A stretch of 64,000 bases of DNA, taken from NCBI RefSeq assembly GCF_003704095.1, contig NW_020846470.1, positions 73,725-137,724 on the forward strand, in the 5' to 3' direction. The translations under genes were made by a program, and so were the position numbers. Source of the DNA: Pocillopora damicornis (taxonomy: Eukaryota). The notes beneath the pieces were generated by a model. That model worked only from the letters and a program-made list of their open reading frames with translations. It was not told the DNA's origin and made no database searches. Positions 1 to 64,000 of the stretch are shown here, piece by piece (within the stretch, counting starts at the first letter, position 1; the number at the start of each line of letters is the position of its first letter).

Positions 1-12600: not shown

Positions 12601-14930
12601 TCGGAAGGGCTCATTATAGGAGGGAAAATTGCGTTCCAAAATTGGCTGAGCTAATAATTGAAGGGAAATTTGTGTCAAAATTTTTGAATGTGCAACTGGT
12701 AATATTAGGGTTTTGGCTAGAAATTCGCAACAAATTAATCACACTGAAAATGCCAAGTTCAAACACAACAGCAATAAACTTTATCAGAACAGAAATACAG
12801 TAAAAATGATAATGTAGTTCAGGCTCAGTTTCATCCAGGAACCTCTGCCACAGATTTTCCCATGCTCAAAGATGGAACATTACATTCTATCACCACAAAG
12901 ATAATAGGTGAAAAGTGAGGAGCACCAGAAGGAATTTGGGTTCAGGGTGGTGGGATTGAACTTCTTTGCAAATACTTTGTTTATGGACCAAAGGAATTCA
13001 AAGCGTGAGTGAAGAGCGAACTGCATAAAAGACAATAAACTTCAACACTTGTTGACCACATTGCTTTACAAGCCCTCAGGGGCTTATATTTGGAGGGGCA
13101 TATTATAGGAGGTATTTTTGCATTTCAGGTTTGGGGGGCTTCTATATGGAGGGGCTTATACACAGAGGGGCTTATTTTCAGAATTTTACAGTACTTTTAG
13201 AAGATATGTTGCACAATCAGAACCTACTTTCTCATCAATCTCCACATTACTTGTCCAAGGTTTTTCATCCATGACTGCAACAACATTTCTTGCAATTCCT
13301 TCTTCATAACGACGAATATGTGTCAAAAAGACATGCCGATTGTCACCCAGATGGTCTTCAGAAGTCCCTACAACATCAATTTCTCTCAAATAGTCAAGAC
13401 TTTTTTTCCAGTTTCTGACTCCATTTAGCTCCTTTGTCAGCATCTTGAATTCTACATAAGTATGGCCATACTTACGAAGCAATCGTGAAAGGGCATTATA
13501 TATGTGCAATGCATCTTGCTTGGCAATTGGCATTTGGTCAAGTAGATTGCAGTCTTCAAATGATTCCAGCTTTACCTCACAGCTTGAGAGATTAAATCTT
13601 TGTTTGAGAACACTCCAATAACCAAAAACCCAGGGTTCTTTATTTAAGGCCTCATTAAGCTCTTCCAGCTCTTCCTTAGAAGATTCCTCAAAGATTGAAC
13701 AAACACGACGAGGAAACAGCCGATGAGCATACTTGGTAAACAAAGGAACAGTGAAGGCTTTACCAGTTGCTGTTACGATGAAAAAGTGAAAAAAAAAAAA
13801 TAACATGTAACAGTTGAACCATGAAACATTGGCACAATAAAAATTATAGTGGATGGTGGATTATTAAGCTGAAATATTGAAATGCTTCTGTCCCTACAGG
13901 TCCATGGCTGGTTTCTAAAAATGTACATTTGCTGGTCAAAATTGAGCAGTTATTGAATGATATGGTTGAATACTTTGTTTTAAAGCCAAATGGAGCCTCT
14001 GAACCCATCCAGTCCAGACCAATATATCAGAAGTCTAAACACTAGTGAACAGAATAATATAGAAAAAGACAGTGTGGGTAATAAACACTTTGTGAAATTA
14101 TATATTTCATAGTGCAAATTATACTAGGTCTCTCTTGTTTAACCATGTCACTTCCATGAGTGACCAGACAGAATTTCTCTTACAATACATCAAAAATATA
14201 AAGCAGACAAGTGATAAGAATGAGGAAAAATATCACAATGTGGTCCACTACCAAACTCCCCAAACTAACATTATTTGTATGGCAGACAGTAAGGAGAACT
14301 ATTAATGAGAACTTGGGAGTGAAAGGGATAAATATATAAACACAATTAGCATAGAACATACTTAAACTTACGCTTACGGTCCAGCGCTGCTGTAATCTGC
14401 TCAGCAATGTCGTGACCCTCTTTGTCGGTTTCAGCAAATTTCTCCAAGTTTGTAACCAGATCCTCAAATGTGGGTTTCAAATTTTTCCTCTCAAGAAACT
14501 CCAGCAATATCGTGACGTGTTGATCATTCACTTCACAACCTGTGGTGAGGAACTGCGACAGCAAGCTTTTATTCACATCGTCATCCGTTCGAATACTATA
14601 CGAAGGCAGTGAAGTAGCGTGCTTAAAGCTCGTCGAAGATTTCAACGCGTCCAATTTGAATTCCACTCTCCACCAAGGATGAGAAAAACGCTCATCAAAT
14701 TTACCACGCACTCGGATTATGTCCTGCTTAAGACGAAATCGATCGTTTCTAAATTCCATTTCTTGCATTTTCTTCACACCATTGCGAAGTTTACGCGATG
14801 GCTTGAGAACGAAATCAAAATCTTGATCAGCGTCTTCGAAGCCTTCATCGTCGCTTCCACTTTCTAAATCCGAATCTTCCTTCTCTTTGTCGCTGTCTTT
14901 TCCCTCAACAAAAACGTAAGAAGAAGTCAT
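8638..14930 (-). CDS. HELB: DNA helicase B (HELB)-like SF1B/RecD-type helicase, gene span, 4 coding exons, about 1125 aa
   Basis: Exons join in frame across GT-AG introns. Helicase motifs: Walker A GRGGCGKT, motif Ia TAPTGKAA, motif II LLVCDECSLV, motif III ILLGDVNQLPSIEPG, TNHRSDSELIV, LCNGEIFFI, motif V AWARTIHTFQGSE (spliced across an intron) and motif VI VYTAITRG. The order and spelling of these blocks match vertebrate HELB as I recall it. The N-terminal exons also resemble HELB (GHTYVE, KEPW blocks). Confidence 0.75.
10685..11932 (-). CDS. HELB: HELB-like exon 3 (helicase core, Walker A through motif V first half)
   Basis: Acceptor is tttatttattacag|GTA TTT AAT GGT (VFNGDRDQIRAAQLISTKPVAVLSGRGGCGKT...). 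Donor is ACA TTT CAG|GTAGGA, after ...HAWARTIHTFQ. Length is 1248 nt, phase 0 both ends. Confidence 0.75.
12525..12640. repeat. Degenerate tandem repeat family F (GGGGCTTATWTT..GGARGG units), HELB-like intron 2. Second block at 13070-13190
   Basis: Units such as gggcttatatttttcaaagggcc, gaggggcttatttttggaaggggcttatattcggaagggctcattataggaggg recur, and again as ggggcttatatttggaggggcatattataggagg...ggggcttctatatggaggggcttatacacagaggggcttattttcag. Confidence 0.5.
13228..13769 (-). CDS. HELB: HELB-like exon 2 (N-terminal domain)
   Basis: Acceptor is cgtaacag|CA ACT GGT (phase 1 in). Donor is GAG AAA|GTAGGT (phase 0). Translation ...TGKAFTVPLF...RKYGHTYVEFKML...EEGIARNVVAVMDEKPW...NVEIDEK has no stop. 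Confidence 0.6.
14372..14930 (-). CDS. HELB: HELB-like exon 1 (start codon; acidic N-terminal region)
   Basis: ATG at 14928-14930, protein MTSSYVFVEGKDSDKEKEDSD... The donor is AAG C|GTAAGT (phase 1). An alternative donor 6 nt upstream (GTAAGC) cannot be excluded. Confidence 0.6.
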
Positions 14931-15622
14931 AGTACGACCGATTTCAGTCTCAAAGCGAAGTTATAACATCCTAAAGTATCTACAAGTCGACAAGCGACCG
15001 TATGTAACTGACGCGGCTAGTGAACATGCGCTAGGAAGTTTCCCGCGCGAGCGATGTAATGCGCTCTCAACATGACGTGCGCTCTCTATGTTTGTACTTG
15101 GGGGTATACAGTGGGTAACATACATTGTTTGATCAAAAGATTATCAGTAAATCGCCATTTTTACTAAAGTTAGTTTTATTTATGATTAATTTACTATAAT
15201 GTGAAGATTTCAATCGAAATGTTCTCTCTTTCTTATATTTTTAAACCCGGAAAAATGTTATTTTTGTCTCGATTCTATACATATCTCACCCCTAGACGTA
15301 TCATTTTCGTCACAATAGTATGCGAACGAATTTAAATACGTACTATGACGTCAAATTAAATTATTGCTAATTAACCTCCTTACTGAGTTCATGATTAAAC
15401 TGCGTAGTTTACTAATGAGTACAGGTCTCGACGAGAATCAATTATCCAGAAATTACGTTTGGTTGTTGAGGTATTATGTACACTGAAACTTGACAATTTA
15501 AGTCAAGATTGATCCAGCTGCGAACCTTTTAGAACCCGACAACTGCCAAAAATTTCCGCGGCACGCGTTGGAGAGATCGGTTTTCTCGCAACCAAGTCGT
15601 CCCATCGCGAAACATCAGCAAG
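14931..15622. promoter_or_regulatory. Divergent (bidirectional) promoter region between HELB-like (minus) and the cadherin/EGF/TSP1 gene (plus)
   Basis: Only about 690 bp separates the two start codons (14930 and 15623), which lie head-to-head. The region holds GC-rich blocks (gcgcgcgagcgatg, gacgtgcgctctc) and a CRE-like tgacgtca near 15345. No clear TATA is seen. Confidence 0.4.
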
Positions 15623-15743
15623 ATGCAGCGACGATTTATCATTCCCCTGATGATTTTGGTGTTAATCACGGAAGGCGAGGCATGGAGAAGAAGACGGAGG
15701 AGGCGATGGACACCACCCCCGCCTCAAAACTGCGTTGTCTCCG
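15623..15743 (+). CDS. Cadherin/EGF gene exon 1: signal peptide [20 protein letters not shown] followed by an R-rich/Pro stretch
   Basis: ATG at 15623. The hydrophobic core is typical of a signal peptide. Donor is TCC G|GTAAGT (phase 1). Confidence 0.7.
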
Positions 15744-18700
15744 GTAAGTAAAACGAAAGAAAACATACGTGCTTAATATATGCCCACCATCATATTATCA
15801 GTGGTTTGATCCATGTTCTTTGAGAAATAATTCCTTTATCTAACGACCGCATTAAACCGTTCAGGCTACTTCTATCGACAAAACGATCATAAACCACTTA
15901 ACTTAAGAGTTTAATAGTTTTTAAAACTTGTTTTAAACTCTATCAGAATGTTTTGCTTTACAACTCTTTTAAGTTTAAATTTTTCCCAATCGATGCAACG
16001 TGAGGTTAGACGAGTTTGAAAAGTTCAAACAAAATTTTGGGATTCTCTGAGTACATTTCTTGTTAAAGCTTTAGGAAGATGGCGCGACTTGTAACGGCTT
16101 GCAACAGCAGATTCTTCCTTGTATAAGTTTTTGGACTAAAATCAACGTAACCGTACGGATGATTGCAATTCTTCTTCCTGTCGGCATATCATTTGTCACG
16201 GAAGGTTTTTTTCGGGGATCTTCCTCTCTGGCTAAGCGGAACATTTAGTTATTCTCTTAAGGTCCAATTTCGTTCTATTTGACGGCGCTGGTCGTTATGT
16301 CATGTTATTTATCATCAGTTAGCCGCTTAGTTTAATGAGGTTTGTCAAATGCTTTTTAAAAATATTTACAGTTGGAAAAACTGGTTGGTTTGGGAAGGTT
16401 TTGAGGGAGTAAATCCGCGGTGCTTCGAAATGGAAAGAGCAGAAGAATGAAGACTAGGATAGTCAGAATTTAATAGCTTTTAACCTTTTATTTACGTAAA
16501 AAAAGTAAAATTCTCCGTAAAGAAGGAACTATTATATTTTATAAAATAATTCAAATAGTATGCACGCTCTGATTGGCCATAAAACCATTTTACATGAGTA
16601 AACACGGTTTTCGTTCCTCTTTCATTAGTTATTTTGTAAAAGAAATGTAAAATGGTTTCCGTGTTTACATAGCCTGATGTAAACACGCGGGAAGTTGGGA
16701 GAACACCGCTCGATAGGCTGGAAACCACTCTGCTTCGCGTTGTGGTTTCCTACGCTTATCTCGTGTTCTCCCAACCTCCCGCATGTTTACATCAGGCTAT
16801 GTAAAGATGGAAACCATTTTACATTTCTTCAGTATTATGTGTCAAACACTCAGCTGCATTGGTTTCCTGTAACAGTCCAGCAAAGGAGGCTTAATTACTT
16901 GATGTAGTCAGAACTGAAAATGTTCATCAATGTTGAGGTGATTGTAAACTGGTTTGAGTCAAGGAAAGCAGTACCTAACTCTTTTTCACTGATGAAACTA
17001 TTAAATGTGGAGACCCTTGAGAGATATTGGTGGCATCAATTGATGTGAAGAGAATTGGTAAAGAATTGACGAGACCTTTCTGGTTACTAAAATAAATTTA
17101 ACATTCTTGTGCAGGTAATGAGCCGTTACTTCTCTCTCATTTGAGGGAAAATTGTAACTTGTGGTTTTAAATTTGTTGCAATTTGTCACAAAAGCTAGAG
17201 CTTTACTTCCCTGTACCCTGTTGAGGTGTCAACCTTTGCTACGGTGGACACGGAGCAAAAGCCATAGTTGTATATTTGTATACTGAATGACCCGTCACTT
17301 GAAAGTGACAATGCAGAATGCTCATTTAGTTTTGGTAATTACACTGTTGTTTTTGTTTTTTGATTAATATATAATTACTCTCTGAAATGCAAGAAAAGCA
17401 ACAAGACACACGTTGATTACAATAATTTTAGCCTCCACATAGCAAGTTGAAAATTAGATACCTGACAATAAAGCTTGCATGACAACACAAACTCTTTGGA
17501 GTGTTTTTGTTTTCATTAGCTAATAATAGCAAATGAAGTAATTAACAAGAACTTTTTTAGTGCTCTTACCAGTATTTGGATTTCATTTTTAAGAGTATAT
17601 ATTTCTGTTTCCTTTTAAATGACAAAGAATTTTCCTTAAATTTGCAATATTTTTATAGCTCTCAGGATTTAATCTTTAATATTCTTTGTTCTTTCCCTAG
17701 TAAATATATGTATGACGTCTGTACAGAACTAAGATCTTCATTGTGGTTTGAAACAATATAGCTTGTTTTGATGAGGCTGTCAAAACAGGTCAATATCGTT
17801 TTGTACAACTTCAAATGGATTACTGAAATATAAATTTTTGCTCACTCTCATTAACATGCCATAAATGTATAAAAGAAAAATGTAAAAGTAAATTATCTTG
17901 AATGCATAAGGAAATAAAGTAAATTTGATGTTTTGTTTACATTAAGCAATAAGCAGTTATGTAATGTTGCACACGTCATCGTGTGTGGGTGTTTGTGGGC
18001 GCAAAATATTGCATTTTCTCATTACAGCATCATTGCAAACATACCACACTTAAAAAGAAATGAGTTATAATGATAGTCAATCTTCTTTGAAGAATAGCTA
18101 AAAAAATGAATCATCCATTTTAAAAGGTAGATAAATAACACTAATTTATATATTAATCATTGTGTCACATTCATTGTGTGTTATTTTTGGAGGGGTTGTT
18201 TTATGTTGAATAACAACTCAGAAGTTGTCAATTTTCTTACAATTTACAGACCTTGGTTTAATGCAATTATTTACCCTTTGACTGGTCTGCAAATTTTTAC
18301 AAATCTATAAAGATGTCCAAGTTGTAGCTTTTGTTTCATTCATAGCAGCAAGCTATTACAAATGTTGAACAAGAGGCATACAGGAAACTCCTTTGTTTTT
18401 GTGGACAATGAAAGCAATGAAGTGTAAGAATTTAAAAGAACCTTGTTTTGTTTCAATGGAATGATTTGCTAATTAGATCATGGCCTAATAGGCATCAAGT
18501 TATATATTCTATGCAGTTAGCAGCTTAAACTCTTTTCCCATGTTGAGTAAAAATTTGAAGAACCAATTATTTCTACAAATATGCTCATGGGTGTACATGT
18601 TCAGAAGAAAAATATAATTTTTGTAAGTTTGGTTTCATTCAAATCTTTTACAAATATTTTCAGAGGAAAAAAATTGAACAGATCAGAATTTAAATAGTAG

Positions 18701-21700
18701 TATTTTTAGAGCCTCTGTATGTGTCAGATGTTGTAATTTTAATGCAGCCAAAAGTTTTTTTTAATGTTATTAATTTTGTAGGCATATTATGCTTTAAACA
18801 AATAAGAAAGTTAAAATGAAATTTTTAGCGCTTCTCAATTCTGCTCTGCTAGTGGTTTTTCATCATTCAATCTTAATAATCTGTGATTATAATATTTGCT
18901 TGAGGGAGCCCATCTTTTTAAAAAGCCCTTTGCTTTCTCATGAGCCTCCTCACCATCTTTAGCCCAAGTCCTTTTATTTGGTAGCACTCTAATGTAACTT
19001 GACAATCAAATTTATGGCAAAGAAGAATGAAGCATGATCATAAAGCAAGGAAAGTAAAGAAAGTGTTTTCCTCATGCTATTGTTTTAAAGTTTTAATTCG
19101 TCATGAATTTCAATTTGTGGAATTTTTAAAGAAATAAGTTAAGATTTCTACTTTCAAATTTTCTGTTTGATTAGCAGCACTAGTGAACCTTTGCATCTTC
19201 CTCATACACTTTGATGTATTGCATTTTAGTATTACTGTAAATATACCCTGATTCAATTGTGGTAATATTTGTAATGCTCATTGTATCTGGAAGTGATGTA
19301 GAATATGGAACATATTACAAGTAGTACAGTGGACAGGCCCGAAGAAGCAGTCATTTTTTCAATTTTAGAGACTTATCAAGAGCTGCATTTTGTCAGCTGT
19401 CAAACAATGAAATTCAGTCATACACCTCACTCTCTCAGAGATTGTCTCTACAAGGGTTATATGATTTAATTAATGCTTGTGAAAAACTTTTCTAAAAGCA
19501 TGTTAATTAAAATGGTATGTGGCTTACAGTGCTCCTGTGATGGACCAGCATCTTCTATCATGAGTCCTTTAGCCCCTAAGAGTGGCAAGCTCCTAATTTC
19601 TCCCAACAATACCACCCCACTCTTGATTGTTAGACAAATTCTCCTTAGAAGTAACATACGAAATGTACAGAGAACACTATGGGGAAATTGCAAACTAAAG
19701 TTACATGTCCGGGGCAAAGGGCTTATTATCTGCAAAAGTTGCTTTGTGCTACTCAGGTTGTCAGTGATGAACTTTCTTGCAAACACTTAGAAAATGTAGC
19801 AGAATCTTCTCTCTTGATTCCCTAGCAAATGTTTTGTCATGAGACAATTCTCATTTTGTTAGGCATTTTCTAAGAAAGAAATGATTAAAACATCAATACA
19901 AGTGGTTGAAATTGAAGACGAATGAAATAAAATTAATTTTTTTAACAGGATGGAGCTCATGGAGCACCTGTTCAGAGCAGTGCCACATTGGAACGCAAAC
20001 AAGGACACGTACCGTCACAACTGCTCCTAGCTGGGGAGGCACATGTTATGATCATTTGTCTGAACAAAGATCATGTGGTATAATCAATGGAGGATGTGAT
20101 CATTATTGTAACAATGGGTTCTGCTCTTGTCAATCCGGCTACACAAAATCAGGTACAGACTCAAATTTTTGCCTTTGTTTTTCCCCAGCTTATTTAAATT
20201 GTGTCTTCATGCACTTGTGCATTAAGTGGACTTAATGCATTATAGTGAGAATTAGTAAGGCTTGTATTGTCTGCTGAAGTAGACTTCACAGTTAACAAAT
20301 TAAGGTGTTGTTAAGAGGATGTGATCCCCATTGAAAGAAGTCCTTGATCATTAAGTAAATTCTTATTGTCAGTACCTTACAGAAAATGTAGCAAACACAA
20401 AGTACCAGATGCAGAGAACAGTATGGAGAATATGCATACTCATGTCAGGGTGTGAAGGGCTAAGCACAAAGAAGTAAATGACAAAAATTTGTTGTTGATT
20501 CCTTAAACATACCTATGTTATTAGTTTTTACATTTTTTTTTCTTTTAAATGTTGATAGGTAGCAAATGTCATGACATTGATGAGTGTGCACCAAATAGTG
20601 GCAAGGGTCCATGCAGTCACATCTGTACAAACCATGCTGGCTGGTATAAATGCAAGTGCCCTTCTGGATATTATCTTACCAGTGATCACAAAACATGTCA
20701 TGCCTTTGATTGTAACAGCCCTGCCTCACTTTTCAATTCATGCCCACAAGATTCTTACAGTGACCACATCTCTTCAGTTTGTCACCAAGTTAACATTGAC
20801 TGTTTGCAAGGAACAACTTATAATGAACAATGTTCTTTAACCTGTTCTCAGAACTATGCACTTGCAAAGATTTTTACACAGCCAAACAAAAAATTTGGTG
20901 AAGATTATTCTAAAGTTGACTTCTCTTCAGTGACTTCCACTCTAACTTGCCAGAAAACGCAAAAAGGGCAGACCTCAAATGTCTGGGATGTACTGGATAG
21001 TGATATTAGCGATTACTATTGCAGACGTACAAATGATCCTCCTAGAGACTTACTGCTAAATGGGACTGTTCTTTTAGAACATGCACCTATAAACACCATT
21101 ATTGGAACTTTAAGTTCCCATGATGCACAGCCAGGACAGACTTTTATGTATACAGTTCAACAACCCAATGAGCTTCTTGTGGCTCAAGGAGATAAATTGA
21201 TAAACATATGGGACAATCCAGTTTTAAATGGGAATGTGTCTTTAAGCCAAGGCCATTATTTAGCAGTAAAAATAAGAGTGACAGATGATGGAATGCCTCC
21301 CATGTGGCTGGAGAAGACTTTTCAGATCACAATACAGAATGTGAATGATCCTCCCAAGCAAGTCACACTGTCAAATTCTGTTGTCTTTGAGAATGCAACT
21401 ATAGGAAAAGTGATAGGAGAGCTGACAGCAGTAGATGGAGATGACCCACCAAACACTCATCTCCATTCAAACTTTAAGTGGGAGTTAATTAACGATGCAA
21501 GCGGAAAATTTGGTATGACTGTGAATAAGATTATAGTTGCCCAGAATTTGTTACCAGGATTGAACAAGATAACTGTTAGATGTTCAGACTTTGGAAACCC
21601 AATAGAACAAACCACAGAAGATTTCATTATAAATGTGATAAATGTCAATGATGTCCCACAAGCTTTAATGCTGACAAGTTCCACTGTGCATGAAACAGCT

Positions 21701-24700
21701 CCTGTAAACACAACTGTGGGTCAACTTGTTGCGATTGACAAGGATGGTGATGACATCTCCTTTGACGTCAGCCAATCAGATGTAATGACATTGAATAAAT
21801 TTGACATAGCTAATGTCCAGTGTGCATATAATGGGCAAGGAACAGAGAAAGAGTGCAAAGTGAATGTCACAGTAAAAGCTCCTTTGAATTATGAGGAGAA
21901 ATCATGGTACAAGCTGAGCGTCAAAGCTAATGATTCTCAAACACAGGTGTTCAAGACTTTCAACATTGAAATTATTGATGATAATGAGGCTCCAACAGCT
22001 ATCAATCTGACAGGGTCACACACTGTGTTGGAAAATTCTGTCGCTGGGACAGTCATTGGACAGTTTGTGGTATGTCTTCCTTTGCTGTTGTTGTTGTTGT
22101 TTTTTTTTTTATAATTGGCTGTCATATTTTGCACTTTAACAACTGTGGAACATCAAACAGAGGATCTATATCTGCAAACAAAGTATAATGATGACTTGAT
22201 TGTAAGGTTTTATCTTGCTTTGGAGATGATATGACATTTTGCAGAAGTCAATTCCATGGATCATGGGCATTGCCCTTTTTCATACCCCATTTTACATGTA
22301 GAGCATAATCATAATCAGTTCTCAGTCTTATGATGTCCTTAACTTCTTGGTGCTCACAGCTTAGTTGCATTTGTCAAGTACCTTTAGAACAATTTTGTTT
22401 ATGTAGTAGTAAAGTGAATTTTACTTTGCAGTCATTTTTGAATAGATCATGAAATGCCATAGGTTAAGTATAGAGAAGGTGCGTGTAACAAGCACGGCTG
22501 TTGAATACTGACCAATTACATGGAAGCATTGTGCTGTAAAGGTTTCACATAACCAGTAAGCCTGATCAAGACTTAAATAGCAGTATACAGTCACAACCTT
22601 TCTATCTGCATAGAAGCCAAGATTTCAATTCTTGATGCAGATCAGTCTTAAATATTGATTTATAATGATTGTTTATTTGCTTTTCCTTAGGTCACTGACC
22701 CAGACAATGCCAAGTCACCATCACATCAGTATCACAAATGTTTATTTAGCGTCAGCCAGCCCATGGATGAAAGTTATTTCATTATTAGCACGCAACTTGT
22801 GTTGAAAGTGAAGGGAGCCCAACAGATTGATTATGAGAACATGAAAACTCTTTCATTTACTGTGATATGTACTGATACTGGGCATCCACCCAAGTCACTG
22901 TCAGCTAGCTTTGTTTTATCAGTGAAAGGTGAGTGGTGAATGGTTGTTCCACTTACCTTCTTTTCTTTCTGTGTTCTCTCCATTCATTTCCTTCTTCATC
23001 CCAACCTGTCTCTCTTTCATAGTTTTGCATCTATTTTTGTTCTTTGATTTGTATCTTTGTTTATGCCATTTTTTGTACAGTCAGTCATTTGCTTTCTTAT
23101 GTGCTTATTCACTTATTAGCCCCTCTGCCCCTCTTTATGTCTCTCCTTCCCACCCTCCATCCTGCTTCTCTTCCTTCCTCTTTCCCCACCTCCCGATTTT
23201 CTTCTGCCTTCTTGATTCTGTTTTTGCTTGGTTATGTGATTTCACCTTTCCATCCCTCCTACTTCCCATCCCTCCCTTCCCTACCATCAAACTCTCTTCT
23301 TCTCCTCCTCTCTTTCATTTCCTTCCTTCAGTTCCATCTTCTCTGTTTTTATGAGCCCATTCGGCAGTTTACCCACCTATCTACCACTTAACACTCATCC
23401 AAATGTATAGCCAACCATGTATCATGCATGTGATATTCTTCAGATGTCAATGAGGCTCCTGTTAACCTGACATTGTCTAGTACAAATGTGGATGAAAACT
23501 CTCCCTTGGGTACTCCAGTGGGTAGCCTTTCCTCAGAGGATCCAGACCAACCTGGAGGTGTCCACACCTACACCATCATGGGACCTGTTGGTGTACCATT
23601 TGCTATTGGAGGAGATAAGAACAGAGTGCTCCTCGTAAATGGTCCTTTGGATCATGAAACGAATCCCATTGTCTTGGTCATTATAAGGGCTACAGATGGT
23701 GGAGGACTTTTTGTAGAGAAAACCTTCAAGATAACCATTAATGGTAAGTTCTTTTTTAGGGAATGTTCGATTTTCAACCGAGAGTGTCACACGTTTTATT
23801 GTAAAAGATGGCTGACGAAAGATGGGTAAGCAAGCTTTTCCTGGGAAACCTTAAGTCTGTCTCTGCTCTCCATCTCTTTCTCTTTTCTCCCCACCCCCCC
23901 AACCCCTCCTCCTTTCAAGCCAAAGGGCCTGCACAAGCCCAAGCCAAAACAAACATAAATTTTGCCTCTAAGGTTTGTGAAACTACTCAGGGAAGGAAGT
24001 GTCCAAAGCTAAAATATTTTGAATATATTTATATTCATGGATTACTTTTGACATTTGACTATGATGATTTTGTTAACCCTTGCTTCTTACGACCTCATCA
24101 TTTTGAATCAAACACTTTCCAATCACTTTGTGCTCACATCAACAGATGTCAATGATCCACCCAGCAACCTTTCTCTTGAAACTCCATCAATGAAAGAGAA
24201 CAGCGCCGAAAGAGTGCTCATTAGTTCCATAATACTGACAGACCAAGATGGTGACTTTCCTACCTGTAGACTATTGGATGACGCTGGTGGGCGTGTCAGA
24301 GTTGTGGGCACAAATCTGGTTGCAGGACCTACTATGACAGATTACGAATCAGCTCAACTGTCATCCACTAAAGACTTCAGTATTAAATTGAATTGTTCTG
24401 ATGGTCATGGAATGTTCATAGCGAAAACGTTTACTATTAAAGTTATGGGTGAGTGCACAGGCTTGGTCATTATGGTATAACTTACTTTTTTTCTCTTTAG
24501 TATATTTGGTTTTATCCACTTGAGTTGATCGAGCTGTTGGAAGCTCAAAGCATAGATTTTGTCACAAGTTTAGGTTAGCCATATTCTCATCAAAATCCAT
24601 TTAGCATAGTAGATTATTATGCAGCACCTTTTCATCGTCCGCCTTTATTCCCGCACCGTTAACACTTAACTCCCACGAGTGACCAAGACAGAATTTCTCC

Positions 24701-27700
24701 GTCATTACATTGTATGGTTGTCGTGGTAGAGTAGCTTCCTTCTTTGCTAATATTTTTCACTTGTATTTTAATACTAGATGTGAATGAGGCCCCATCAGAT
24801 TTCACTTTGAGCGCCACCTCTGTATATGAGAATGAACCCGATACATTGGTTGGTAGAGTTACAGTAGATGACCCAGACATTGGTCAGCGGCATCGTTGTA
24901 CAGTGCACGACCGTGTCGTGAATGGAAATTTTGATTCTGGGAGGACAAGCAAGTTTTTCACTGTGGATGCTTCATTAAACCTCAAAACACTAAGTGGGCT
25001 GAATTTCGAAGCTCACCACAGTTTGGATATTTGGATTAACTGCAGTGACATTGTGGCCGACAGTCTATTTAGGACGCAGTTGTTTACTATTTTTGTCAAA
25101 GGTAAGCTAGCCGATCAACTCTTAACATGTTTGGACGTAAGGCAGGAAACTAAGGTCGAGGTTTGTTGGTAAAGTTCCTCAAAGTAAGAAAACCAATTGA
25201 TCAGGTTTTCTATAATGGACGACCTTTTTTCCACTGGCCTCTATTTTCTCTTTCAAGTTCTTGAGAAAATGGTTTTTCAGTTGTGGGACTGCCTTTCGGT
25301 GAAAATAACGGGAAACAAATTTGACCTGTTATTCCAGTGAAGGTTACCGTACTCTCTTCCAGTCCTTCAGCCCATGCAGGCGAGTCAGAGAGTGTGGGAA
25401 CGACGAACAGCAGTCGTGGTTGTCAGGGAAACGGTTTTCGCGCATGCTATTTTCACTTGTTTCCACCGTCCGAGAGCACGGCACAGGCCAAGTTTACCAA
25501 CGAGCCTCATAGATCTATCTATCAAAGAGGTTGACTTTGTGTGGTTTCCTTTATAAACTGTCGAAAACACTTCATGTATACTCACAAAAACAATTCTATT
25601 TTTTAATCCCGGTGATCTTCGATATATTCACTCTAAATTTTTGGGTCTATGCATATATTTGGATTTAATCCTTCTTCTTCTCTGCATAAACACCCCTCAT
25701 GAAGTTATTTATTCTGAAATCCTGTCAGCAGTCAGTTAAAAATTTTTCTTTTTTGGTATGATTTCTCTTCAGATGTGAATGAGGCCCCAACAGGACTGTG
25801 CAGTGCACCCATAATCATTAGTATGAAGACATCAATTGGTGCTGTGATTGCAATGCTACAGGGAGATGATCCTGATAACGAAATTGCCATCCAAAATGAC
25901 CCTTCAAACCAGAGTGTAATCATCAGGAATAAACAACAACTGACATACTCCTTGAGTCCTCAACAAAATTCTTGGCCGTTTGGAATAAAAACTGATAGTC
26001 TTTTCAAGAGTGCCGTGAGTATGATGTACAAATGATATCCTGTTATTACGATTTTACGGCATTCCTCCTCCCTTGATGTGGACACACCAGTTTATCTCTT
26101 TAATAAGCTCCGGCTGGATGGGCCACTTGGTTCGAAAAGGACCTCACCTTTTTCCTTAATAACAAGATAAATGAAAATAGTACTCAATTCTGATTGGTTA
26201 AGAAAAATGCAATTTTCAAGTGATTCACTGCAGAAGAGGGTTAACTCAGTGCAAAGAAGTAACAAACCAGACTGAATAACTCTACGGGCTCGAGCAATTT
26301 TGTTAGTCTTTGAAAAAGTTTACTTGTGCTTATTTATTCCAAATTGCACTCGAAATCATGTGATTACCTATGCCGACTACATGTACACGTTTACTCGTGC
26401 TTATTTTCGGTGGATCATGTACATTTCAAGGTCTCTCACTAGAGTTGACATCCGCCATTTGTGGTAGTTGTTAACGCCTTCCCATGTGTCCTCTCATTTC
26501 TTCTTTTTCCTTGACGATTGTCTTAATTTTTCAGGAGATATCACAAGCCCAAAATTTCACAATAGGCGTAGAAGTAAAGGATGATGGCATCATTATTTCA
26601 AGTTTCTCCCCCATGGGATACAAGTACATCAAGACCGCTCCTTTATCTGCTGTCTTGAATTGTACCATTGTTATTTCAGGTATGATGCAAATAAATTATC
26701 GTGAATGATTATCCCTCAGCATTTTGTCAAGTTTTCCAGATCGTGCTTGTCAACCCTTTGCACCCAAGCGTTTTAAAACGTATTCTCCGCACTGCTCCTT
26801 TTATACTTTCCATGGCACTGACAAGGAGAATTTGTTTGATAATCGGAAGCTTCTCAAATTGGTAATCATTTCCTTCATTCCCATAACTTTTTCATTTGAC
26901 ACAAGGGAAGAACTGTAAGGAGAAACTAGAAGCCAGACTCTCTTAGGGGTTAAAGGGTTATTATCAAAGATAAAATTTTTTATTGTTTACGTTGCATACC
27001 TTTTACTCGTTGTTGTATACTTTTTATTCGTATTTTTCTCAGAGTATCAGCCGACAGATGAAATTTTACTTCAACCTAGTGAAGTGTCCATCACAGCCAT
27101 CAGTGGTTCCTTGGTTGGCACCTTGACAACAATGACCAAGAATCCAGGGGAAACATTTGTGTATGAACTCGTAGATGAGGCACAATTACCTTTTAGTATA
27201 ATCGGAGACAGGCTAGTGGTCGCTAAGAAGGATGGTCTAGATTTTTACGTGTCAAGCGCAGAGGAAGCTTTGATTCCAATTGCAATCATCAGTAAAGGCA
27301 ACATGTCTGCGCCAGTCAGGAAATCCTTCTATGTGAGAATTATAGGTGAGATTATGAATATATATTTTTGGGAAACAGTTTTTTGTGTGCAACCAGCTGG
27401 ACTTTTGCTTATCAAGATTTTCAGAAATTCAATTAAAGAGGCTCAAAATGGATTTGTCGATTGAAATCAGATATTCTTTGATGGATCCTTGTTTCCACAC
27501 TTTAACTTTCTTTCCTTGGAATTGGTATTTAAACAATGTGCAATTATTTCTCAACAAGTTTTCATTATTTTGACACGAAAAGCTACCTTAGCAAACTAAA
27601 GCCTCCTAAACAGATCTTTAATTGAAGCTGTGCGTGTCTGCATTTTGAAAGCATGCGCTATGAACCCTATTTGCTGAATTTCTATCACCACATTACTATT

Positions 27701-30700
27701 TATCTCCTTGAAAGCTAAGAACAACCTGTAAATATGGTTCAGAGCCACTTAAAGTTTTTGATAGTTTAAGGTGGCCATTTGTGCCTATTTTAATAAAAAT
27801 TTTCAACTTTTTTTTTCCTTTTTACCTCGATTTTAGATGATAGACCTCATCCAGTGGACATTTGTTTGAATCCTCACACTGTTCATGAAAATCAACCATT
27901 GGGCACTACTGTGGGTCAGTTACATATCGAAGATTCATCATCACCGTTACTTTCTTGTGGTAAACAACGCTGCTGCAATGATTACAGCAGGAATGTTGAT
28001 TATGAATGTAAAGTGGGCACTCCTGAGAACAACTTGGTCGTTCCCCAGCTTCAGAGGAACGTGAGCGCATTGTTTAGACTCGATGATCGGAGTCGCCTTA
28101 TTACCAAGGTCCCATTGCAATACAGTGACTTCAAAGAGTCTAATGGAACTGTGCATGTTCACTTCAGCTGTTATCAAGTCAGTAAACCACTTCACTTCAT
28201 AGGGAAATCACTACAAGTTTTTATCACAGGTAAAGTTTGATATGTGAAATGTGTCTTGGGATACCACTCTGATTGTTGTGAATACATTTGAATTACCTAG
28301 TAAAAGCAAGACACACGATTTCGAGGGATGAAGTAAATTTACAATTAATGAAGATAGCTTAACTACACAGGCGCAATTCAACGCATATCCTGAAACTATC
28401 GGCTTTCTTCTTTCCTTATGTTTAGATTGTAACAGCAGTGGTGTCTGCCCAAACATCAAAGATTGTCCTTTATGTTACAACGGTGGAAGCTGTCTTGACG
28501 TGATTGACGGCTACAACTGCCAGTGCATGTCCGGTTACACAGGTGTCCATTGTGAGAAAAACATAGATGAATGCCAAAGGATCGAGTGTCAGGTGAGTGA
28601 AGCGACCTTCGACCAAATGTCCCTATAGTCAATCGCGCCTTTGTTTTGCGTATCTTACTAAGAGAACAAAGCTTTTCTCACGATTATGCGTTCAAAGCAG
28701 TATAAAAGTGAATCGAAATACAGCACTGATTACGTTAAAAGGGAATGAAAATAAATTTGCAAGCATAAACCTAAATTTAGAATCACAAGCAAAGACAAAA
28801 AGCAGTGATCGTTTCAATGAAAATGGCGGATTCGGTCCCTGGACACGCGCGCAGTGCATGAGGCTAAGCGAAGATCCTTCAAAGGAGTGATGTTACGTTT
28901 TTGCTCATCTGGACATATTGAACCTAAATTTTTTAATTCAACGTTAGTGATTCTAAATAATCTTTGCCATCTCATTCTCGTTCCCTTAATGATCATCTAT
29001 TCTTATGCGATATGACAGCGATATTAAGCGATATTACAGTAAGATAAACCTCTCCTGACACATAGCGTTTACAGACCATAGGGAAGTCTTGATATGATTT
29101 TCATAGATTCTCTTTCTTGTTTCTTTTTCCTCTCTTTAGAACGGAGGTACATGTCAGGATGGAATAGCATCGTTTACTTGCCAATGTGCAGTGGGATTTT
29201 CAGGGACATTATGTGAGCGGCAAGTATCTCTTTGTGGCGATTGTACGGGAGATACATTGTGCGTGACCTATATTTCAGCTTCCATCCGGTAAGTAATATA
29301 CAAATTTTGTATTTATAGCTTGCTTCTTAAGAAGAAAGCATCGGGTTGATTGACATTGAACCAAATGAAATGATTTGTATTGGTTCAAATATAGAGAAGA
29401 ATCTTTAAAGAATAATTAATTTTAAGGAATGTTTAAGGGTTTTCTTATTTTATATGAGTTTCTGAATCCCCTTTTCTTGCTTTTGGCAGGTGCTTAGGGA
29501 CACAGTACCAGATCCCAGTCCTTGTGAACGAATCGGAAATATCTTCTCCGAGAAAGATAGAACTGGAGAAAGAGATTGTAACCATATTGGAAGCGAACAG
29601 AAATGATGCCAACAAAGGTAAGAATGATCACATTAGAGTCAGCTTTAAGATTTTATGGAAATCAATGTCGTGCAGTTATTTGGGTTGGTCATGCAGAAAA
29701 CAGGCATATTGCATTACCACTCAAGGTACATAAACTTTAGGAACAGAAGCTGCGGGAGACTTAATGGCCTGGGCCCAGTTGTTCTAAGGTCGAGTAACCC
29801 CATGCACTGGATAAATATCTTTCCGGTGGATAGTGCAACATATTTTGTTAACACTTGTCGGCTGGATAGCGATTTATCCGTATGAAAGCGTCATGCATCC
29901 TTTATACCACTGGAATCAGTGAGTTGTTGTCCGCTGGGATCAAACGGTCAAAAGTTCAATCCCAGCCGGGTCCGACTGCGTTACGACTTTTGACTAAACA
30001 CTCGACTCACACAATGCCTCTCCCCACCCTCCCCAGCTAGAACTCAAAATTTGTAGCAGTAAACTGATAGGATTTACTTACGGTAAGGGTGGGGGAGGGG
30101 TAAGTAATACCCTTTGTGGCTTTAAGCTATGGAAACAGTAATAGATAATTGTGGGAGTAATGGGTGCTTGGGCACGCAAGACTTGACCTTATTTGACTGA
30201 GCTAGGTCGGACCTAACGGTGATTTATGCGACCTTCCATCCCCTAAATTACTCAAAATACCGTTACATAGCTCCCTCAAGCCAAATGTATCTGGGAGTCA
30301 ATGTACTCAGTCACCTTACTTGTGTCATATTTCAGTCTCCAACAGAAAACGACGAGCGCTTTCAAATTATTTCTACGTGGAGATTCTTCGAACAATATCT
30401 CTAGGTACTCAACGACAGAGCCTTTTGATCATCGCAGCGCTAGATGCAAGGAACGCATTTTCCCCTCTACCGGCCTCCGAAGCTTGCAGAATACTTGGCA
30501 ACAGTGTGCGGCAGTGCGTGGAAAGCTGTGACGTACTCCAACTAGCCAGGCTGCCCTGCCAAGGAGGTCTTAACACCAATATAGGAAACCCCTCTGTGGA
30601 CGTATCTGCCAGTAGCTTGGGGTCAGGCGGAATTGCTGGTATTGCTGTGGTGGTCATAATTCTCCTTATTGCTATCCTTTTTGGTGCTGTCTTCTACTAC

Positions 30701-33053
30701 AGAAGAAAATACAAGAAGGCGAAGGTAAACCGGTCTTAACCTTTTACTTGGAAGATTCGTCCTTATGCTTTTTTGTTCATTTGTTACGTGAATGTGGTCC
30801 TTATCAGATCTGGCCCCGGTTGTTCAAAGGTTAAATAACGCTCTCAACTGGATAAATCGCTATCCGATGGATAGCGCAGTACTTTTTCTTATCAGTTATC
30901 CTCTGGATAGTGATTTATCCGTTGGATAGCGTTATCCACTCTTTGAACTACTGGGCACAGGTTTCAGTGTCAATGTGTGAGTCACAGTTGACTTACATTA
31001 CACGTTAAAAATTGACAGCCCCGGCCGTGGCAGAGATTTTCTAGTGTTAGTGGCGCCGTACTTGTTGCTCTGTCGCATCTGATATCTTTGTTGCCTTTTC
31101 GATGTATCGCAATGGGTGCAAACCTGTTATTGGCTAGCTGTCTGTTACACTGTATTTAACCCATAGCAGATAAGAAACACTCCCCCAAGGAAATATGAGG
31201 TCGCGTGGCTTAATGGTTACAGTGTTGAGCTCAAGGGTTTGAGTCATGGGTCACGCCTTGTATATAGCCAGCTAGTTTACTCCCTGTCAGTTTGGATTTT
31301 TAATATTTTTAGGTTTAATAGAATCAAAATGAATCAGATCATTACTGCGCTATCAAGCTTTTTCCCTTTTTCGTTTCACAGAAAATTTTAAAATTTGTAA
31401 CCAACCAATCACAAACATCTTCTGGACGTATTCTCGTTTTAATTTGACAGAACGAGCATGACAGCGTCCGTTTCCAGTCAGGCACGGAAGACTTGGACTT
31501 CTCCGACCCAGTTTTTGGCGACAATAGAAATGCGCTGACGTCAGGACCATCGAGAGAGGAATGGGCTGAGAAGTTAAGGAAAGAACCCGATGGATCGGTA
31601 CGGAACAATTTGGATCCCACTACTGTTGTCAAACGTAACGATATCCAGGTTAGATTTTGATGAATTTATGATTAATGAAACTGTCTGAAACACATGGCGT
31701 AATAATCTGTTATTCGATTATTTCTAAGTAGTCTTCGGGTATTTTGTCTTCAAGTGATGCAATTGATAGTGTTTAGAACCATTTTCAATTGAGTGTGGAA
31801 AGTGATCCGGGATCGCATCGATTTTGCGTTACTTCGCTCTGTGATTGGTCAGGAAAACTCGTGCTACCGTCTCAACCAATCAGCTGCAAAACGAGAACCA
31901 ATTACGACTTGGTCATTAGCGTTTTCCCGCTCCTCAAGTTGTAGCTTGTTTATTTGTTTGTTTTTTTTTCAAGTTGTCAGAGTCCTTTTTTTTTTAATAC
32001 TTTCCTTCGCCTTAATCGGCCGTACGTTTTGTTGTTCTCACTTAAAAATAAGCTTCTGAACTAAATCATACCAAGTTGAGTTGAATTAAGGATTAGAGCT
32101 GTGCGTTTGAAATCCATGAGTTGTCGGTGAAAAGTCATAGCTAGGCGAGTACCTGACACGTTTTTCATTCATTTCAGACCAATAAAGTCCTACTGGAATT
32201 TTTATGTGTTTAATCTTGCCTTGCTTTTCTTCAGGTGACAAACAATCCTCTCTACAGTAGTCCTGGCAATGCTGCCGGAGCCGAGGCATCCAATCCAATT
32301 TACACCAAGGTGGTTGATACACCCATAGAAGATGAGATAGCGGCGGCCAAAAAGAAGAATAAAGAAGACCACACTTACGCGGAACCTAAGGATGTTACCC
32401 TCGGGGGAACTTCAAAACACCAGTATGAAAAGCCCCCTTCGAGGCGGGTATCTCACACCAAGAACACCTACGCGGATCCCAAAGATGTAACCCCTAAGGG
32501 TTCAGTGAACCCCCGCTATGAGATGTCCCCTCCGCCGCGAGTGTCGCACACTAACAACACCTACATGGAACTTCAAGATATTTCCCCTATGGGGGCGTCG
32601 AATCCGTGTTATGCTAAGTCCCCACCGGTTCGAAAATCTTTTGTGAACGACATAGATAATCACCAAGAAGGCGATGGCGCGCTTGGAAAAGTTGCAAACG
32701 CTTACTTGAAAGGTGCAAGGTCTAAAGTGCGAGCATCGAACGCATCTCAGACAAAGAAGCTTAGACGTCAAAGAACTGACGAGAAAGAAGCAACTGATGA
32801 AGAAAGTGCCGTGCTTAAAAAGAACGAGGTACCACCGTCTTTTGAAAACCCGTTTTATAGTGATAATCCGATAAGGGATCAAGACAATTTCAACGAGGAT
32901 CCAACATACGCGACTATTCCTGCATTGCAAGACAGCCGTCCGTGTTTGCCGCCAAGAACTCAACAAAGATCCTACGATACTCCAGCGGAGGAGATAGTGG
33001 TTCAAGAGGACGACGTGTACGAGAAAGTAAACTTTGGAGACACGGAGGCGTAA
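15623..33053 (+). CDS. Single-pass transmembrane cadherin-repeat / EGF / TSP1 protein with NPxY-rich cytoplasmic tail, gene span, 17 coding exons, CDS 5934 nt (about 1977 aa)
   Basis: All 17 exons join with consistent phases across canonical GT-AG introns (hand-verified). The domain order is signal peptide, TSP1, EGF, cbEGF, Cys-rich, about eight cadherin repeats, two EGF, RKRR site, TM helix, cytoplasmic tail. Confidence 0.75.
16640..16829. repeat. Long foldback (two 67-bp inverted arms, about 62/67 identical, 56-bp spacer with its own nested 9-bp inverted repeat) in intron 1 of the cadherin/EGF gene
   Basis: Left arm: aagaaatgtaaaatggtttccgtgtttacatagcctgatgtaaacacgcgggaagttgggagaacac. Right arm: gtgttctcccaacctcccgcatgtttacatcaggctatgtaaagatggaaaccattttacatttctt. 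The spacer contains ggaaaccac...gtggtttcc. A third partial unit (aaaccattttacatgagtaaacacgg) lies just upstream, at 16585-16612. Confidence 0.7.
19949..20152 (+). CDS. Cadherin/EGF gene exon 2: thrombospondin type-1 repeat plus EGF-like module
   Basis: Acceptor is tttttaacag|. The sequence (G)[42 protein letters not shown] matches the TSP1 signature WSxWSxCSxxCG...RxR...C. It is followed by [26 protein letters not shown]. Donor is TCA G|GTACAG. Confidence 0.75.
20559..22069 (+). CDS. Cadherin/EGF gene exon 3 (1511 nt): Ca-binding EGF, Cys-rich (sushi-like?) region, cadherin repeats 1 to 4 start
   Basis: The cbEGF module is [43 protein letters not shown]. Cadherin linker and Ca-binding motifs follow: [37 protein letters not shown] and LNYEEK. 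Donor is TTT GTG|GTATGT. Confidence 0.8.
22691..22928 (+). CDS. Cadherin/EGF gene exon 4 (cadherin repeat)
   Basis: The sequence ...GQFV|[10 protein letters not shown]...[24 protein letters not shown] carries the cadherin signatures VTDPD, IDYE and TDTG. Acceptor is ccttag|, donor AAA G|GTGAGT. Confidence 0.75.
22930..23400. repeat. Pyrimidine (CT)-rich low-complexity tract in intron 4 of the cadherin/EGF gene
   Basis: Long runs of tctc/ttcc/cctc. The track's spurious Ser/Leu/Pro/Phe-rich ORFs (22929..23354, 23044..23391) derive from this tract. Confidence 0.6.
23444..23743 (+). CDS. Cadherin/EGF gene exon 5 (cadherin repeat)
   Basis: Begins with the linker motif DVNEAP and contains EDPDQP, LDHETN and ATDGGG. 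Donor is AAT G|GTAAGT. Confidence 0.75.
24146..24448 (+). CDS. Cadherin/EGF gene exon 6 (cadherin repeat)
   Basis: Begins [11 protein letters not shown] and contains [15 protein letters not shown] and CSDGHG. Donor is ATG G|GTGAGT. Confidence 0.75.
24778..25101 (+). CDS. Cadherin/EGF gene exon 7 (cadherin repeat)
   Basis: Begins [11 protein letters not shown] and contains [14 protein letters not shown] and CSD. Donor is AAA G|GTAAGC. Confidence 0.75.
25773..26014 (+). CDS. Cadherin/EGF gene exon 8 (divergent cadherin-like repeat)
   Basis: Begins DVNEAPTGL and contains QGDDPDNE. Donor is GCC|GTGAGT (phase 0). Confidence 0.65.
26040..26420. repeat. Dispersed repeat family D (intron of the cadherin/EGF gene). 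Second copy at 63190-63720
   Basis: Shared blocks are ctgattg.ttaag..aaatgca.ttttcaagtgattcactgcagaagagggttaa.tcagtgcaaagaagtaac...cagactgaa.aa.tc and ttgttagtctttgaaaaa.tta.t..tgcttatttattccaaattgcactc.aaatc.tgtgattacc.at.c.aac. Confidence 0.55.
26535..26679 (+). CDS. Cadherin/EGF gene exon 9
   Basis: Acceptor is tttttcag|GAG ATA, donor TCA G|GTATGA. Open frame [26 protein letters not shown]... The phase is consistent with both neighbours. Confidence 0.6.
27043..27345 (+). CDS. Cadherin/EGF gene exon 10 (degenerate cadherin-like repeat)
   Basis: Acceptor is ttttctcag|, donor ATA G|GTGAGA. Open frame [28 protein letters not shown]... Confidence 0.6.
27837..28229 (+). CDS. Cadherin/EGF gene exon 11 (membrane-proximal Cys-containing region)
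   Basis: Acceptor is gattttag|, donor ACA G|GTAAAG. Open frame [37 protein letters not shown]... Confidence 0.6.
28426..28592 (+). CDS. Cadherin/EGF gene exon 12 (EGF-like domain)
   Basis: [56 protein letters not shown] shows the classic EGF Cys spacing. Donor is CAG|GTGAGT. Confidence 0.75.
29140..29288 (+). CDS. Cadherin/EGF gene exon 13 (EGF-like domain)
   Basis: [41 protein letters not shown]. Donor is ATC CG|GTAAGT (phase 2). Confidence 0.7.
29490..29617 (+). CDS. Cadherin/EGF gene exon 14
   Basis: Acceptor is ttttggcag|, donor AAA G|GTAAGA. Open frame (R)[42 protein letters not shown]. Confidence 0.6.
29755..29885. repeat. Foldback/MITE-like repeat family E (ggataaatcgctatcc core), intron 14 of the cadherin/EGF gene. 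Second copy at 30815-30960 in intron 15
   Basis: Both copies share ggcc.gg.cc.gttgtt.aaaggt..a.taac.c....actggataaat..ct.tcc.gtggatagtgc and internally carry the core in both orientations (ggataaatcgctatcc / ggatagcgatttatcc). Confidence 0.55.
30336..30724 (+). CDS. Cadherin/EGF gene exon 15: juxtamembrane region with RKRR furin-like site, transmembrane helix, basic stop-transfer
   Basis: ...[15 protein letters not shown]... then the TM helix [23 protein letters not shown] followed by RRKYKKAK. Donor is AAG|GTAAAC. Confidence 0.75.
31451..31648 (+). CDS. Cadherin/EGF gene exon 16 (cytoplasmic, acidic)
   Basis: Acceptor is aatttgacag|, donor CAG|GTTAGA. An open frame of 198 nt with no stop reads [25 protein letters not shown]... 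It is phase 0 on both sides, consistent with its neighbours. Confidence 0.55.
31840..31935. repeat. Dispersed repeat family G. Second copy at 47215-47290
   Basis: Shared block caaccaatcag.t.caaaac.agaacca.t..cg.cttggtc..t...t.ttt.cc.gc.c.caag. Confidence 0.4.
32235..33053 (+). CDS. Cadherin/EGF gene exon 17: cytoplasmic tail with repeated NPxY-type tyrosine motifs, stop TAA at 33051
   Basis: Acceptor is cttttcttcag|GTG ACA. The tail carries NPLY, NPIY, NPRY, NPCY, NPFY and PTYATIP. Repeated blocks (Y[AM][ED][PL].D[VI][TS]...) recur. An AATAAA lies about 265 nt downstream, at 33317-33322. Confidence 0.75.
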   Translation: MTNNPLYSSPGNAAGAEASNPIYTKVVDTPIEDEIAAAKKKNKEDHTYAEPKDVTLGGTSKHQYEKPPSRRVSHTKNTYADPKDVTPKGSVNPRYEMSPPPRVSHTNNTYMELQDISPMGASNPCYAKSPPVRKSFVNDIDNHQEGDGALGKVANAYLKGARSKVRASNASQTKKLRRQRTDEKEATDEESAVLKKNEVPPSFENPFYSDNPIRDQDNFNEDPTYATIPALQDSRPCLPPRTQQRSYDTPAEEIVVQEDDVYEKVNFGDTEA

Positions 33054-36000
33054 GCAAAGTTTTTAAGCAAATAGTTTCCATTTTTTATTCTGATAGTTCA
33101 GTCGAGTTACTGCATTTTTATGTATCACTGAAAGTGAGTTGTACAGGGACTACGTAAAACCAGGTAAAAGCGGTGTTTTATCCCTATTGGAATATGATTC
33201 TCTTCAACAACTTCGTTTCTAGGGTCTCTACTATCGCACTTGTCGCTTTTGGGGCGGAACGAACAGAGAGTCTGGGAATGAAGTTGAATTAGTCATTGTT
33301 CCTTTGTGATAACTTAAATAAATTGATATTTGAATTAATCTCTCAGAAAAAGCACGCAAATCTTGGATCTAGCCGAGATTTAAGGTCAAATTACGGTAAA
33401 TCTTTTAGACTTTGTAATATTCATGATGCTATGCACCGCTGTACAGTTTTGCATACGTTAGTGAGCAAGCATTATCAGCTCGTTCGTCAACTTCGCATGG
33501 TATTTAATTTCGTACATTGCATGCGTGGGAAGTACAACACTTTTTAGTGTTCTTAAAACTTATCACTATTTCTTTGAGACCTTTTTTTACGTTTTGGTAA
33601 AAAATTGTACGATACGCGCCTGCGCTTAAAACCGGGCTGTAACTTCACAGAACTTTGCATGCGAGTATTTTTACAGATCCAGAGGTGTTTCATTCCTTTT
33701 TTTAAACAACCTCTCTACAAGTGTGTAAAAGCTTGCGCAACTACTTACTTTGCAGAAGTATTGGTACAGAGTTAGGGTTTTTTAAGCTCTACCAGTAATA
33801 ATAGCGAAGTATACATTTTTTATTTGTGTTAGTTGTAAGTGTAGTGTTTTAGTAAATTGATATGAAGTGCTTTAACCATGTAAATATGCTGGTATTAGAT
33901 TTTATAGTAAAATATTTGTAACTGTATGGCAGAGCCATACGAGTTTTTTTATTTCTTACTTGTCGGTCAATATTTCACTGGCTGGCAAATCTAGTCGAGG
34001 AGAACGTTTCTGACGTCAGTAAGAGTAGATGAACTTACCGCGATAGATGTAATGAGTGGAAGTGTCAACGGCCATCATCATAGTTTTGAAATAGCTCAGA
34101 ATTTAATGTACAAATAAGTTTATTGTAAATTTGATAATTCATAAAGCATGGACTAGGTTTTTAAAAATTATTTAGGGCTACCTGTTGGCGTAATAGTACT
34201 CATAAAAATTATCAGTTGTTAAACCGACAGTAACTTATCAGTCAACCAGAAAGTGTCCACAATTATTTTCCATGTTCGCGTGGCATATTGACGTGACTCG
34301 GAAGGTTTTTCTTCGTATCATGTCACGCAACATAACCTGTTACACATTTAGTGCTTCAGCCTACTCGATTAACTAAAAATGTCTTGAGCCGCTTGGAAAA
34401 GGAAGATGAATCCTACCTCACTTTTGAGTGTTTGTTTGATTCTTGAAGGTAGGCTATAGCGAGGAATTTAACAGAGCTATGTAAAGTGAGATGTACACCA
34501 TAAGGGAGGTTTATTTTTAGCGATGAACTCGTTGTCAAGACGAGTAATGTATTCAAATTCACATTTTCAATCTTTTCAATTTACAAGGCAAAATGAAATA
34601 AATGTCTTAATTGCTCATTTCTAATTGTTGTCTGATGCTTACGACTTTGATAAAGAGGAAAAAATAGAGACATATTTATCCACGAGTGATTCAATCCAAC
34701 GAAGGAATGATATTCTCCCGGCCATCAATAAGCACAGACCAGTAGGGTCAGGTTAAATATGCTCGAAAATTTTAACATTATGCTTTTGAGCGTCACCTCT
34801 TAAAACGGCATTATAACGAAAATTATGCTGTAAATTTTTCAGAAACCTCAATTTACAACTTCAAAATAAAAGCTCTCTCCCCAATCTCCCCCGCCCCTTA
34901 CTTATTCCTACCACCAAAAGGTAAACATTGCTAAGAAAAACAATTTACTAAATCAAAATTGCTAGTTGGCAAACGATAAAAGCAGGCTAATTGTTGACAT
35001 TACTCAGGCTACAGAATTTATCTCGTGTTGAACTGTAACATCAAGTGGATTTTTAAAAAAAGTTTAGTCATGCCGACAGTGTGCCCGCAGCTCTGACCGT
35101 AAAATAATGCCCAAAACTATGCCTGCACTGAATTCATCTGAACCCACCGACCAGAATTAGAGACGTGAATCAAATCAGTGATTAAAAGGTACAAAGCTTC
35201 TAGACTCTCGCGCTGAGGTATGGGAACAAGCTCATTTATTACCAAAGGCGATAGCAGGGTTAACTCTTGCTGCGTTTTTGTCTCCATGTTACATTTTGGT
35301 ATTTCAATGCTTTTTGGCACGTGTGGGAGTGTGTAACTGGGCGAGAGATTAGAGAGGAGGAGAGACAAAAACCCCTAACATGATCCAGCTAAAAATACTC
35401 ACTTAAAGATAAGATCTTTCGTTTCACGTTGTCAAATCCGGCTCCAATGAGAGCTGAAGTAATCAGGAATCCTCTGGCAAGCTTGTCCTGATCTAGGTGA
35501 CCTGTAATCATAAGAAATCTTTGCGTAAATCCACGTTGTCATGACCCGAATTTGGATAGGTGCTATTAATGTTCATTAGTTGCGTCACGCTTCTGATCAT
35601 CATGAAGAACACGCAGCCTGAGGCTTTCACGTCCGTTATTTGCAATATTTCATTGATATTCCTGGTCCTTCAGCAGTCCTTATTTCCTTTGGTTTTTGCG
35701 ATTATTTTAAGTTCTCCGTCTTATCAACGACAAGTTTTGAACGAACATTGCATAGCTCCCTCGACGTTCACGGTACTGAGAAGCTGACGAGGACCGGAAC
35801 GTAGTTTACCGATTTTGTAACCCTGTCGTTAATGTGCTTATTTTTACACCTCTGGATTTCTCGTTGTTAAATATTTAGCCTGGTTTCTATATGATACCGT
35901 AGATCATCCAGATTGTCTCAGTTTTCGTTACGATTGCGACAACCCAAACAAAAACAACAATATTTTCCATTTAGCTATAAAATGCAAAACCAATCCTTGA

Positions 36001-36502
36001 ATTCAAAAATAAAAGGTAGGTGCATATATTTCATAATAAGGATGACATTGGCTGTCGCCTGAGGGAATATAAATTTCGATACTCAAGTTTTTCTCCTTAT
36101 TTAGTAGAGAGACCAGCTTCTTCAAATTTGCGAAATTATGGAATATAGGTTTACGTCTGAAGGGTAACTTCTACTCGATAATCAGGTTATTTTTTTATTT
36201 CGTAACAAGTTTACTTTGGATTTCAAATCATGAAATTTAGTAATTAATTACGATTTGTTTGTACCATGACGTCAAATGCTAACTACTTTACTTAGCGTTT
36301 CCTGTAAAATCGCGATAAAACACTTTACAATCCCAGTAGGCCTTGCGTGCATAGTTTCTTTAGACGTACCTGTAAACGGCAGCTATATATTACGTAGAAA
36401 CCCCTGTCAACTTCATTTTACATTGAAAACTTGGTAAATTAGCTCATACTGCGTATGACTTAACACTTCGTCATTACCCAAAGTGATTTTCCTTTCTTCA
36501 TA

Positions 36503-36640
36503 ATGAAGCCGCACGTTGAAAGCGTCGAGATATCGAGTCCAATGGACATCACTGACGGCGAGTACGGCGAAGAGCAACAAACATGGAGTATTTCTGTAAC
36601 TAATCTACCAAACGATGTTTTTGAGGATCAAGAAACAAAG
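36503..36640 (+). CDS. RCAN: RCAN exon 1
   Basis: ATG at 36503, protein MKPHVESVEISSPMDITDGEYGEEQQTWSISVTNLPNDVFEDQETK. Donor is AAG|GTATGT. A TATA-like ctatatatta sits at 36383-36392, about 110 bp upstream. Confidence 0.75.
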
Positions 36641-39599
36641 GTATGTTAAAAGAGAGATATCGTAAGCTCTGTGTTTAGCTGTGAATTATTAGAGCTCGCT
36701 ATCTTAGCGTTTTGTTTTAAAACTGGTCCATTTCGTCGAAATACAATGTTCTTGGGACCAAAACAACTGTGGTATTCAAGAGAATAGTTGTCATCAAGCT
36801 CACTTCTCTCTAATTTAGCTGCCTTTTCAGCCCTGTTTGGTTGGGAATCCTAAAGCATACAAAAAACATATTTAGATCGCAAAAAATGATTGTAAGCTTG
36901 GTCGATTTTTTTAGTTGAGGTGGGGAATGTTTTGCATTGTCTATTAATAAGCTTATGAAAACTAGAAAGATTTCGTTTGTTAATGAACCGATTCGGGTTT
37001 CGATTGTTAAAGAGAATTACGTAAAATCCATCGTTCGAGTTCACCAGAGTTCAAAAATTTTGGAGAGTTAAGAAAAAATTGAGACTAATATTAATGATGA
37101 TGAACGGACATGAGATAATTAGTGACTGTCACTTTCAAGAAAACAAATTTGATCAGAAAATTCTTCATGTTAAGTTCTGTTCCAGCAAGTCATGCTTTGC
37201 ATGAGGAAAAGGGACAGGTTGGTTACTTACAAGCATAGAAATAAGGGGGGACAGAGCAGGGTGTACATCATGCCTCTCTAACTCTGAGCAACAAATGAAT
37301 ATAACAATCTACATGAGATTAGAGGAATTTTTTTTGGAGTTGTGACCTTGGGAAAGACCCCAAATCCTCATCATAACAGGGGTTTCCAGAACTGTCATTA
37401 AGAGTCATTATGTAGATGACTAAAACCCTCTGTGAGTCTGTCTTCTTCAACCACCTACTTTCACCTCCTTGTACCATAATTTCTGATCACAAATGGTACA
37501 AGTATTGAAATACAATCAAAGAAATTTGTGTAGCAGCCATTTCCCAGTTTTAAGGGGAATTAGATGTGTGAATGGATTCCACTTTTAGAATTTGCATTAA
37601 GGTTGGTACAAACTTTTTGGAATGCTTGGGACATTTTAAGCAAATAGTTCTCAGTCTTGGCTTTGTAATCTAATAATGAAATGACTTGAGGTCCAGGTTA
37701 TCCTGGCTTCCTAATATTTCTTATTTGCACCCCAGTTACTGGCAGAAAACAGCTGCTTTCAAGGCCTTTTACTTATTAGATCTATGTCATTCAAACCATT
37801 TTTCAAGGCTTAATGCGCAATGCCTTTAGAAAGTTGGCTTTGTCAATGTAGACTTGTAAAATCTGAAAAAGAAAAAGAGAATGTTATTAGAGGTAAAAAC
37901 ATGGAGTATTATATGATATACTTTGTGTTTAACCACACCAACAACTTTTCATCAGAGAAAATGAGCAAGTATTTAGAGTACTGTATGCAAATTTCTGTCT
38001 TAATTAAATTTAAGCCCACAGTCATACCATCATTCAAGTCATTAAATTGGTTAATTGTCAGCAAATGTACCTGTGAAAAATTTTTTTCTCAATGTTTGGG
38101 GCTCAGATGGCTTGTTCATGTGGTGCCTTCAAGGAAACAGCAAGCCACTGTAATCTTTTTCTCTTTACATTGAAGTTATAGAAACATCCATATACCAGTA
38201 TTTCTAACTCAAATACAACAACTTCTTATGTTGATTTATGCCTGAGCTTAGCTGAAAGTGGAGTTTGCCCTGTGTAAAATCTGGTATTGTTATGCATTTT
38301 TTGCTCAACAGGGTTTCTCTTTAGAAGGCAATGTCAAATTCACTTTTCTGTGTGTAAATAGTCTTTCATTACTTTTTCTTGATGTAATTATTACTCTACA
38401 GAATTTGACAGGTCCTATTTAGTGCCTATTAGAATTAGCACTTGGCATTTCTTCTTTGCAGGAAGTGTTTGAAAAGTTGTTCTCACCTTATGGAAGTGAA
38501 AGTGACAGAAGCTTCATCTACTTAAAGACTTTTCATAGAGCAAGGGTTACATTTGCCAATGAAGAGTACGCAAAAGAAGCTAAGAAATACCTGCATGGGC
38601 AGCATTTTCTGGGCTATGAACTTGGCATCTTCCTTGTTCAGGTGACTATTTACACATCAAAGAGTGATGGATATGCAGCCCTTCCTTACCATATTTTATG
38701 AACAATTGGAAATAAAATACTGATCCCCACAGATGATCTTTCCAGAAGACATTGCAGATGTGTGACCTCAAAGCTCCTTTGGTAGTAGTGATCAATTGGT
38801 ATTTGGGAGGCATTGGTTTGAATTCAGGCTTCTTTTACAGCAATGTCATCAACTCATTCATCTTTGAGGATCAGATCTTAATTTTTGTTCATCCACTAGG
38901 AAGAATATGGTTCATAGACTGAATCAACCTATGATTTGTAAACACCCTACAGTAGACTCTGAATACATTTTTACTTCTCCAATTTCCTCCTTGGGATGGA
39001 GGGAGATCGATTCACAAGTATAGACCTGTGCTGATTAAATTGCAATAATCACATAAGCATTTTTGATAGAAGATGGTGTGGCAAGGATTAGTGGTATGAA
39101 TGACTTCTTTCACTAGAGAATTTCATTTTCTATGGCCTTGATAACAAAAAAAGGAAGTATGACAAACTAATCCAGCATTAAAATCATTTTCTAACACACT
39201 TTTGTGAAGTTGATTCATCAGATAGTTTTGATCATTTAGATATTGTGTATTATTTTGCAGAGACGGTCCTCCCTTAACAACAACTCTAATCTTAAACCTC
39301 CACCTCAAACAAAGCAGTTCCTGATTTCCCCTCCTGCATCACCTCCAGTTGGCTGGGAACAGACTCTTGAGTCTCACCCAGTGATCAACTATGATCTGCT
39401 GGCTGCTGTAGCCACTTTAGACACTTCACAACCTTGCCAGCTACACAAGTCTGTTGAAGATGCACCCAGCATTGTGGTACACCTGTGTGATGAAGGAGAT
39501 GTCCAAGATGGTATGAATGATGAAGGAAGCAAGTTCCACCCATTGAAAGCATTGCCAAGGGAAGTTGTGCAAACAAAAAGACCAGAAAGAAAATTGTAG
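36503..39599 (+). CDS. RCAN: RCAN/calcipressin (regulator of calcineurin) gene span, 3 coding exons, about 218 aa
   Basis: Exons 36503-36640, 38462-38641 and 39261-39599 join in phase 0. The hallmark FLISPPASPPVGWE motif and the C-terminal block PSIVVHLCDE plus a KRPE..L tail match the RCAN family (FLISPPxSPP, PxIxIT-like). The N-terminal RRM-like block ISVTNLP...F...LF..YG...F.YLKTFHRARVTF is also present. Confidence 0.85.
38462..38641 (+). CDS. RCAN: RCAN exon 2
   Basis: Acceptor is cttctttgcag|, donor CAG|GTGACT. Protein EVFEKLFSPYGSESDRSFIYLKTFHRARVTFANEEYAKEAKKYLHGQHFLGYELGIFLVQ. Confidence 0.8.
39261..39599 (+). CDS. RCAN: RCAN exon 3 (calcineurin-binding C-terminal half, stop TAG at 39597)
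   Basis: Acceptor is ttattttgcag|. Protein RRSSLNNNSNLKPPPQTKQFLISPPASPPVGWEQTLESHPVINYDLLAAVATLD... Confidence 0.85.
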   Translation, partial: RRSSLNNNSNLKPPPQTKQFLISPPASPPVGWEQTLESHPVINYDLLAAVATLDTSQPCQLHKSVEDAPSIVVHLCDEGDVQDGMNDEGSKFHPLKALPREVVQTKRPERKL

Positions 39600-39644
39600 A
39601 GAATATAAAGGAGGGGTTTATGTTTTAAAATATATTAAGAGTAC

Positions 39645-39697
39645 TTATACAGCTTCTTATACAGCTTCTTATATAGCTTCTTATACAGCTTCTTTGT
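39645..39697. repeat. 12-bp tandem repeat (TATACAGCTTCT) x about 4, in the RCAN 3' UTR
   Basis: tatacagcttcttatacagcttcttatatagcttcttatacagcttctt, starting about 45 nt after the RCAN stop codon. Confidence 0.8.
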
Positions 39698-42312
39698 TTT
39701 TATCATTGTGATCTAAGTGACCATTCTCTTTCACCTGAAACATGCAAACTAAGGTGTAGTATTAACTTTATTTCAGTTCAGAAAACATACTGACAAGTAA
39801 TGCCGTATTGGTAGAGATACATCTTTTCATTTGTGAAAAGTTCTGACTTGAGCACAAGGTGAAGGTGATGAACAAGAAAATAAATTAGTTTAAAATTTTA
39901 TTACCGTATTTATAGAGACTTCAGTCAATCATGTTGATTAGTTAAAAAGAGATAACTTATTTAAAAACAGTAAGCACAAAAAGTCTTGTGGGTCATTTAA
40001 CTTGCATCTTTTGCAGTTTTTTTGCAAATCCTTAATGGGTTCAGTTTACTTCTTTAAACCTCAAGCCAAAATGAGTAGCTAATCATTGTTATCAAGCAGC
40101 TGCTGATAATTATGGTTATGATAGTTATGGTAATGATCCAAGACTCTGAGTGACTTTTTTGATAAGTGGCTGCTAATTGAAAGGCATCAGAAGTATTTCA
40201 TTAAGTTAAGTAATTTTTCTTGGATTCCTTGTTGTCTTTCACTGAAGAATAGTCTAGGTTGGATGGTTCAAGACGTTTTGCCATATTTTTGCATCTCAGA
40301 TTTTGAGTGCCTCTGAAAATTTTCTTAAAATAAGCCTGTTATCCTTTCTGATACCTGGTAAAAATGTTTACCAATGGTATATAGAATGTGATCTGTTTGT
40401 GATCATTACCGGTACTTTATTTGATTAAATTTTTTGTGATCATGCAGCTAAGCATCAAACAGTAATAAATGAATCAAACAAATAGATGGACTGTTCCTTT
40501 TGAAATTGAGTTGTCAATGAATACGCAAGGATTGATTTTTAATATTGCAGGGAAGGCTGGCATAATGGTCTGCGCTCTACTAGCTGAAAGACTCTCGGGT
40601 TGATCGTGTAAAGGTGTTTCGTGACGACAGAGTTATGCGTGACTTAGGCTAAAGCCGTTGCGTGATGAAGAAGGTGAACGTTACTAGACCTTAGTTGAAG
40701 CCATCGAGTGTTAGTCGGGTCCTCCTCTATCCAAGATCGATCGTATAACCAAAATGTTAATACATAGCTACCCCAAGCTTTCTAAAGTGCCTCACAAGCT
40801 TCTGTGCACATCGAATAAGAGGCGGTCAGCACAGCGATGAAAACAACAGCGAGATTTGTTCACTTTGATTGAATGTAGTTAGCTGATTTACGTACGCGCT
40901 TTGTGCGGTTCTTACTTGTGATCTATGGGAGGACAGACAATAAGTCATCAGCATATTGACCTTGACGAGGTACACGCATAAAGCTTCTCCCTTGCACAAT
41001 TGTTAGTTAGGTGCGGCAGTGGTCAAGGAATGGAATGCTTTCGGTTTTTCAGAGCTCCTCGTTGGTCTCGAAAACTCTTCAAACTCGTGTCACCCTCTCA
41101 ACCAATTGGGCGCATGGCTAACACCGGCCATGACCACCGGCATTTTTCTCGAGAATCTTGTTAAAAATACAACAGCAGATTCAGTTTAAATATGAACAAA
41201 TAATTTATTGAGTTACAGATTTTGATGTATCATCCCTACAGACACCCCACAAATCTACCAAAATAATTTGAACACACCGAAAGAGTTTGCAAACACAAGA
41301 TCCATGAGAAACGATTTGCCACTGAGGACTTAAGCATGGTGGTACATAAAGAAGAAATTTGAAACGAGAAAGAGAAGCACTGAATAGCGTCTACATCTGC
41401 ATCTTCTACTTAGAAGGTTTCCACGGCAAACGCAACTTTTGGAAAGACCTTGCGCCTTGCTGACGTTTTGGTTTGGTACTATGCGGAGCAGAAACATAAA
41501 GGAGGATTATCTAACAAGCCTTTAAAGCTGATACATGGTCAGGCAAAAAACAAACAGACAAACAAACAAAAAGTAAGAGCGGGCATGTTTTTGTGATGAA
41601 CATTTCAGTAAGTATACCTCACCAAGTCACAGATATGATAGGAGAAATACAACAGTGAATTCAATCACCATGTATTCAATTTTTCACATTTGGAAATTCA
41701 GTATTTTACAACGATTTGGGTAAGTATTCTTTATCTCCACAGCCAACGACTACATAATTGTAAGGCTTAAGAGCTGCTTAAGAATTAAATTGTCTGATCA
41801 ATCACCATGACTTAACACGCAAAGTTCAAATTACCACGGTTATGATTATGTAGAAATTTCTTCTTTACATGTACCCTTTTCAGACCGCCCATAAATAACT
41901 TATTAGGGACAAGAAAAAGAACGCAGGATTTCTCGTGTAATGTGATAGCAGCCCAGGGTGAGAAAGAACATTATTTACCATCGCTCTCTTGCCTGAATAC
42001 ATAGACCCTCTGCATAAAGTAATTAAAGCTACAAGTACTGACTGTAACCTGTCATCTAGGAATAACTCAAGTGCAATTTTTTTCATGCAGATTTAAAAAA
42101 ACACAAACTAAAGAATCACACTAAAAAGTTAGTCAAACTTTGAAACATGAAAGTAAAAAATCGAAGTCAACGACAACGACAGTTGCATAAATAACGAAGT
42201 ATTTTTTACAACGATGCTCTTTCCTTTTTACAGTAAAATCAGTATAGAAAAATAAAACTCTAGATATTTAGTATGAACTTGGTGCAATAAATTGCGACAT
42301 CCATTTAAACTT

Positions 42313-42709
42313 TTATAAGTTAATTTGAACATCTTCTAACCCCAAAGGAGATACCACTTTGTTCTTTTTCTTCAAACTGTACTTTCTATCTCGAGTGGTA
42401 GCACTGCTGATGGACTCGGTTTCTCCGGAACCATCCGAACTATGGGTCGCGTCGCTCTCGAGCGATGTTCTCCGATTTCGAAAACTTTCGGGATTGTGAC
42501 TGAACGATCGGCGGAAAAGCGACGACTGATCACTGGTGAGACGTAAGAAGGGGCCTGGATCCGATGCATTGAGCTTGTCGTCTGCGTTGTTACGTCGGAA
42601 GCTTGGCGATCTTGGCGCAATGGCGTTTGCTAAATTATAACCAGCCTTGATGCTCCGCTTTATTGCCTCTTTGATGCACTTAACCATCTCTCTCTTTTCT
42701 TCTGCAGTT
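42313..42709 (-). CDS. TIAM: TIAM-like terminal exon (PH C-terminal helix, Ser-rich tail, stop at 42313)
   Basis: Acceptor is catttttgcag|. Protein ..[39 protein letters not shown]...[21 protein letters not shown]. One or more PH exons between 44800 and 42710 were not resolved. Confidence 0.55.
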
Positions 42710-45700
42710 CTGCAAAAATGTCACATGAAACCTTTCAACACACACCGTCTCAGGAAAAGTACGGTAACGGGCGCTTGTTTAAAGGTCACCACTCTGAGGA
42801 TACGTTATGGTTCAAATATTTCTTCCAAATAAAAACAACGACTTTGGTGGGAAAATTTTAAAGGATCAACTGACAAAAGGAATCCGACTTTACATTGGTT
42901 TGATCGTACTTAGTGCGGTGTAATTGGTCTACAAAACTCACACCTGCCTCCCCAACCGTTCTTTACGGTGGCCAAATCACATAACACGCTCCACCGACGC
43001 AGCATCACAGCTTCTTTAGAAACTTACCTCCTCCCCCCTTCTCCCCCCCAACTTGGTTCAATCGTAATTTGGATACTCGCGTTTTTGCGCTCATCAGCAA
43101 CTTTCTTTGTTTTATTTTGAGTTCTTATTGACTCCTAATAGTTCTATTCGTTCTGAATGGCCAGTGTGGTCACTTTTGTTTTGGTTTTATGACAGTCGAT
43201 CGAAAGGTGTTTTATCAATTGACCTTTTCACATCCAGACAGGAGTGAACAAAGTGAGTTTTCTTTACAATACCAGACCATTATCTAGCAGAAAGTAACGA
43301 TAAGAAAAAAAATATATAAAAGAACGGAGTATTGCAAAATCTAACACAAAATCTCAAAGCTAAATTATAAGTAATTTATGGCAGAAAGAAAGGTGAACTA
43401 TTATTGAGATCTTGTGAATGAAAAGGTGGATATTAATATGTCAAGGATTAAGTCCTTTCCCTCGCAACAACCAACGGACAGTTCAATACAATGTACAATT
43501 GAAAATGAACCAGTATCAATATTACTTGTTTGCAAACACATATGCACATTCTTGTCTGCCAATCTCTGCTGTATCGCTAATGTTCACCAATTCCCACGAA
43601 TGTATTGGCTCCGGACCTGAAAGGAAACACAATTTTATGACCAAAACAGGACTGAAAACATGAAACACCGATCAAATGTAAATGACATAAATGAAACTTC
43701 CCTTTCCCTGGAGGACATACTGTGCTGTATGGCAGATCGTAACCTCTATAAAAAATCCCCCCTTATTATAATTTTCCAAACAAATCGTGTTCTATTATGT
43801 CAAAAGGTATTTGCCTTTCCCTAACGTCTGTTTTCAGCGTCAATTTGTAATCTTCTTTACTATTAACACCACTCGCTTAACCGGCCTAGCATCAGAATAA
43901 AAGCTCTCCATACTGTTCTCTATACATTTCCTACTCTTCTTGAGTTTGCGATTATTTCCTTCATTCTCGTTACCTTAATGTTTGATTCAGGGTAGATACT
44001 GTTGGGAGAATAAGGTTCTTATCTCTCTTAGGGGTTTAAGGGTTAACCACAAATCGGAAATTTGGCAACTGATTTCGAGGGAAAGTATGAGGGAAAAAAA
44101 CAACATTTTACCAGGAAATTAGAAAATCACTTTGTGGCCTCGGTAAGGACAGCATAGAATATTACATGTCAAGTTAACATACATCACATACCATCATTTA
44201 ACCAACAGTGGTCTCGCACAACCAGTGAAGAAGCTGGGATAATAGTTTTAAATTTGATTTCATCCGATGATCTTAAAGAAGTGGGCTGAAAAGAAAAATA
44301 GACACAGCTGTTAATAAAGTATCTGACAAAGGGCTAACGCTCGAAACGTCAGCATTGAAACTCTTGACGGTGGCCAATTTACGTTTTGTATTCAGTTAAT
44401 AACACTAATTACCTTGTTATACTCTCCCACCGACGCAGCACTACAGTTTCTTAAGAAACTTACCCCCTTTGTTAATAAGGTACATGTGTACTAATAGGGA
44501 AATGCGAGACAAGAACAACAAAACCCTATCTTCGACTCACCCGATCTTTTTCTTTCTTTTTCTGTTTCCGCTCCAAGTAAAGAAGAATCAACACTTTTTC
44601 AAATGCTGTTGTGAAGGTAGAACAAAGTACGGAATTTCAGGTCCAGATAGACGTACTAAAAACATATTTCTACGGAACGTGAGGGTTAAAACGATGTAAA
44701 TATCTTCTGCACAATCAAAGGGGCAGGGGCAGTACAGTAACCAAAGCAAACAATGCTTGTAAAAGACACCATTACAAATAACGGACCTATCTTTATCGAT
44801 GCTATCTTACCGAAAAGATGCATGGTCCCTGGAGTCATCTTTTTTCCAATTCTGGGAGAGACTGGGTACTTTTTAAGCGTTCCACTTTTCAGTAGGTCAT
44901 CCGGGCAATTGAGCCAACGAACTTTCCCATAATGTGTCAGCCGATCTATGCTGACGTCAGCAAGCTACCAGAGAAAAATAATTGAATGAACGATTCGGGA
45001 ACATAAAGGGGAAGTATGTTTTCATGATTGAGACGGTAAAGCAAAAGATCAGCGTGGAGTATGGAGAATTTCCAAGGAAAAAATCCGACAAATACTATCG
45101 AACCTCGAGGGGAAATAGCAGAGTGTCCTTATTACTGAAATGTTAGTCTGTAAACTTGAAAAAGAAAATAAGTCTCAATTTTGACTGAACACAGAAAACA
45201 GTTTGTAATGAAGGGGTGAAAGTATTAGAGGTGCACCTGCTCTACCATTTTACTACGATATTTAAGCCACTAAAAACAATATGTACGGCTATCGTTTGTT
45301 TCTTTCTGTTTGCCCTGCTTCGAGTTTGGTGAGCTCGCACACTATCTGGAATTCTCGCGCCTACCTCACCTAGACGTGGATATTTTTTGCCATCAAGATA
45401 ACTAAATTCTTCCATGGTCATCCATCGCAAGCAAGCGTGTATCTTTTTTACTTTTTTTACGATTAGCCCAAGGTAACCGTGATTTGTAATTTACCTCGAA
45501 TACTCCAAACTCTTCAATCAGTTGATGAAAAACCGGTGAGAACTGCTCTGTAATCCTCTGCATCTCGTTAATGTGCTCAGCAACTTTTTCAATTGCAGTC
45601 ACAGCCTCTGAAAATGTGAAATTCTGTTGAAATCCTTATCTGCATCTAACCAGATAAGTAAGCCCCAGCGTATGGGTTGTTGAGGTGAGACATATGATTC

Positions 45701-46681
45701 CTTACCTAAAAGGCAATTATATTCTTCACTGGAGCTATCCAGGAGCTTTAAGATTGTCCGCAATAGTAGAGGGTACCTTACTACGCGCTGCAAATAAGAA
45801 CACGTTTTATTAGATCAATGACAAATTTGTGTATGACAAAAACAAAGAAAGATCGTAAATTCTGAACTCGTTCGTCGAACAAACAAAAGATGTTAGGAAT
45901 TAGTCACGAGCGTTGTACCAAAAAGAAAACAATAATATACCGAAAAAAAAGAAAGAAAGAAAGTAAGTAAGCTTCAACAGTTCATAGCTCTGCTACAAGT
46001 ATACTTAAGGGCAAATTTCATATTTGGCACACCAAATCTCAGCTTCATCCCAACCCTGTAAGACGTTACGTAGGCAGGTAAGGAATACTGGCTAATTAAC
46101 ATAATTAGCCCCTTAATACGAAGCAGTAAATGGGTAAAAAATAACTTTTTCTTTTCACCTGAATTGGCTTGATAAGGTAAGATTCCAACGTCCCTGAATG
46201 CTGATTCTTTGGATTACGGGCATGAAGGAACTCATGCAGCGCCGTGTTTGATCCTGGAAAAAAAAATACAAAATCACTATCTCCACAAGCGACACATAAA
46301 TTGAGCATTTTTATAGTTTCCTGGGCCATTCTAGGCGATTTAAAAGAAAAAGTGTCACATGCAGTTTCTATTTCTAAATACTAAAGAAAATAAAAAAGGA
46401 GAAGGAAGTCGCACAAAAAAATTGGACTCTGGGATCGAGAATGTGAAAGGGAAAAATGGAGTCTCAGCCCAGTAGTTCCATATGACTAATGCCTGGGAAA
46501 CGAGACGATCGTAGATTGACAGATGGATCTCTAAATCGCTTTGATTTTTGCATTCACAGAACAGATAGTCTCCTTCACAGCCGTTGTTTGGTCTCGCCAC
46601 GCGTTCTCTCGTCCACCACCAGTGGAAGAGAGAGGGCGTTGCGTGACGAGACCAAAGGAGATTACAGAACAGAATAAGGGA

Positions 46682-46712
<31 letters not shown>

Positions 46713-49700
46713 TTAGTGGGAGAGTGTAACAGGGTAATTTAGTATATCAAGTGAGTTGTTGACGTAAATTGGCCACCGTTAAGAGTTTCAAAGCTGACGT
46801 TTTGAGCGTTAACCCTTCGTCTTTCGCTCTGATGAAGGGCTAACAGAACAGAATACCCGCTGAAAACGGTGGATCTTATTTTGTAATGCATACCTGACTG
46901 AAGTAGTTCAACAACCCTTGAGTGACTGGAACAAAACGCACTGTAAAGCTTGAAATGTTCCGTGTAGTTGAAAAATGTCTCTCCGATCGTGTATATAACG
47001 TTCTGAAAGTAAAATAACGCTAAATAAGACACCTTACAGATATGGGAATCTCGCGTAGGGTTCTAATTAATTCTTAACCCTATTAGATCTTCACGAAGTT
47101 TACGACACAAAAAGGAATCTCCCGTCGAATTTCATTTTTATGCAACTTAGCGAAGAAAATGATTGAGGATTCTATTGCTTCTCCTCTAATACTACAATGA
47201 GTATGGTCAAGAGCCACTCTTCCAACCAATCAGATACAAAACAAGAACCACTCGCGTCTTGGTCTCTTACTTTTTTCCTGCGCTCAAGGCACGTGACATG
47301 AATTGAGTCCTTAGCGGCTTCTTGTGCTGGCATCATTTTTTTTTTCTAATTGGCCGCGGTAATAACTTTGGTTTTGTTTGTTGAACACTCAATCGAAAAG
47401 TGCACTTTCATGTTATGGCCTCATAGTTAAAAAGTAGACTCCTAAGATACCTGAAATTGTTCAACGGCACTGAACTCTTCAAATCCAGTCTCTGTTTCTA
47501 CTGGCCTTTCAATTTCCTTAAGGAATTTCACTTGAAACTCTAATATATCATGAACAGTCGACACTAACGCTTGAACCTTGATTGGGGCAGAATTAGAATG
47601 AAAAAAACGTCAGTGAAATGGTATAACACCATTAAATAATTGACTTAAAGAACGAGAAAGAGAGAGAGAGAGAACGATTTTCACTAGAAAATTGTAGCAT
47701 AAGCCTACCTCTGATTGTGACATGAAGTTTTCATCTTTCATGGGGTCAAGATAACGTTTAAGTAAAAGTCTCAGATCCTAAAATTAAGCATTAATATATA
47801 TTTATTCATACGTTTTTTGATTTTTAAGGGAAAATGTTGTACATCAATACAAACGAAACTTTGTAGCAGGACATTTAAGGAAAAAGATGCACCAGAAGCC
47901 ATGTTGTTTTCATCGCCAACGTGAGAGTTACTCATGAAATTATTCGACTGACCGCCCTGTTAGACCACAAAGAGTGACTAACTGTTACCAGATTGTCTTC
48001 AAATAAGCTGAAGCTTTGACCGTGACTATGGAAGCCGACATTAAAAACACTTGAGCAATCTGGACGCACACACAAAACCACAACACAGATAACACCAGCT
48101 GTTGCTAAAACTATCGCAAAAAATAACCACTACAGTCAAGAATTCCTATGTCTATAGCTTTTCACTGTTCAAAAAGATTGCTTATAGCTGGGAAAAAAGA
48201 GACTTTGCTGCGTCAGAGGTGAGTGGCCAGGTAACTAAGCTTGATTCACAATGGTGGCGCGAATTCGCGAATATTCACGCGAATTGGTGGCCGCGTCGTG
48301 AAATCTCCGGCGGGAAAGTTTTTGGCGGGAAAACCACGTTGTCTGTACAAAACCTCTGCTTTCTATTTTTTGTTTTAGCAGTTCTTTTTTTTTTCCTTCG
48401 AAAGAATAATTTGTGGATGTCGTTCATGTTTACCTTCACGTAAGATCTTTCTGTGTCGACAAGTTCAATGATAACTTTCCGCAGCTTTTGTGCTTGGCTA
48501 AGACGAACACTCGGCTTGGGTTCTTCGTCGTCTGAGTATTCCACCTGCCGCCTACAGAACAGCGTTACCTGTTCAGCACGCTGTGTGTGAACAAGAAAGA
48601 GAAAGAGTTAATTGTTGTTAATCGTCGAGTTTTGGACATAGCATTTAACCCGACAAAATAAAGACAACCCACGAATGAAGGCACTGAAATGTTCGCTAAC
48701 CAGAAGTTTTGGGCAGTAGGTAAGCTTATTTGAAAGGCGACACGCACACCATTTGCAAATAACAATAAAATTATAACACGACAACATGAATTCTACATGA
48801 CTTTAAAATCTAAGACAGTTCCAGTAAATATACAGTTTGACTAAACAATGCAGTTTCGCCTGGCAGACGGTTCTGCACTACGGTTAGCTTTTATTGTATT
48901 ATTAAAGCTAGACAAAGAAGGTACCTGAAGAAGTTCGTCCACACTCTTGCCGGATGGTATTGACGAAGGACTACTCAGGTCTTCGGTATAGCTTGTGATA
49001 ACGCTTTCCGTATCCACTGCAGAATCTTCGTCGAAAGCTACGACAACAATACATAAATAAATAGCAAGACCAAATTACTTTCAAAATTAATCCTGAAGGT
49101 AACTACTTCGCCTAAATTGGTGTTAATTAAAACCTCTATGGAACGACATCGCCATGTTTAAAGTCACTTCAAAACACAGAAGAAGCAAACATTAATCATG
49201 ACGGAAAAAGGATGGCTAAGAATGAAGAACATTTAAAAAAATAATAGTTAATGTAGAATTTGTAAAAATTTCCGCTATATTTTTCAAGAAGTCCAAGCTG
49301 TAACGAATTTAATTCCTTCCAGCTTTTCCATTAAAAACTCTTTGGTTCCTTACATAGGACACTCCTCATAAGGACATCTTTGGTGACGCACATACACACT
49401 TAAAAACTTGAGTTAAAAGCATAAATATATATTTCTACTTCAATTTATAAAGAAAAGCCCTGGGAAAATCACTCACATTGAGGTGGAGGAACAATGAGGT
49501 CACTCAGATCTTGCTCAGGAATTGTATCACTGAAAGAATAGGAAAACTGAAGCTATTAACGTTAAAAGTGACTACAAAAAATGATCAAAATTCTTGCGCC
49601 TTAAACATCTACGGTAACTAATTGTTTGCATTTCCACAACCCTATTACACAATATAAAAGTTTGGTGTAGTTGACTTTCTTGAGCAACATTTGTCAGCAT

Positions 49701-52700
49701 TTGTCATCATCAAGTTACATTTACCAACATCCAAACAGAGTACATCCGATGGAAAAGTAGCAATCTAATGAAGGCTCAAAAGATTTAAAGTGAAATTAGA
49801 GCCCAACCTACTTGTAATAAATACCATACCGTGAGGATTAAACATTGTAATAATATGACAACTTAAACTTTTTTATTAGCCCTTTTCTCATCAAATTGCC
49901 CTAGAGTGTTCATCTGTCTATATGTACATTGTGTCTCATCCAACAATACATGCGACTTGCAAATGTAAAACAATGCGCAATCCTCCTCTTCTCTTTTTCG
50001 CTAACTGCTCGGTTGTTACCTTATTTTAGGAGGCGGCTGAACAACAAGACTGGTGATAATGGCATCTGATGTCACCTTATTTGCCACTGGTGGTTCATCA
50101 CGGCATGAACGCAGTAACAAGGTAATGGATGGGTCTAGAAAAGAACAAAAACCCACATGATCCTTTCTGTAGTTTACATGATGTAGCTATCAAGATTCCA
50201 CAGTGTGATCTCACAGTTCAAAGAAAGACATTAATCAAATGTTGATGCATACCCTTAAGCGCTTCTCTGAGATCTTCCACTGCATTTTCTACTTCTTCTA
50301 CTTTAATATCATTTACAGCAAGAATTTCATCTCCAGCCCTAACACCTGACATAAAAAATTGCTATTAGTCAGTTTACAAGTTCCTAATAAGTATTTACCT
50401 GTACACTAAGTATTCATTGACTCCACATATGAGGAGCTAAAATGCCTCCCAAAATGGTAACCCTTCCTGAGAGTTCTTTATTTTGTAGTTCTTTGCTTAC
50501 CTTGAACATGTGCTAATCTCCCTTCCTCAACTGAGCTAACCACAATGCCTTCATCCTTACTCTCCACTGATATACCTGAAAAATTTGTATTTAATATTTT
50601 TAAAAGCATGTTATAGGAATCAAACATGCTAGATTGCAGTGCCTCATAAAAACATACTGTACATGAAAGCAGGCACAGTTTTTATCACAACTTGATATTT
50701 AGAGTTCTGACCATACATGCCTTAACAACTTAATTAACAACAAAACACGTGTAGCATTCGACTCAATAAGAACTTGCACCCCAGAGAGCAACACAATGAC
50801 AAACAAATACTTGATAAATACATTAAAAATAAAACGACATAAATGATTTTTTATGCACCAAAATATTTCATGAAACATATCTTATAAAAAATAAAAATCA
50901 TAAGTACAACTTGCTCAGATGTCTACATGTCACCTACCAAAATCAAGCCTATCAATCTCCATTGAACGTTCCAACTCTATAGTAAAAGTACACTTCTCAC
51001 ATAACCTGAGACAGTTATAGTTCTGTTGACAGAAAATCATAAAGTCAAGAGTAAAGATACTTGAGCAACCATTTTAATTCAATGGTAAAGTCATTTGACC
51101 ATCAAAAGATAATATGTATCTTAAGGCTTTACTAACATGACTCTCTAGCAAAGAATCCTGGAGGGGAATGGTGTAGTCTGCAATAAAAAAAAAGTTAAAA
51201 GAATTTATTTTGATAAATCAACACAGTAAAGTTGACAAAACTATATAAAAATAATCATAGTATTGTGTTTTGTTTATCAAGAGATTTTACAGATAAATAA
51301 ATCATTACTAGTAGTACAATTTGACCATACAAGTAAATTAAACTGTTTTATTATTTGCATTTAACAGCTACCCTTATTTTGTATGCTTATGTTGATTAGG
51401 GTAAACATTACTTAATCATTTAAATCAATAACTAACAAAGATGCACACTTGACTGCTTTACGGATCCTTTGTTTAAGCTTAACTTTCACTACTTTAGATT
51501 TTGGAAAATTTCTTAATTGAGAGCAAAAGATGATACTGATAACATTTTCTGAAAACCAGTTTTTTTTCCTTACCTGTTACACCTGAATCATCTTCTAATC
51601 CGAGTTTAAGGTAATAGGCCTCTGGGTTCAGTTGACGTTTGCTACAAGTATTTTCAACCACCTCTAATATAGTCATTTCATTGTGTAAAGGTATTACAGT
51701 GCTTTGATTGTTATCCAAGCTGATGCGGAGAAAGTTTCCAAGGTTTTTCCAGTCTGAGTGACTTGATGATAAAGAGCTGCTCTCCACCAAGGCACCTTCC
51801 TCTTCTGGCATATCATCTATGCTATCTAAGTTCGGTTGCAATTGTCTATGGGAAAAAAGGGAGTAATTAATAACATTCAATTAAGAGGCAATACAAGTTC
51901 TTTGAGGGTACGTTTATCTGAAGTGGTCACTCCTACCGTTTTAATCTTGGTGTTCCAGAACCTTTTCCAGAGTAACGATCCCTGATAGACTTAACACTTG
52001 CTGCATCATTGATTCTCAGTGATGTAAGCAAAGCACTTTTCAGCTTGCCTACAGAGCTAGCTGATCTCTTTGCTTTGTTCCTTGTTTTTACTTCTGCGTC
52101 AGTGCTCGGGTCTCTAGCACTTACAACAGCATGGAATGACATAACTGAAAAGATATTTAGTCTTGAAAGGATCTGTTTTGTGTTTCTTGAAACACAAGCT
52201 AGAAGTGTCTGAGGATTGGGTAATTGGCTGCCTTGGATGGCTGCTGTGTAGCACTGAAGCCGATAGAAGTCAATGTTGAGCTGTTCTAAGTTTTTATCCC
52301 ACTTTGATATCTGTAGACAAAATACTGGTATCATTACCCAGGTTTTAAAGAAGAAATCCTCTTTTCTTTAGTTATTTGCAATGGGCATAATTTCAGGCTG
52401 AAATGCTACCCACTGAAAATTAAAAATTTGCATTTTTTTAATATTTCACCATTGCTAAGATTAATCAAACATCTAGGTGAACCAAGATTGTTTCACTCTA
52501 AACAAATCTTGTGTTCAGTTAACAAATTTTCAGTGACTCCGAAATTAAGTTTGGTACTGAAGTTATGTCTACATACCAGTCACATCATGTATTCCATGCA
52601 GTCACCTGTATATTAAAAATATCTTCATTCATGTATTACAACTTCAGCTGGCATTAACTTTGGACAGTTCACCTGATCAAGAAAGGCCTGTTTATTCTTG

Positions 52701-55700
52701 GAATCAGTAACAACAGTGGACTGTAACTCTGCCATTTTCTTAAGTTTGGAATCCGAAGATATTTTCTTTTCAACTCTACTGATCTCTGTTGTAAGAATAC
52801 GTAGCATTTCATGCTTTCCCTTCTGTCCTGCTCCTGCCAGGACTGATGCAGCCATTGAATGTATTGCTGTTATCCAGTTCTCAAGATCGGTCTGATTAGA
52901 TGCCTTGAAATGGAACCAATTGGGAAACAAAAATTATTTCATTGTTTTCATCCAAAGTCTCCCTGATTTAAAATTTTTCAAACCACCTCCTCATAGTTTC
53001 TGTTTTGGTTTCATATTACAAAAACAAACATATAAGATCTAGTGCCAAACATTTTCTAATGCAGGTAAAGCTAGGACACAATTTCTACCATATATACAAT
53101 TAAAGAAAACTAAATAAAAACAAGGCTGTTGCAGCTACACTGTAAGAAGTTCATATAGAACTGGAAATTGGATTGTTTTTTGATGTGGGGCAATGTTGTT
53201 CTACTATTCATTCATATACATACCAAACCCTTTATGTCATGTCTTAAACTTAATTAACCCTCATACCACTCAAAGATGGTTAGGTTGTTCAGGCGAATTG
53301 TAAACATACATATTTTCCTGACACAATTTTCTCCATTTTCTTAAAAATTCAAATGTAGTCAATCATTTAATGATGAAAGAAACTTTACCTGGAAGAAGTA
53401 TCCTTCCCCAAGTCTGGAGCTAACACTAAACACATGATCTAACTTGGCATGTTCTGGCACAGCTTGGGCAACACAGCCATCAATTTCCAATGAAAAATTT
53501 GGTTCATCCAAATCCTGGGGACTTACAGTCTTTTCATTGCAAAAATAAAAATTCAGGGCACCACTTTTGAGTGACACCCAACATTTTCGCCACTTCCTAT
53601 CTGATGCCTGCTCCACTTTGCTTGTCTTTACTCTTACAAGGACATGTTTTACAGACAGCCAGCCTGCCTTACGAGTTGCACCCCCCTGACGTGACTGAGC
53701 AATTCCTGACTGTGGTTTCAAGTCTGTTCCACAGCTACTATTAAGGTCTCCTTCATCATGAAATGAGGCACAAATGTCCTAGAAATGAAAAAAATAATTA
53801 TGTTTTAAGCATGATAAAGTGGGTGTGAATTTTGAAAAGTTAACAAGAAATATATAAAATTGCATAGTTTTAATTGTCCGTAACACTGCATCGTGGAATC
53901 AAGTTTTAATGGGATTTTAGTTCTCCATAGGAACAACCTAATGTTACTCAGCACAAAGATTAAACTGTCAAGTAAAATCTGAGGAAGAAGAGACTGTACA
54001 CAGTATGAACTGATGATGAATGATGAAGCTGTCCTCCTCTGTGTTTCTCCTTTGTCTTACTTTCTTCCAAGTTTTCCCACAGCAAAGAGCCCCTAAGCAT
54101 CTTAGAAGAGGCACCTTCACACACGTATAGTAGTGGATTGATTTGTGTGCCTTAGTGACTTTTAATATATCACTAAAAAAATTAGGAAAATCATTAATTC
54201 CTCAGGCTTTACATGAAGGAAGCCTGAATGGAAGCAAAAGAAAAATTTGAAGGACAAATTTCCAGAATCATCCACTTACCACAGGTCTGTCATTAGCATT
54301 CAAATCAGCAACAGTCTTAAAGTAGCTCATTTCCAAGTCATCCACATCAGATAAGTTACTCCTGGAACTAACTGAGTAATCTGAGTCACTGGCAACAGAT
54401 AAGCGTGAAGAAAGATGGTTTTCATGAGAAGGTGAAATATGAGTCATATTACGAGAGTCAAGTGAATCACTACCAACATCTTCCATGCCAAATCCACTGT
54501 CAGGGTCACCATTGCTTTGTAAACGGGGTATTGGTGTACTTGTGCGAGAACTGATAGGAGTATGTGTTTCTGTAGCTACAAGGGTACTGCTGGACTGGTA
54601 GTGGTCACCAATGTTATTACAGAGAGTACCATTGATTGGAGATTTGTTTTTTAAATCAGTGTCATTAATCTGGATTGTTGGTGTATCAGAACTCCCTTGG
54701 CTATCTTTCCTTGATTGTAACTGCAAGTGAAGAAAACACAGAGTTACTTTTATAGTTATTATAATAGCCCATGACAAAGTATGAAGACTTCTTAAGGACT
54801 TTGATTGCTACCATCAAGCTTTTTTAAACTCCCAAGATCTAATTGTTAATTCTTCCCTATAGCTGCTACACATTTCCTTGTAAAGTAGTCACAAGAATTT
54901 GTTGTCAGATCAAGAGAACAACCTCTTCCAGATAATAGGGTAAATAGGTATTATCAACTGAGTTGGTAACATAAATTGGCCACCATAAAGAGTTTTAAAG
55001 CTGATGTTTTGAGCATTAGCCCTTTGTAAGAGCAAATGAAAAAGGGCTAAGCTCAAAATGTCAGCTTTAAAACTCTCCATGGTGGCCAATTTATGTTATC
55101 AACTCAGTTGATAATACTTATTTAATTACCCTGCTATCCTCTCCCACCAGCAAGGCACCATAGTTTCTCTAGAAACTTACCCCCTTTATTCTTCCTGGTA
55201 AGTTGAGTATTTTCATCACCCATTTAATTTTCTGGATAATGTATGGAATATAATAGGGAGAAGTTACATGTTTATCACTTCTGGGAGTTTATGGGATAAG
55301 TATTGAACACTGAAGTGACAACACAAAAACACTTCATTTTTAGCTGCCTTTTCTTTGCTTTGGAAGCTGTTTAAATAATTTGATCAGAGTTTGGAATAAC
55401 ATTTCTATTAATTTATTGAAAGCTTCTAAATGCCATCACTGCTTGTGGATTGTAGTAATTTGACTTTGACTGAAACAAACCTGAGCCAACTTTCACAAAA
55501 AACAACAAAAAAAAAACCCACAATCACAAAGCTAAAAGAAACAAGAAGATACCTTGGTCTGTCCACCTGATTTTGGCTGATTGGTCAGTGATAGATTTGA
55601 TGATGATGTGGTTGATGTGGAACGCACCCGTCCAGGCTATTAGCAACACAACACATTGTTCAGAGAAAACTATGGCTATATTTACAGTACATCCAATCAA

Positions 55701-55960
55701 TAATGATGACACTGGTTTTCACATCAACAATTATTTATACCTAATTGTTTTTATGTTCAATGCAACAATGATTAATATATAAAAGAATACTCTTTACCAG
55801 CCACTAGATTGTTGCTTGGTAAATGATTACTTACAGAGATAAAAAGGTGACATATGTAACATAAAATATCATACTGAACATATTCTGAACAATGACACAT
55901 ACACTGCAAAAATCTAAGAACTTCTGAGCTTCTTCTTCTGATACAAAGTTCAGTCCCCAT
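42313..55960 (-). CDS. TIAM: TIAM/Still-life (SIF)-type Rac guanine-nucleotide exchange factor, gene span, at least 24 coding exons (PHn-CC-Ex, RBD, PDZ, DH, PHc)
   Basis: Several diagnostic blocks match TIAM1/2 nearly word for word. PHn reads [13 protein letters not shown]...[20 protein letters not shown]...[16 protein letters not shown]...[15 protein letters not shown]. It is followed by a coiled coil, an RBD, a PDZ ([54 protein letters not shown]) and DH motifs ([60 protein letters not shown]). The final PH helix is [18 protein letters not shown]. Confidence 0.75.
42955..43035. repeat. Family A MITE partial copy (arm plus tail), in the TIAM-like 3' region
   Basis: ctttacggtggccaaatcacataac...ccaccgacgcagcatcacagcttctttagaaacttacc. 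Confidence 0.45.
44320..44470. repeat. Family A MITE half-copy plus tail
   Basis: gggctaacgctcgaaacgtcagcattgaaactcttgacggtggccaatttacgttttgtattcagttaataacactaattacc ... ccaccgacgcagcactacagtttcttaagaaacttaccccc. Confidence 0.55.
44801..44935 (-). CDS. TIAM: TIAM-like candidate C-terminal PH domain exon
   Basis: Acceptor is cagcatag|AT CGG CTG, 135 nt open, protein (D)[44 protein letters not shown](G), donor TTC G|GTAAGA. It is in phase with the preceding candidate exon. Confidence 0.4.
45370..45442 (-). CDS. TIAM: TIAM-like candidate exon (DH-PH junction), separated from the previous exon by a putative 52-nt intron
   Basis: Only an in-frame junction keeps the ORF open: [24 protein letters not shown](G). 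Donor is CTA G|GTGAGG. The acceptor (aaaaaag|) is weak. Confidence 0.35.
45495..45607 (-). CDS. TIAM: TIAM-like exon (end of DH)
   Basis: Acceptor is cattttcag|, protein (E)[37 protein letters not shown], donor GAG|GTAAAT. Confidence 0.6.
45705..45787 (-). CDS. TIAM: TIAM-like DH exon 6 (CR3 helix)
   Basis: Acceptor is ttatttgcag|CGC GTA, protein [27 protein letters not shown](G), donor TTA G|GTAAGG. The frame follows the supplied ORF track (see the rejected-items note on a possible base miscount). Confidence 0.6.
46159..46253 (-). CDS. TIAM: TIAM-like DH exon 5
   Basis: Acceptor is tttttttttccag|, protein (G)[31 protein letters not shown], donor CAG|GTGAAA. Confidence 0.7.
46725..46850. 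repeat. Family A MITE half-copy, in inverted orientation relative to the 44320-44470 copy
   Basis: ggtaatttagtatatcaagtgagttgttgacgtaaattggccaccgttaagagtttcaaagctgacgttttgagcgttaaccc...gggctaac. Confidence 0.55.
46894..47002 (-). CDS. TIAM: TIAM-like DH exon 4
   Basis: Acceptor is ttttactttcag|, protein [36 protein letters not shown](G), donor TCA G|GTATGC. Confidence 0.7.
47451..47576 (-). CDS. TIAM: TIAM-like DH exon 3
   Basis: Acceptor is ccccaatcaag|, protein [42 protein letters not shown], donor CAG|GTATCT. Confidence 0.65.
47709..47777 (-). CDS. TIAM: TIAM-like DH exon 2
   Basis: Acceptor is aattttag|, protein [23 protein letters not shown], donor GAG|GTAGGC. Confidence 0.65.
48434..48580 (-). 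CDS. TIAM: TIAM-like DH domain exon 1
   Basis: Acceptor is cacacacag|CGT GCT. Protein ...[36 protein letters not shown] (the DH CR1 helix). Donor is GTG AAG|GTAAAC. Confidence 0.7.
48925..49037 (-). CDS. TIAM: TIAM-like linker exon (acidic/Ser-rich)
   Basis: Acceptor is ttgtcgtag|, donor CTT CAG|GTACCT. Protein (S)[37 protein letters not shown]. Confidence 0.55.
49477..49529 (-). CDS. TIAM: TIAM-like linker exon (candidate)
   Basis: Acceptor is ctattctttcag|, donor CAA T|GTGAGT. Phases are consistent (2 in, 1 out). Protein [18 protein letters not shown]. Confidence 0.45.
50020..50134 (-). CDS. TIAM: TIAM-like exon (end of PDZ / linker)
   Basis: Acceptor is ttctag|AC CCA TCC. Protein (D)[38 protein letters not shown]. 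Donor is ATA AG|GTAACA. Confidence 0.55.
50253..50345 (-). CDS. TIAM: TIAM-like PDZ exon c
   Basis: Acceptor is tttatgtcag|GT GTT AGG. Protein [30 protein letters not shown]. Donor is AAG G|GTATGC. Confidence 0.65.
50501..50575 (-). CDS. TIAM: TIAM-like PDZ exon b
   Basis: Acceptor is tacctgaa-side cag|GT ATA TCA. Protein (G)[24 protein letters not shown](G). Donor is CAA G|GTAAGC. Confidence 0.65.
50938..50995 (-). CDS. TIAM: TIAM-like PDZ exon a
   Basis: [19 protein letters not shown](G) aligns with the start of the TIAM1 PDZ (HSIHIEK...YGFSL). Donor is TTT G|GTAGGT. The acceptor (tgtgag|AAG TGT) is tentative. Confidence 0.45.
51137..51177 (-). CDS. TIAM: TIAM-like candidate 41-nt micro-exon between RBD and PDZ
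   Basis: Acceptor is tttttattgcag|, donor CAT|GTTAGT. It restores the phase between the RBD exon (phase 1 out) and the PDZ exon (phase 0 in). Support rests only on phase and splice signals. Confidence 0.3.
51574..51845 (-). CDS. TIAM: TIAM-like exon 7 (Ras-binding-domain-like ubiquitin fold)
   Basis: Acceptor is ttttttcccatag|. The sequence ...[51 protein letters not shown] has an RBD-like pattern. The chosen donor is ACA G|GTAAGG. An alternative donor 9 nt upstream (TCA G|GTGTAA) is possible. Confidence 0.6.
51937..52310 (-). CDS. TIAM: TIAM-like exon 6 (Ex region)
   Basis: Acceptor is tattttgtctacag|ATA TCA AAG TGG. Donor is AAA CG|GTAGGA (phase 2). Open frame [19 protein letters not shown]... 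Confidence 0.6.
52640..52903 (-). CDS. TIAM: TIAM-like exon 5 (PHn C-terminal helix plus coiled coil)
   Basis: Acceptor is ccatttcaag|GCA TCT AAT. The exon reads [24 protein letters not shown]...[31 protein letters not shown]. The 3' donor (GTT|GTAATA) is tentative. Confidence 0.6.
53389..53778 (-). CDS. TIAM: TIAM-like exon 4 (N-terminal PH domain, first part)
   Basis: Acceptor is tttcatttctag|GAC ATT. Donor is TTC CAG|GTAAAG. The exon contains [13 protein letters not shown]...[17 protein letters not shown]...[27 protein letters not shown], which matches the TIAM1 PHn nearly motif for motif. Confidence 0.75.
54280..54720 (-). CDS. TIAM: TIAM-like exon 3 (Ser-rich N-terminal region)
   Basis: Acceptor is cttcacttgcag|TTA CAA TCA. 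Donor is CCT GTG|GTAAGT. 441 nt in frame ([14 protein letters not shown]...[23 protein letters not shown]...). Confidence 0.6.
54950..55190. mobile_element. Palindromic MITE-like element (family A), full copy, in the TIAM-like gene's upstream region / 5' intron
   Basis: Near-perfect foldback: caactcagttgataacataaattggccaccat.gagagttttaaagctgacattttgagc...gctcaaaatgtcagctttaaaactc.ccatggtggccaatttatgtta.caactcag. A tail follows: ctctcccacc.gcaaggcaccatagtttctctagaaacttaccccc. Partial copies lie at 7661-7750, 42955-43035, 44320-44470 and 46725-46850. Confidence 0.6.
55553..55636 (-). CDS. TIAM: TIAM-like exon 2 (Ser/Thr-rich)
   Basis: Acceptor is ctaatag|CCT GGA. Donor is ACC AAG|GTATCT. 84 nt, phase 0 on both sides. 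Confidence 0.5.
55835..55960 (-). CDS. TIAM: TIAM-like exon 1 (start MGTELC..., possible N-myristoylation signal)
   Basis: ATG at 55958-55960. Donor is ATC TCT|GTAAGT. Vertebrate TIAM1 also begins MG..., and Gly2 with a small residue at position 6 fits the myristoylation consensus. Confidence 0.5.
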
Positions 55961-56717
55961 GCATGACTCTCTGTAAATTTAGTAAAATTAAAAAAAAGCA
56001 TATCTAGATTAGATTAAAAAAAAAGCATTCCAAGATTAGAGCATGATTGATCTCACAGTGTATAAAAGGTCAGTAATCATATCACTTCATGATACATTAT
56101 TTTACATGCTTTTGCTGAGAGGAAAAATAGATTTCAATAAATTTTCAAAATTCTCAGGTTAACATTATTTTTACATTGAACAACATCAATTGAAAGATAT
56201 CACTCATAATGAATAGGTAACCATGTTAGAGAGGCAATTTTTCAAATTACTTTTAATTAATACTTACTTGATTTACGATTTCTCCACTGCACAAAACACT
56301 CAGATGTCTTCTTGAGCCGAATTTCTGAAAAAGTTTTTAAATTTTAAAGTTATAAGATTAATATTACATGCAAACACTTACAATATCCAGGATTTCTCTC
56401 ATAAATATTCTACCTGTAATGTTGTCAAGTAACAAGAAATGTAATAAGTAACAAAAGGAAGAGGGTGAAGGTTTAGATAATAGTGATACAAAAATTTCTA
56501 TAGTGCCCTATTCTAGAGCTCTAAGGCGCTTTACAATAAAATGTTTAAAGCAGTAACTTAGTAAATAATAAATTCAAAAAATACTACAGTAAAACTACAA
56601 ATTAAAATAGCACTTAAAAAGATAGGTCTTTCTTAAAAGATGTAAGATTTAAACTACATTTTATATGCTCTGGAAGATTATTCCAAAGTTTAGGGGTACA
56701 GACTGAAAAAAGCATGA

Positions 56718-58540
56718 TCACCATAAAATTTTAACCTTAGGTGTCACTAAAAAGTTCCTGGTTGATGATTGTAAATTCCTATAAGGCTCGTAAGTTTGCA
56801 ACAAATCATGAATATAGCTAGGACCTAAATCATTTAGAGGTTTAAAAGTCAACAGCAGGAAAACAACCCTCTGCTTTAAGGGAAGCCAGTGTAGTTCTCT
56901 CAGTAAAGGAGTAATGCAGTCATATTTAGATCCACATATTGCACAGTTCTGAACTAACTGAAGTCTACAAATTAAGAATTTTGGAAGTCCATATAACAGA
57001 GAGTTATAGTTGTCCAATCTACACATTATGGAGGCATGTACTAAAATTTTGGTGCTTTCAGCTGACAAGAACTTCCTAATATGAGAAATATTACAATTGT
57101 TAAAAAAATGTGGATTTACAAATGGCAGCCACTCATTGTTCCATGTTCAAATTATTGTCAAAAATAACACCTATGTTGCTGCCAGTGTGAGAGGGATTCA
57201 TAACTTAACCATCAATCGCTGTGAAAGAGAAGAGCTGAGAGACTGGACGATATTGCGATCTAATGACCAAAAGCTCTGTCTTGTCACCATTAAGTTTAAG
57301 TTTGTTCAAAGACATTCATGTCACAATATCATGTAAACATACTTCAATTCTTGGCACAATTACAGACGAATCAGAGTTGAACGAAAAATAAATATGAGAG
57401 TCCTCTGTGTAGAAATAATATTTCATATTATGCCTTCTTGTAACTTCACCAAGAGGAGACGTATACAAAAGATATAAAATAGAGCCAAGAACAGAACCTT
57501 GAGGAACACCATACAATAGATCAGACCTGCTGGAACTAGTTCCATTCAGGCAGACAAATTGATTCCAGCCAGCCATGTAGGATTTGAACCACATGAGGAC
57601 CCTTCCCTTGATACCAAATCGCATCTTCAATCTGTGGAGTAGTACACTGTGGTCAACAGTGTCAAAAGCTGCAGATAAATCAAGCAGTACCCAAATTACA
57701 GTGCCACCATTGTCCACAGCTTGCAATATGTCATCCTGTACTTTCAAAAGGGTGGTCTCAATGCTATGCAGTTTCTTATAGGCAGATTGAAGTTTTTCAC
57801 AGAGATTGTTCTTATCAATATACTACATAAGTTAGGCCACAACCGTCTTCTCAATTAATTTGGAAATAAATTGAAGATTAGACAATGGATGAAAGTTCTT
57901 CAGGATCTAAGCTAGACTCCTTTTAAAGTGGAGTTATCATAGCACACTTAAGTGTATTAGGCATAAAAGCTCCCTCTAAAGAACAATTCACTATGTCAGT
58001 AATTACTAGCAACAAAGTTTATTAAGACAGAAGCTGGCAGAGGATCCAGAGCACAGGTTTTAACTTTGATTGACCTAATGAGATTAGCAATGTATTCAGT
58101 AGAGACACGTTGGAAGACCACAGGCTCACAGGGACACAGGGTAGCGGAATTCTCTGGGGGTAGATTTGAAGTATTAGGACTGCAAGCAGGTAAACTTTCC
58201 CTTATAAGTGGTATCTTGTTGGTAAAGAAGGAGTTGAACTGTTCAGAGTGAGAGGTTTTCTGTATAATGAAGTATTAATCACTTGAAACAACTTTTGCTG
58301 GTTTCCATGATTGGCCTCAATTAATGATGAGCAGTAGGCCTCTTTCACATTTCAGGTCAAGTCATTTACAACACAACACTGATCTGTGTACAACTGATGC
58401 TTGGCATTAGTCCTATCAGTATGCCATTGTCCTTCCAGCCTTCTCCTCTTTCTCTTAGCAGCCTTAATTTCATCTGTAAACCAAGGAGCATGGTGGCAAA
58501 AGGTAATGGATCGACGGACAATGGGAGCATGATGATCCAT
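56718..58540 (-). mobile_element. Degraded non-LTR (LINE, CR1/L2-like) retrotransposon fragment with frameshifted ORF2
   Basis: Broken minus-strand ORFs carry RT motif A (WVLLDLSAAFDTVDHSVLL), motif B (GVPQGSVLGSILYLLYT), a post-endonuclease segment (PWFTDEIKAAKRKRRRLE) and a typical ORF2 C-terminal tail (LHWLPLKQRVVFLLLTFKPLNDLGPSYIHDLL). The ORFs sit in different frames, which indicates decay. Confidence 0.7.
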
Positions 58541-58962
58541 TACAGATTGAAGAGTTGAATTGAATAGGTCACTAACTGCTGATAAATCTTCATTAAGCAG
58601 TGAATTGATTCATGCAGAATTTTCCAAATCAGAAGAGAATTTATCCATGTAGATAGCTTTACTCTTTAGAAATAATGATAAGACCCTTGCAAACAACACC
58701 TCACCTGATGCTCACATTAAGTCTACACACAAACAGGCAGATGTAGATGTGAATCAACACTTGAATCAGTGTCCCAGTTAAAGGGAAAAGGCACTATTTT
58801 GAGATTACTTTCAGAATTAGAGATCATTATTTTTGTACAATCAAAAAGGAAGTCCTTTCCTCATAAAATGCATAAATTTACCACTTTTTTTTTCTAATGA
58901 ACCAGAATTAAACAATCATACTAACCATTCAAGTTTATTTCTGCACTAAAGACAGTCTCATT

Positions 58963-59447
58963 GTTCATCAATGCTGTTACAAGGAACACATCTCCTGTTT
59001 CCACCTACAGAACAAAACCAATTCCTCTCACAAGACAGACACCCATACAAGCAAATACAATAAGCATGTTATTCATAACAATGCAAACAGACAAGTGAAA
59101 AATGCAAAATCCAGTGAACATCTTTCATGAAATTCATGAGGCAAGATACATTACTGCCCTGAGGTTAGCTCCACTAGTATTCCCCAGATGACAAGGTGGC
59201 TAGAGTGATTCTAAAATTAGAGGCATCTGCAAAATTGTCCTCCTTTACTTTATCAACTGCCACATACAGTCTGGCCAAAGCCCCCCACAACATGTTATGA
59301 AGCACACAAGTACTTATAGTAATGTGTTATGTAAATACAATATCAATATTATTTTTACCTTCTTTCTGTGAATGGTAATTGGTATCACACTTTCTACCAC
59401 AGGGACCCATCTCAAAGGACCACCATCTGACGACAAGGTATTAACTT
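58963..59447 (-). CDS. Candidate last two exons of an unidentified minus-strand gene (59357-59447 and 58963-59039, stop TAG at about 58963)
   Basis: Exon ...cccttgcag|...VNTLSSDGGPLRWVPVVESVIPITIHRKK|GTAAAA joins in frame to tctgtag|VETGDVFLVTALMNNETVFSAEINLNG*. Both splice signals are good. The product was not recognised. Confidence 0.3.
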
Positions 59448-62400
59448 CTGCAAGGGAACTGTACAACACAAATGTAACATGATCAGTCCCAACATAGCCA
59501 CTGATTTACCGTAACAATTTTACCTTAAATATAAACTTATCTGCCATAGTGAGTAGGGGAATGATTCTTAACTAAATCAAATGTCATTGAAAAGTAAAGA
59601 AAATATTTACCACCTTGAAAATGCTGCATAAGTTATGCAAATCCATGTGAAATCAATAATCATTGTGTGTCATAGCACTTATGGTTACTGTCAACAAAAT
59701 GGGATGCCTTCCAAAAAAATCATCCATGTGTGCTTCTTTTGAAGAAACCATAGAAAACTAAATTTAATTATTAAATTGATGGTGTTTGCTTTATCGAATT
59801 ACCAGCCTTCACGTTACTGCAGACCTTGAAACAAACTGGACAGTATCACTCAGCAGATAAAAAGCTAACAAAATGTGTGATGCTTTTCAAATATTTCTAT
59901 TGGTTCCTGAGAAAATATTTTTTAAAGTTGAACAATACAAAATATATTGGTAGTCATCAAGCTCTGAAATGTTGCAAGAGGAATATTTAGAATTTCCTTA
60001 AAGCCTCACACACTTTTGTGCATTAGTATCTGACAAACATTCTGGCCAGTTTTGATGAAAGTCCAACAAATCTACATACCCTATTAACCTGTTAAAGTAG
60101 AGGTACCTCAGGTAAAAACAAACCTTGAGTTTTTGGCCTCCAAAGAAATTCACAGTTTTGCACCTCATTTTAGCATGTGTCAAGGCAGTCATGCCAATGA
60201 CCAATGAAATGCAAAACTGAACCCCTAGCAAGTCTTGTGACATAGAGTTCCTTTGAAATTCATGGGAAAGGTAATTTTCCAAACCAAGGAACACAAATTT
60301 AATGAAATCCAAAATTCATTGGGAAAAGCAGAAAGAAAAGTAGGAAAACCAAGCCAGGGGAAAGAGAAAAACTTAACCTTGATTTCTTTGCTTTTGGGCT
60401 CTACTGCATCGCTTCTCTTTTTGGCTGTTTGATAAGGACTCTTATTTCTCAACATTTTGCAAAATGCGTGACAAATTCCATTTTGTTGTCCAGTGCATGA
60501 CATGATGTAAACAAAATATGCAAATTGAGATCCCAGACCAAAGCCCACAGCAAACATCAACACTCTGCTGGAGGCCTTTCCAATTAAAACACCTTTTGCT
60601 TTTAAGCACAGGTTCTCCTAAAACATTCTTTCTTAAAAATATTGCATGTCAATAGGTAAACTTTGGTATAGCATAGTCTTAAATCCCTACCTCCAAAATG
60701 ACTGAGTTTGCAAACATAGCAATCTTTTCATCTGTTTAGAGCATTCAGCAAAATCTTTAATTCTCCCTGTTAGTCATTTTCTGTTAAAATAAGCTGTTTA
60801 ATTGGTTTACTGTGCAGTTTAAGTTACTATTTAGCAAAAACTGTGGATCAACTCATTCTAAAGATGAAAATGAATTATTGTTTTTAAATTAAGCATCCCT
60901 ATCAATAGAGATATGCAAAACAAAATGCAATGCCTCAACTGGTGACCATTAATTTAAAAAAAAATTATCTTTCACTAAAAATTGTACTGCCCCATTTAAA
61001 AATTTCACTTCTGCCACAAAATGATTAATACAAATTAAAATTATATAAGTTTAAGTACTATGAAAGCCCCACTTTAGTTGCAATATTTTTAAACAGATTA
61101 ATATAGAATTTAGAGGTTTAATCCTTCCCTGCATGGATGTTATAGATGTTATTGGCTGGGTGTAATGATCAGTTTTTCAACCCAACAAATGATACAGAGA
61201 ATAAAGGCTAATGAAATTTTATTATCAGTATATACCTTTGTCATGAAGGTCAAATATTGCTGTCTTGGTTTTGGACAGTGTTTCCATATAGCCCTGCACC
61301 ACATTGTTAGGATCACACTGCTAAGTTATTTCACAAACAAGTACTTTTTAAGTTGGTTGGTTCCCTACAGTTTTAAATATGTTTATTAGTGTTTGTGATC
61401 ATGTTCATATTACTTGTAATTAAGAATAAACATTGCATGCCTTTGTAGGCAAACTGATCTTGTATGTACATAAACAATATTACAGATATATTATGATTCT
61501 TTACATCTTGTTTTAGTGTATTTAAAGTAAAAAAATCATCAAATAAATTTATACCTAAATGTAGATGAACAGCACCTGTACATCAACCCTTAATTTCACT
61601 CCAAGATCAGTAAACTTTTTCTATATTCAGCTCAAAATACAATGAAATAATCATTATCACAAAACAGGTGACAAGATCAAAAGCAATATCGATGATATAT
61701 GTAATATTGATACAATTCATGATGAAGTGGCCAAGTCTTGTCTCTTCAACAAATTCTCTAAAATGTTTAGAAAGCAGTGTAATTTTTACAATTTTTATCT
61801 TAATTAGCACCATTCCATAGTTTACATTTAATACATTTATGAGTAAATCATGAAATGCAGGATCATAAAAAGAAAACAAAATTATGTCTCCTTTAACATC
61901 CTGCTGTAAATTATCTTATTTGTTGAATGAAATTTAAGTTAACTGAAAACAATGATCAGAACTCAGTTCCAATATATTTCAAAATCAAATCTCTTTCTTC
62001 ATGATAGTTTTTAAATACAACTGTAAGTAATTTAAATAGTATGACAGAAGCAAACTAGCCTCGAGGGTAGACCTTCAAGAATGAACAGGCATCACCAACA
62101 TGAAATACATACAAGAGGAGAAGGAGTTTGAAACAAATAATTCTATACTTCCACCATGCTGTGAAACAGCATGTGTTATCACAGCCAGCTGCATGTCAGT
62201 GGGAATTTCACCAAACAGATAATCATTTTTTCTTTTAAAAATATACCTCTCCAAAGATTCATATCATTTACACACATTCATTCTTCCACCAAAAGCTGTT
62301 TTATATATCAAATACAACAAAACTTATTAATGGACTGTTGTAATGCCCACAATGCTTGATTTGAATTGTTTGTTATTTTTTAAAGTTGTGGCATAAATTA

Positions 62401-62769
62401 AAGTACTGTGTTTACAGATTGCACAGCAATGATTACTTCAAAATACCTAGTACAATGATTTAATGATAATGTCATCTGTCAATATTTCTTTTTTAATAAT
62501 CAATAACTTAAAAGAGAAAAAACACTGTCCGTAATTAAACACACAAAACTATACTGAAATAGTTGAAAAGCAAACATTTGACTCAAACAGTATAATAAAA
62601 CTATGACAATTCCTTACCTACAGTGTAACAAACTGATGTTAAAATAAATTACTAAATTACTACTTTGCTTTAAAAAAATTTCAACATGCACAAAATTAAA
62701 AGAAATCCTTATTATGCAACTCCTATACCAAAACTCTAATTTCAGGGTTACATGATTTTGCAGTCAATG

Positions 62770-62870
62770 TAAAACACAGACTGCAGACTGTACACTGGAG
62801 GTAAAAGGCAGACTGAGGGTAAAATGCAGACTTAAGACTTCAGACCAGGGGTAAAATGTAGAATCAACCA
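62770..62870. repeat. Inverted-repeat partner (candidate TIR) of 63935-64000
   Basis: gcagactgagggtaaaatgcagacttaagacttcagaccaggggtaaaatg is the reverse complement of ...ccttttacccccagtctgcagtcttcagtctgcattctaccctcagtctgc at the window end. Confidence 0.45.
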
Positions 62871-63934
62871 TGGCCATGGTTGCTATGACTTTGGGGTCAC
62901 ATGGGGTCACATGGGATTTATAGTCAGTCAAGGCTCACCATTGCGACTGATACGGTTGCATTCACAACTAAAAATTTTCCTTTTGCCTCTAAAATTTATC
63001 TGTCAGTTGCAATTTTACGACTATTTTTCTGCTTAGCCAAATGAAATAATAAAATTCAACAGTCTTGTGTCTTATGTTTAACTGGTAGTTGCCAAGGTGT
63101 GATGAAAGTCTATTGTTACTATTTTCAAGTCTGAACAAAGTATACATGAGCTACATGTATGTTAAAGCTACCTTGTGTTGCTCAGCAGAACTTTCATTCC
63201 TTAATAAGATGCATGAAAAAATTACTCAGTTCTGATTGATTAAGATAAATGCAGTTTTCAGGTGATTCAGTGCAGAAGAGGGTTAATTCAGTGCAAAGAA
63301 GTAACCAGACTGAACAATTCCTTATAGTGTTTAGCCAGACTTTGAACTTATTTGCACCTTAAAGATGTGAAAATATCATTATGTATTATTTTTTTGATTG
63401 TACATGGTTGTTTTGACCAAACGCACAATGTCACTTGCAGGGTTAGAATAAATCATTTTTGTACTTGATGTGTGCACTTTGCTTCTCCATAATTATAATA
63501 AGCTATCGTATTTTTTCATGTATATTATTAAAACGTAATCACATGATTTTCCTCTTACAATTTGGAATAAATATACATTTTTAAATTTTTTCAAAGACCC
63601 CAATTTGCACTTGCTCCATGGGTTCATGGGATTTTGTTAGTCTTTGAAAAAATTAACTCATGCTTATTTATTCCAAATTGCACTCAAAATCGTGTGATTA
63701 CCCATACTAACAAGGGAAATGTAATTAGCTGGCTGTGAACTGCATATTAAAATGCTTACATTTCTAATTTTTCTTACCTCAAAACAATATGTTCAATGCC
63801 TAAACCATCTGAGGAAGTGAAGTTCAAAATCGATCGAAACATCAATCGCCATGACGATTATTGCCAGCATCTCACAACTTGCACAGCCTAGATCCCAGCT
63901 CACTCTTGAAGTTATTGTGGGAAAGCCGATTGTT

Positions 63935-64000
63935 TTAGAACCGAGTCTGCCTTTTACCCCCAGTCTGCAGTCTTCAGTCTGCATTCTACCCTCAGTCTGC
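63935..64000. repeat. Inverted-repeat partner (candidate TIR). Element truncated by the window end
   Basis: See the 62770-62870 entry. The intervening 1.07 kb contains the family D repeat copy. Confidence 0.45.

What the first reader, a model, noticed from the sequence alone, without database searches (positions are those of the whole stretch)
15623..33053. Unusual receptor architecture: TSP1, EGF, cbEGF, about eight cadherin repeats, two EGF, a TM helix and an NPxY-rich tail in one protein
The reconstructed 1977-aa product combines domains that are not a standard classical cadherin, protocadherin, FAT/Dachsous or CELSR layout. These are an N-terminal thrombospondin type-1 repeat, calcium-binding EGF modules, a cadherin-repeat array with clear DxNDxP linkers, membrane-proximal EGF modules and a single transmembrane helix. 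Exon phases are consistent across all 17 exons, so this is not an artefact of ORF stitching. It may be a lineage-specific adhesion or engulfment-type receptor.
Basis: partly seen in the sequence, partly recalled or inferred. Interest (0 to 1): 0.75.

Follow-up and report, generated by a model that had tools for sequence, protein, structure and literature searches.

The report
Cnidarian TSP1–EGF-capped cadherin receptor gene
This is a real 17-exon coral (Pocillopora) gene for a 1977-residue membrane receptor that puts a thrombospondin/EGF cap on about ten cadherin repeats and ends in a tyrosine-motif-rich tail. The same layout is conserved across corals, sea anemones, soft corals and jellyfish, but databases list it only as "uncharacterized" or wrongly as "protocadherin Fat 4".

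Summary
Rebuilding the gene on the + strand gave 17 GT-AG exons from 15623 to 33053, in consistent phase, encoding exactly 1977 aa. RefSeq XP_058952437.1 (Pocillopora verrucosa, "uncharacterized protein LOC131779869", 1976 aa) is 98.6% identical over the full length.

EGF and cadherin repeats are not stitched together, because exon 3 alone encodes the cbEGF, a Cys-rich module and EC1 to part of EC4. Spliced contigs and orthologues together cover all 16 junctions.

The layout is: signal peptide, poly-Arg, TSP1, EGF, cbEGF, an unassigned roughly 110-aa Cys-rich module, 10 cadherin-like repeats (7 with canonical Ca2+ linkers, the 3 nearest the membrane degenerate), EGF, cbEGF, a juxtamembrane module with a conserved furin site (RKRR), a TM helix, and a 346-aa tail. 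The tail has 5 NPxY motifs (0.09 expected), and all 13 tyrosines of its last exon are invariant in three corals.

Colinear homologues exist in Nematostella, Xenia and the scyphozoan Sanderia, plus a medusozoan-like mRNA contig, so this is a Cnidaria-wide family rather than a coral novelty. It fails the tests for classical cadherin, protocadherin, FAT and CELSR. I found no publication describing it.

The function (a Ca2+-dependent recognition or adhesion receptor, furin-processed, signalling through PTB/SH2 adaptors) is inferred, not shown. Interest is moderate.

The parts
15623..15743 (+). Exon 1 (aa 1-41): start codon, signal peptide [22 protein letters not shown]7-W poly-arginine, PPPP, first residues of TSP1. 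Phase-1 donor CCG|gtaagt.
   Evidence: Conserved in Desmophyllum P0018/P0024, Nematostella, Xenia and Sanderia. Conserved in locus L001.
19949..20152 (+). Exon 2 (aa 41-109): thrombospondin type-1 repeat (WSSWSTCS...RTRTV...) plus first EGF-like module (six Cys).
   Evidence: Pfam TSP1_spondin 43.7 bits and TSP_1 29.1 bits on this ORF. Junctions 1 and 2 are spanned by P0018, P0280, P0286 and the L006 mRNA.
20559..22069 (+). Exon 3 (aa 109-612), one open frame: cbEGF (aa 114-155), unassigned Cys-rich module ending [10 protein letters not shown] (aa ~156-270), EC1, EC2, EC3 and the first part of EC4.
   Evidence: Cys-rich module conserved in 7 species, with no Pfam or PDB match.
22691..22928 (+). 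Exon 4 (aa 613-691): rest of EC4.
   Evidence: Junctions spanned by spliced JGI contigs P0012 and P0309.
23444..23743 (+). Exon 5 (aa 692-791): EC5, a phase 1-1 exon starting DVNEAP.
   Evidence: Pfam Cadherin 37-38 bits..
24146..24448 (+). Exon 6 (aa 792-892): EC6, a phase 1-1 exon starting DVNDPP.
   Evidence: Own EC profile 1.5e-6. Ca2+ motifs ENS, DQDGD, DYE and SDGHG read from the sequence.
24778..25101 (+). Exon 7 (aa 893-1000): EC7, a phase 1-1 exon starting DVNEAP.
   Evidence: Pfam Cadherin E=1.2e-5..
25773..26679 (+). Exons 8 (25773-26014) and 9 (26535-26679), aa 1001-1129: EC8, a long, divergent cadherin-like repeat. The linker to EC9 has lost the DxNDxxP motif (SEYQPTD).
   Evidence: partial profile match only. 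Colinear in P0075, P0309 and P0280.
27043..27345 (+). Exon 10 (aa 1130-1230): EC9, a degenerate cadherin-like repeat without Ca2+-binding motifs.
   Evidence: Own EC profile 8.8e-4. No Pfam hit.
27837..28229 (+). Exon 11 (aa 1231-1361): EC10, a degenerate Cys-containing cadherin-like repeat.
   Evidence: Own EC profile 3.7e-8. Faint Cadherin_FAT4_N match.
28426..29288 (+). Exons 12 (28426-28592) and 13 (29140-29288), aa 1362-1467: EGF, then cbEGF (NIDEC...), then a short 4-Cys stretch.
   Evidence: Pfam hEGF 50.9 bits and EGF 28.9 bits. Splice sites. Desmophyllum P0074/P0075 are colinear.
29490..29617 (+). Exon 14 (aa 1467-1510): N-terminal half of the juxtamembrane module (QYQIPVLV...[13 protein letters not shown]).
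   Evidence: Found through Desmophyllum P0075. Family alignment A3.
30336..30724 (+). Exon 15 (aa 1510-1639): furin-type site RKRR (30344-30355), conserved YFYVEIL strand, C-terminal half of the juxtamembrane module, TM helix (aa 1608-1631, about 30629-30700), stop-transfer RRKYKKAK.
   Evidence: An R-x-[KR]-R site at the same place in Desmophyllum, Nematostella (RSRR) and Xenia (RKRR, REKR).
31451..31648 (+). Exon 16 (aa 1640-1705): cytoplasmic segment [11 protein letters not shown]...VVKRNDIQ.
   Evidence: Coding sequence and both splice sites conserved in L004 8945-9148. Present in XP_058952437.1.
32235..33053 (+). Exon 17 (aa 1706-1977 plus stop): cytoplasmic tail. NPxY motifs at 32244-32255, 32292-32303, 32508-32519, 32601-32612 and 32847-32858. 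Three 31-aa repeats (aa 1749-1841), each with TY(A/M)xP-type and (N/K)(P/H)xY tyrosines. Also YATI and a C-terminal ...NFGDTEA.
   Evidence: Tail ORFs P0128 (74% identity) and P0129 (65% identity) in other corals. All 13 Tyr invariant.

Best explanation
The locus is one protein-coding gene of a Pocillopora coral. It encodes a type-I membrane protein of the cadherin superfamily and belongs to a conserved, so far undescribed, Cnidaria-wide family.

Shown:
- The 17-exon structure.
- The domain order: SP, poly-Arg, TSP1, EGF, cbEGF, Cys-rich module, EC1-10, EGF, cbEGF, juxtamembrane module with an R-x-K/R-R site, TM, Tyr-motif tail.
- Conservation of that order in Anthozoa and Scyphozoa.

Inferred mechanism:
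- EC1-EC7 carry the full Ca2+-binding linker motifs and should form a rigid Ca2+-dependent rod. The three degenerate membrane-proximal repeats give a more flexible stalk.
- EC1 is capped by TSP1/EGF/Cys-rich modules, so classical strand-swap homophilic binding by a free EC1 N-terminus is impossible. The tip most likely binds a heterophilic ligand (matrix, glycan or another surface protein).
- The conserved dibasic site about 90 residues outside the membrane is probably cut by a furin-type convertase in the secretory pathway. That would give a two-chain receptor, or allow shedding.
- The tail has no catenin-binding region. It instead presents invariant NPxY, YxxP and YxxPhi tyrosines, which probably recruit PTB- and SH2-domain adaptors and the endocytic machinery.

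In short, it is a recognition/adhesion receptor that signals or internalises through phosphotyrosine/PTB adaptors rather than through catenins.
For: Gene model: canonical splice sites and phases; 98.6% identity over the full length to RefSeq XP_058952437.1; spliced JGI contigs P0012 and P0309 span junctions 3-11; Desmophyllum models span junctions 1-2 and 6-14; exons 9-17 are colinear in another coral.

Domains: Pfam and my own EC profile.

Family: colinear alignment to Nematostella XP_048577480.1 over query aa 3-1586 (38% identity), to Xenia XP_046847643.1 (query aa 9-1386 and 1444-1660) and to Sanderia (query aa 36-891). Pfam gives the same TSP1/EGF/cadherin content. An uninterrupted ORF of at least 1316 aa with the same N-terminal order lies on an 8-kb JGI contig.

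Conserved short features: poly-Arg after the signal peptide, the furin-type site, and at least two NPxY motifs in all full-length members.

Tail under constraint: 5 NPxY against 0.09 expected, and 13 of 13 Tyr invariant across three corals while overall identity is 65-74%.

No Cadherin_C or any other Pfam family in the tail.
Against: - No expression, localisation, cleavage or binding data were available, so every functional step is inference from motifs.
- EC8-EC10 are only weakly cadherin-like.
- Both AlphaFold models (juxtamembrane module; Cys-rich module plus EC1) had mean pLDDT of about 47 and could not be used.
- Neither module matches Pfam or PDB sequences.
- Short motifs such as NPxY, YxxP and RxKR can be conserved for reasons other than those proposed.
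- Presence outside Cnidaria was not excluded. The one exhaustive search listed only the best 150 hits, mostly giant cadherins.
Confidence: 0.6

Rival explanations
1. It is an engulfment or microbe/symbiont-recognition receptor. The TSP1 repeat and EGF cap would bind particles such as apoptotic cells, bacteria or dinoflagellate symbionts. The NPxY motifs would recruit a CED-6/GULP-type PTB adaptor, and the YxxP motifs Crk-type SH2 adaptors, to drive phagocytosis, as in CED-1/Draper/MEGF10, LRP1 or BAI1.
For: A TSP1 repeat sits at the extreme tip. There are five NPxY plus several YxxP/YxxL-type tyrosines, all invariant. NPxY is retained in Nematostella and Xenia tails. TSR-domain proteins have been implicated experimentally in symbiont uptake in sea anemones (PMC5446238). 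That paper does not mention any cadherin-containing TSR protein.
Against: The family also occurs in Nematostella and in Sanderia, which from my own knowledge are non-symbiotic, so it cannot be symbiosis-specific. There is only one TSP1 repeat, and no EMI or atypical-EGF array as in CED-1/MEGF10. No expression or functional data exist. NPxY also serves plain endocytosis and integrin-type adhesion.
Confidence: 0.15
2. It is a Notch-like proteolytic-switch receptor. Furin (S1-like) cleavage would create a heterodimer held together by a SEA-like or HD-like juxtamembrane domain. Pulling on the long cadherin rod would expose a second site, followed by intramembrane cleavage and release of the tail.
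For: A conserved R-x-K/R-R site is followed a few residues later by a conserved hydrophobic strand ([15 protein letters not shown]). This is reminiscent of human NOTCH1 RRRR-...-IVYLEI, and hhalign aligns exactly these 22 columns. The family alignment shows an alternating strand/helix-like hydrophobic pattern. EGF modules lie immediately before the module, as in Notch.
Against: The profile comparison with the NOTCH1 HD is not significant (probability 3%). There are no NOD/NODP, SEA or LNR Pfam hits. The profile finds nothing in the PDB. The AlphaFold model has low confidence. The tail has no nuclear or transcription-factor features that I could detect.
Confidence: 0.1
3. It is simply a divergent FAT-type or protocadherin planar-polarity/adhesion cadherin, as the automatic RefSeq names of the Nematostella and Xenia homologues ("protocadherin Fat 4") imply. 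It would act homophilically or with a Dachsous-like partner.
For: The best-scoring database hits outside the family are giant FAT-like cadherins. ECs followed by EGF modules and a single TM resemble the C-terminal part of FAT. The RefSeq names are listed.
Against: It has 10 ECs rather than about 34, no laminin-G domain, an N-terminal TSP1/EGF/Cys-rich cap that FAT lacks, and no similarity in the tail. Similarity to FAT-like proteins is confined to generic EC repeats at 31-38% identity in many short stretches, whereas true family members align colinearly in one stretch.
Confidence: 0.1

Closest known systems
RefSeq orthologue group: Pocillopora verrucosa LOC131779869 (XP_058952437.1); Nematostella vectensis XP_048577480.1 / A7SV36; Xenia sp. 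XP_046847643.1; Desmophyllum pertusum OS493_033483-033486 and OS493_018416-018418
   Same: Same gene (Pocillopora, 98.6% identity) or colinear homologues. They share SP, poly-Arg, TSP1, EGF, the Cys-rich module, ECs, the furin site, a TM and an NPxY tail.
   Different: These are only automatic predictions, named "uncharacterized", "protocadherin Fat 4(-like)" or "cadherin-23-like". Desmophyllum models are fragmented into several genes. Nematostella lacks the N-terminal cbEGF. The Xenia copies lack clear membrane-proximal EGF pairs.
FAT / FAT-like atypical cadherins (the source of the automatic name)
   Same: Cadherin repeats followed by EGF modules, a single TM and a non-catenin tail. From my own knowledge, FAT1 is furin-processed.
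   Different: FAT has about 32-34 ECs and laminin-G domains and has no TSP1/EGF cap. Here there are 10 ECs, no LamG and an unrelated tail.
Hedgling (sponge/cnidarian cadherin with an N-terminal hedgehog-like domain)
   Same: The same design principle: a non-cadherin recognition module capping an EC array, then EGF, a TM and a non-catenin tail. It is also restricted to non-bilaterians (my own knowledge; mentioned in PMC12549020).
   Different: Hedgling's cap is a Hedge/VWA pair, not TSP1/EGF/cbEGF. No such Pfam hits occur here.
Classical type-III (non-chordate) cadherin, e.g. the coral skeletal-matrix cadherin (PMC4890752)
   Same: ECs followed by EGF-type modules and one TM. It is present in the same coral genomes.
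   Different: Type-III cadherins have about 31 ECs, LamG domains and a catenin-binding cytoplasmic domain. None of these is present here.
CED-1 / Draper / MEGF10 and LRP1 (NPxY-bearing engulfment/endocytic receptors); BAI1 (TSR-bearing engulfment receptor)
   Same: Single-pass receptors with EGF modules and NPxY plus other Tyr motifs that bind PTB adaptors. In BAI1, TSRs act as the particle-binding tip (my own knowledge).
   Different: None of these contains cadherin repeats. This protein has no EMI domain, atypical EGF array, LDL-A repeats or GPCR moiety. The resemblance is at motif level only and is untested.
Notch negative regulatory region / SEA-like juxtamembrane modules
   Same: EGF modules, then a roughly 130-aa juxtamembrane module with a furin site followed by a VY-x-E-I/L strand, then the TM.
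   Different: No significant sequence or profile similarity (probability 3%). No LNR repeats. The fold is unknown.

Membership tests
Cadherin superfamily | Tandem extracellular cadherin (EC) repeats with Ca2+-binding linker motifs (xEx, DxD, DxE, DxNDxxP) | tested here: met
   Pfam Cadherin 130 bits in 4 stretches. Single-repeat scans pass the cut-off for EC3-5. My own profile detects 9-10 units. D(V/D)N(E/D)xP linkers lie between EC3/4 and EC7/8, with NVNDxP variants at EC1/2 and EC2/3.
Classical cadherins (types I-IV) | Cytoplasmic catenin-binding domain (Pfam Cadherin_C: p120 and beta-catenin sites) | tested here: not met
   No Pfam family of any kind in the 346-aa tail, even at E<=10. No Cadherin_C hit in the whole-protein scan.
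Classical cadherins (types I-IV) | Free EC1 N-terminus (after prodomain removal) for strand-swap dimerisation | tested here: not met
   EC1 starts at about aa 270 and is preceded by TSP1, two EGFs and a Cys-rich module, with no dibasic site between them.
Clustered / non-clustered protocadherins | 6-7 ECs encoded largely by one big exon, no other ectodomain modules | tested here: not met
   10 EC units spread over exons 3-11, plus TSP1 and four EGF modules.
FAT / Dachsous atypical cadherins | Very long EC arrays (about 27-34); for FAT, also laminin-G plus EGF before the TM | tested here: not met
   10 ECs and no Laminin_G hit. FAT-like proteins match only as scattered EC-to-EC stretches.
CELSR / Flamingo | HormR/GAIN domain and seven-pass membrane region after the EC/EGF/LamG modules | tested here: not met
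   Only one hydrophobic span after the signal peptide (aa 1608-1631). No 7tm_2 or GPS hits.
Cnidarian TSP1-EGF-cadherin family (LOC131779869 orthologue group; unnamed) | Colinear similarity over the whole ectodomain, including SP, poly-Arg, TSP1, EGF and the Cys-rich module ending (Y/F)CRRxNDPP | tested here: met
   98.6% identity to XP_058952437.1. Single-stretch alignments to Nematostella, Xenia and Sanderia proteins. Invariant columns in alignments A4 and A6.
Cnidarian TSP1-EGF-cadherin family (LOC131779869 orthologue group; unnamed) | Juxtamembrane R-x-K/R-R site followed by a VY-x-E-(I/L)-L strand, one TM, and a tail with at least two NPxY | tested here: met
Notch-type HD / SEA-like juxtamembrane domain | Detectable sequence, profile or fold similarity to the NOTCH HD (NOD/NODP) or to SEA | tested here: inconclusive
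   hhalign against the validated human NOTCH1 HD gave probability 3% over 22 columns around the furin site only. No Pfam or PDB hit. AlphaFold pLDDT of 47 was too low for a fold search.
CED-1/Draper/MEGF10-type engulfment receptors | EMI domain plus an array of atypical EGF repeats; NPxY and YxxL in the tail binding CED-6/GULP | tested here: not met
   No EMI and only four EGF modules. NPxY and YxxL (YMEL) motifs are present. Adaptor binding cannot be tested with these tools.

The most novel reading that the evidence does not exclude
A Cnidaria-wide cadherin-related receptor family, so far undescribed. Its TSR/EGF-capped tip would recognise non-self or altered-self particles (microbes, algal symbionts, dying cells) or matrix. 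After furin processing, it would transmit this through a dense array of invariant NPxY/YxxP tyrosines to PTB/SH2 adaptors. That would make it an ancient cadherin-based phagocytic or mechanosensitive signalling receptor with no bilaterian counterpart.
Probability: 0.15. Interest if true: 0.7.

Novelty: new variant of a known kind. Interest (0 to 1): 0.42.

Why it matters
Cadherins are central to how animals became multicellular, and non-bilaterians are where unusual cadherin architectures (hedgling, lefftyrin, coherin) have been informative.

This gene defines another such architecture. It has a TSR/EGF-capped ten-repeat cadherin, a conserved convertase site and a catenin-independent tail packed with tyrosine motifs. 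It is conserved from jellyfish to reef corals, yet public annotation hides it under "uncharacterized" or the misleading name "protocadherin Fat 4".

Recognising it as a distinct family would:
- prevent wrong inferences about Fat/planar-polarity signalling in cnidarian omics studies;
- provide a concrete candidate surface receptor for coral cell-matrix, cell-cell or cell-microbe recognition;
- give a tractable test case (Nematostella has an orthologue) for how cadherin ectodomains were coupled to PTB/SH2 signalling.

It is not a new principle of biology. Domain shuffling of this kind is expected in early metazoan adhesion genes.

Tried and rejected
1. First exon-16 choice (31478-31624, weak donor, giving 1960 aa). 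Rejected after comparison with L004 showed conserved coding sequence and splice sites for 31451-31648.

2. A direct join of exon 13 to 30206. Rejected because Desmophyllum P0075 revealed a missing exon (29490-29617) and the true acceptor at 30336.

3. Protein search with the C-terminal third. It was swamped by generic EGF proteins (Notch, fibropellin, neurocan), and only the two Desmophyllum hits were useful.

4. AlphaFold2 of the juxtamembrane module (3-sequence alignment) and of the Cys-rich module plus EC1 (24 sequences). Mean pLDDT was 46.7 and 47.6, so I ran no fold searches because the matches would be meaningless.

5. Sushi/CCP idea for the Cys-rich module, based on a C...C-x-x-N-Y-x-L...C...W...C pattern. 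No Pfam hit in five species at E<=10 and no PDB profile hit, so it is left unassigned.

6. Notch-HD or SEA homology of the juxtamembrane module. phmmer and a family profile against the PDB found nothing. hhalign against the NOTCH1 HD gave probability 3%.

7. Second gene copy or tandem paralogue in the window. None found.

8. DNA-level tandem repeats in the tail. None by TRF; the three 31-aa repeats are visible only at protein level.

9. Literature. Searches by accession and by keyword found no description. Hulpiau & van Roy 2011 and Nichols et al. 2012 are not held in the library. The coral skeletal cadherin is a type-III classical cadherin, not this gene. The Nematostella matrisome paper lists several "Cnidaria specific" "Protocadherin Fat 4-like" receptors, but I could not map them to the orthologue without their sequences.

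Full report
**What the window is.** The window has about 38% G+C and split genes. The best protein matches are to stony corals. The reconstructed protein is 98.6% identical over its whole length to RefSeq XP_058952437.1, [quoted passage not shown]. The window is therefore Pocillopora genomic DNA, from P. verrucosa or a close relative.

**Checking the observation.** I listed all open segments on the + strand and all AG/GT sites. I then assembled the exons, using orthologous proteins as guides. The final model has 17 exons:
- 15623-15743
- 19949-20152
- 20559-22069
- 22691-22928
- 23444-23743
- 24146-24448
- 24778-25101
- 25773-26014
- 26535-26679
- 27043-27345
- 27837-28229
- 28426-28592
- 29140-29288
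- 29490-29617
- 30336-30724
- 31451-31648
- 32235-33053

Two of my early choices were wrong and were corrected by comparative data. An exon at 29490-29617 was missing until Desmophyllum P0075 showed the intervening sequence. Exon 16 had to be extended to 31451-31648, because both its coding sequence and its splice sites are conserved in another coral (L004).

**Is it one gene?** Yes, on four lines of evidence.
- Exon 3 is a single 1511-nt open frame encoding the cbEGF, a Cys-rich module, and EC1-EC3 with the start of EC4. The EGF-cadherin junction therefore needs no splicing at all.
- Junctions 1-2 are joined in the Desmophyllum models P0018 and P0024. Junctions 3-11 are joined in two spliced JGI contigs from another coral (P0012, 691 aa; P0309, 1111 aa). 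Junctions 6-14 are joined in Desmophyllum P0075. All 16 are joined in the RefSeq model.
- An 8-kb JGI contig (L006) carries an uninterrupted ORF of at least 1316 aa, beginning with signal peptide, poly-Arg, TSP1, EGF, cbEGF and Cys-rich module and running into cadherin repeats. This is a spliced mRNA of a more distant, medusozoan-like homologue.
- The flanks are syntenic in other corals. A HELB/PIF1-like helicase lies head-to-head upstream, and conserved blocks lie downstream from about 36 kb. There is no second copy in the window.

**Anatomy (protein coordinates).**
- aa 1-20: signal peptide.
- aa 21-29: W-R7-W, followed by PPPP.
- aa 37-84: TSP1 repeat (Pfam TSP_1 above its cut-off).
- aa 83-112: a six-Cys EGF-like module.
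- aa 114-155: cbEGF (DIDEC...).
- aa ~156-270: a module with about 10 Cys ending in the invariant YYCRRxNDPP. It has no Pfam or PDB match in any of five to seven species.
- aa ~270-1361: ten cadherin-like units. EC1-EC7 carry the xEx, DxD, DxE, DxG and D/NxN(D/E)xP motifs. EC8 is long and split over two exons. The EC8/9 linker (SEYQPTD) and EC9 have lost the Ca2+ ligands. EC10 is Cys-rich and only loosely cadherin-like.
- aa 1362-1405: EGF.
- aa 1406-1444: cbEGF (NIDEC; C-x-D-x4-F-x-C).
- Next: a 4-Cys stretch, then a juxtamembrane module of about 130 aa.
- aa 1513-1516: RKRR, the only R-x-K/R-R in the protein apart from the poly-Arg.
- aa 1608-1631: TM helix, then RRKYKK.
- Last 346 aa: cytoplasmic tail.

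Exons 5, 6 and 7 are each one EC unit in phase 1-1, starting at D-V-N-(E/D)-x-P. This is the signature of exon duplication.

**The tail.** It matches no Pfam family. It has five NPxY motifs against 0.09 expected from its composition; 0 of 20000 shuffles reach five. It contains three tandem 31-aa repeats, each with two tyrosines (TY-A/M-x-P/L ... N/K-P/H-x-Y). It also has a YATI motif and the conserved C-terminus NFGDTEA.

Against the tail ORFs of two other corals (74% and 65% identity), all 13 tyrosines of the last exon are invariant. Three of the five NPxY motifs are strictly retained. The other species has an extra NPVY in exon 16 where Pocillopora has DPVF.

**The family.** The exhaustive search with the first 1195 residues was dominated by giant FAT-like cadherins that match in many short EC-to-EC stretches. 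Five proteins instead matched colinearly in one or two stretches starting at the N-terminus. Cluster look-up identified them:
- Nematostella vectensis XP_048577480/81 ("protocadherin Fat 4 isoform X1/X2"; older entry A7SV36).
- Xenia sp. XP_046847643 ("protocadherin Fat 4-like"), XP_046847458 ("cadherin-23-like"), XP_046847457 ("fat-like cadherin-related tumor suppressor homolog") and XP_046847460 ("uncharacterized protein LOC124441075, partial").
- A gene of the scyphozoan Sanderia malayensis.
- One unnamed ENA fragment (P0230, 494 aa).

The Nematostella protein aligns to the Pocillopora one from residue 3 to 1586 (38% identity), and Xenia from 9 to 1386 and 1444 to 1660. Pfam finds the same TSP1/EGF/cadherin content.

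All full-length members share four short features:
- poly-Arg after the signal peptide;
- the (Y/F)CRRxNDPP junction;
- a dibasic convertase site 75-90 residues before the TM, followed by x-V-Y-x-E-(I/L)-L;
- at least two NPxY motifs in the tail.

Differences: Nematostella lacks the cbEGF at the N-terminus, and the Xenia paralogues lack a clear membrane-proximal EGF pair.

The family is therefore present in Hexacorallia, Octocorallia and Scyphozoa.

**How it probably works.** The architecture and its conservation are shown. The rest is inferred.
- Seven canonical Ca2+ linkers predict a stiff Ca2+-dependent rod on a more flexible three-repeat stalk.
- A TSP1/EGF/Cys-rich cap on EC1 rules out the classical free-N-terminus strand swap. 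It argues for heterophilic recognition at the tip.
- A conserved furin-type site in a hydrophilic loop predicts two-chain maturation or shedding.
- There is no catenin-binding domain, but there are invariant NPxY, YxxP and YxxPhi tyrosines. These predict coupling to PTB/SH2 adaptors and endocytosis.

I rate this general mechanism at about 0.6. The more specific engulfment reading (about 0.15) and Notch-like switch reading (about 0.1) are compatible but unsupported. The local resemblance of RKRR...YFYVEIL to NOTCH1 RRRR...IVYLEI is not statistically significant (hhalign probability 3%, with the NOTCH1 sequence validated). Both AlphaFold models were too poor (pLDDT about 47) to search with.

**Comparison with known families.** It belongs to the cadherin superfamily. 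It fails the defining features of:
- classical cadherins (no Cadherin_C, capped EC1);
- protocadherins (10 ECs over many exons, plus extra modules);
- FAT/Dachsous (repeat number, no LamG);
- CELSR (one TM).

In design it is closest to hedgling, another non-bilaterian cadherin with a non-cadherin cap.

**Literature.** Full-text searches by accession and by keyword found no description of a TSP1-cadherin protein in cnidarians. The anthozoan TSR-repertoire paper never mentions cadherin. The coral skeletal-matrix cadherin is a type-III classical cadherin. The Nematostella matrisome study lists several "Cnidaria specific" "Protocadherin Fat 4-like" receptors enriched in primary polyps, one of which may be the orthologue, but I could not map the identifiers. 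Two key cadherin-evolution papers are not in the library, so a prior mention cannot be excluded.

**Verdict.** Its main interpretation holds: an unusual, non-standard cadherin-superfamily receptor that is not an artefact. The corrections are:
- ten rather than eight repeats;
- additional conserved modules (poly-Arg, Cys-rich module, furin site, tail repeats);
- a family that is Cnidaria-wide rather than coral-specific;
- a gene already predicted, but unnamed or mis-named, in RefSeq.

It is a new variant within a known superfamily. It is moderately interesting for cadherin evolution and as a candidate coral surface receptor, and its function is still open.

Noticed in passing
window 15683-15709 (aa 21-29); same position in P0018, P0280, P0282, P0171 and L006: A run of 4-8 arginines flanked by Trp, followed by a Pro-rich stretch, sits directly after the predicted signal-peptide cleavage site. 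It is conserved from scyphozoans to corals. In Nematostella it reads WRRRRGD, which creates an RGD. It could be a convertase site, a glycosaminoglycan-binding patch or a retention signal; none of these was tested.
   Followed up: partly
window 29650-29915 (intron 14) and 30790-30965 (intron 15); also L001 668-827: A dispersed repeat with a conserved pseudo-ORF (WIN-x-(F/Y)P-x-DSA...LDSDLS) occurs in two introns of the gene and in the unrelated upstream region of another coral's locus. It has no Pfam match. It is probably a coral SINE/MITE-like element.
   Followed up: partly
window 22929-23400 (intron 4): A roughly 470-bp pyrimidine-rich (CT-rich), low-complexity stretch gives long spurious Ser/Phe/Leu/Pro ORFs in two frames. 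It coincides with the strongest negative GC and AT skew in the window.
   Followed up: no
window 8638-14930, minus strand: Exons of a superfamily-1 helicase (AAA_30, AAA_19 and PIF1-like hits; the other coral's locus shows WHD_HELB) lie head-to-head with the cadherin gene. About 690 bp separate the two start codons, suggesting a bidirectional promoter. The arrangement is syntenic in L001.
   Followed up: partly
window 3108-4043, minus strand: An intronless 311-aa rhodopsin-family GPCR ORF (Pfam 7tm_1, 62 bits).
   Followed up: partly
window 57316-57747, minus strand: A reverse-transcriptase fragment (Pfam RVT_1, 46 bits), presumably a decayed non-LTR retrotransposon.
   Followed up: no
P0018/P0074 (contig of 540 kb) and P0024/P0075 (contig of 2.2 Mb) of Desmophyllum pertusum; Xenia XP_046847457, XP_046847458 and XP_046847460: Desmophyllum has two copies of the gene on different contigs (paralogues or haplotigs). 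Each is broken into several annotated "hypothetical proteins", and one has a frameshifted C-terminus. Xenia has at least two divergent paralogues with consecutive accession numbers on one scaffold, suggesting tandem duplication.
   Followed up: partly
window exons 12-13 (aa 1380-1425): Both membrane-proximal EGF modules carry the C2-x4-(S/T)-C3 pattern (CYNGGSC, CQNGGTC). From my own knowledge, this is the O-fucosylation consensus used on Notch-type EGF repeats. The second also has the Asp/Asn beta-hydroxylation consensus.
   Followed up: no

Follow-up and report, generated by a model that had tools for sequence, protein, structure and literature searches.

The cytoplasmic tails of cadherin-superfamily proteins usually partner with catenins, polarity proteins or nothing known, and integrin β subunits combine an ectodomain of βI-like, hybrid, PSI and I-EGF modules with a short tail (~47 aa) that has an NPxY close to the membrane and an NxxY further out. 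NPXY is the site at which the PTB domains of ARH, Dab2 and Numb recognise LDLR, LRP2, AMN and the β-integrins, and E-cadherin has no obvious NPXY according to the same review (PMC6912373). In LRP1, two NPxY motifs and an adjacent YxxL serve endocytosis and adaptor binding (PMC8192809). The engulfment receptors CED-1, Draper and MEGF10 are defined by an EMI domain and a long EGF/NIM array, with a tail carrying NPxY plus either an ITAM (Draper, MEGF10) or YxxL (CED-1) (PMC8092387). A skeletal cadherin with a Cadherin_C-type cytoplasmic domain has been described in corals and is a gene separate from the one analysed here (PMC4890752).

Here we describe a cadherin-superfamily membrane protein of a stony coral whose cytoplasmic tail carries conserved NPxY and other tyrosine motifs. 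The window, a 64-kb stretch (64,000 nucleotides) of Pocillopora damicornis DNA, contains on its forward strand a gene at 15623..33053, for which we built an exon-chain model with 17 exons encoding a type I membrane protein of 1,977 aa. Every junction is GT-AG, the phases are consistent and there is one terminal stop. From end to end, the model shares 98.7 % identity with RefSeq XP_058952437.1 (P. verrucosa LOC131779869), of which the Pocillopora gene is, judging from the sequence comparison, the orthologue or an allele; orthology is backed by synteny with calcipressin at three loci (L001, L003 and L007). The gene is found across stony corals and is annotated only as "uncharacterized". The order of the domains is signal peptide with R7, TSP1, EGF/cbEGF, about 10 cadherin repeats, three EGF modules, an RKRR site, the TM helix and a cytoplasmic domain of 346 aa. 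Pfam recovered TSP1, two N-terminal EGF-type modules, the cadherins and the three EGF modules in the full protein. The signal peptide, the extracellular-type domains and the TM helix followed by RRKYKKAK all indicate type I topology. The exon that encodes the helix is conserved in five relatives (P0008, P0011, P0059, P0060 and P0061), and so is the RKRR site, which lies ~95 residues ahead of the helix. The coordinates of the features are collected in Table 1.

Table 1. Features of the membrane-proximal and cytoplasmic part of the gene, in window coordinates.
Feature	Position	Strand	Remarks
Exon 15	30336..30724	+	Juxtamembrane ectodomain, RKRR site, TM helix, stop-transfer; ends at phase-0 donor AAG|gt
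RKRR furin-like site (putative)	~30344-30355	+	In exon 15
TM helix	30632-30700	+	In exon 15; 23 residues
Stop-transfer RRKYKKAK	30701-30724	+	Directly after TM helix
Exon 16	31451..31648	+	66-aa cytoplasmic exon, phase 0/0, between TM exon and exon 17; in RefSeq model
Decayed LDLR-type motif FSDPVF	31499-31516	+	In exon 16
Acceptor of exon 17, ttcttcag|GTG	32233-32234	+	Polypyrimidine/AG
Exon 17	32235..33053	+	Last coding exon, 272 aa + stop; disordered C-terminal tail
Site A, NPLY	32244..32255	+	Exon-17 residues 4-7; N4, P5, Y7 invariant in alignment A1
Site B, NPIY	32292..32303	+	Residues 20-23; NPLH in 5 relatives, SPNY in P0001, absent in P0048
Tandem 31-aa units (n=3)	32367-32459, 32460-32552, 32553-32645	+	56-66 % identity at DNA level
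Site C, NPRY	32508-32519	+	Residues 92-95; in lineage-specific repeat
Site D, NPCY	32601-32612	+	Residues 123-126; in third tandem unit
AY[LM]KGA tyrosine (Y157) and basic stretch ending in [LF][KR]RQR[ST]	32700..32774	+	Mean identity 0.75-0.81; Y157, K159, A161, K164, R166-N169, S171, Q172, K175, R178, Q179 invariant in A1
Site E, SFENPFY	32838..32858	+	NPFY at residues 205-208; LDLR-type FxNPxY, also contains NPF; mean column identity 0.94
Site F, DPTYATIP	32898..32921	+	Residues 222-229; NPxY-derived, overlaps Yxxφ (YATI); mean identity 0.95
Site G, YExV/L	33006..33038	+	Acidic-flanked C-terminal tyrosine; Y262, E263, F267, G268 invariant in A1; EDDTYEAL in several relatives
Stop codon	33051-33053	+	

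The cadherin repeats were expected in the exons upstream of the tail, and Pfam confirmed them there (PF00028, E = 3.8e-38, four significant stretches), which places the protein in the cadherin superfamily. About 9-10 repeat boundaries of the form DVN[ED][AP]P are visible in the protein model. The ectodomain matched protocadherins, CDH23 and CELSR in the PDB, but the scores against Pcdh-γ, CDH23 and CELSR were approximately equal, so no subfamily can be assigned. A Pfam search of the 346-aa cytoplasmic domain returned no family at E <= 0.1, so the Cadherin_C domain, which binds p120 and β-catenin, is absent from it and a classical cadherin (types I-IV) is ruled out. The protein resembles the non-classical cadherins (protocadherins, CDH23, CELSR, Fat/Dachsous, calsyntenin) in its ~10 extracellular repeats with DxNDxP-type linkers, its EGF modules next to the membrane and its tail, which is lineage-specific and has no domain for catenin binding. 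However, its N-terminal TSP1 and cbEGF modules and its multi-NPxY tail are foreign to those families.

Exon 17 begins with Val, not with a start codon. Fifteen relatives keep its open reading frame and the place of its stop, dN/dS is 0.30-0.50, and the independent RefSeq model includes it in the CDS; the exon is thus coding and cytoplasmic, as claimed by the earlier note, and the UTR origin which that note had named as one refutation of its claim was not borne out. With such dN/dS values, a large part of the tail is under rather loose constraint. AlphaFold gave the exon-17 tail a pLDDT of 51.5 and a pTM of 0.11 with no secondary structure, and the cytoplasmic tail is predicted to be intrinsically disordered; neither a Pfam domain nor a PDB relative was found for it.

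Exon 17 had also been taken for the entire cytoplasmic tail, which is not the case, as exon 16 was overlooked. This exon is conserved in synteny in L001, L002, L003 and L007, with 47-73 % amino acid identity and AG/GT sites. Its LDLR-type motif has decayed in this species (N to D, Y to F), and in orthologues it reads DFSNPVY (L001) or DFSNPIY (P0057), and also FSNQLY, FSNSVY and FSNSLY. The canonical FxNPxY in exon 16 of relatives implies an ancestral tail with at least two LDLR-type signals.

Translation of exon 17 gave exactly the five NPxY motifs and the PTYATIP described before. Only 0.095 NPxY would be expected from the composition of the exon, and none of 200,000 shuffles reached five; in a six-frame translation of the whole window, five of the nine NPxY fall inside exon 17. 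Tandem Repeats Finder misses the 31-aa units, which are too diverged for it. Each unit contains a T-Y-x-[ED]-[PL] tyrosine (YAEP, YADP, YMEL) and an NPxY position (KHQY, NPRY, NPCY), and species differ in having three, two or one copies. The placement of the NPxY motifs in repeated blocks was therefore right about the repeats but holds for two motifs only, NPRY and NPCY. The block strings quoted in its support are indeed repeated, but they represent the second, different (YxxP-type) tyrosine of each unit and not NPxY.

The earlier note had made its reading depend on the presence of the motifs in orthologues, and the core motifs are indeed kept there. SFxNPxY and [D/N]PxY[A/S]TIP (with M as a further alternative to A or S) occur in 14/14 family members, and NPCY in 11/14. 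Of the 12 members that cover its site, 11 have the first NPxY, as NP[LI]Y, but NPIY and NPRY are not conserved. The acidic C-terminal YExV/L is present in all 13 members reaching the C-terminus, and together with the four conserved motifs it is essentially invariant across 15 family members. Site F appears as NPIYSTIP in P0048 and P0054 and as NPTYSTIP in P0049; P0051 has three copies of YSTIP. Mean column identity to the window is 0.89 in motif columns vs 0.47 elsewhere, with Y and F most often invariant. These values bear on the reading that the motifs are a functionless by-product of a repeat-rich, low-constraint tail, or that exon 17 is UTR. Two NPxY do lie within the lineage-specific tandem repeat, a third lacks conservation, and in the comparison with the closest relative dN/dS is as high as 0.5. 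However, the reading frame, the place of its stop and five motif sites are kept though non-motif columns average only 47 % identity, the shuffles never produced such a density and the exon belongs to the RefSeq CDS. The by-product or UTR reading is scarcely credible and is already contradicted by the conservation data.

Given the observed coding status, topology, disorder and motif conservation, the tail would most likely serve as a multivalent platform on which endocytic PTB-domain adaptors, AP-2 and SH2 proteins dock, a reading to which we give a probability of roughly 0.55. The conserved content from which we argue comprises the invariant FxNPxY, two further NPxY, [D/N]PxY[A/S]TIP lying over a Yxxφ, several YxxP and the acidic YExV/L. 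In the proposed mechanism, clathrin adaptors with a PTB domain (Dab, ARH, Numb or GULP class) would bind FxNPxY and NPxY in their unphosphorylated state and AP-2 would bind YATI, and by their joint action the adhesion receptor would be endocytosed and recycled. Src-type phosphorylation of the YxxP and acidic YExV/L sites might then attract SH2 proteins (Crk/Nck/Src/Syk classes) for signalling. Against the docking reading counts that Phe at -5, typical of Dab/ARH ligands, is found at one motif only in this species. Moreover, NPIY and NPRY lack conservation and the motif of exon 16 has decayed, which means that the motifs are not all functional; the loose constraint seen in dN/dS also counts against it.

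The likeness to LDLR and LRP tails was borne out at the level of motifs: FENPFY matches FxNPxY exactly, and DPTYATI comes close to NPxYxxφ as in the distal LRP1 motif. As in the LDLR family (LDLR with FDNPVY, LRP1, LRP2, AMN), we deal with a type I receptor with a disordered tail and a cytoplasmic FxNPxY, here the invariant SFENPFY, with a second one (DFSNP[VI]Y) in exon 16 of L001 and P0057. Besides SFENPFY, the cytoplasmic domain of this species has no exact [FY]xNPx[YF]. LRP1 has two NPxY, the distal one being NPxYxxL, and the coral tail likewise has an NPxY-type site overlapping Yxxφ (DPTYATI, NPIYSTI in relatives); both proteins have a furin-type site in the ectodomain. In contrast to the family, the coral tail is 3-7 times longer and has extra YxxP and acidic YExV/L sites. 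Pfam found neither LDL-A (complement-type) repeats nor YWTD β-propeller/EGF precursor modules in the full protein, whose ectodomain is TSP1/EGF/cadherin, and neither a PDB search nor BLAST against four known tails revealed similarity to LDLR-family tails beyond the motifs. Despite its FxNPxY motif, the protein is thus not a member of the LDL receptor family.

FERM-F3 domains (talin, kindlin, SNX17) also read NPxY, and factors of the cytoskeleton or of recycling might therefore be the partners in place of clathrin adaptors. A coupling like that of integrin β, in which the NPxY motifs would bind FERM-F3 domains of the talin/kindlin type and tie the cadherin ectodomain to actin while endocytic adaptors compete at the same sites, is unlikely. 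The protein shares with integrin β tails the state of an adhesion receptor with at least two NPxY/NxxY read by PTB or FERM-F3 domains, Numb, Dab2 and ARH among the former (PMC6912373), and several NPxY in a type I adhesion receptor are what this coupling would need. Among four tails compared, that of integrin β1 also gave the best short BLAST matches (NPIY...VV and VNPKYE/VNPRYE, E = 0.007, from a tiny search space and with an approximate β1 query). However, these matches involve sites B and C, precisely the pair that lacks conservation between species. The coral tail is also, unlike that of integrin β, 346 aa long and disordered, with its first NPxY ~78 residues from the membrane. An integrin β subunit as such was rejected, as Pfam detected no integrin domains and the tail is far too long.

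An engulfment-receptor-like function had been suggested earlier from the motif density, and for this we found no specific support. A phagocytic receptor of the CED-1/Draper/MEGF10 kind would use NPxY to bind CED-6/GULP and phosphorylated YxxL or ITAM to bind Syk/Shark or Crk in the uptake of corpses, microbes or algal symbionts. The coral protein shares with CED-1, Draper, MEGF10 and Jedi-1 a single membrane pass and EGF modules. Its tail puts conserved NPxY together with an acidic C-terminal tyrosine, which is YxxV in this species and YEAL, a YxxL, in P0006, P0007, P0009, P0010 and P0048; NPxY with YxxL is the motif pair of CED-1 (PMC8092387) and would favour this reading. However, such a pair is just as typical of LRP1 and of endocytic receptors in general. 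A scan for YxxL/I-x6-12-YxxL/I found no ITAM in the tail, and neither ITIM nor ITSM occurs across the 346-aa cytoplasmic domain. The ectodomain is mostly an array of cadherin repeats, without an EMI domain or a long atypical-EGF array by Pfam, and resemblance to the tails of engulfment receptors does not extend past motifs of 4-6 residues. We consider this reading improbable. The N-terminal TSP1 repeat speaks in its favour, as TSR domains have been implicated in cnidarian symbiont colonisation; the TSP1/EGF/cadherin architecture is not in the published catalogue of cnidarian TSR proteins, most of which have no TM domain (PMC5446238). A receptor peculiar to the coral lineage, whose TSP1/EGF head would recognise apoptotic cells, microbes or Symbiodiniaceae and whose multi-NPxY/YxxP/acidic-YxxL tail would trigger GULP/Dab- and Crk/Syk-type uptake, is quite improbable too. 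Were it true, the phagocytic TSR-cadherin would be a functional analogue of CED-1/Draper or LRP1 on a cadherin scaffold.

The RKRR site and the basic stretch after Y157 open another route, regulated proteolysis with nuclear signalling as in LRP1 or Notch. Furin would cut at RKRR, shedding and γ-secretase release would follow, KK[LF][KR]RQR could act as an NLS, and the NPxY motifs could bind PTB proteins of the Fe65/X11 type. RKRR is conserved and the basic stretch is nearly invariant, and a precedent exists in LRP1, which is processed by furin, released by γ-secretase and bound by adaptors at its NPxY (PMC8192809). However, the argument is built purely from motifs and the basic patch fits a kinase site or a membrane/phospholipid contact equally well, which makes this route very unlikely. 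The stretch itself may be a target of basophilic kinases or a patch resembling an NLS.

The docking platform, if true, would connect a cadherin-repeat receptor to the endocytic and phosphotyrosine adaptors of the LDLR/LRP type, which would be a different way to regulate adhesion or to take up ligands in a reef-building coral. Part of the gene's relevance is its single TSP1 repeat, since domains of this kind have been connected with symbiont colonisation. An NPxY-rich tail is unusual for a cadherin, and it is assembled from well-known parts; as all components are well known and the role is one that we infer, the significance is moderate. The motif map offers precise targets for mutation, namely sites A, D, E, F and G. 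In addition, the tail is an example of motif turnover in a disordered region, with repeat numbers of three, two or one, the decay of FxNPxY in exon 16 and DPTY alternating with NPxY between species.

The flagged exon 17, the last coding exon of the cadherin-family gene at 15623-33053, reads through 272 codons to a stop, with a polypyrimidine tract and AG acceptor upstream (ttcttcag/GTG). Its translation yields NPLY, NPIY, NPRY, NPCY, NPFY and DPTYATIP, exactly as the earlier note had read them. The high density of NPxY motifs claimed there also held: when the 272 residues were shuffled 200,000 times with their composition preserved, the mean was 0.095 motifs against the five seen, and no shuffle contained five. 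When the 64-kb window is translated in all six frames, it contains nine NPxY motifs, and five of them fall in this exon.

Exon-like ORFs with Pfam matches to TSP1, cbEGF, cadherin and EGF extend over 15.6-33.05 kb of the forward strand. Using homologue-guided tblastn, cross-species conservation against three related genomic loci (L001-L003) and bookkeeping of splice sites and phases, we obtained a model of 17 exons with GT-AG at every junction, a single terminal stop and a product of 1,977 aa. Pfam recognised TSP1, FXa/cbEGF, cadherin (E = 3.8e-38) and three hEGF domains in the whole product, and no domain in the cytoplasmic part in searches with either the tail or the whole protein. The signal peptide, the hydrophobic helix of 23 residues and the adjacent RRKYKKAK imply type I topology, which puts the tail in the cytoplasm. 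The model is independently confirmed by XP_058952437.1 (1,976 aa), the RefSeq protein of P. verrucosa LOC131779869, which is listed in the cluster of an exon-3 ORF with 98 % identity. Our model is 98.7 % identical to it from end to end with one single-residue gap, and the cytoplasmic domains differ by only five substitutions, none of them in the motifs. By this match, the flagged exon is annotated CDS; the gene is already annotated, but as an uncharacterised protein. Besides it, two relatives are named, both of them fragmentary hypothetical proteins from Desmophyllum pertusum. We found no transcript-derived spliced ORF joining the transmembrane exon with exons 16 and 17 in the protein database, and the join is supported instead by the RefSeq model.

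Exon 16 lies between the transmembrane exon (ending at 30724, AAG/gt) and exon 17. It is included in XP_058952437.1 and kept at the syntenic position in the related loci L001, L002, L003 and L007 with 47-73 % amino acid identity. As it is in phase 0 on both sides, its skipping would preserve the reading frame. The cytoplasmic domain amounts to 8 + 66 + 272 = 346 aa, and with exon 16 intervening the first NPxY stands about 78 residues from the membrane, not adjacent to it. A textbook FxNPxY is present in exon 16 of L001 (DFSNPVYGDN) and of the homologue P0057 (DFSNPIYGDN); it has drifted to FSNQLY, FSNSVY or FSNSLY in other species and decayed to DFSDPVF (FSDPVF) in the window. The C-terminal part of the exon, EWAEKL[KR]K...NLDP..V[VI]KRNDI[KQ], is strongly conserved.

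Features of the cadherin-family gene and its surroundings (window positions), with the conservation of tyrosine sites A-G of exon 17
Feature	Position	Strand	Details
GPCR ORF	3111-4097	-	329 aa, PF00001, E = 4e-17
SF1 helicase gene	~8641-14960	-	multi-exon, AAA_30/AAA_19
Exon 1	15623-15743	+	seven-arginine run
RKRR site, exon 15	~30344-30355	+	~95 residues before the helix
Hydrophobic helix	30632-30700	+	RRKYKKAK next
Exon 16	31451-31648	+	198 nt, 66 aa; acag/AAC and CAG/gt
Exon 17	32235-33053	+	cytoplasmic tail
31-aa unit 1	32367-32459	+	T-Y-x-[ED]-[PL] site YAEP; NPxY position KHQY
31-aa unit 2	32460-32552	+	T-Y-x-[ED]-[PL] site YADP; NPxY position NPRY
31-aa unit 3	32553-32645	+	T-Y-x-[ED]-[PL] site YMEL; NPxY position NPCY
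Site A, NPLY		+	NP[LI]Y in 11/12
Site B, NPIY		+	Tyr retained in only 4 members; NPLH in five, SPNY in one
Site C, NPRY		+	within repeat unit found only in three closest species
Site D, NPCY		+	NPxY in 11/14
Site E, SFENPFY		+	SFxNPxY in 14/14
Site F, DPTYATIP		+	[DN]PxY[AMS]TIP in 14/14; true NPxY in P0048/P0054 (NPIYSTIP) and P0049 (NPTYSTIP); YSTIP triplicated in P0051
Site G, C-terminal		+	acidic YE/A-x-[VL]NFG in 13/13; several read EDDTYEAL
Calcipressin (RCAN) gene	38423-39596	+	downstream, same strand
PH-domain gene	~42300-54800	-	large, multi-exon; PH domain 53362-53778; Ser-rich exons
RVT_1 fragment	~56720-58610	-	reverse transcriptase; likely LINE-type retroelement remnant

For the tail family we gathered nine homologues from homology searches and six more distant ones from a profile search of 1.84 billion representatives, 15 sequences altogether. 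That search was exhaustive, and its approximately six extra true members are all short ORF calls. Three of its matches were rejected as low-complexity or bacterial false positives (P0053, P0055 and P0056), and P0052 (329 aa), in which the N-terminal half of the tail is fused to bacterial-enzyme-like sequence, is almost certainly a chimera of assembly or ORF calling.

Across this family the motif set of the earlier note is retained in part: sites A, D, E and F are kept, B is mostly lost and C is confined to the three closest species. The conservation lends support to its view of these as PTB/endocytic-type motifs. Site G, which the note did not list, is kept as well. Mean column identity is 0.89 in the motif columns versus 0.47 in the other 239 columns, and the residues most often invariant are Tyr and Phe. 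The dN/dS of exon 17 falls from 0.50 through 0.36 to 0.30 as the orthologue compared becomes more distant. The tail is under purifying selection yet fast-evolving; compared with the L003 species it is 44 % identical (P0003) versus 71 % for exon 3 (P0016), both on the same 1,316,112-bp contig. AlphaFold, supplied with the family alignment, returned a pLDDT of 51.5, a pTM of 0.11 and no secondary structure. Together, the motif conservation, selection and predicted disorder are the hallmark of a disordered tail that acts through short linear motifs. That the exon is UTR or its motifs a product of chance is excluded. The calcipressin neighbourhood is shared with three other coral loci, L001, L003 and L007, which supports the orthology of the tails.

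The repeated blocks that the earlier note described correspond to three tandem 31-aa units, each with two tyrosines, one in the T-Y-x-[ED]-[PL] site and one at the NPxY position. Their DNA identity is 56-66 %; Tandem Repeats Finder detected no repeats in exon 17, and the units are visible only at the protein level. There are three copies in the window, P0001 and P0002, two in P0006, P0007, P0009 and P0010, and one in P0003-P0005, and in P0051 the YSTIPAL site is triplicated instead. The variable unit number and this triplication represent gain and loss of motifs through local duplication.

The protein belongs to the cadherin superfamily, but it is not a classical cadherin, as Pfam found no catenin-binding domain. 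The coral skeletal-matrix cadherin (Takeuchi et al. 2016) is a classical type-III cadherin with such a domain and hence a different gene (PMC4890752). Ectodomain likeness to Pcdh-γ, CDH23 and CELSR in PDB similarity was about equal and does not discriminate between subfamilies. Membership of the LDLR, integrin or CED-1 families was rejected, since Pfam did not find their defining ectodomain features. Searching PDB sequences with the cytoplasmic domain brought up nothing beyond chance matches (acetylcholine receptor loop, E ~0.9), and BLAST of the tail against LDLR, LRP1, integrin β1 and APP tails gave only matches of 4-6 residues at the motifs. The coral tail would thus work like LDLR/LRP-type tails at the level of motifs, without homology to them. 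A published catalogue of cnidarian TSR proteins does not mention the TSR-cadherin architecture (PMC5446238), and literature searches on NPxY and cadherin in coral, this architecture, the locus and the accession found no description of the coral protein. What is new is the cadherin scaffold joined to an LDLR/LRP-style multi-NPxY tail, each component being familiar separately.

What the analysis shows is a cadherin-repeat receptor of type I whose long, disordered tail bears conserved tyrosine motifs. NPxY, and FxNPxY in particular, is the PTB ligand of ARH, Dab2 and Numb and drives clathrin-dependent uptake of LDLR, LRP2, AMN and β-integrins (PMC6912373). In LRP1, endocytosis and adaptor docking are served by two NPxY motifs, of which the distal one overlaps YxxL (PMC8192809). 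By analogy, site E, and ancestrally the exon 16 motif, would be a putative PTB-adaptor/clathrin sorting signal, and site F may unite a Yxxφ signal for AP-2 (YATI) with a turn of the NPxY type. Src-type kinases probably phosphorylate the five YxxP and the acidic YExV/L at the C-terminus, which would then recruit SH2 proteins. We give the whole model of a docking platform with endocytosis a probability of about 0.55; function is inferred from the motifs, while the motif map itself is precise and lends itself to direct testing.

In CED-1, Draper and MEGF10, NPxY works with CED-6/GULP and is accompanied by YxxL or an ITAM (PMC8092387), and the earlier note had suggested an engulfment receptor of this kind. 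This more specific idea is unlikely and found no specific support: scans of the 346 cytoplasmic residues found no ITAM, ITIM or ITSM (nor PPxY or dileucine), and the ectodomain has neither EMI nor a CED-1-type EGF array. Integrin-like coupling to talin or kindlin may also occur, but where the tail briefly matches that of β1, it does so at the two non-conserved sites. LRP1 is furin-processed and its intracellular domain is released (PMC8192809). An LRP1- or Notch-like route of proteolytic signalling is suggested here only by two features, the dibasic furin-like RKRR, conserved also in P0011, P0059 and P0060, and a nearly invariant basic patch with [LF][KR]RQR. The RKRR suggests that, as in LRP1, cleavage may leave the ectodomain as two chains.

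At the other end of the protein, the seven-arginine run directly follows the predicted signal peptide and is kept in XP_058952437.1 of P. verrucosa and in the D. pertusum proteins P0029 and P0037. Such a run is atypical of mature N-termini and could represent a propeptide or a convertase site. Among the neighbouring genes, the GPCR of the rhodopsin family is apparently intronless. The helicase gene lies upstream of the cadherin gene in divergent orientation. It is noted for L004 as well, and a HELB winged-helix domain is recorded in the Tara scaffold annotation.
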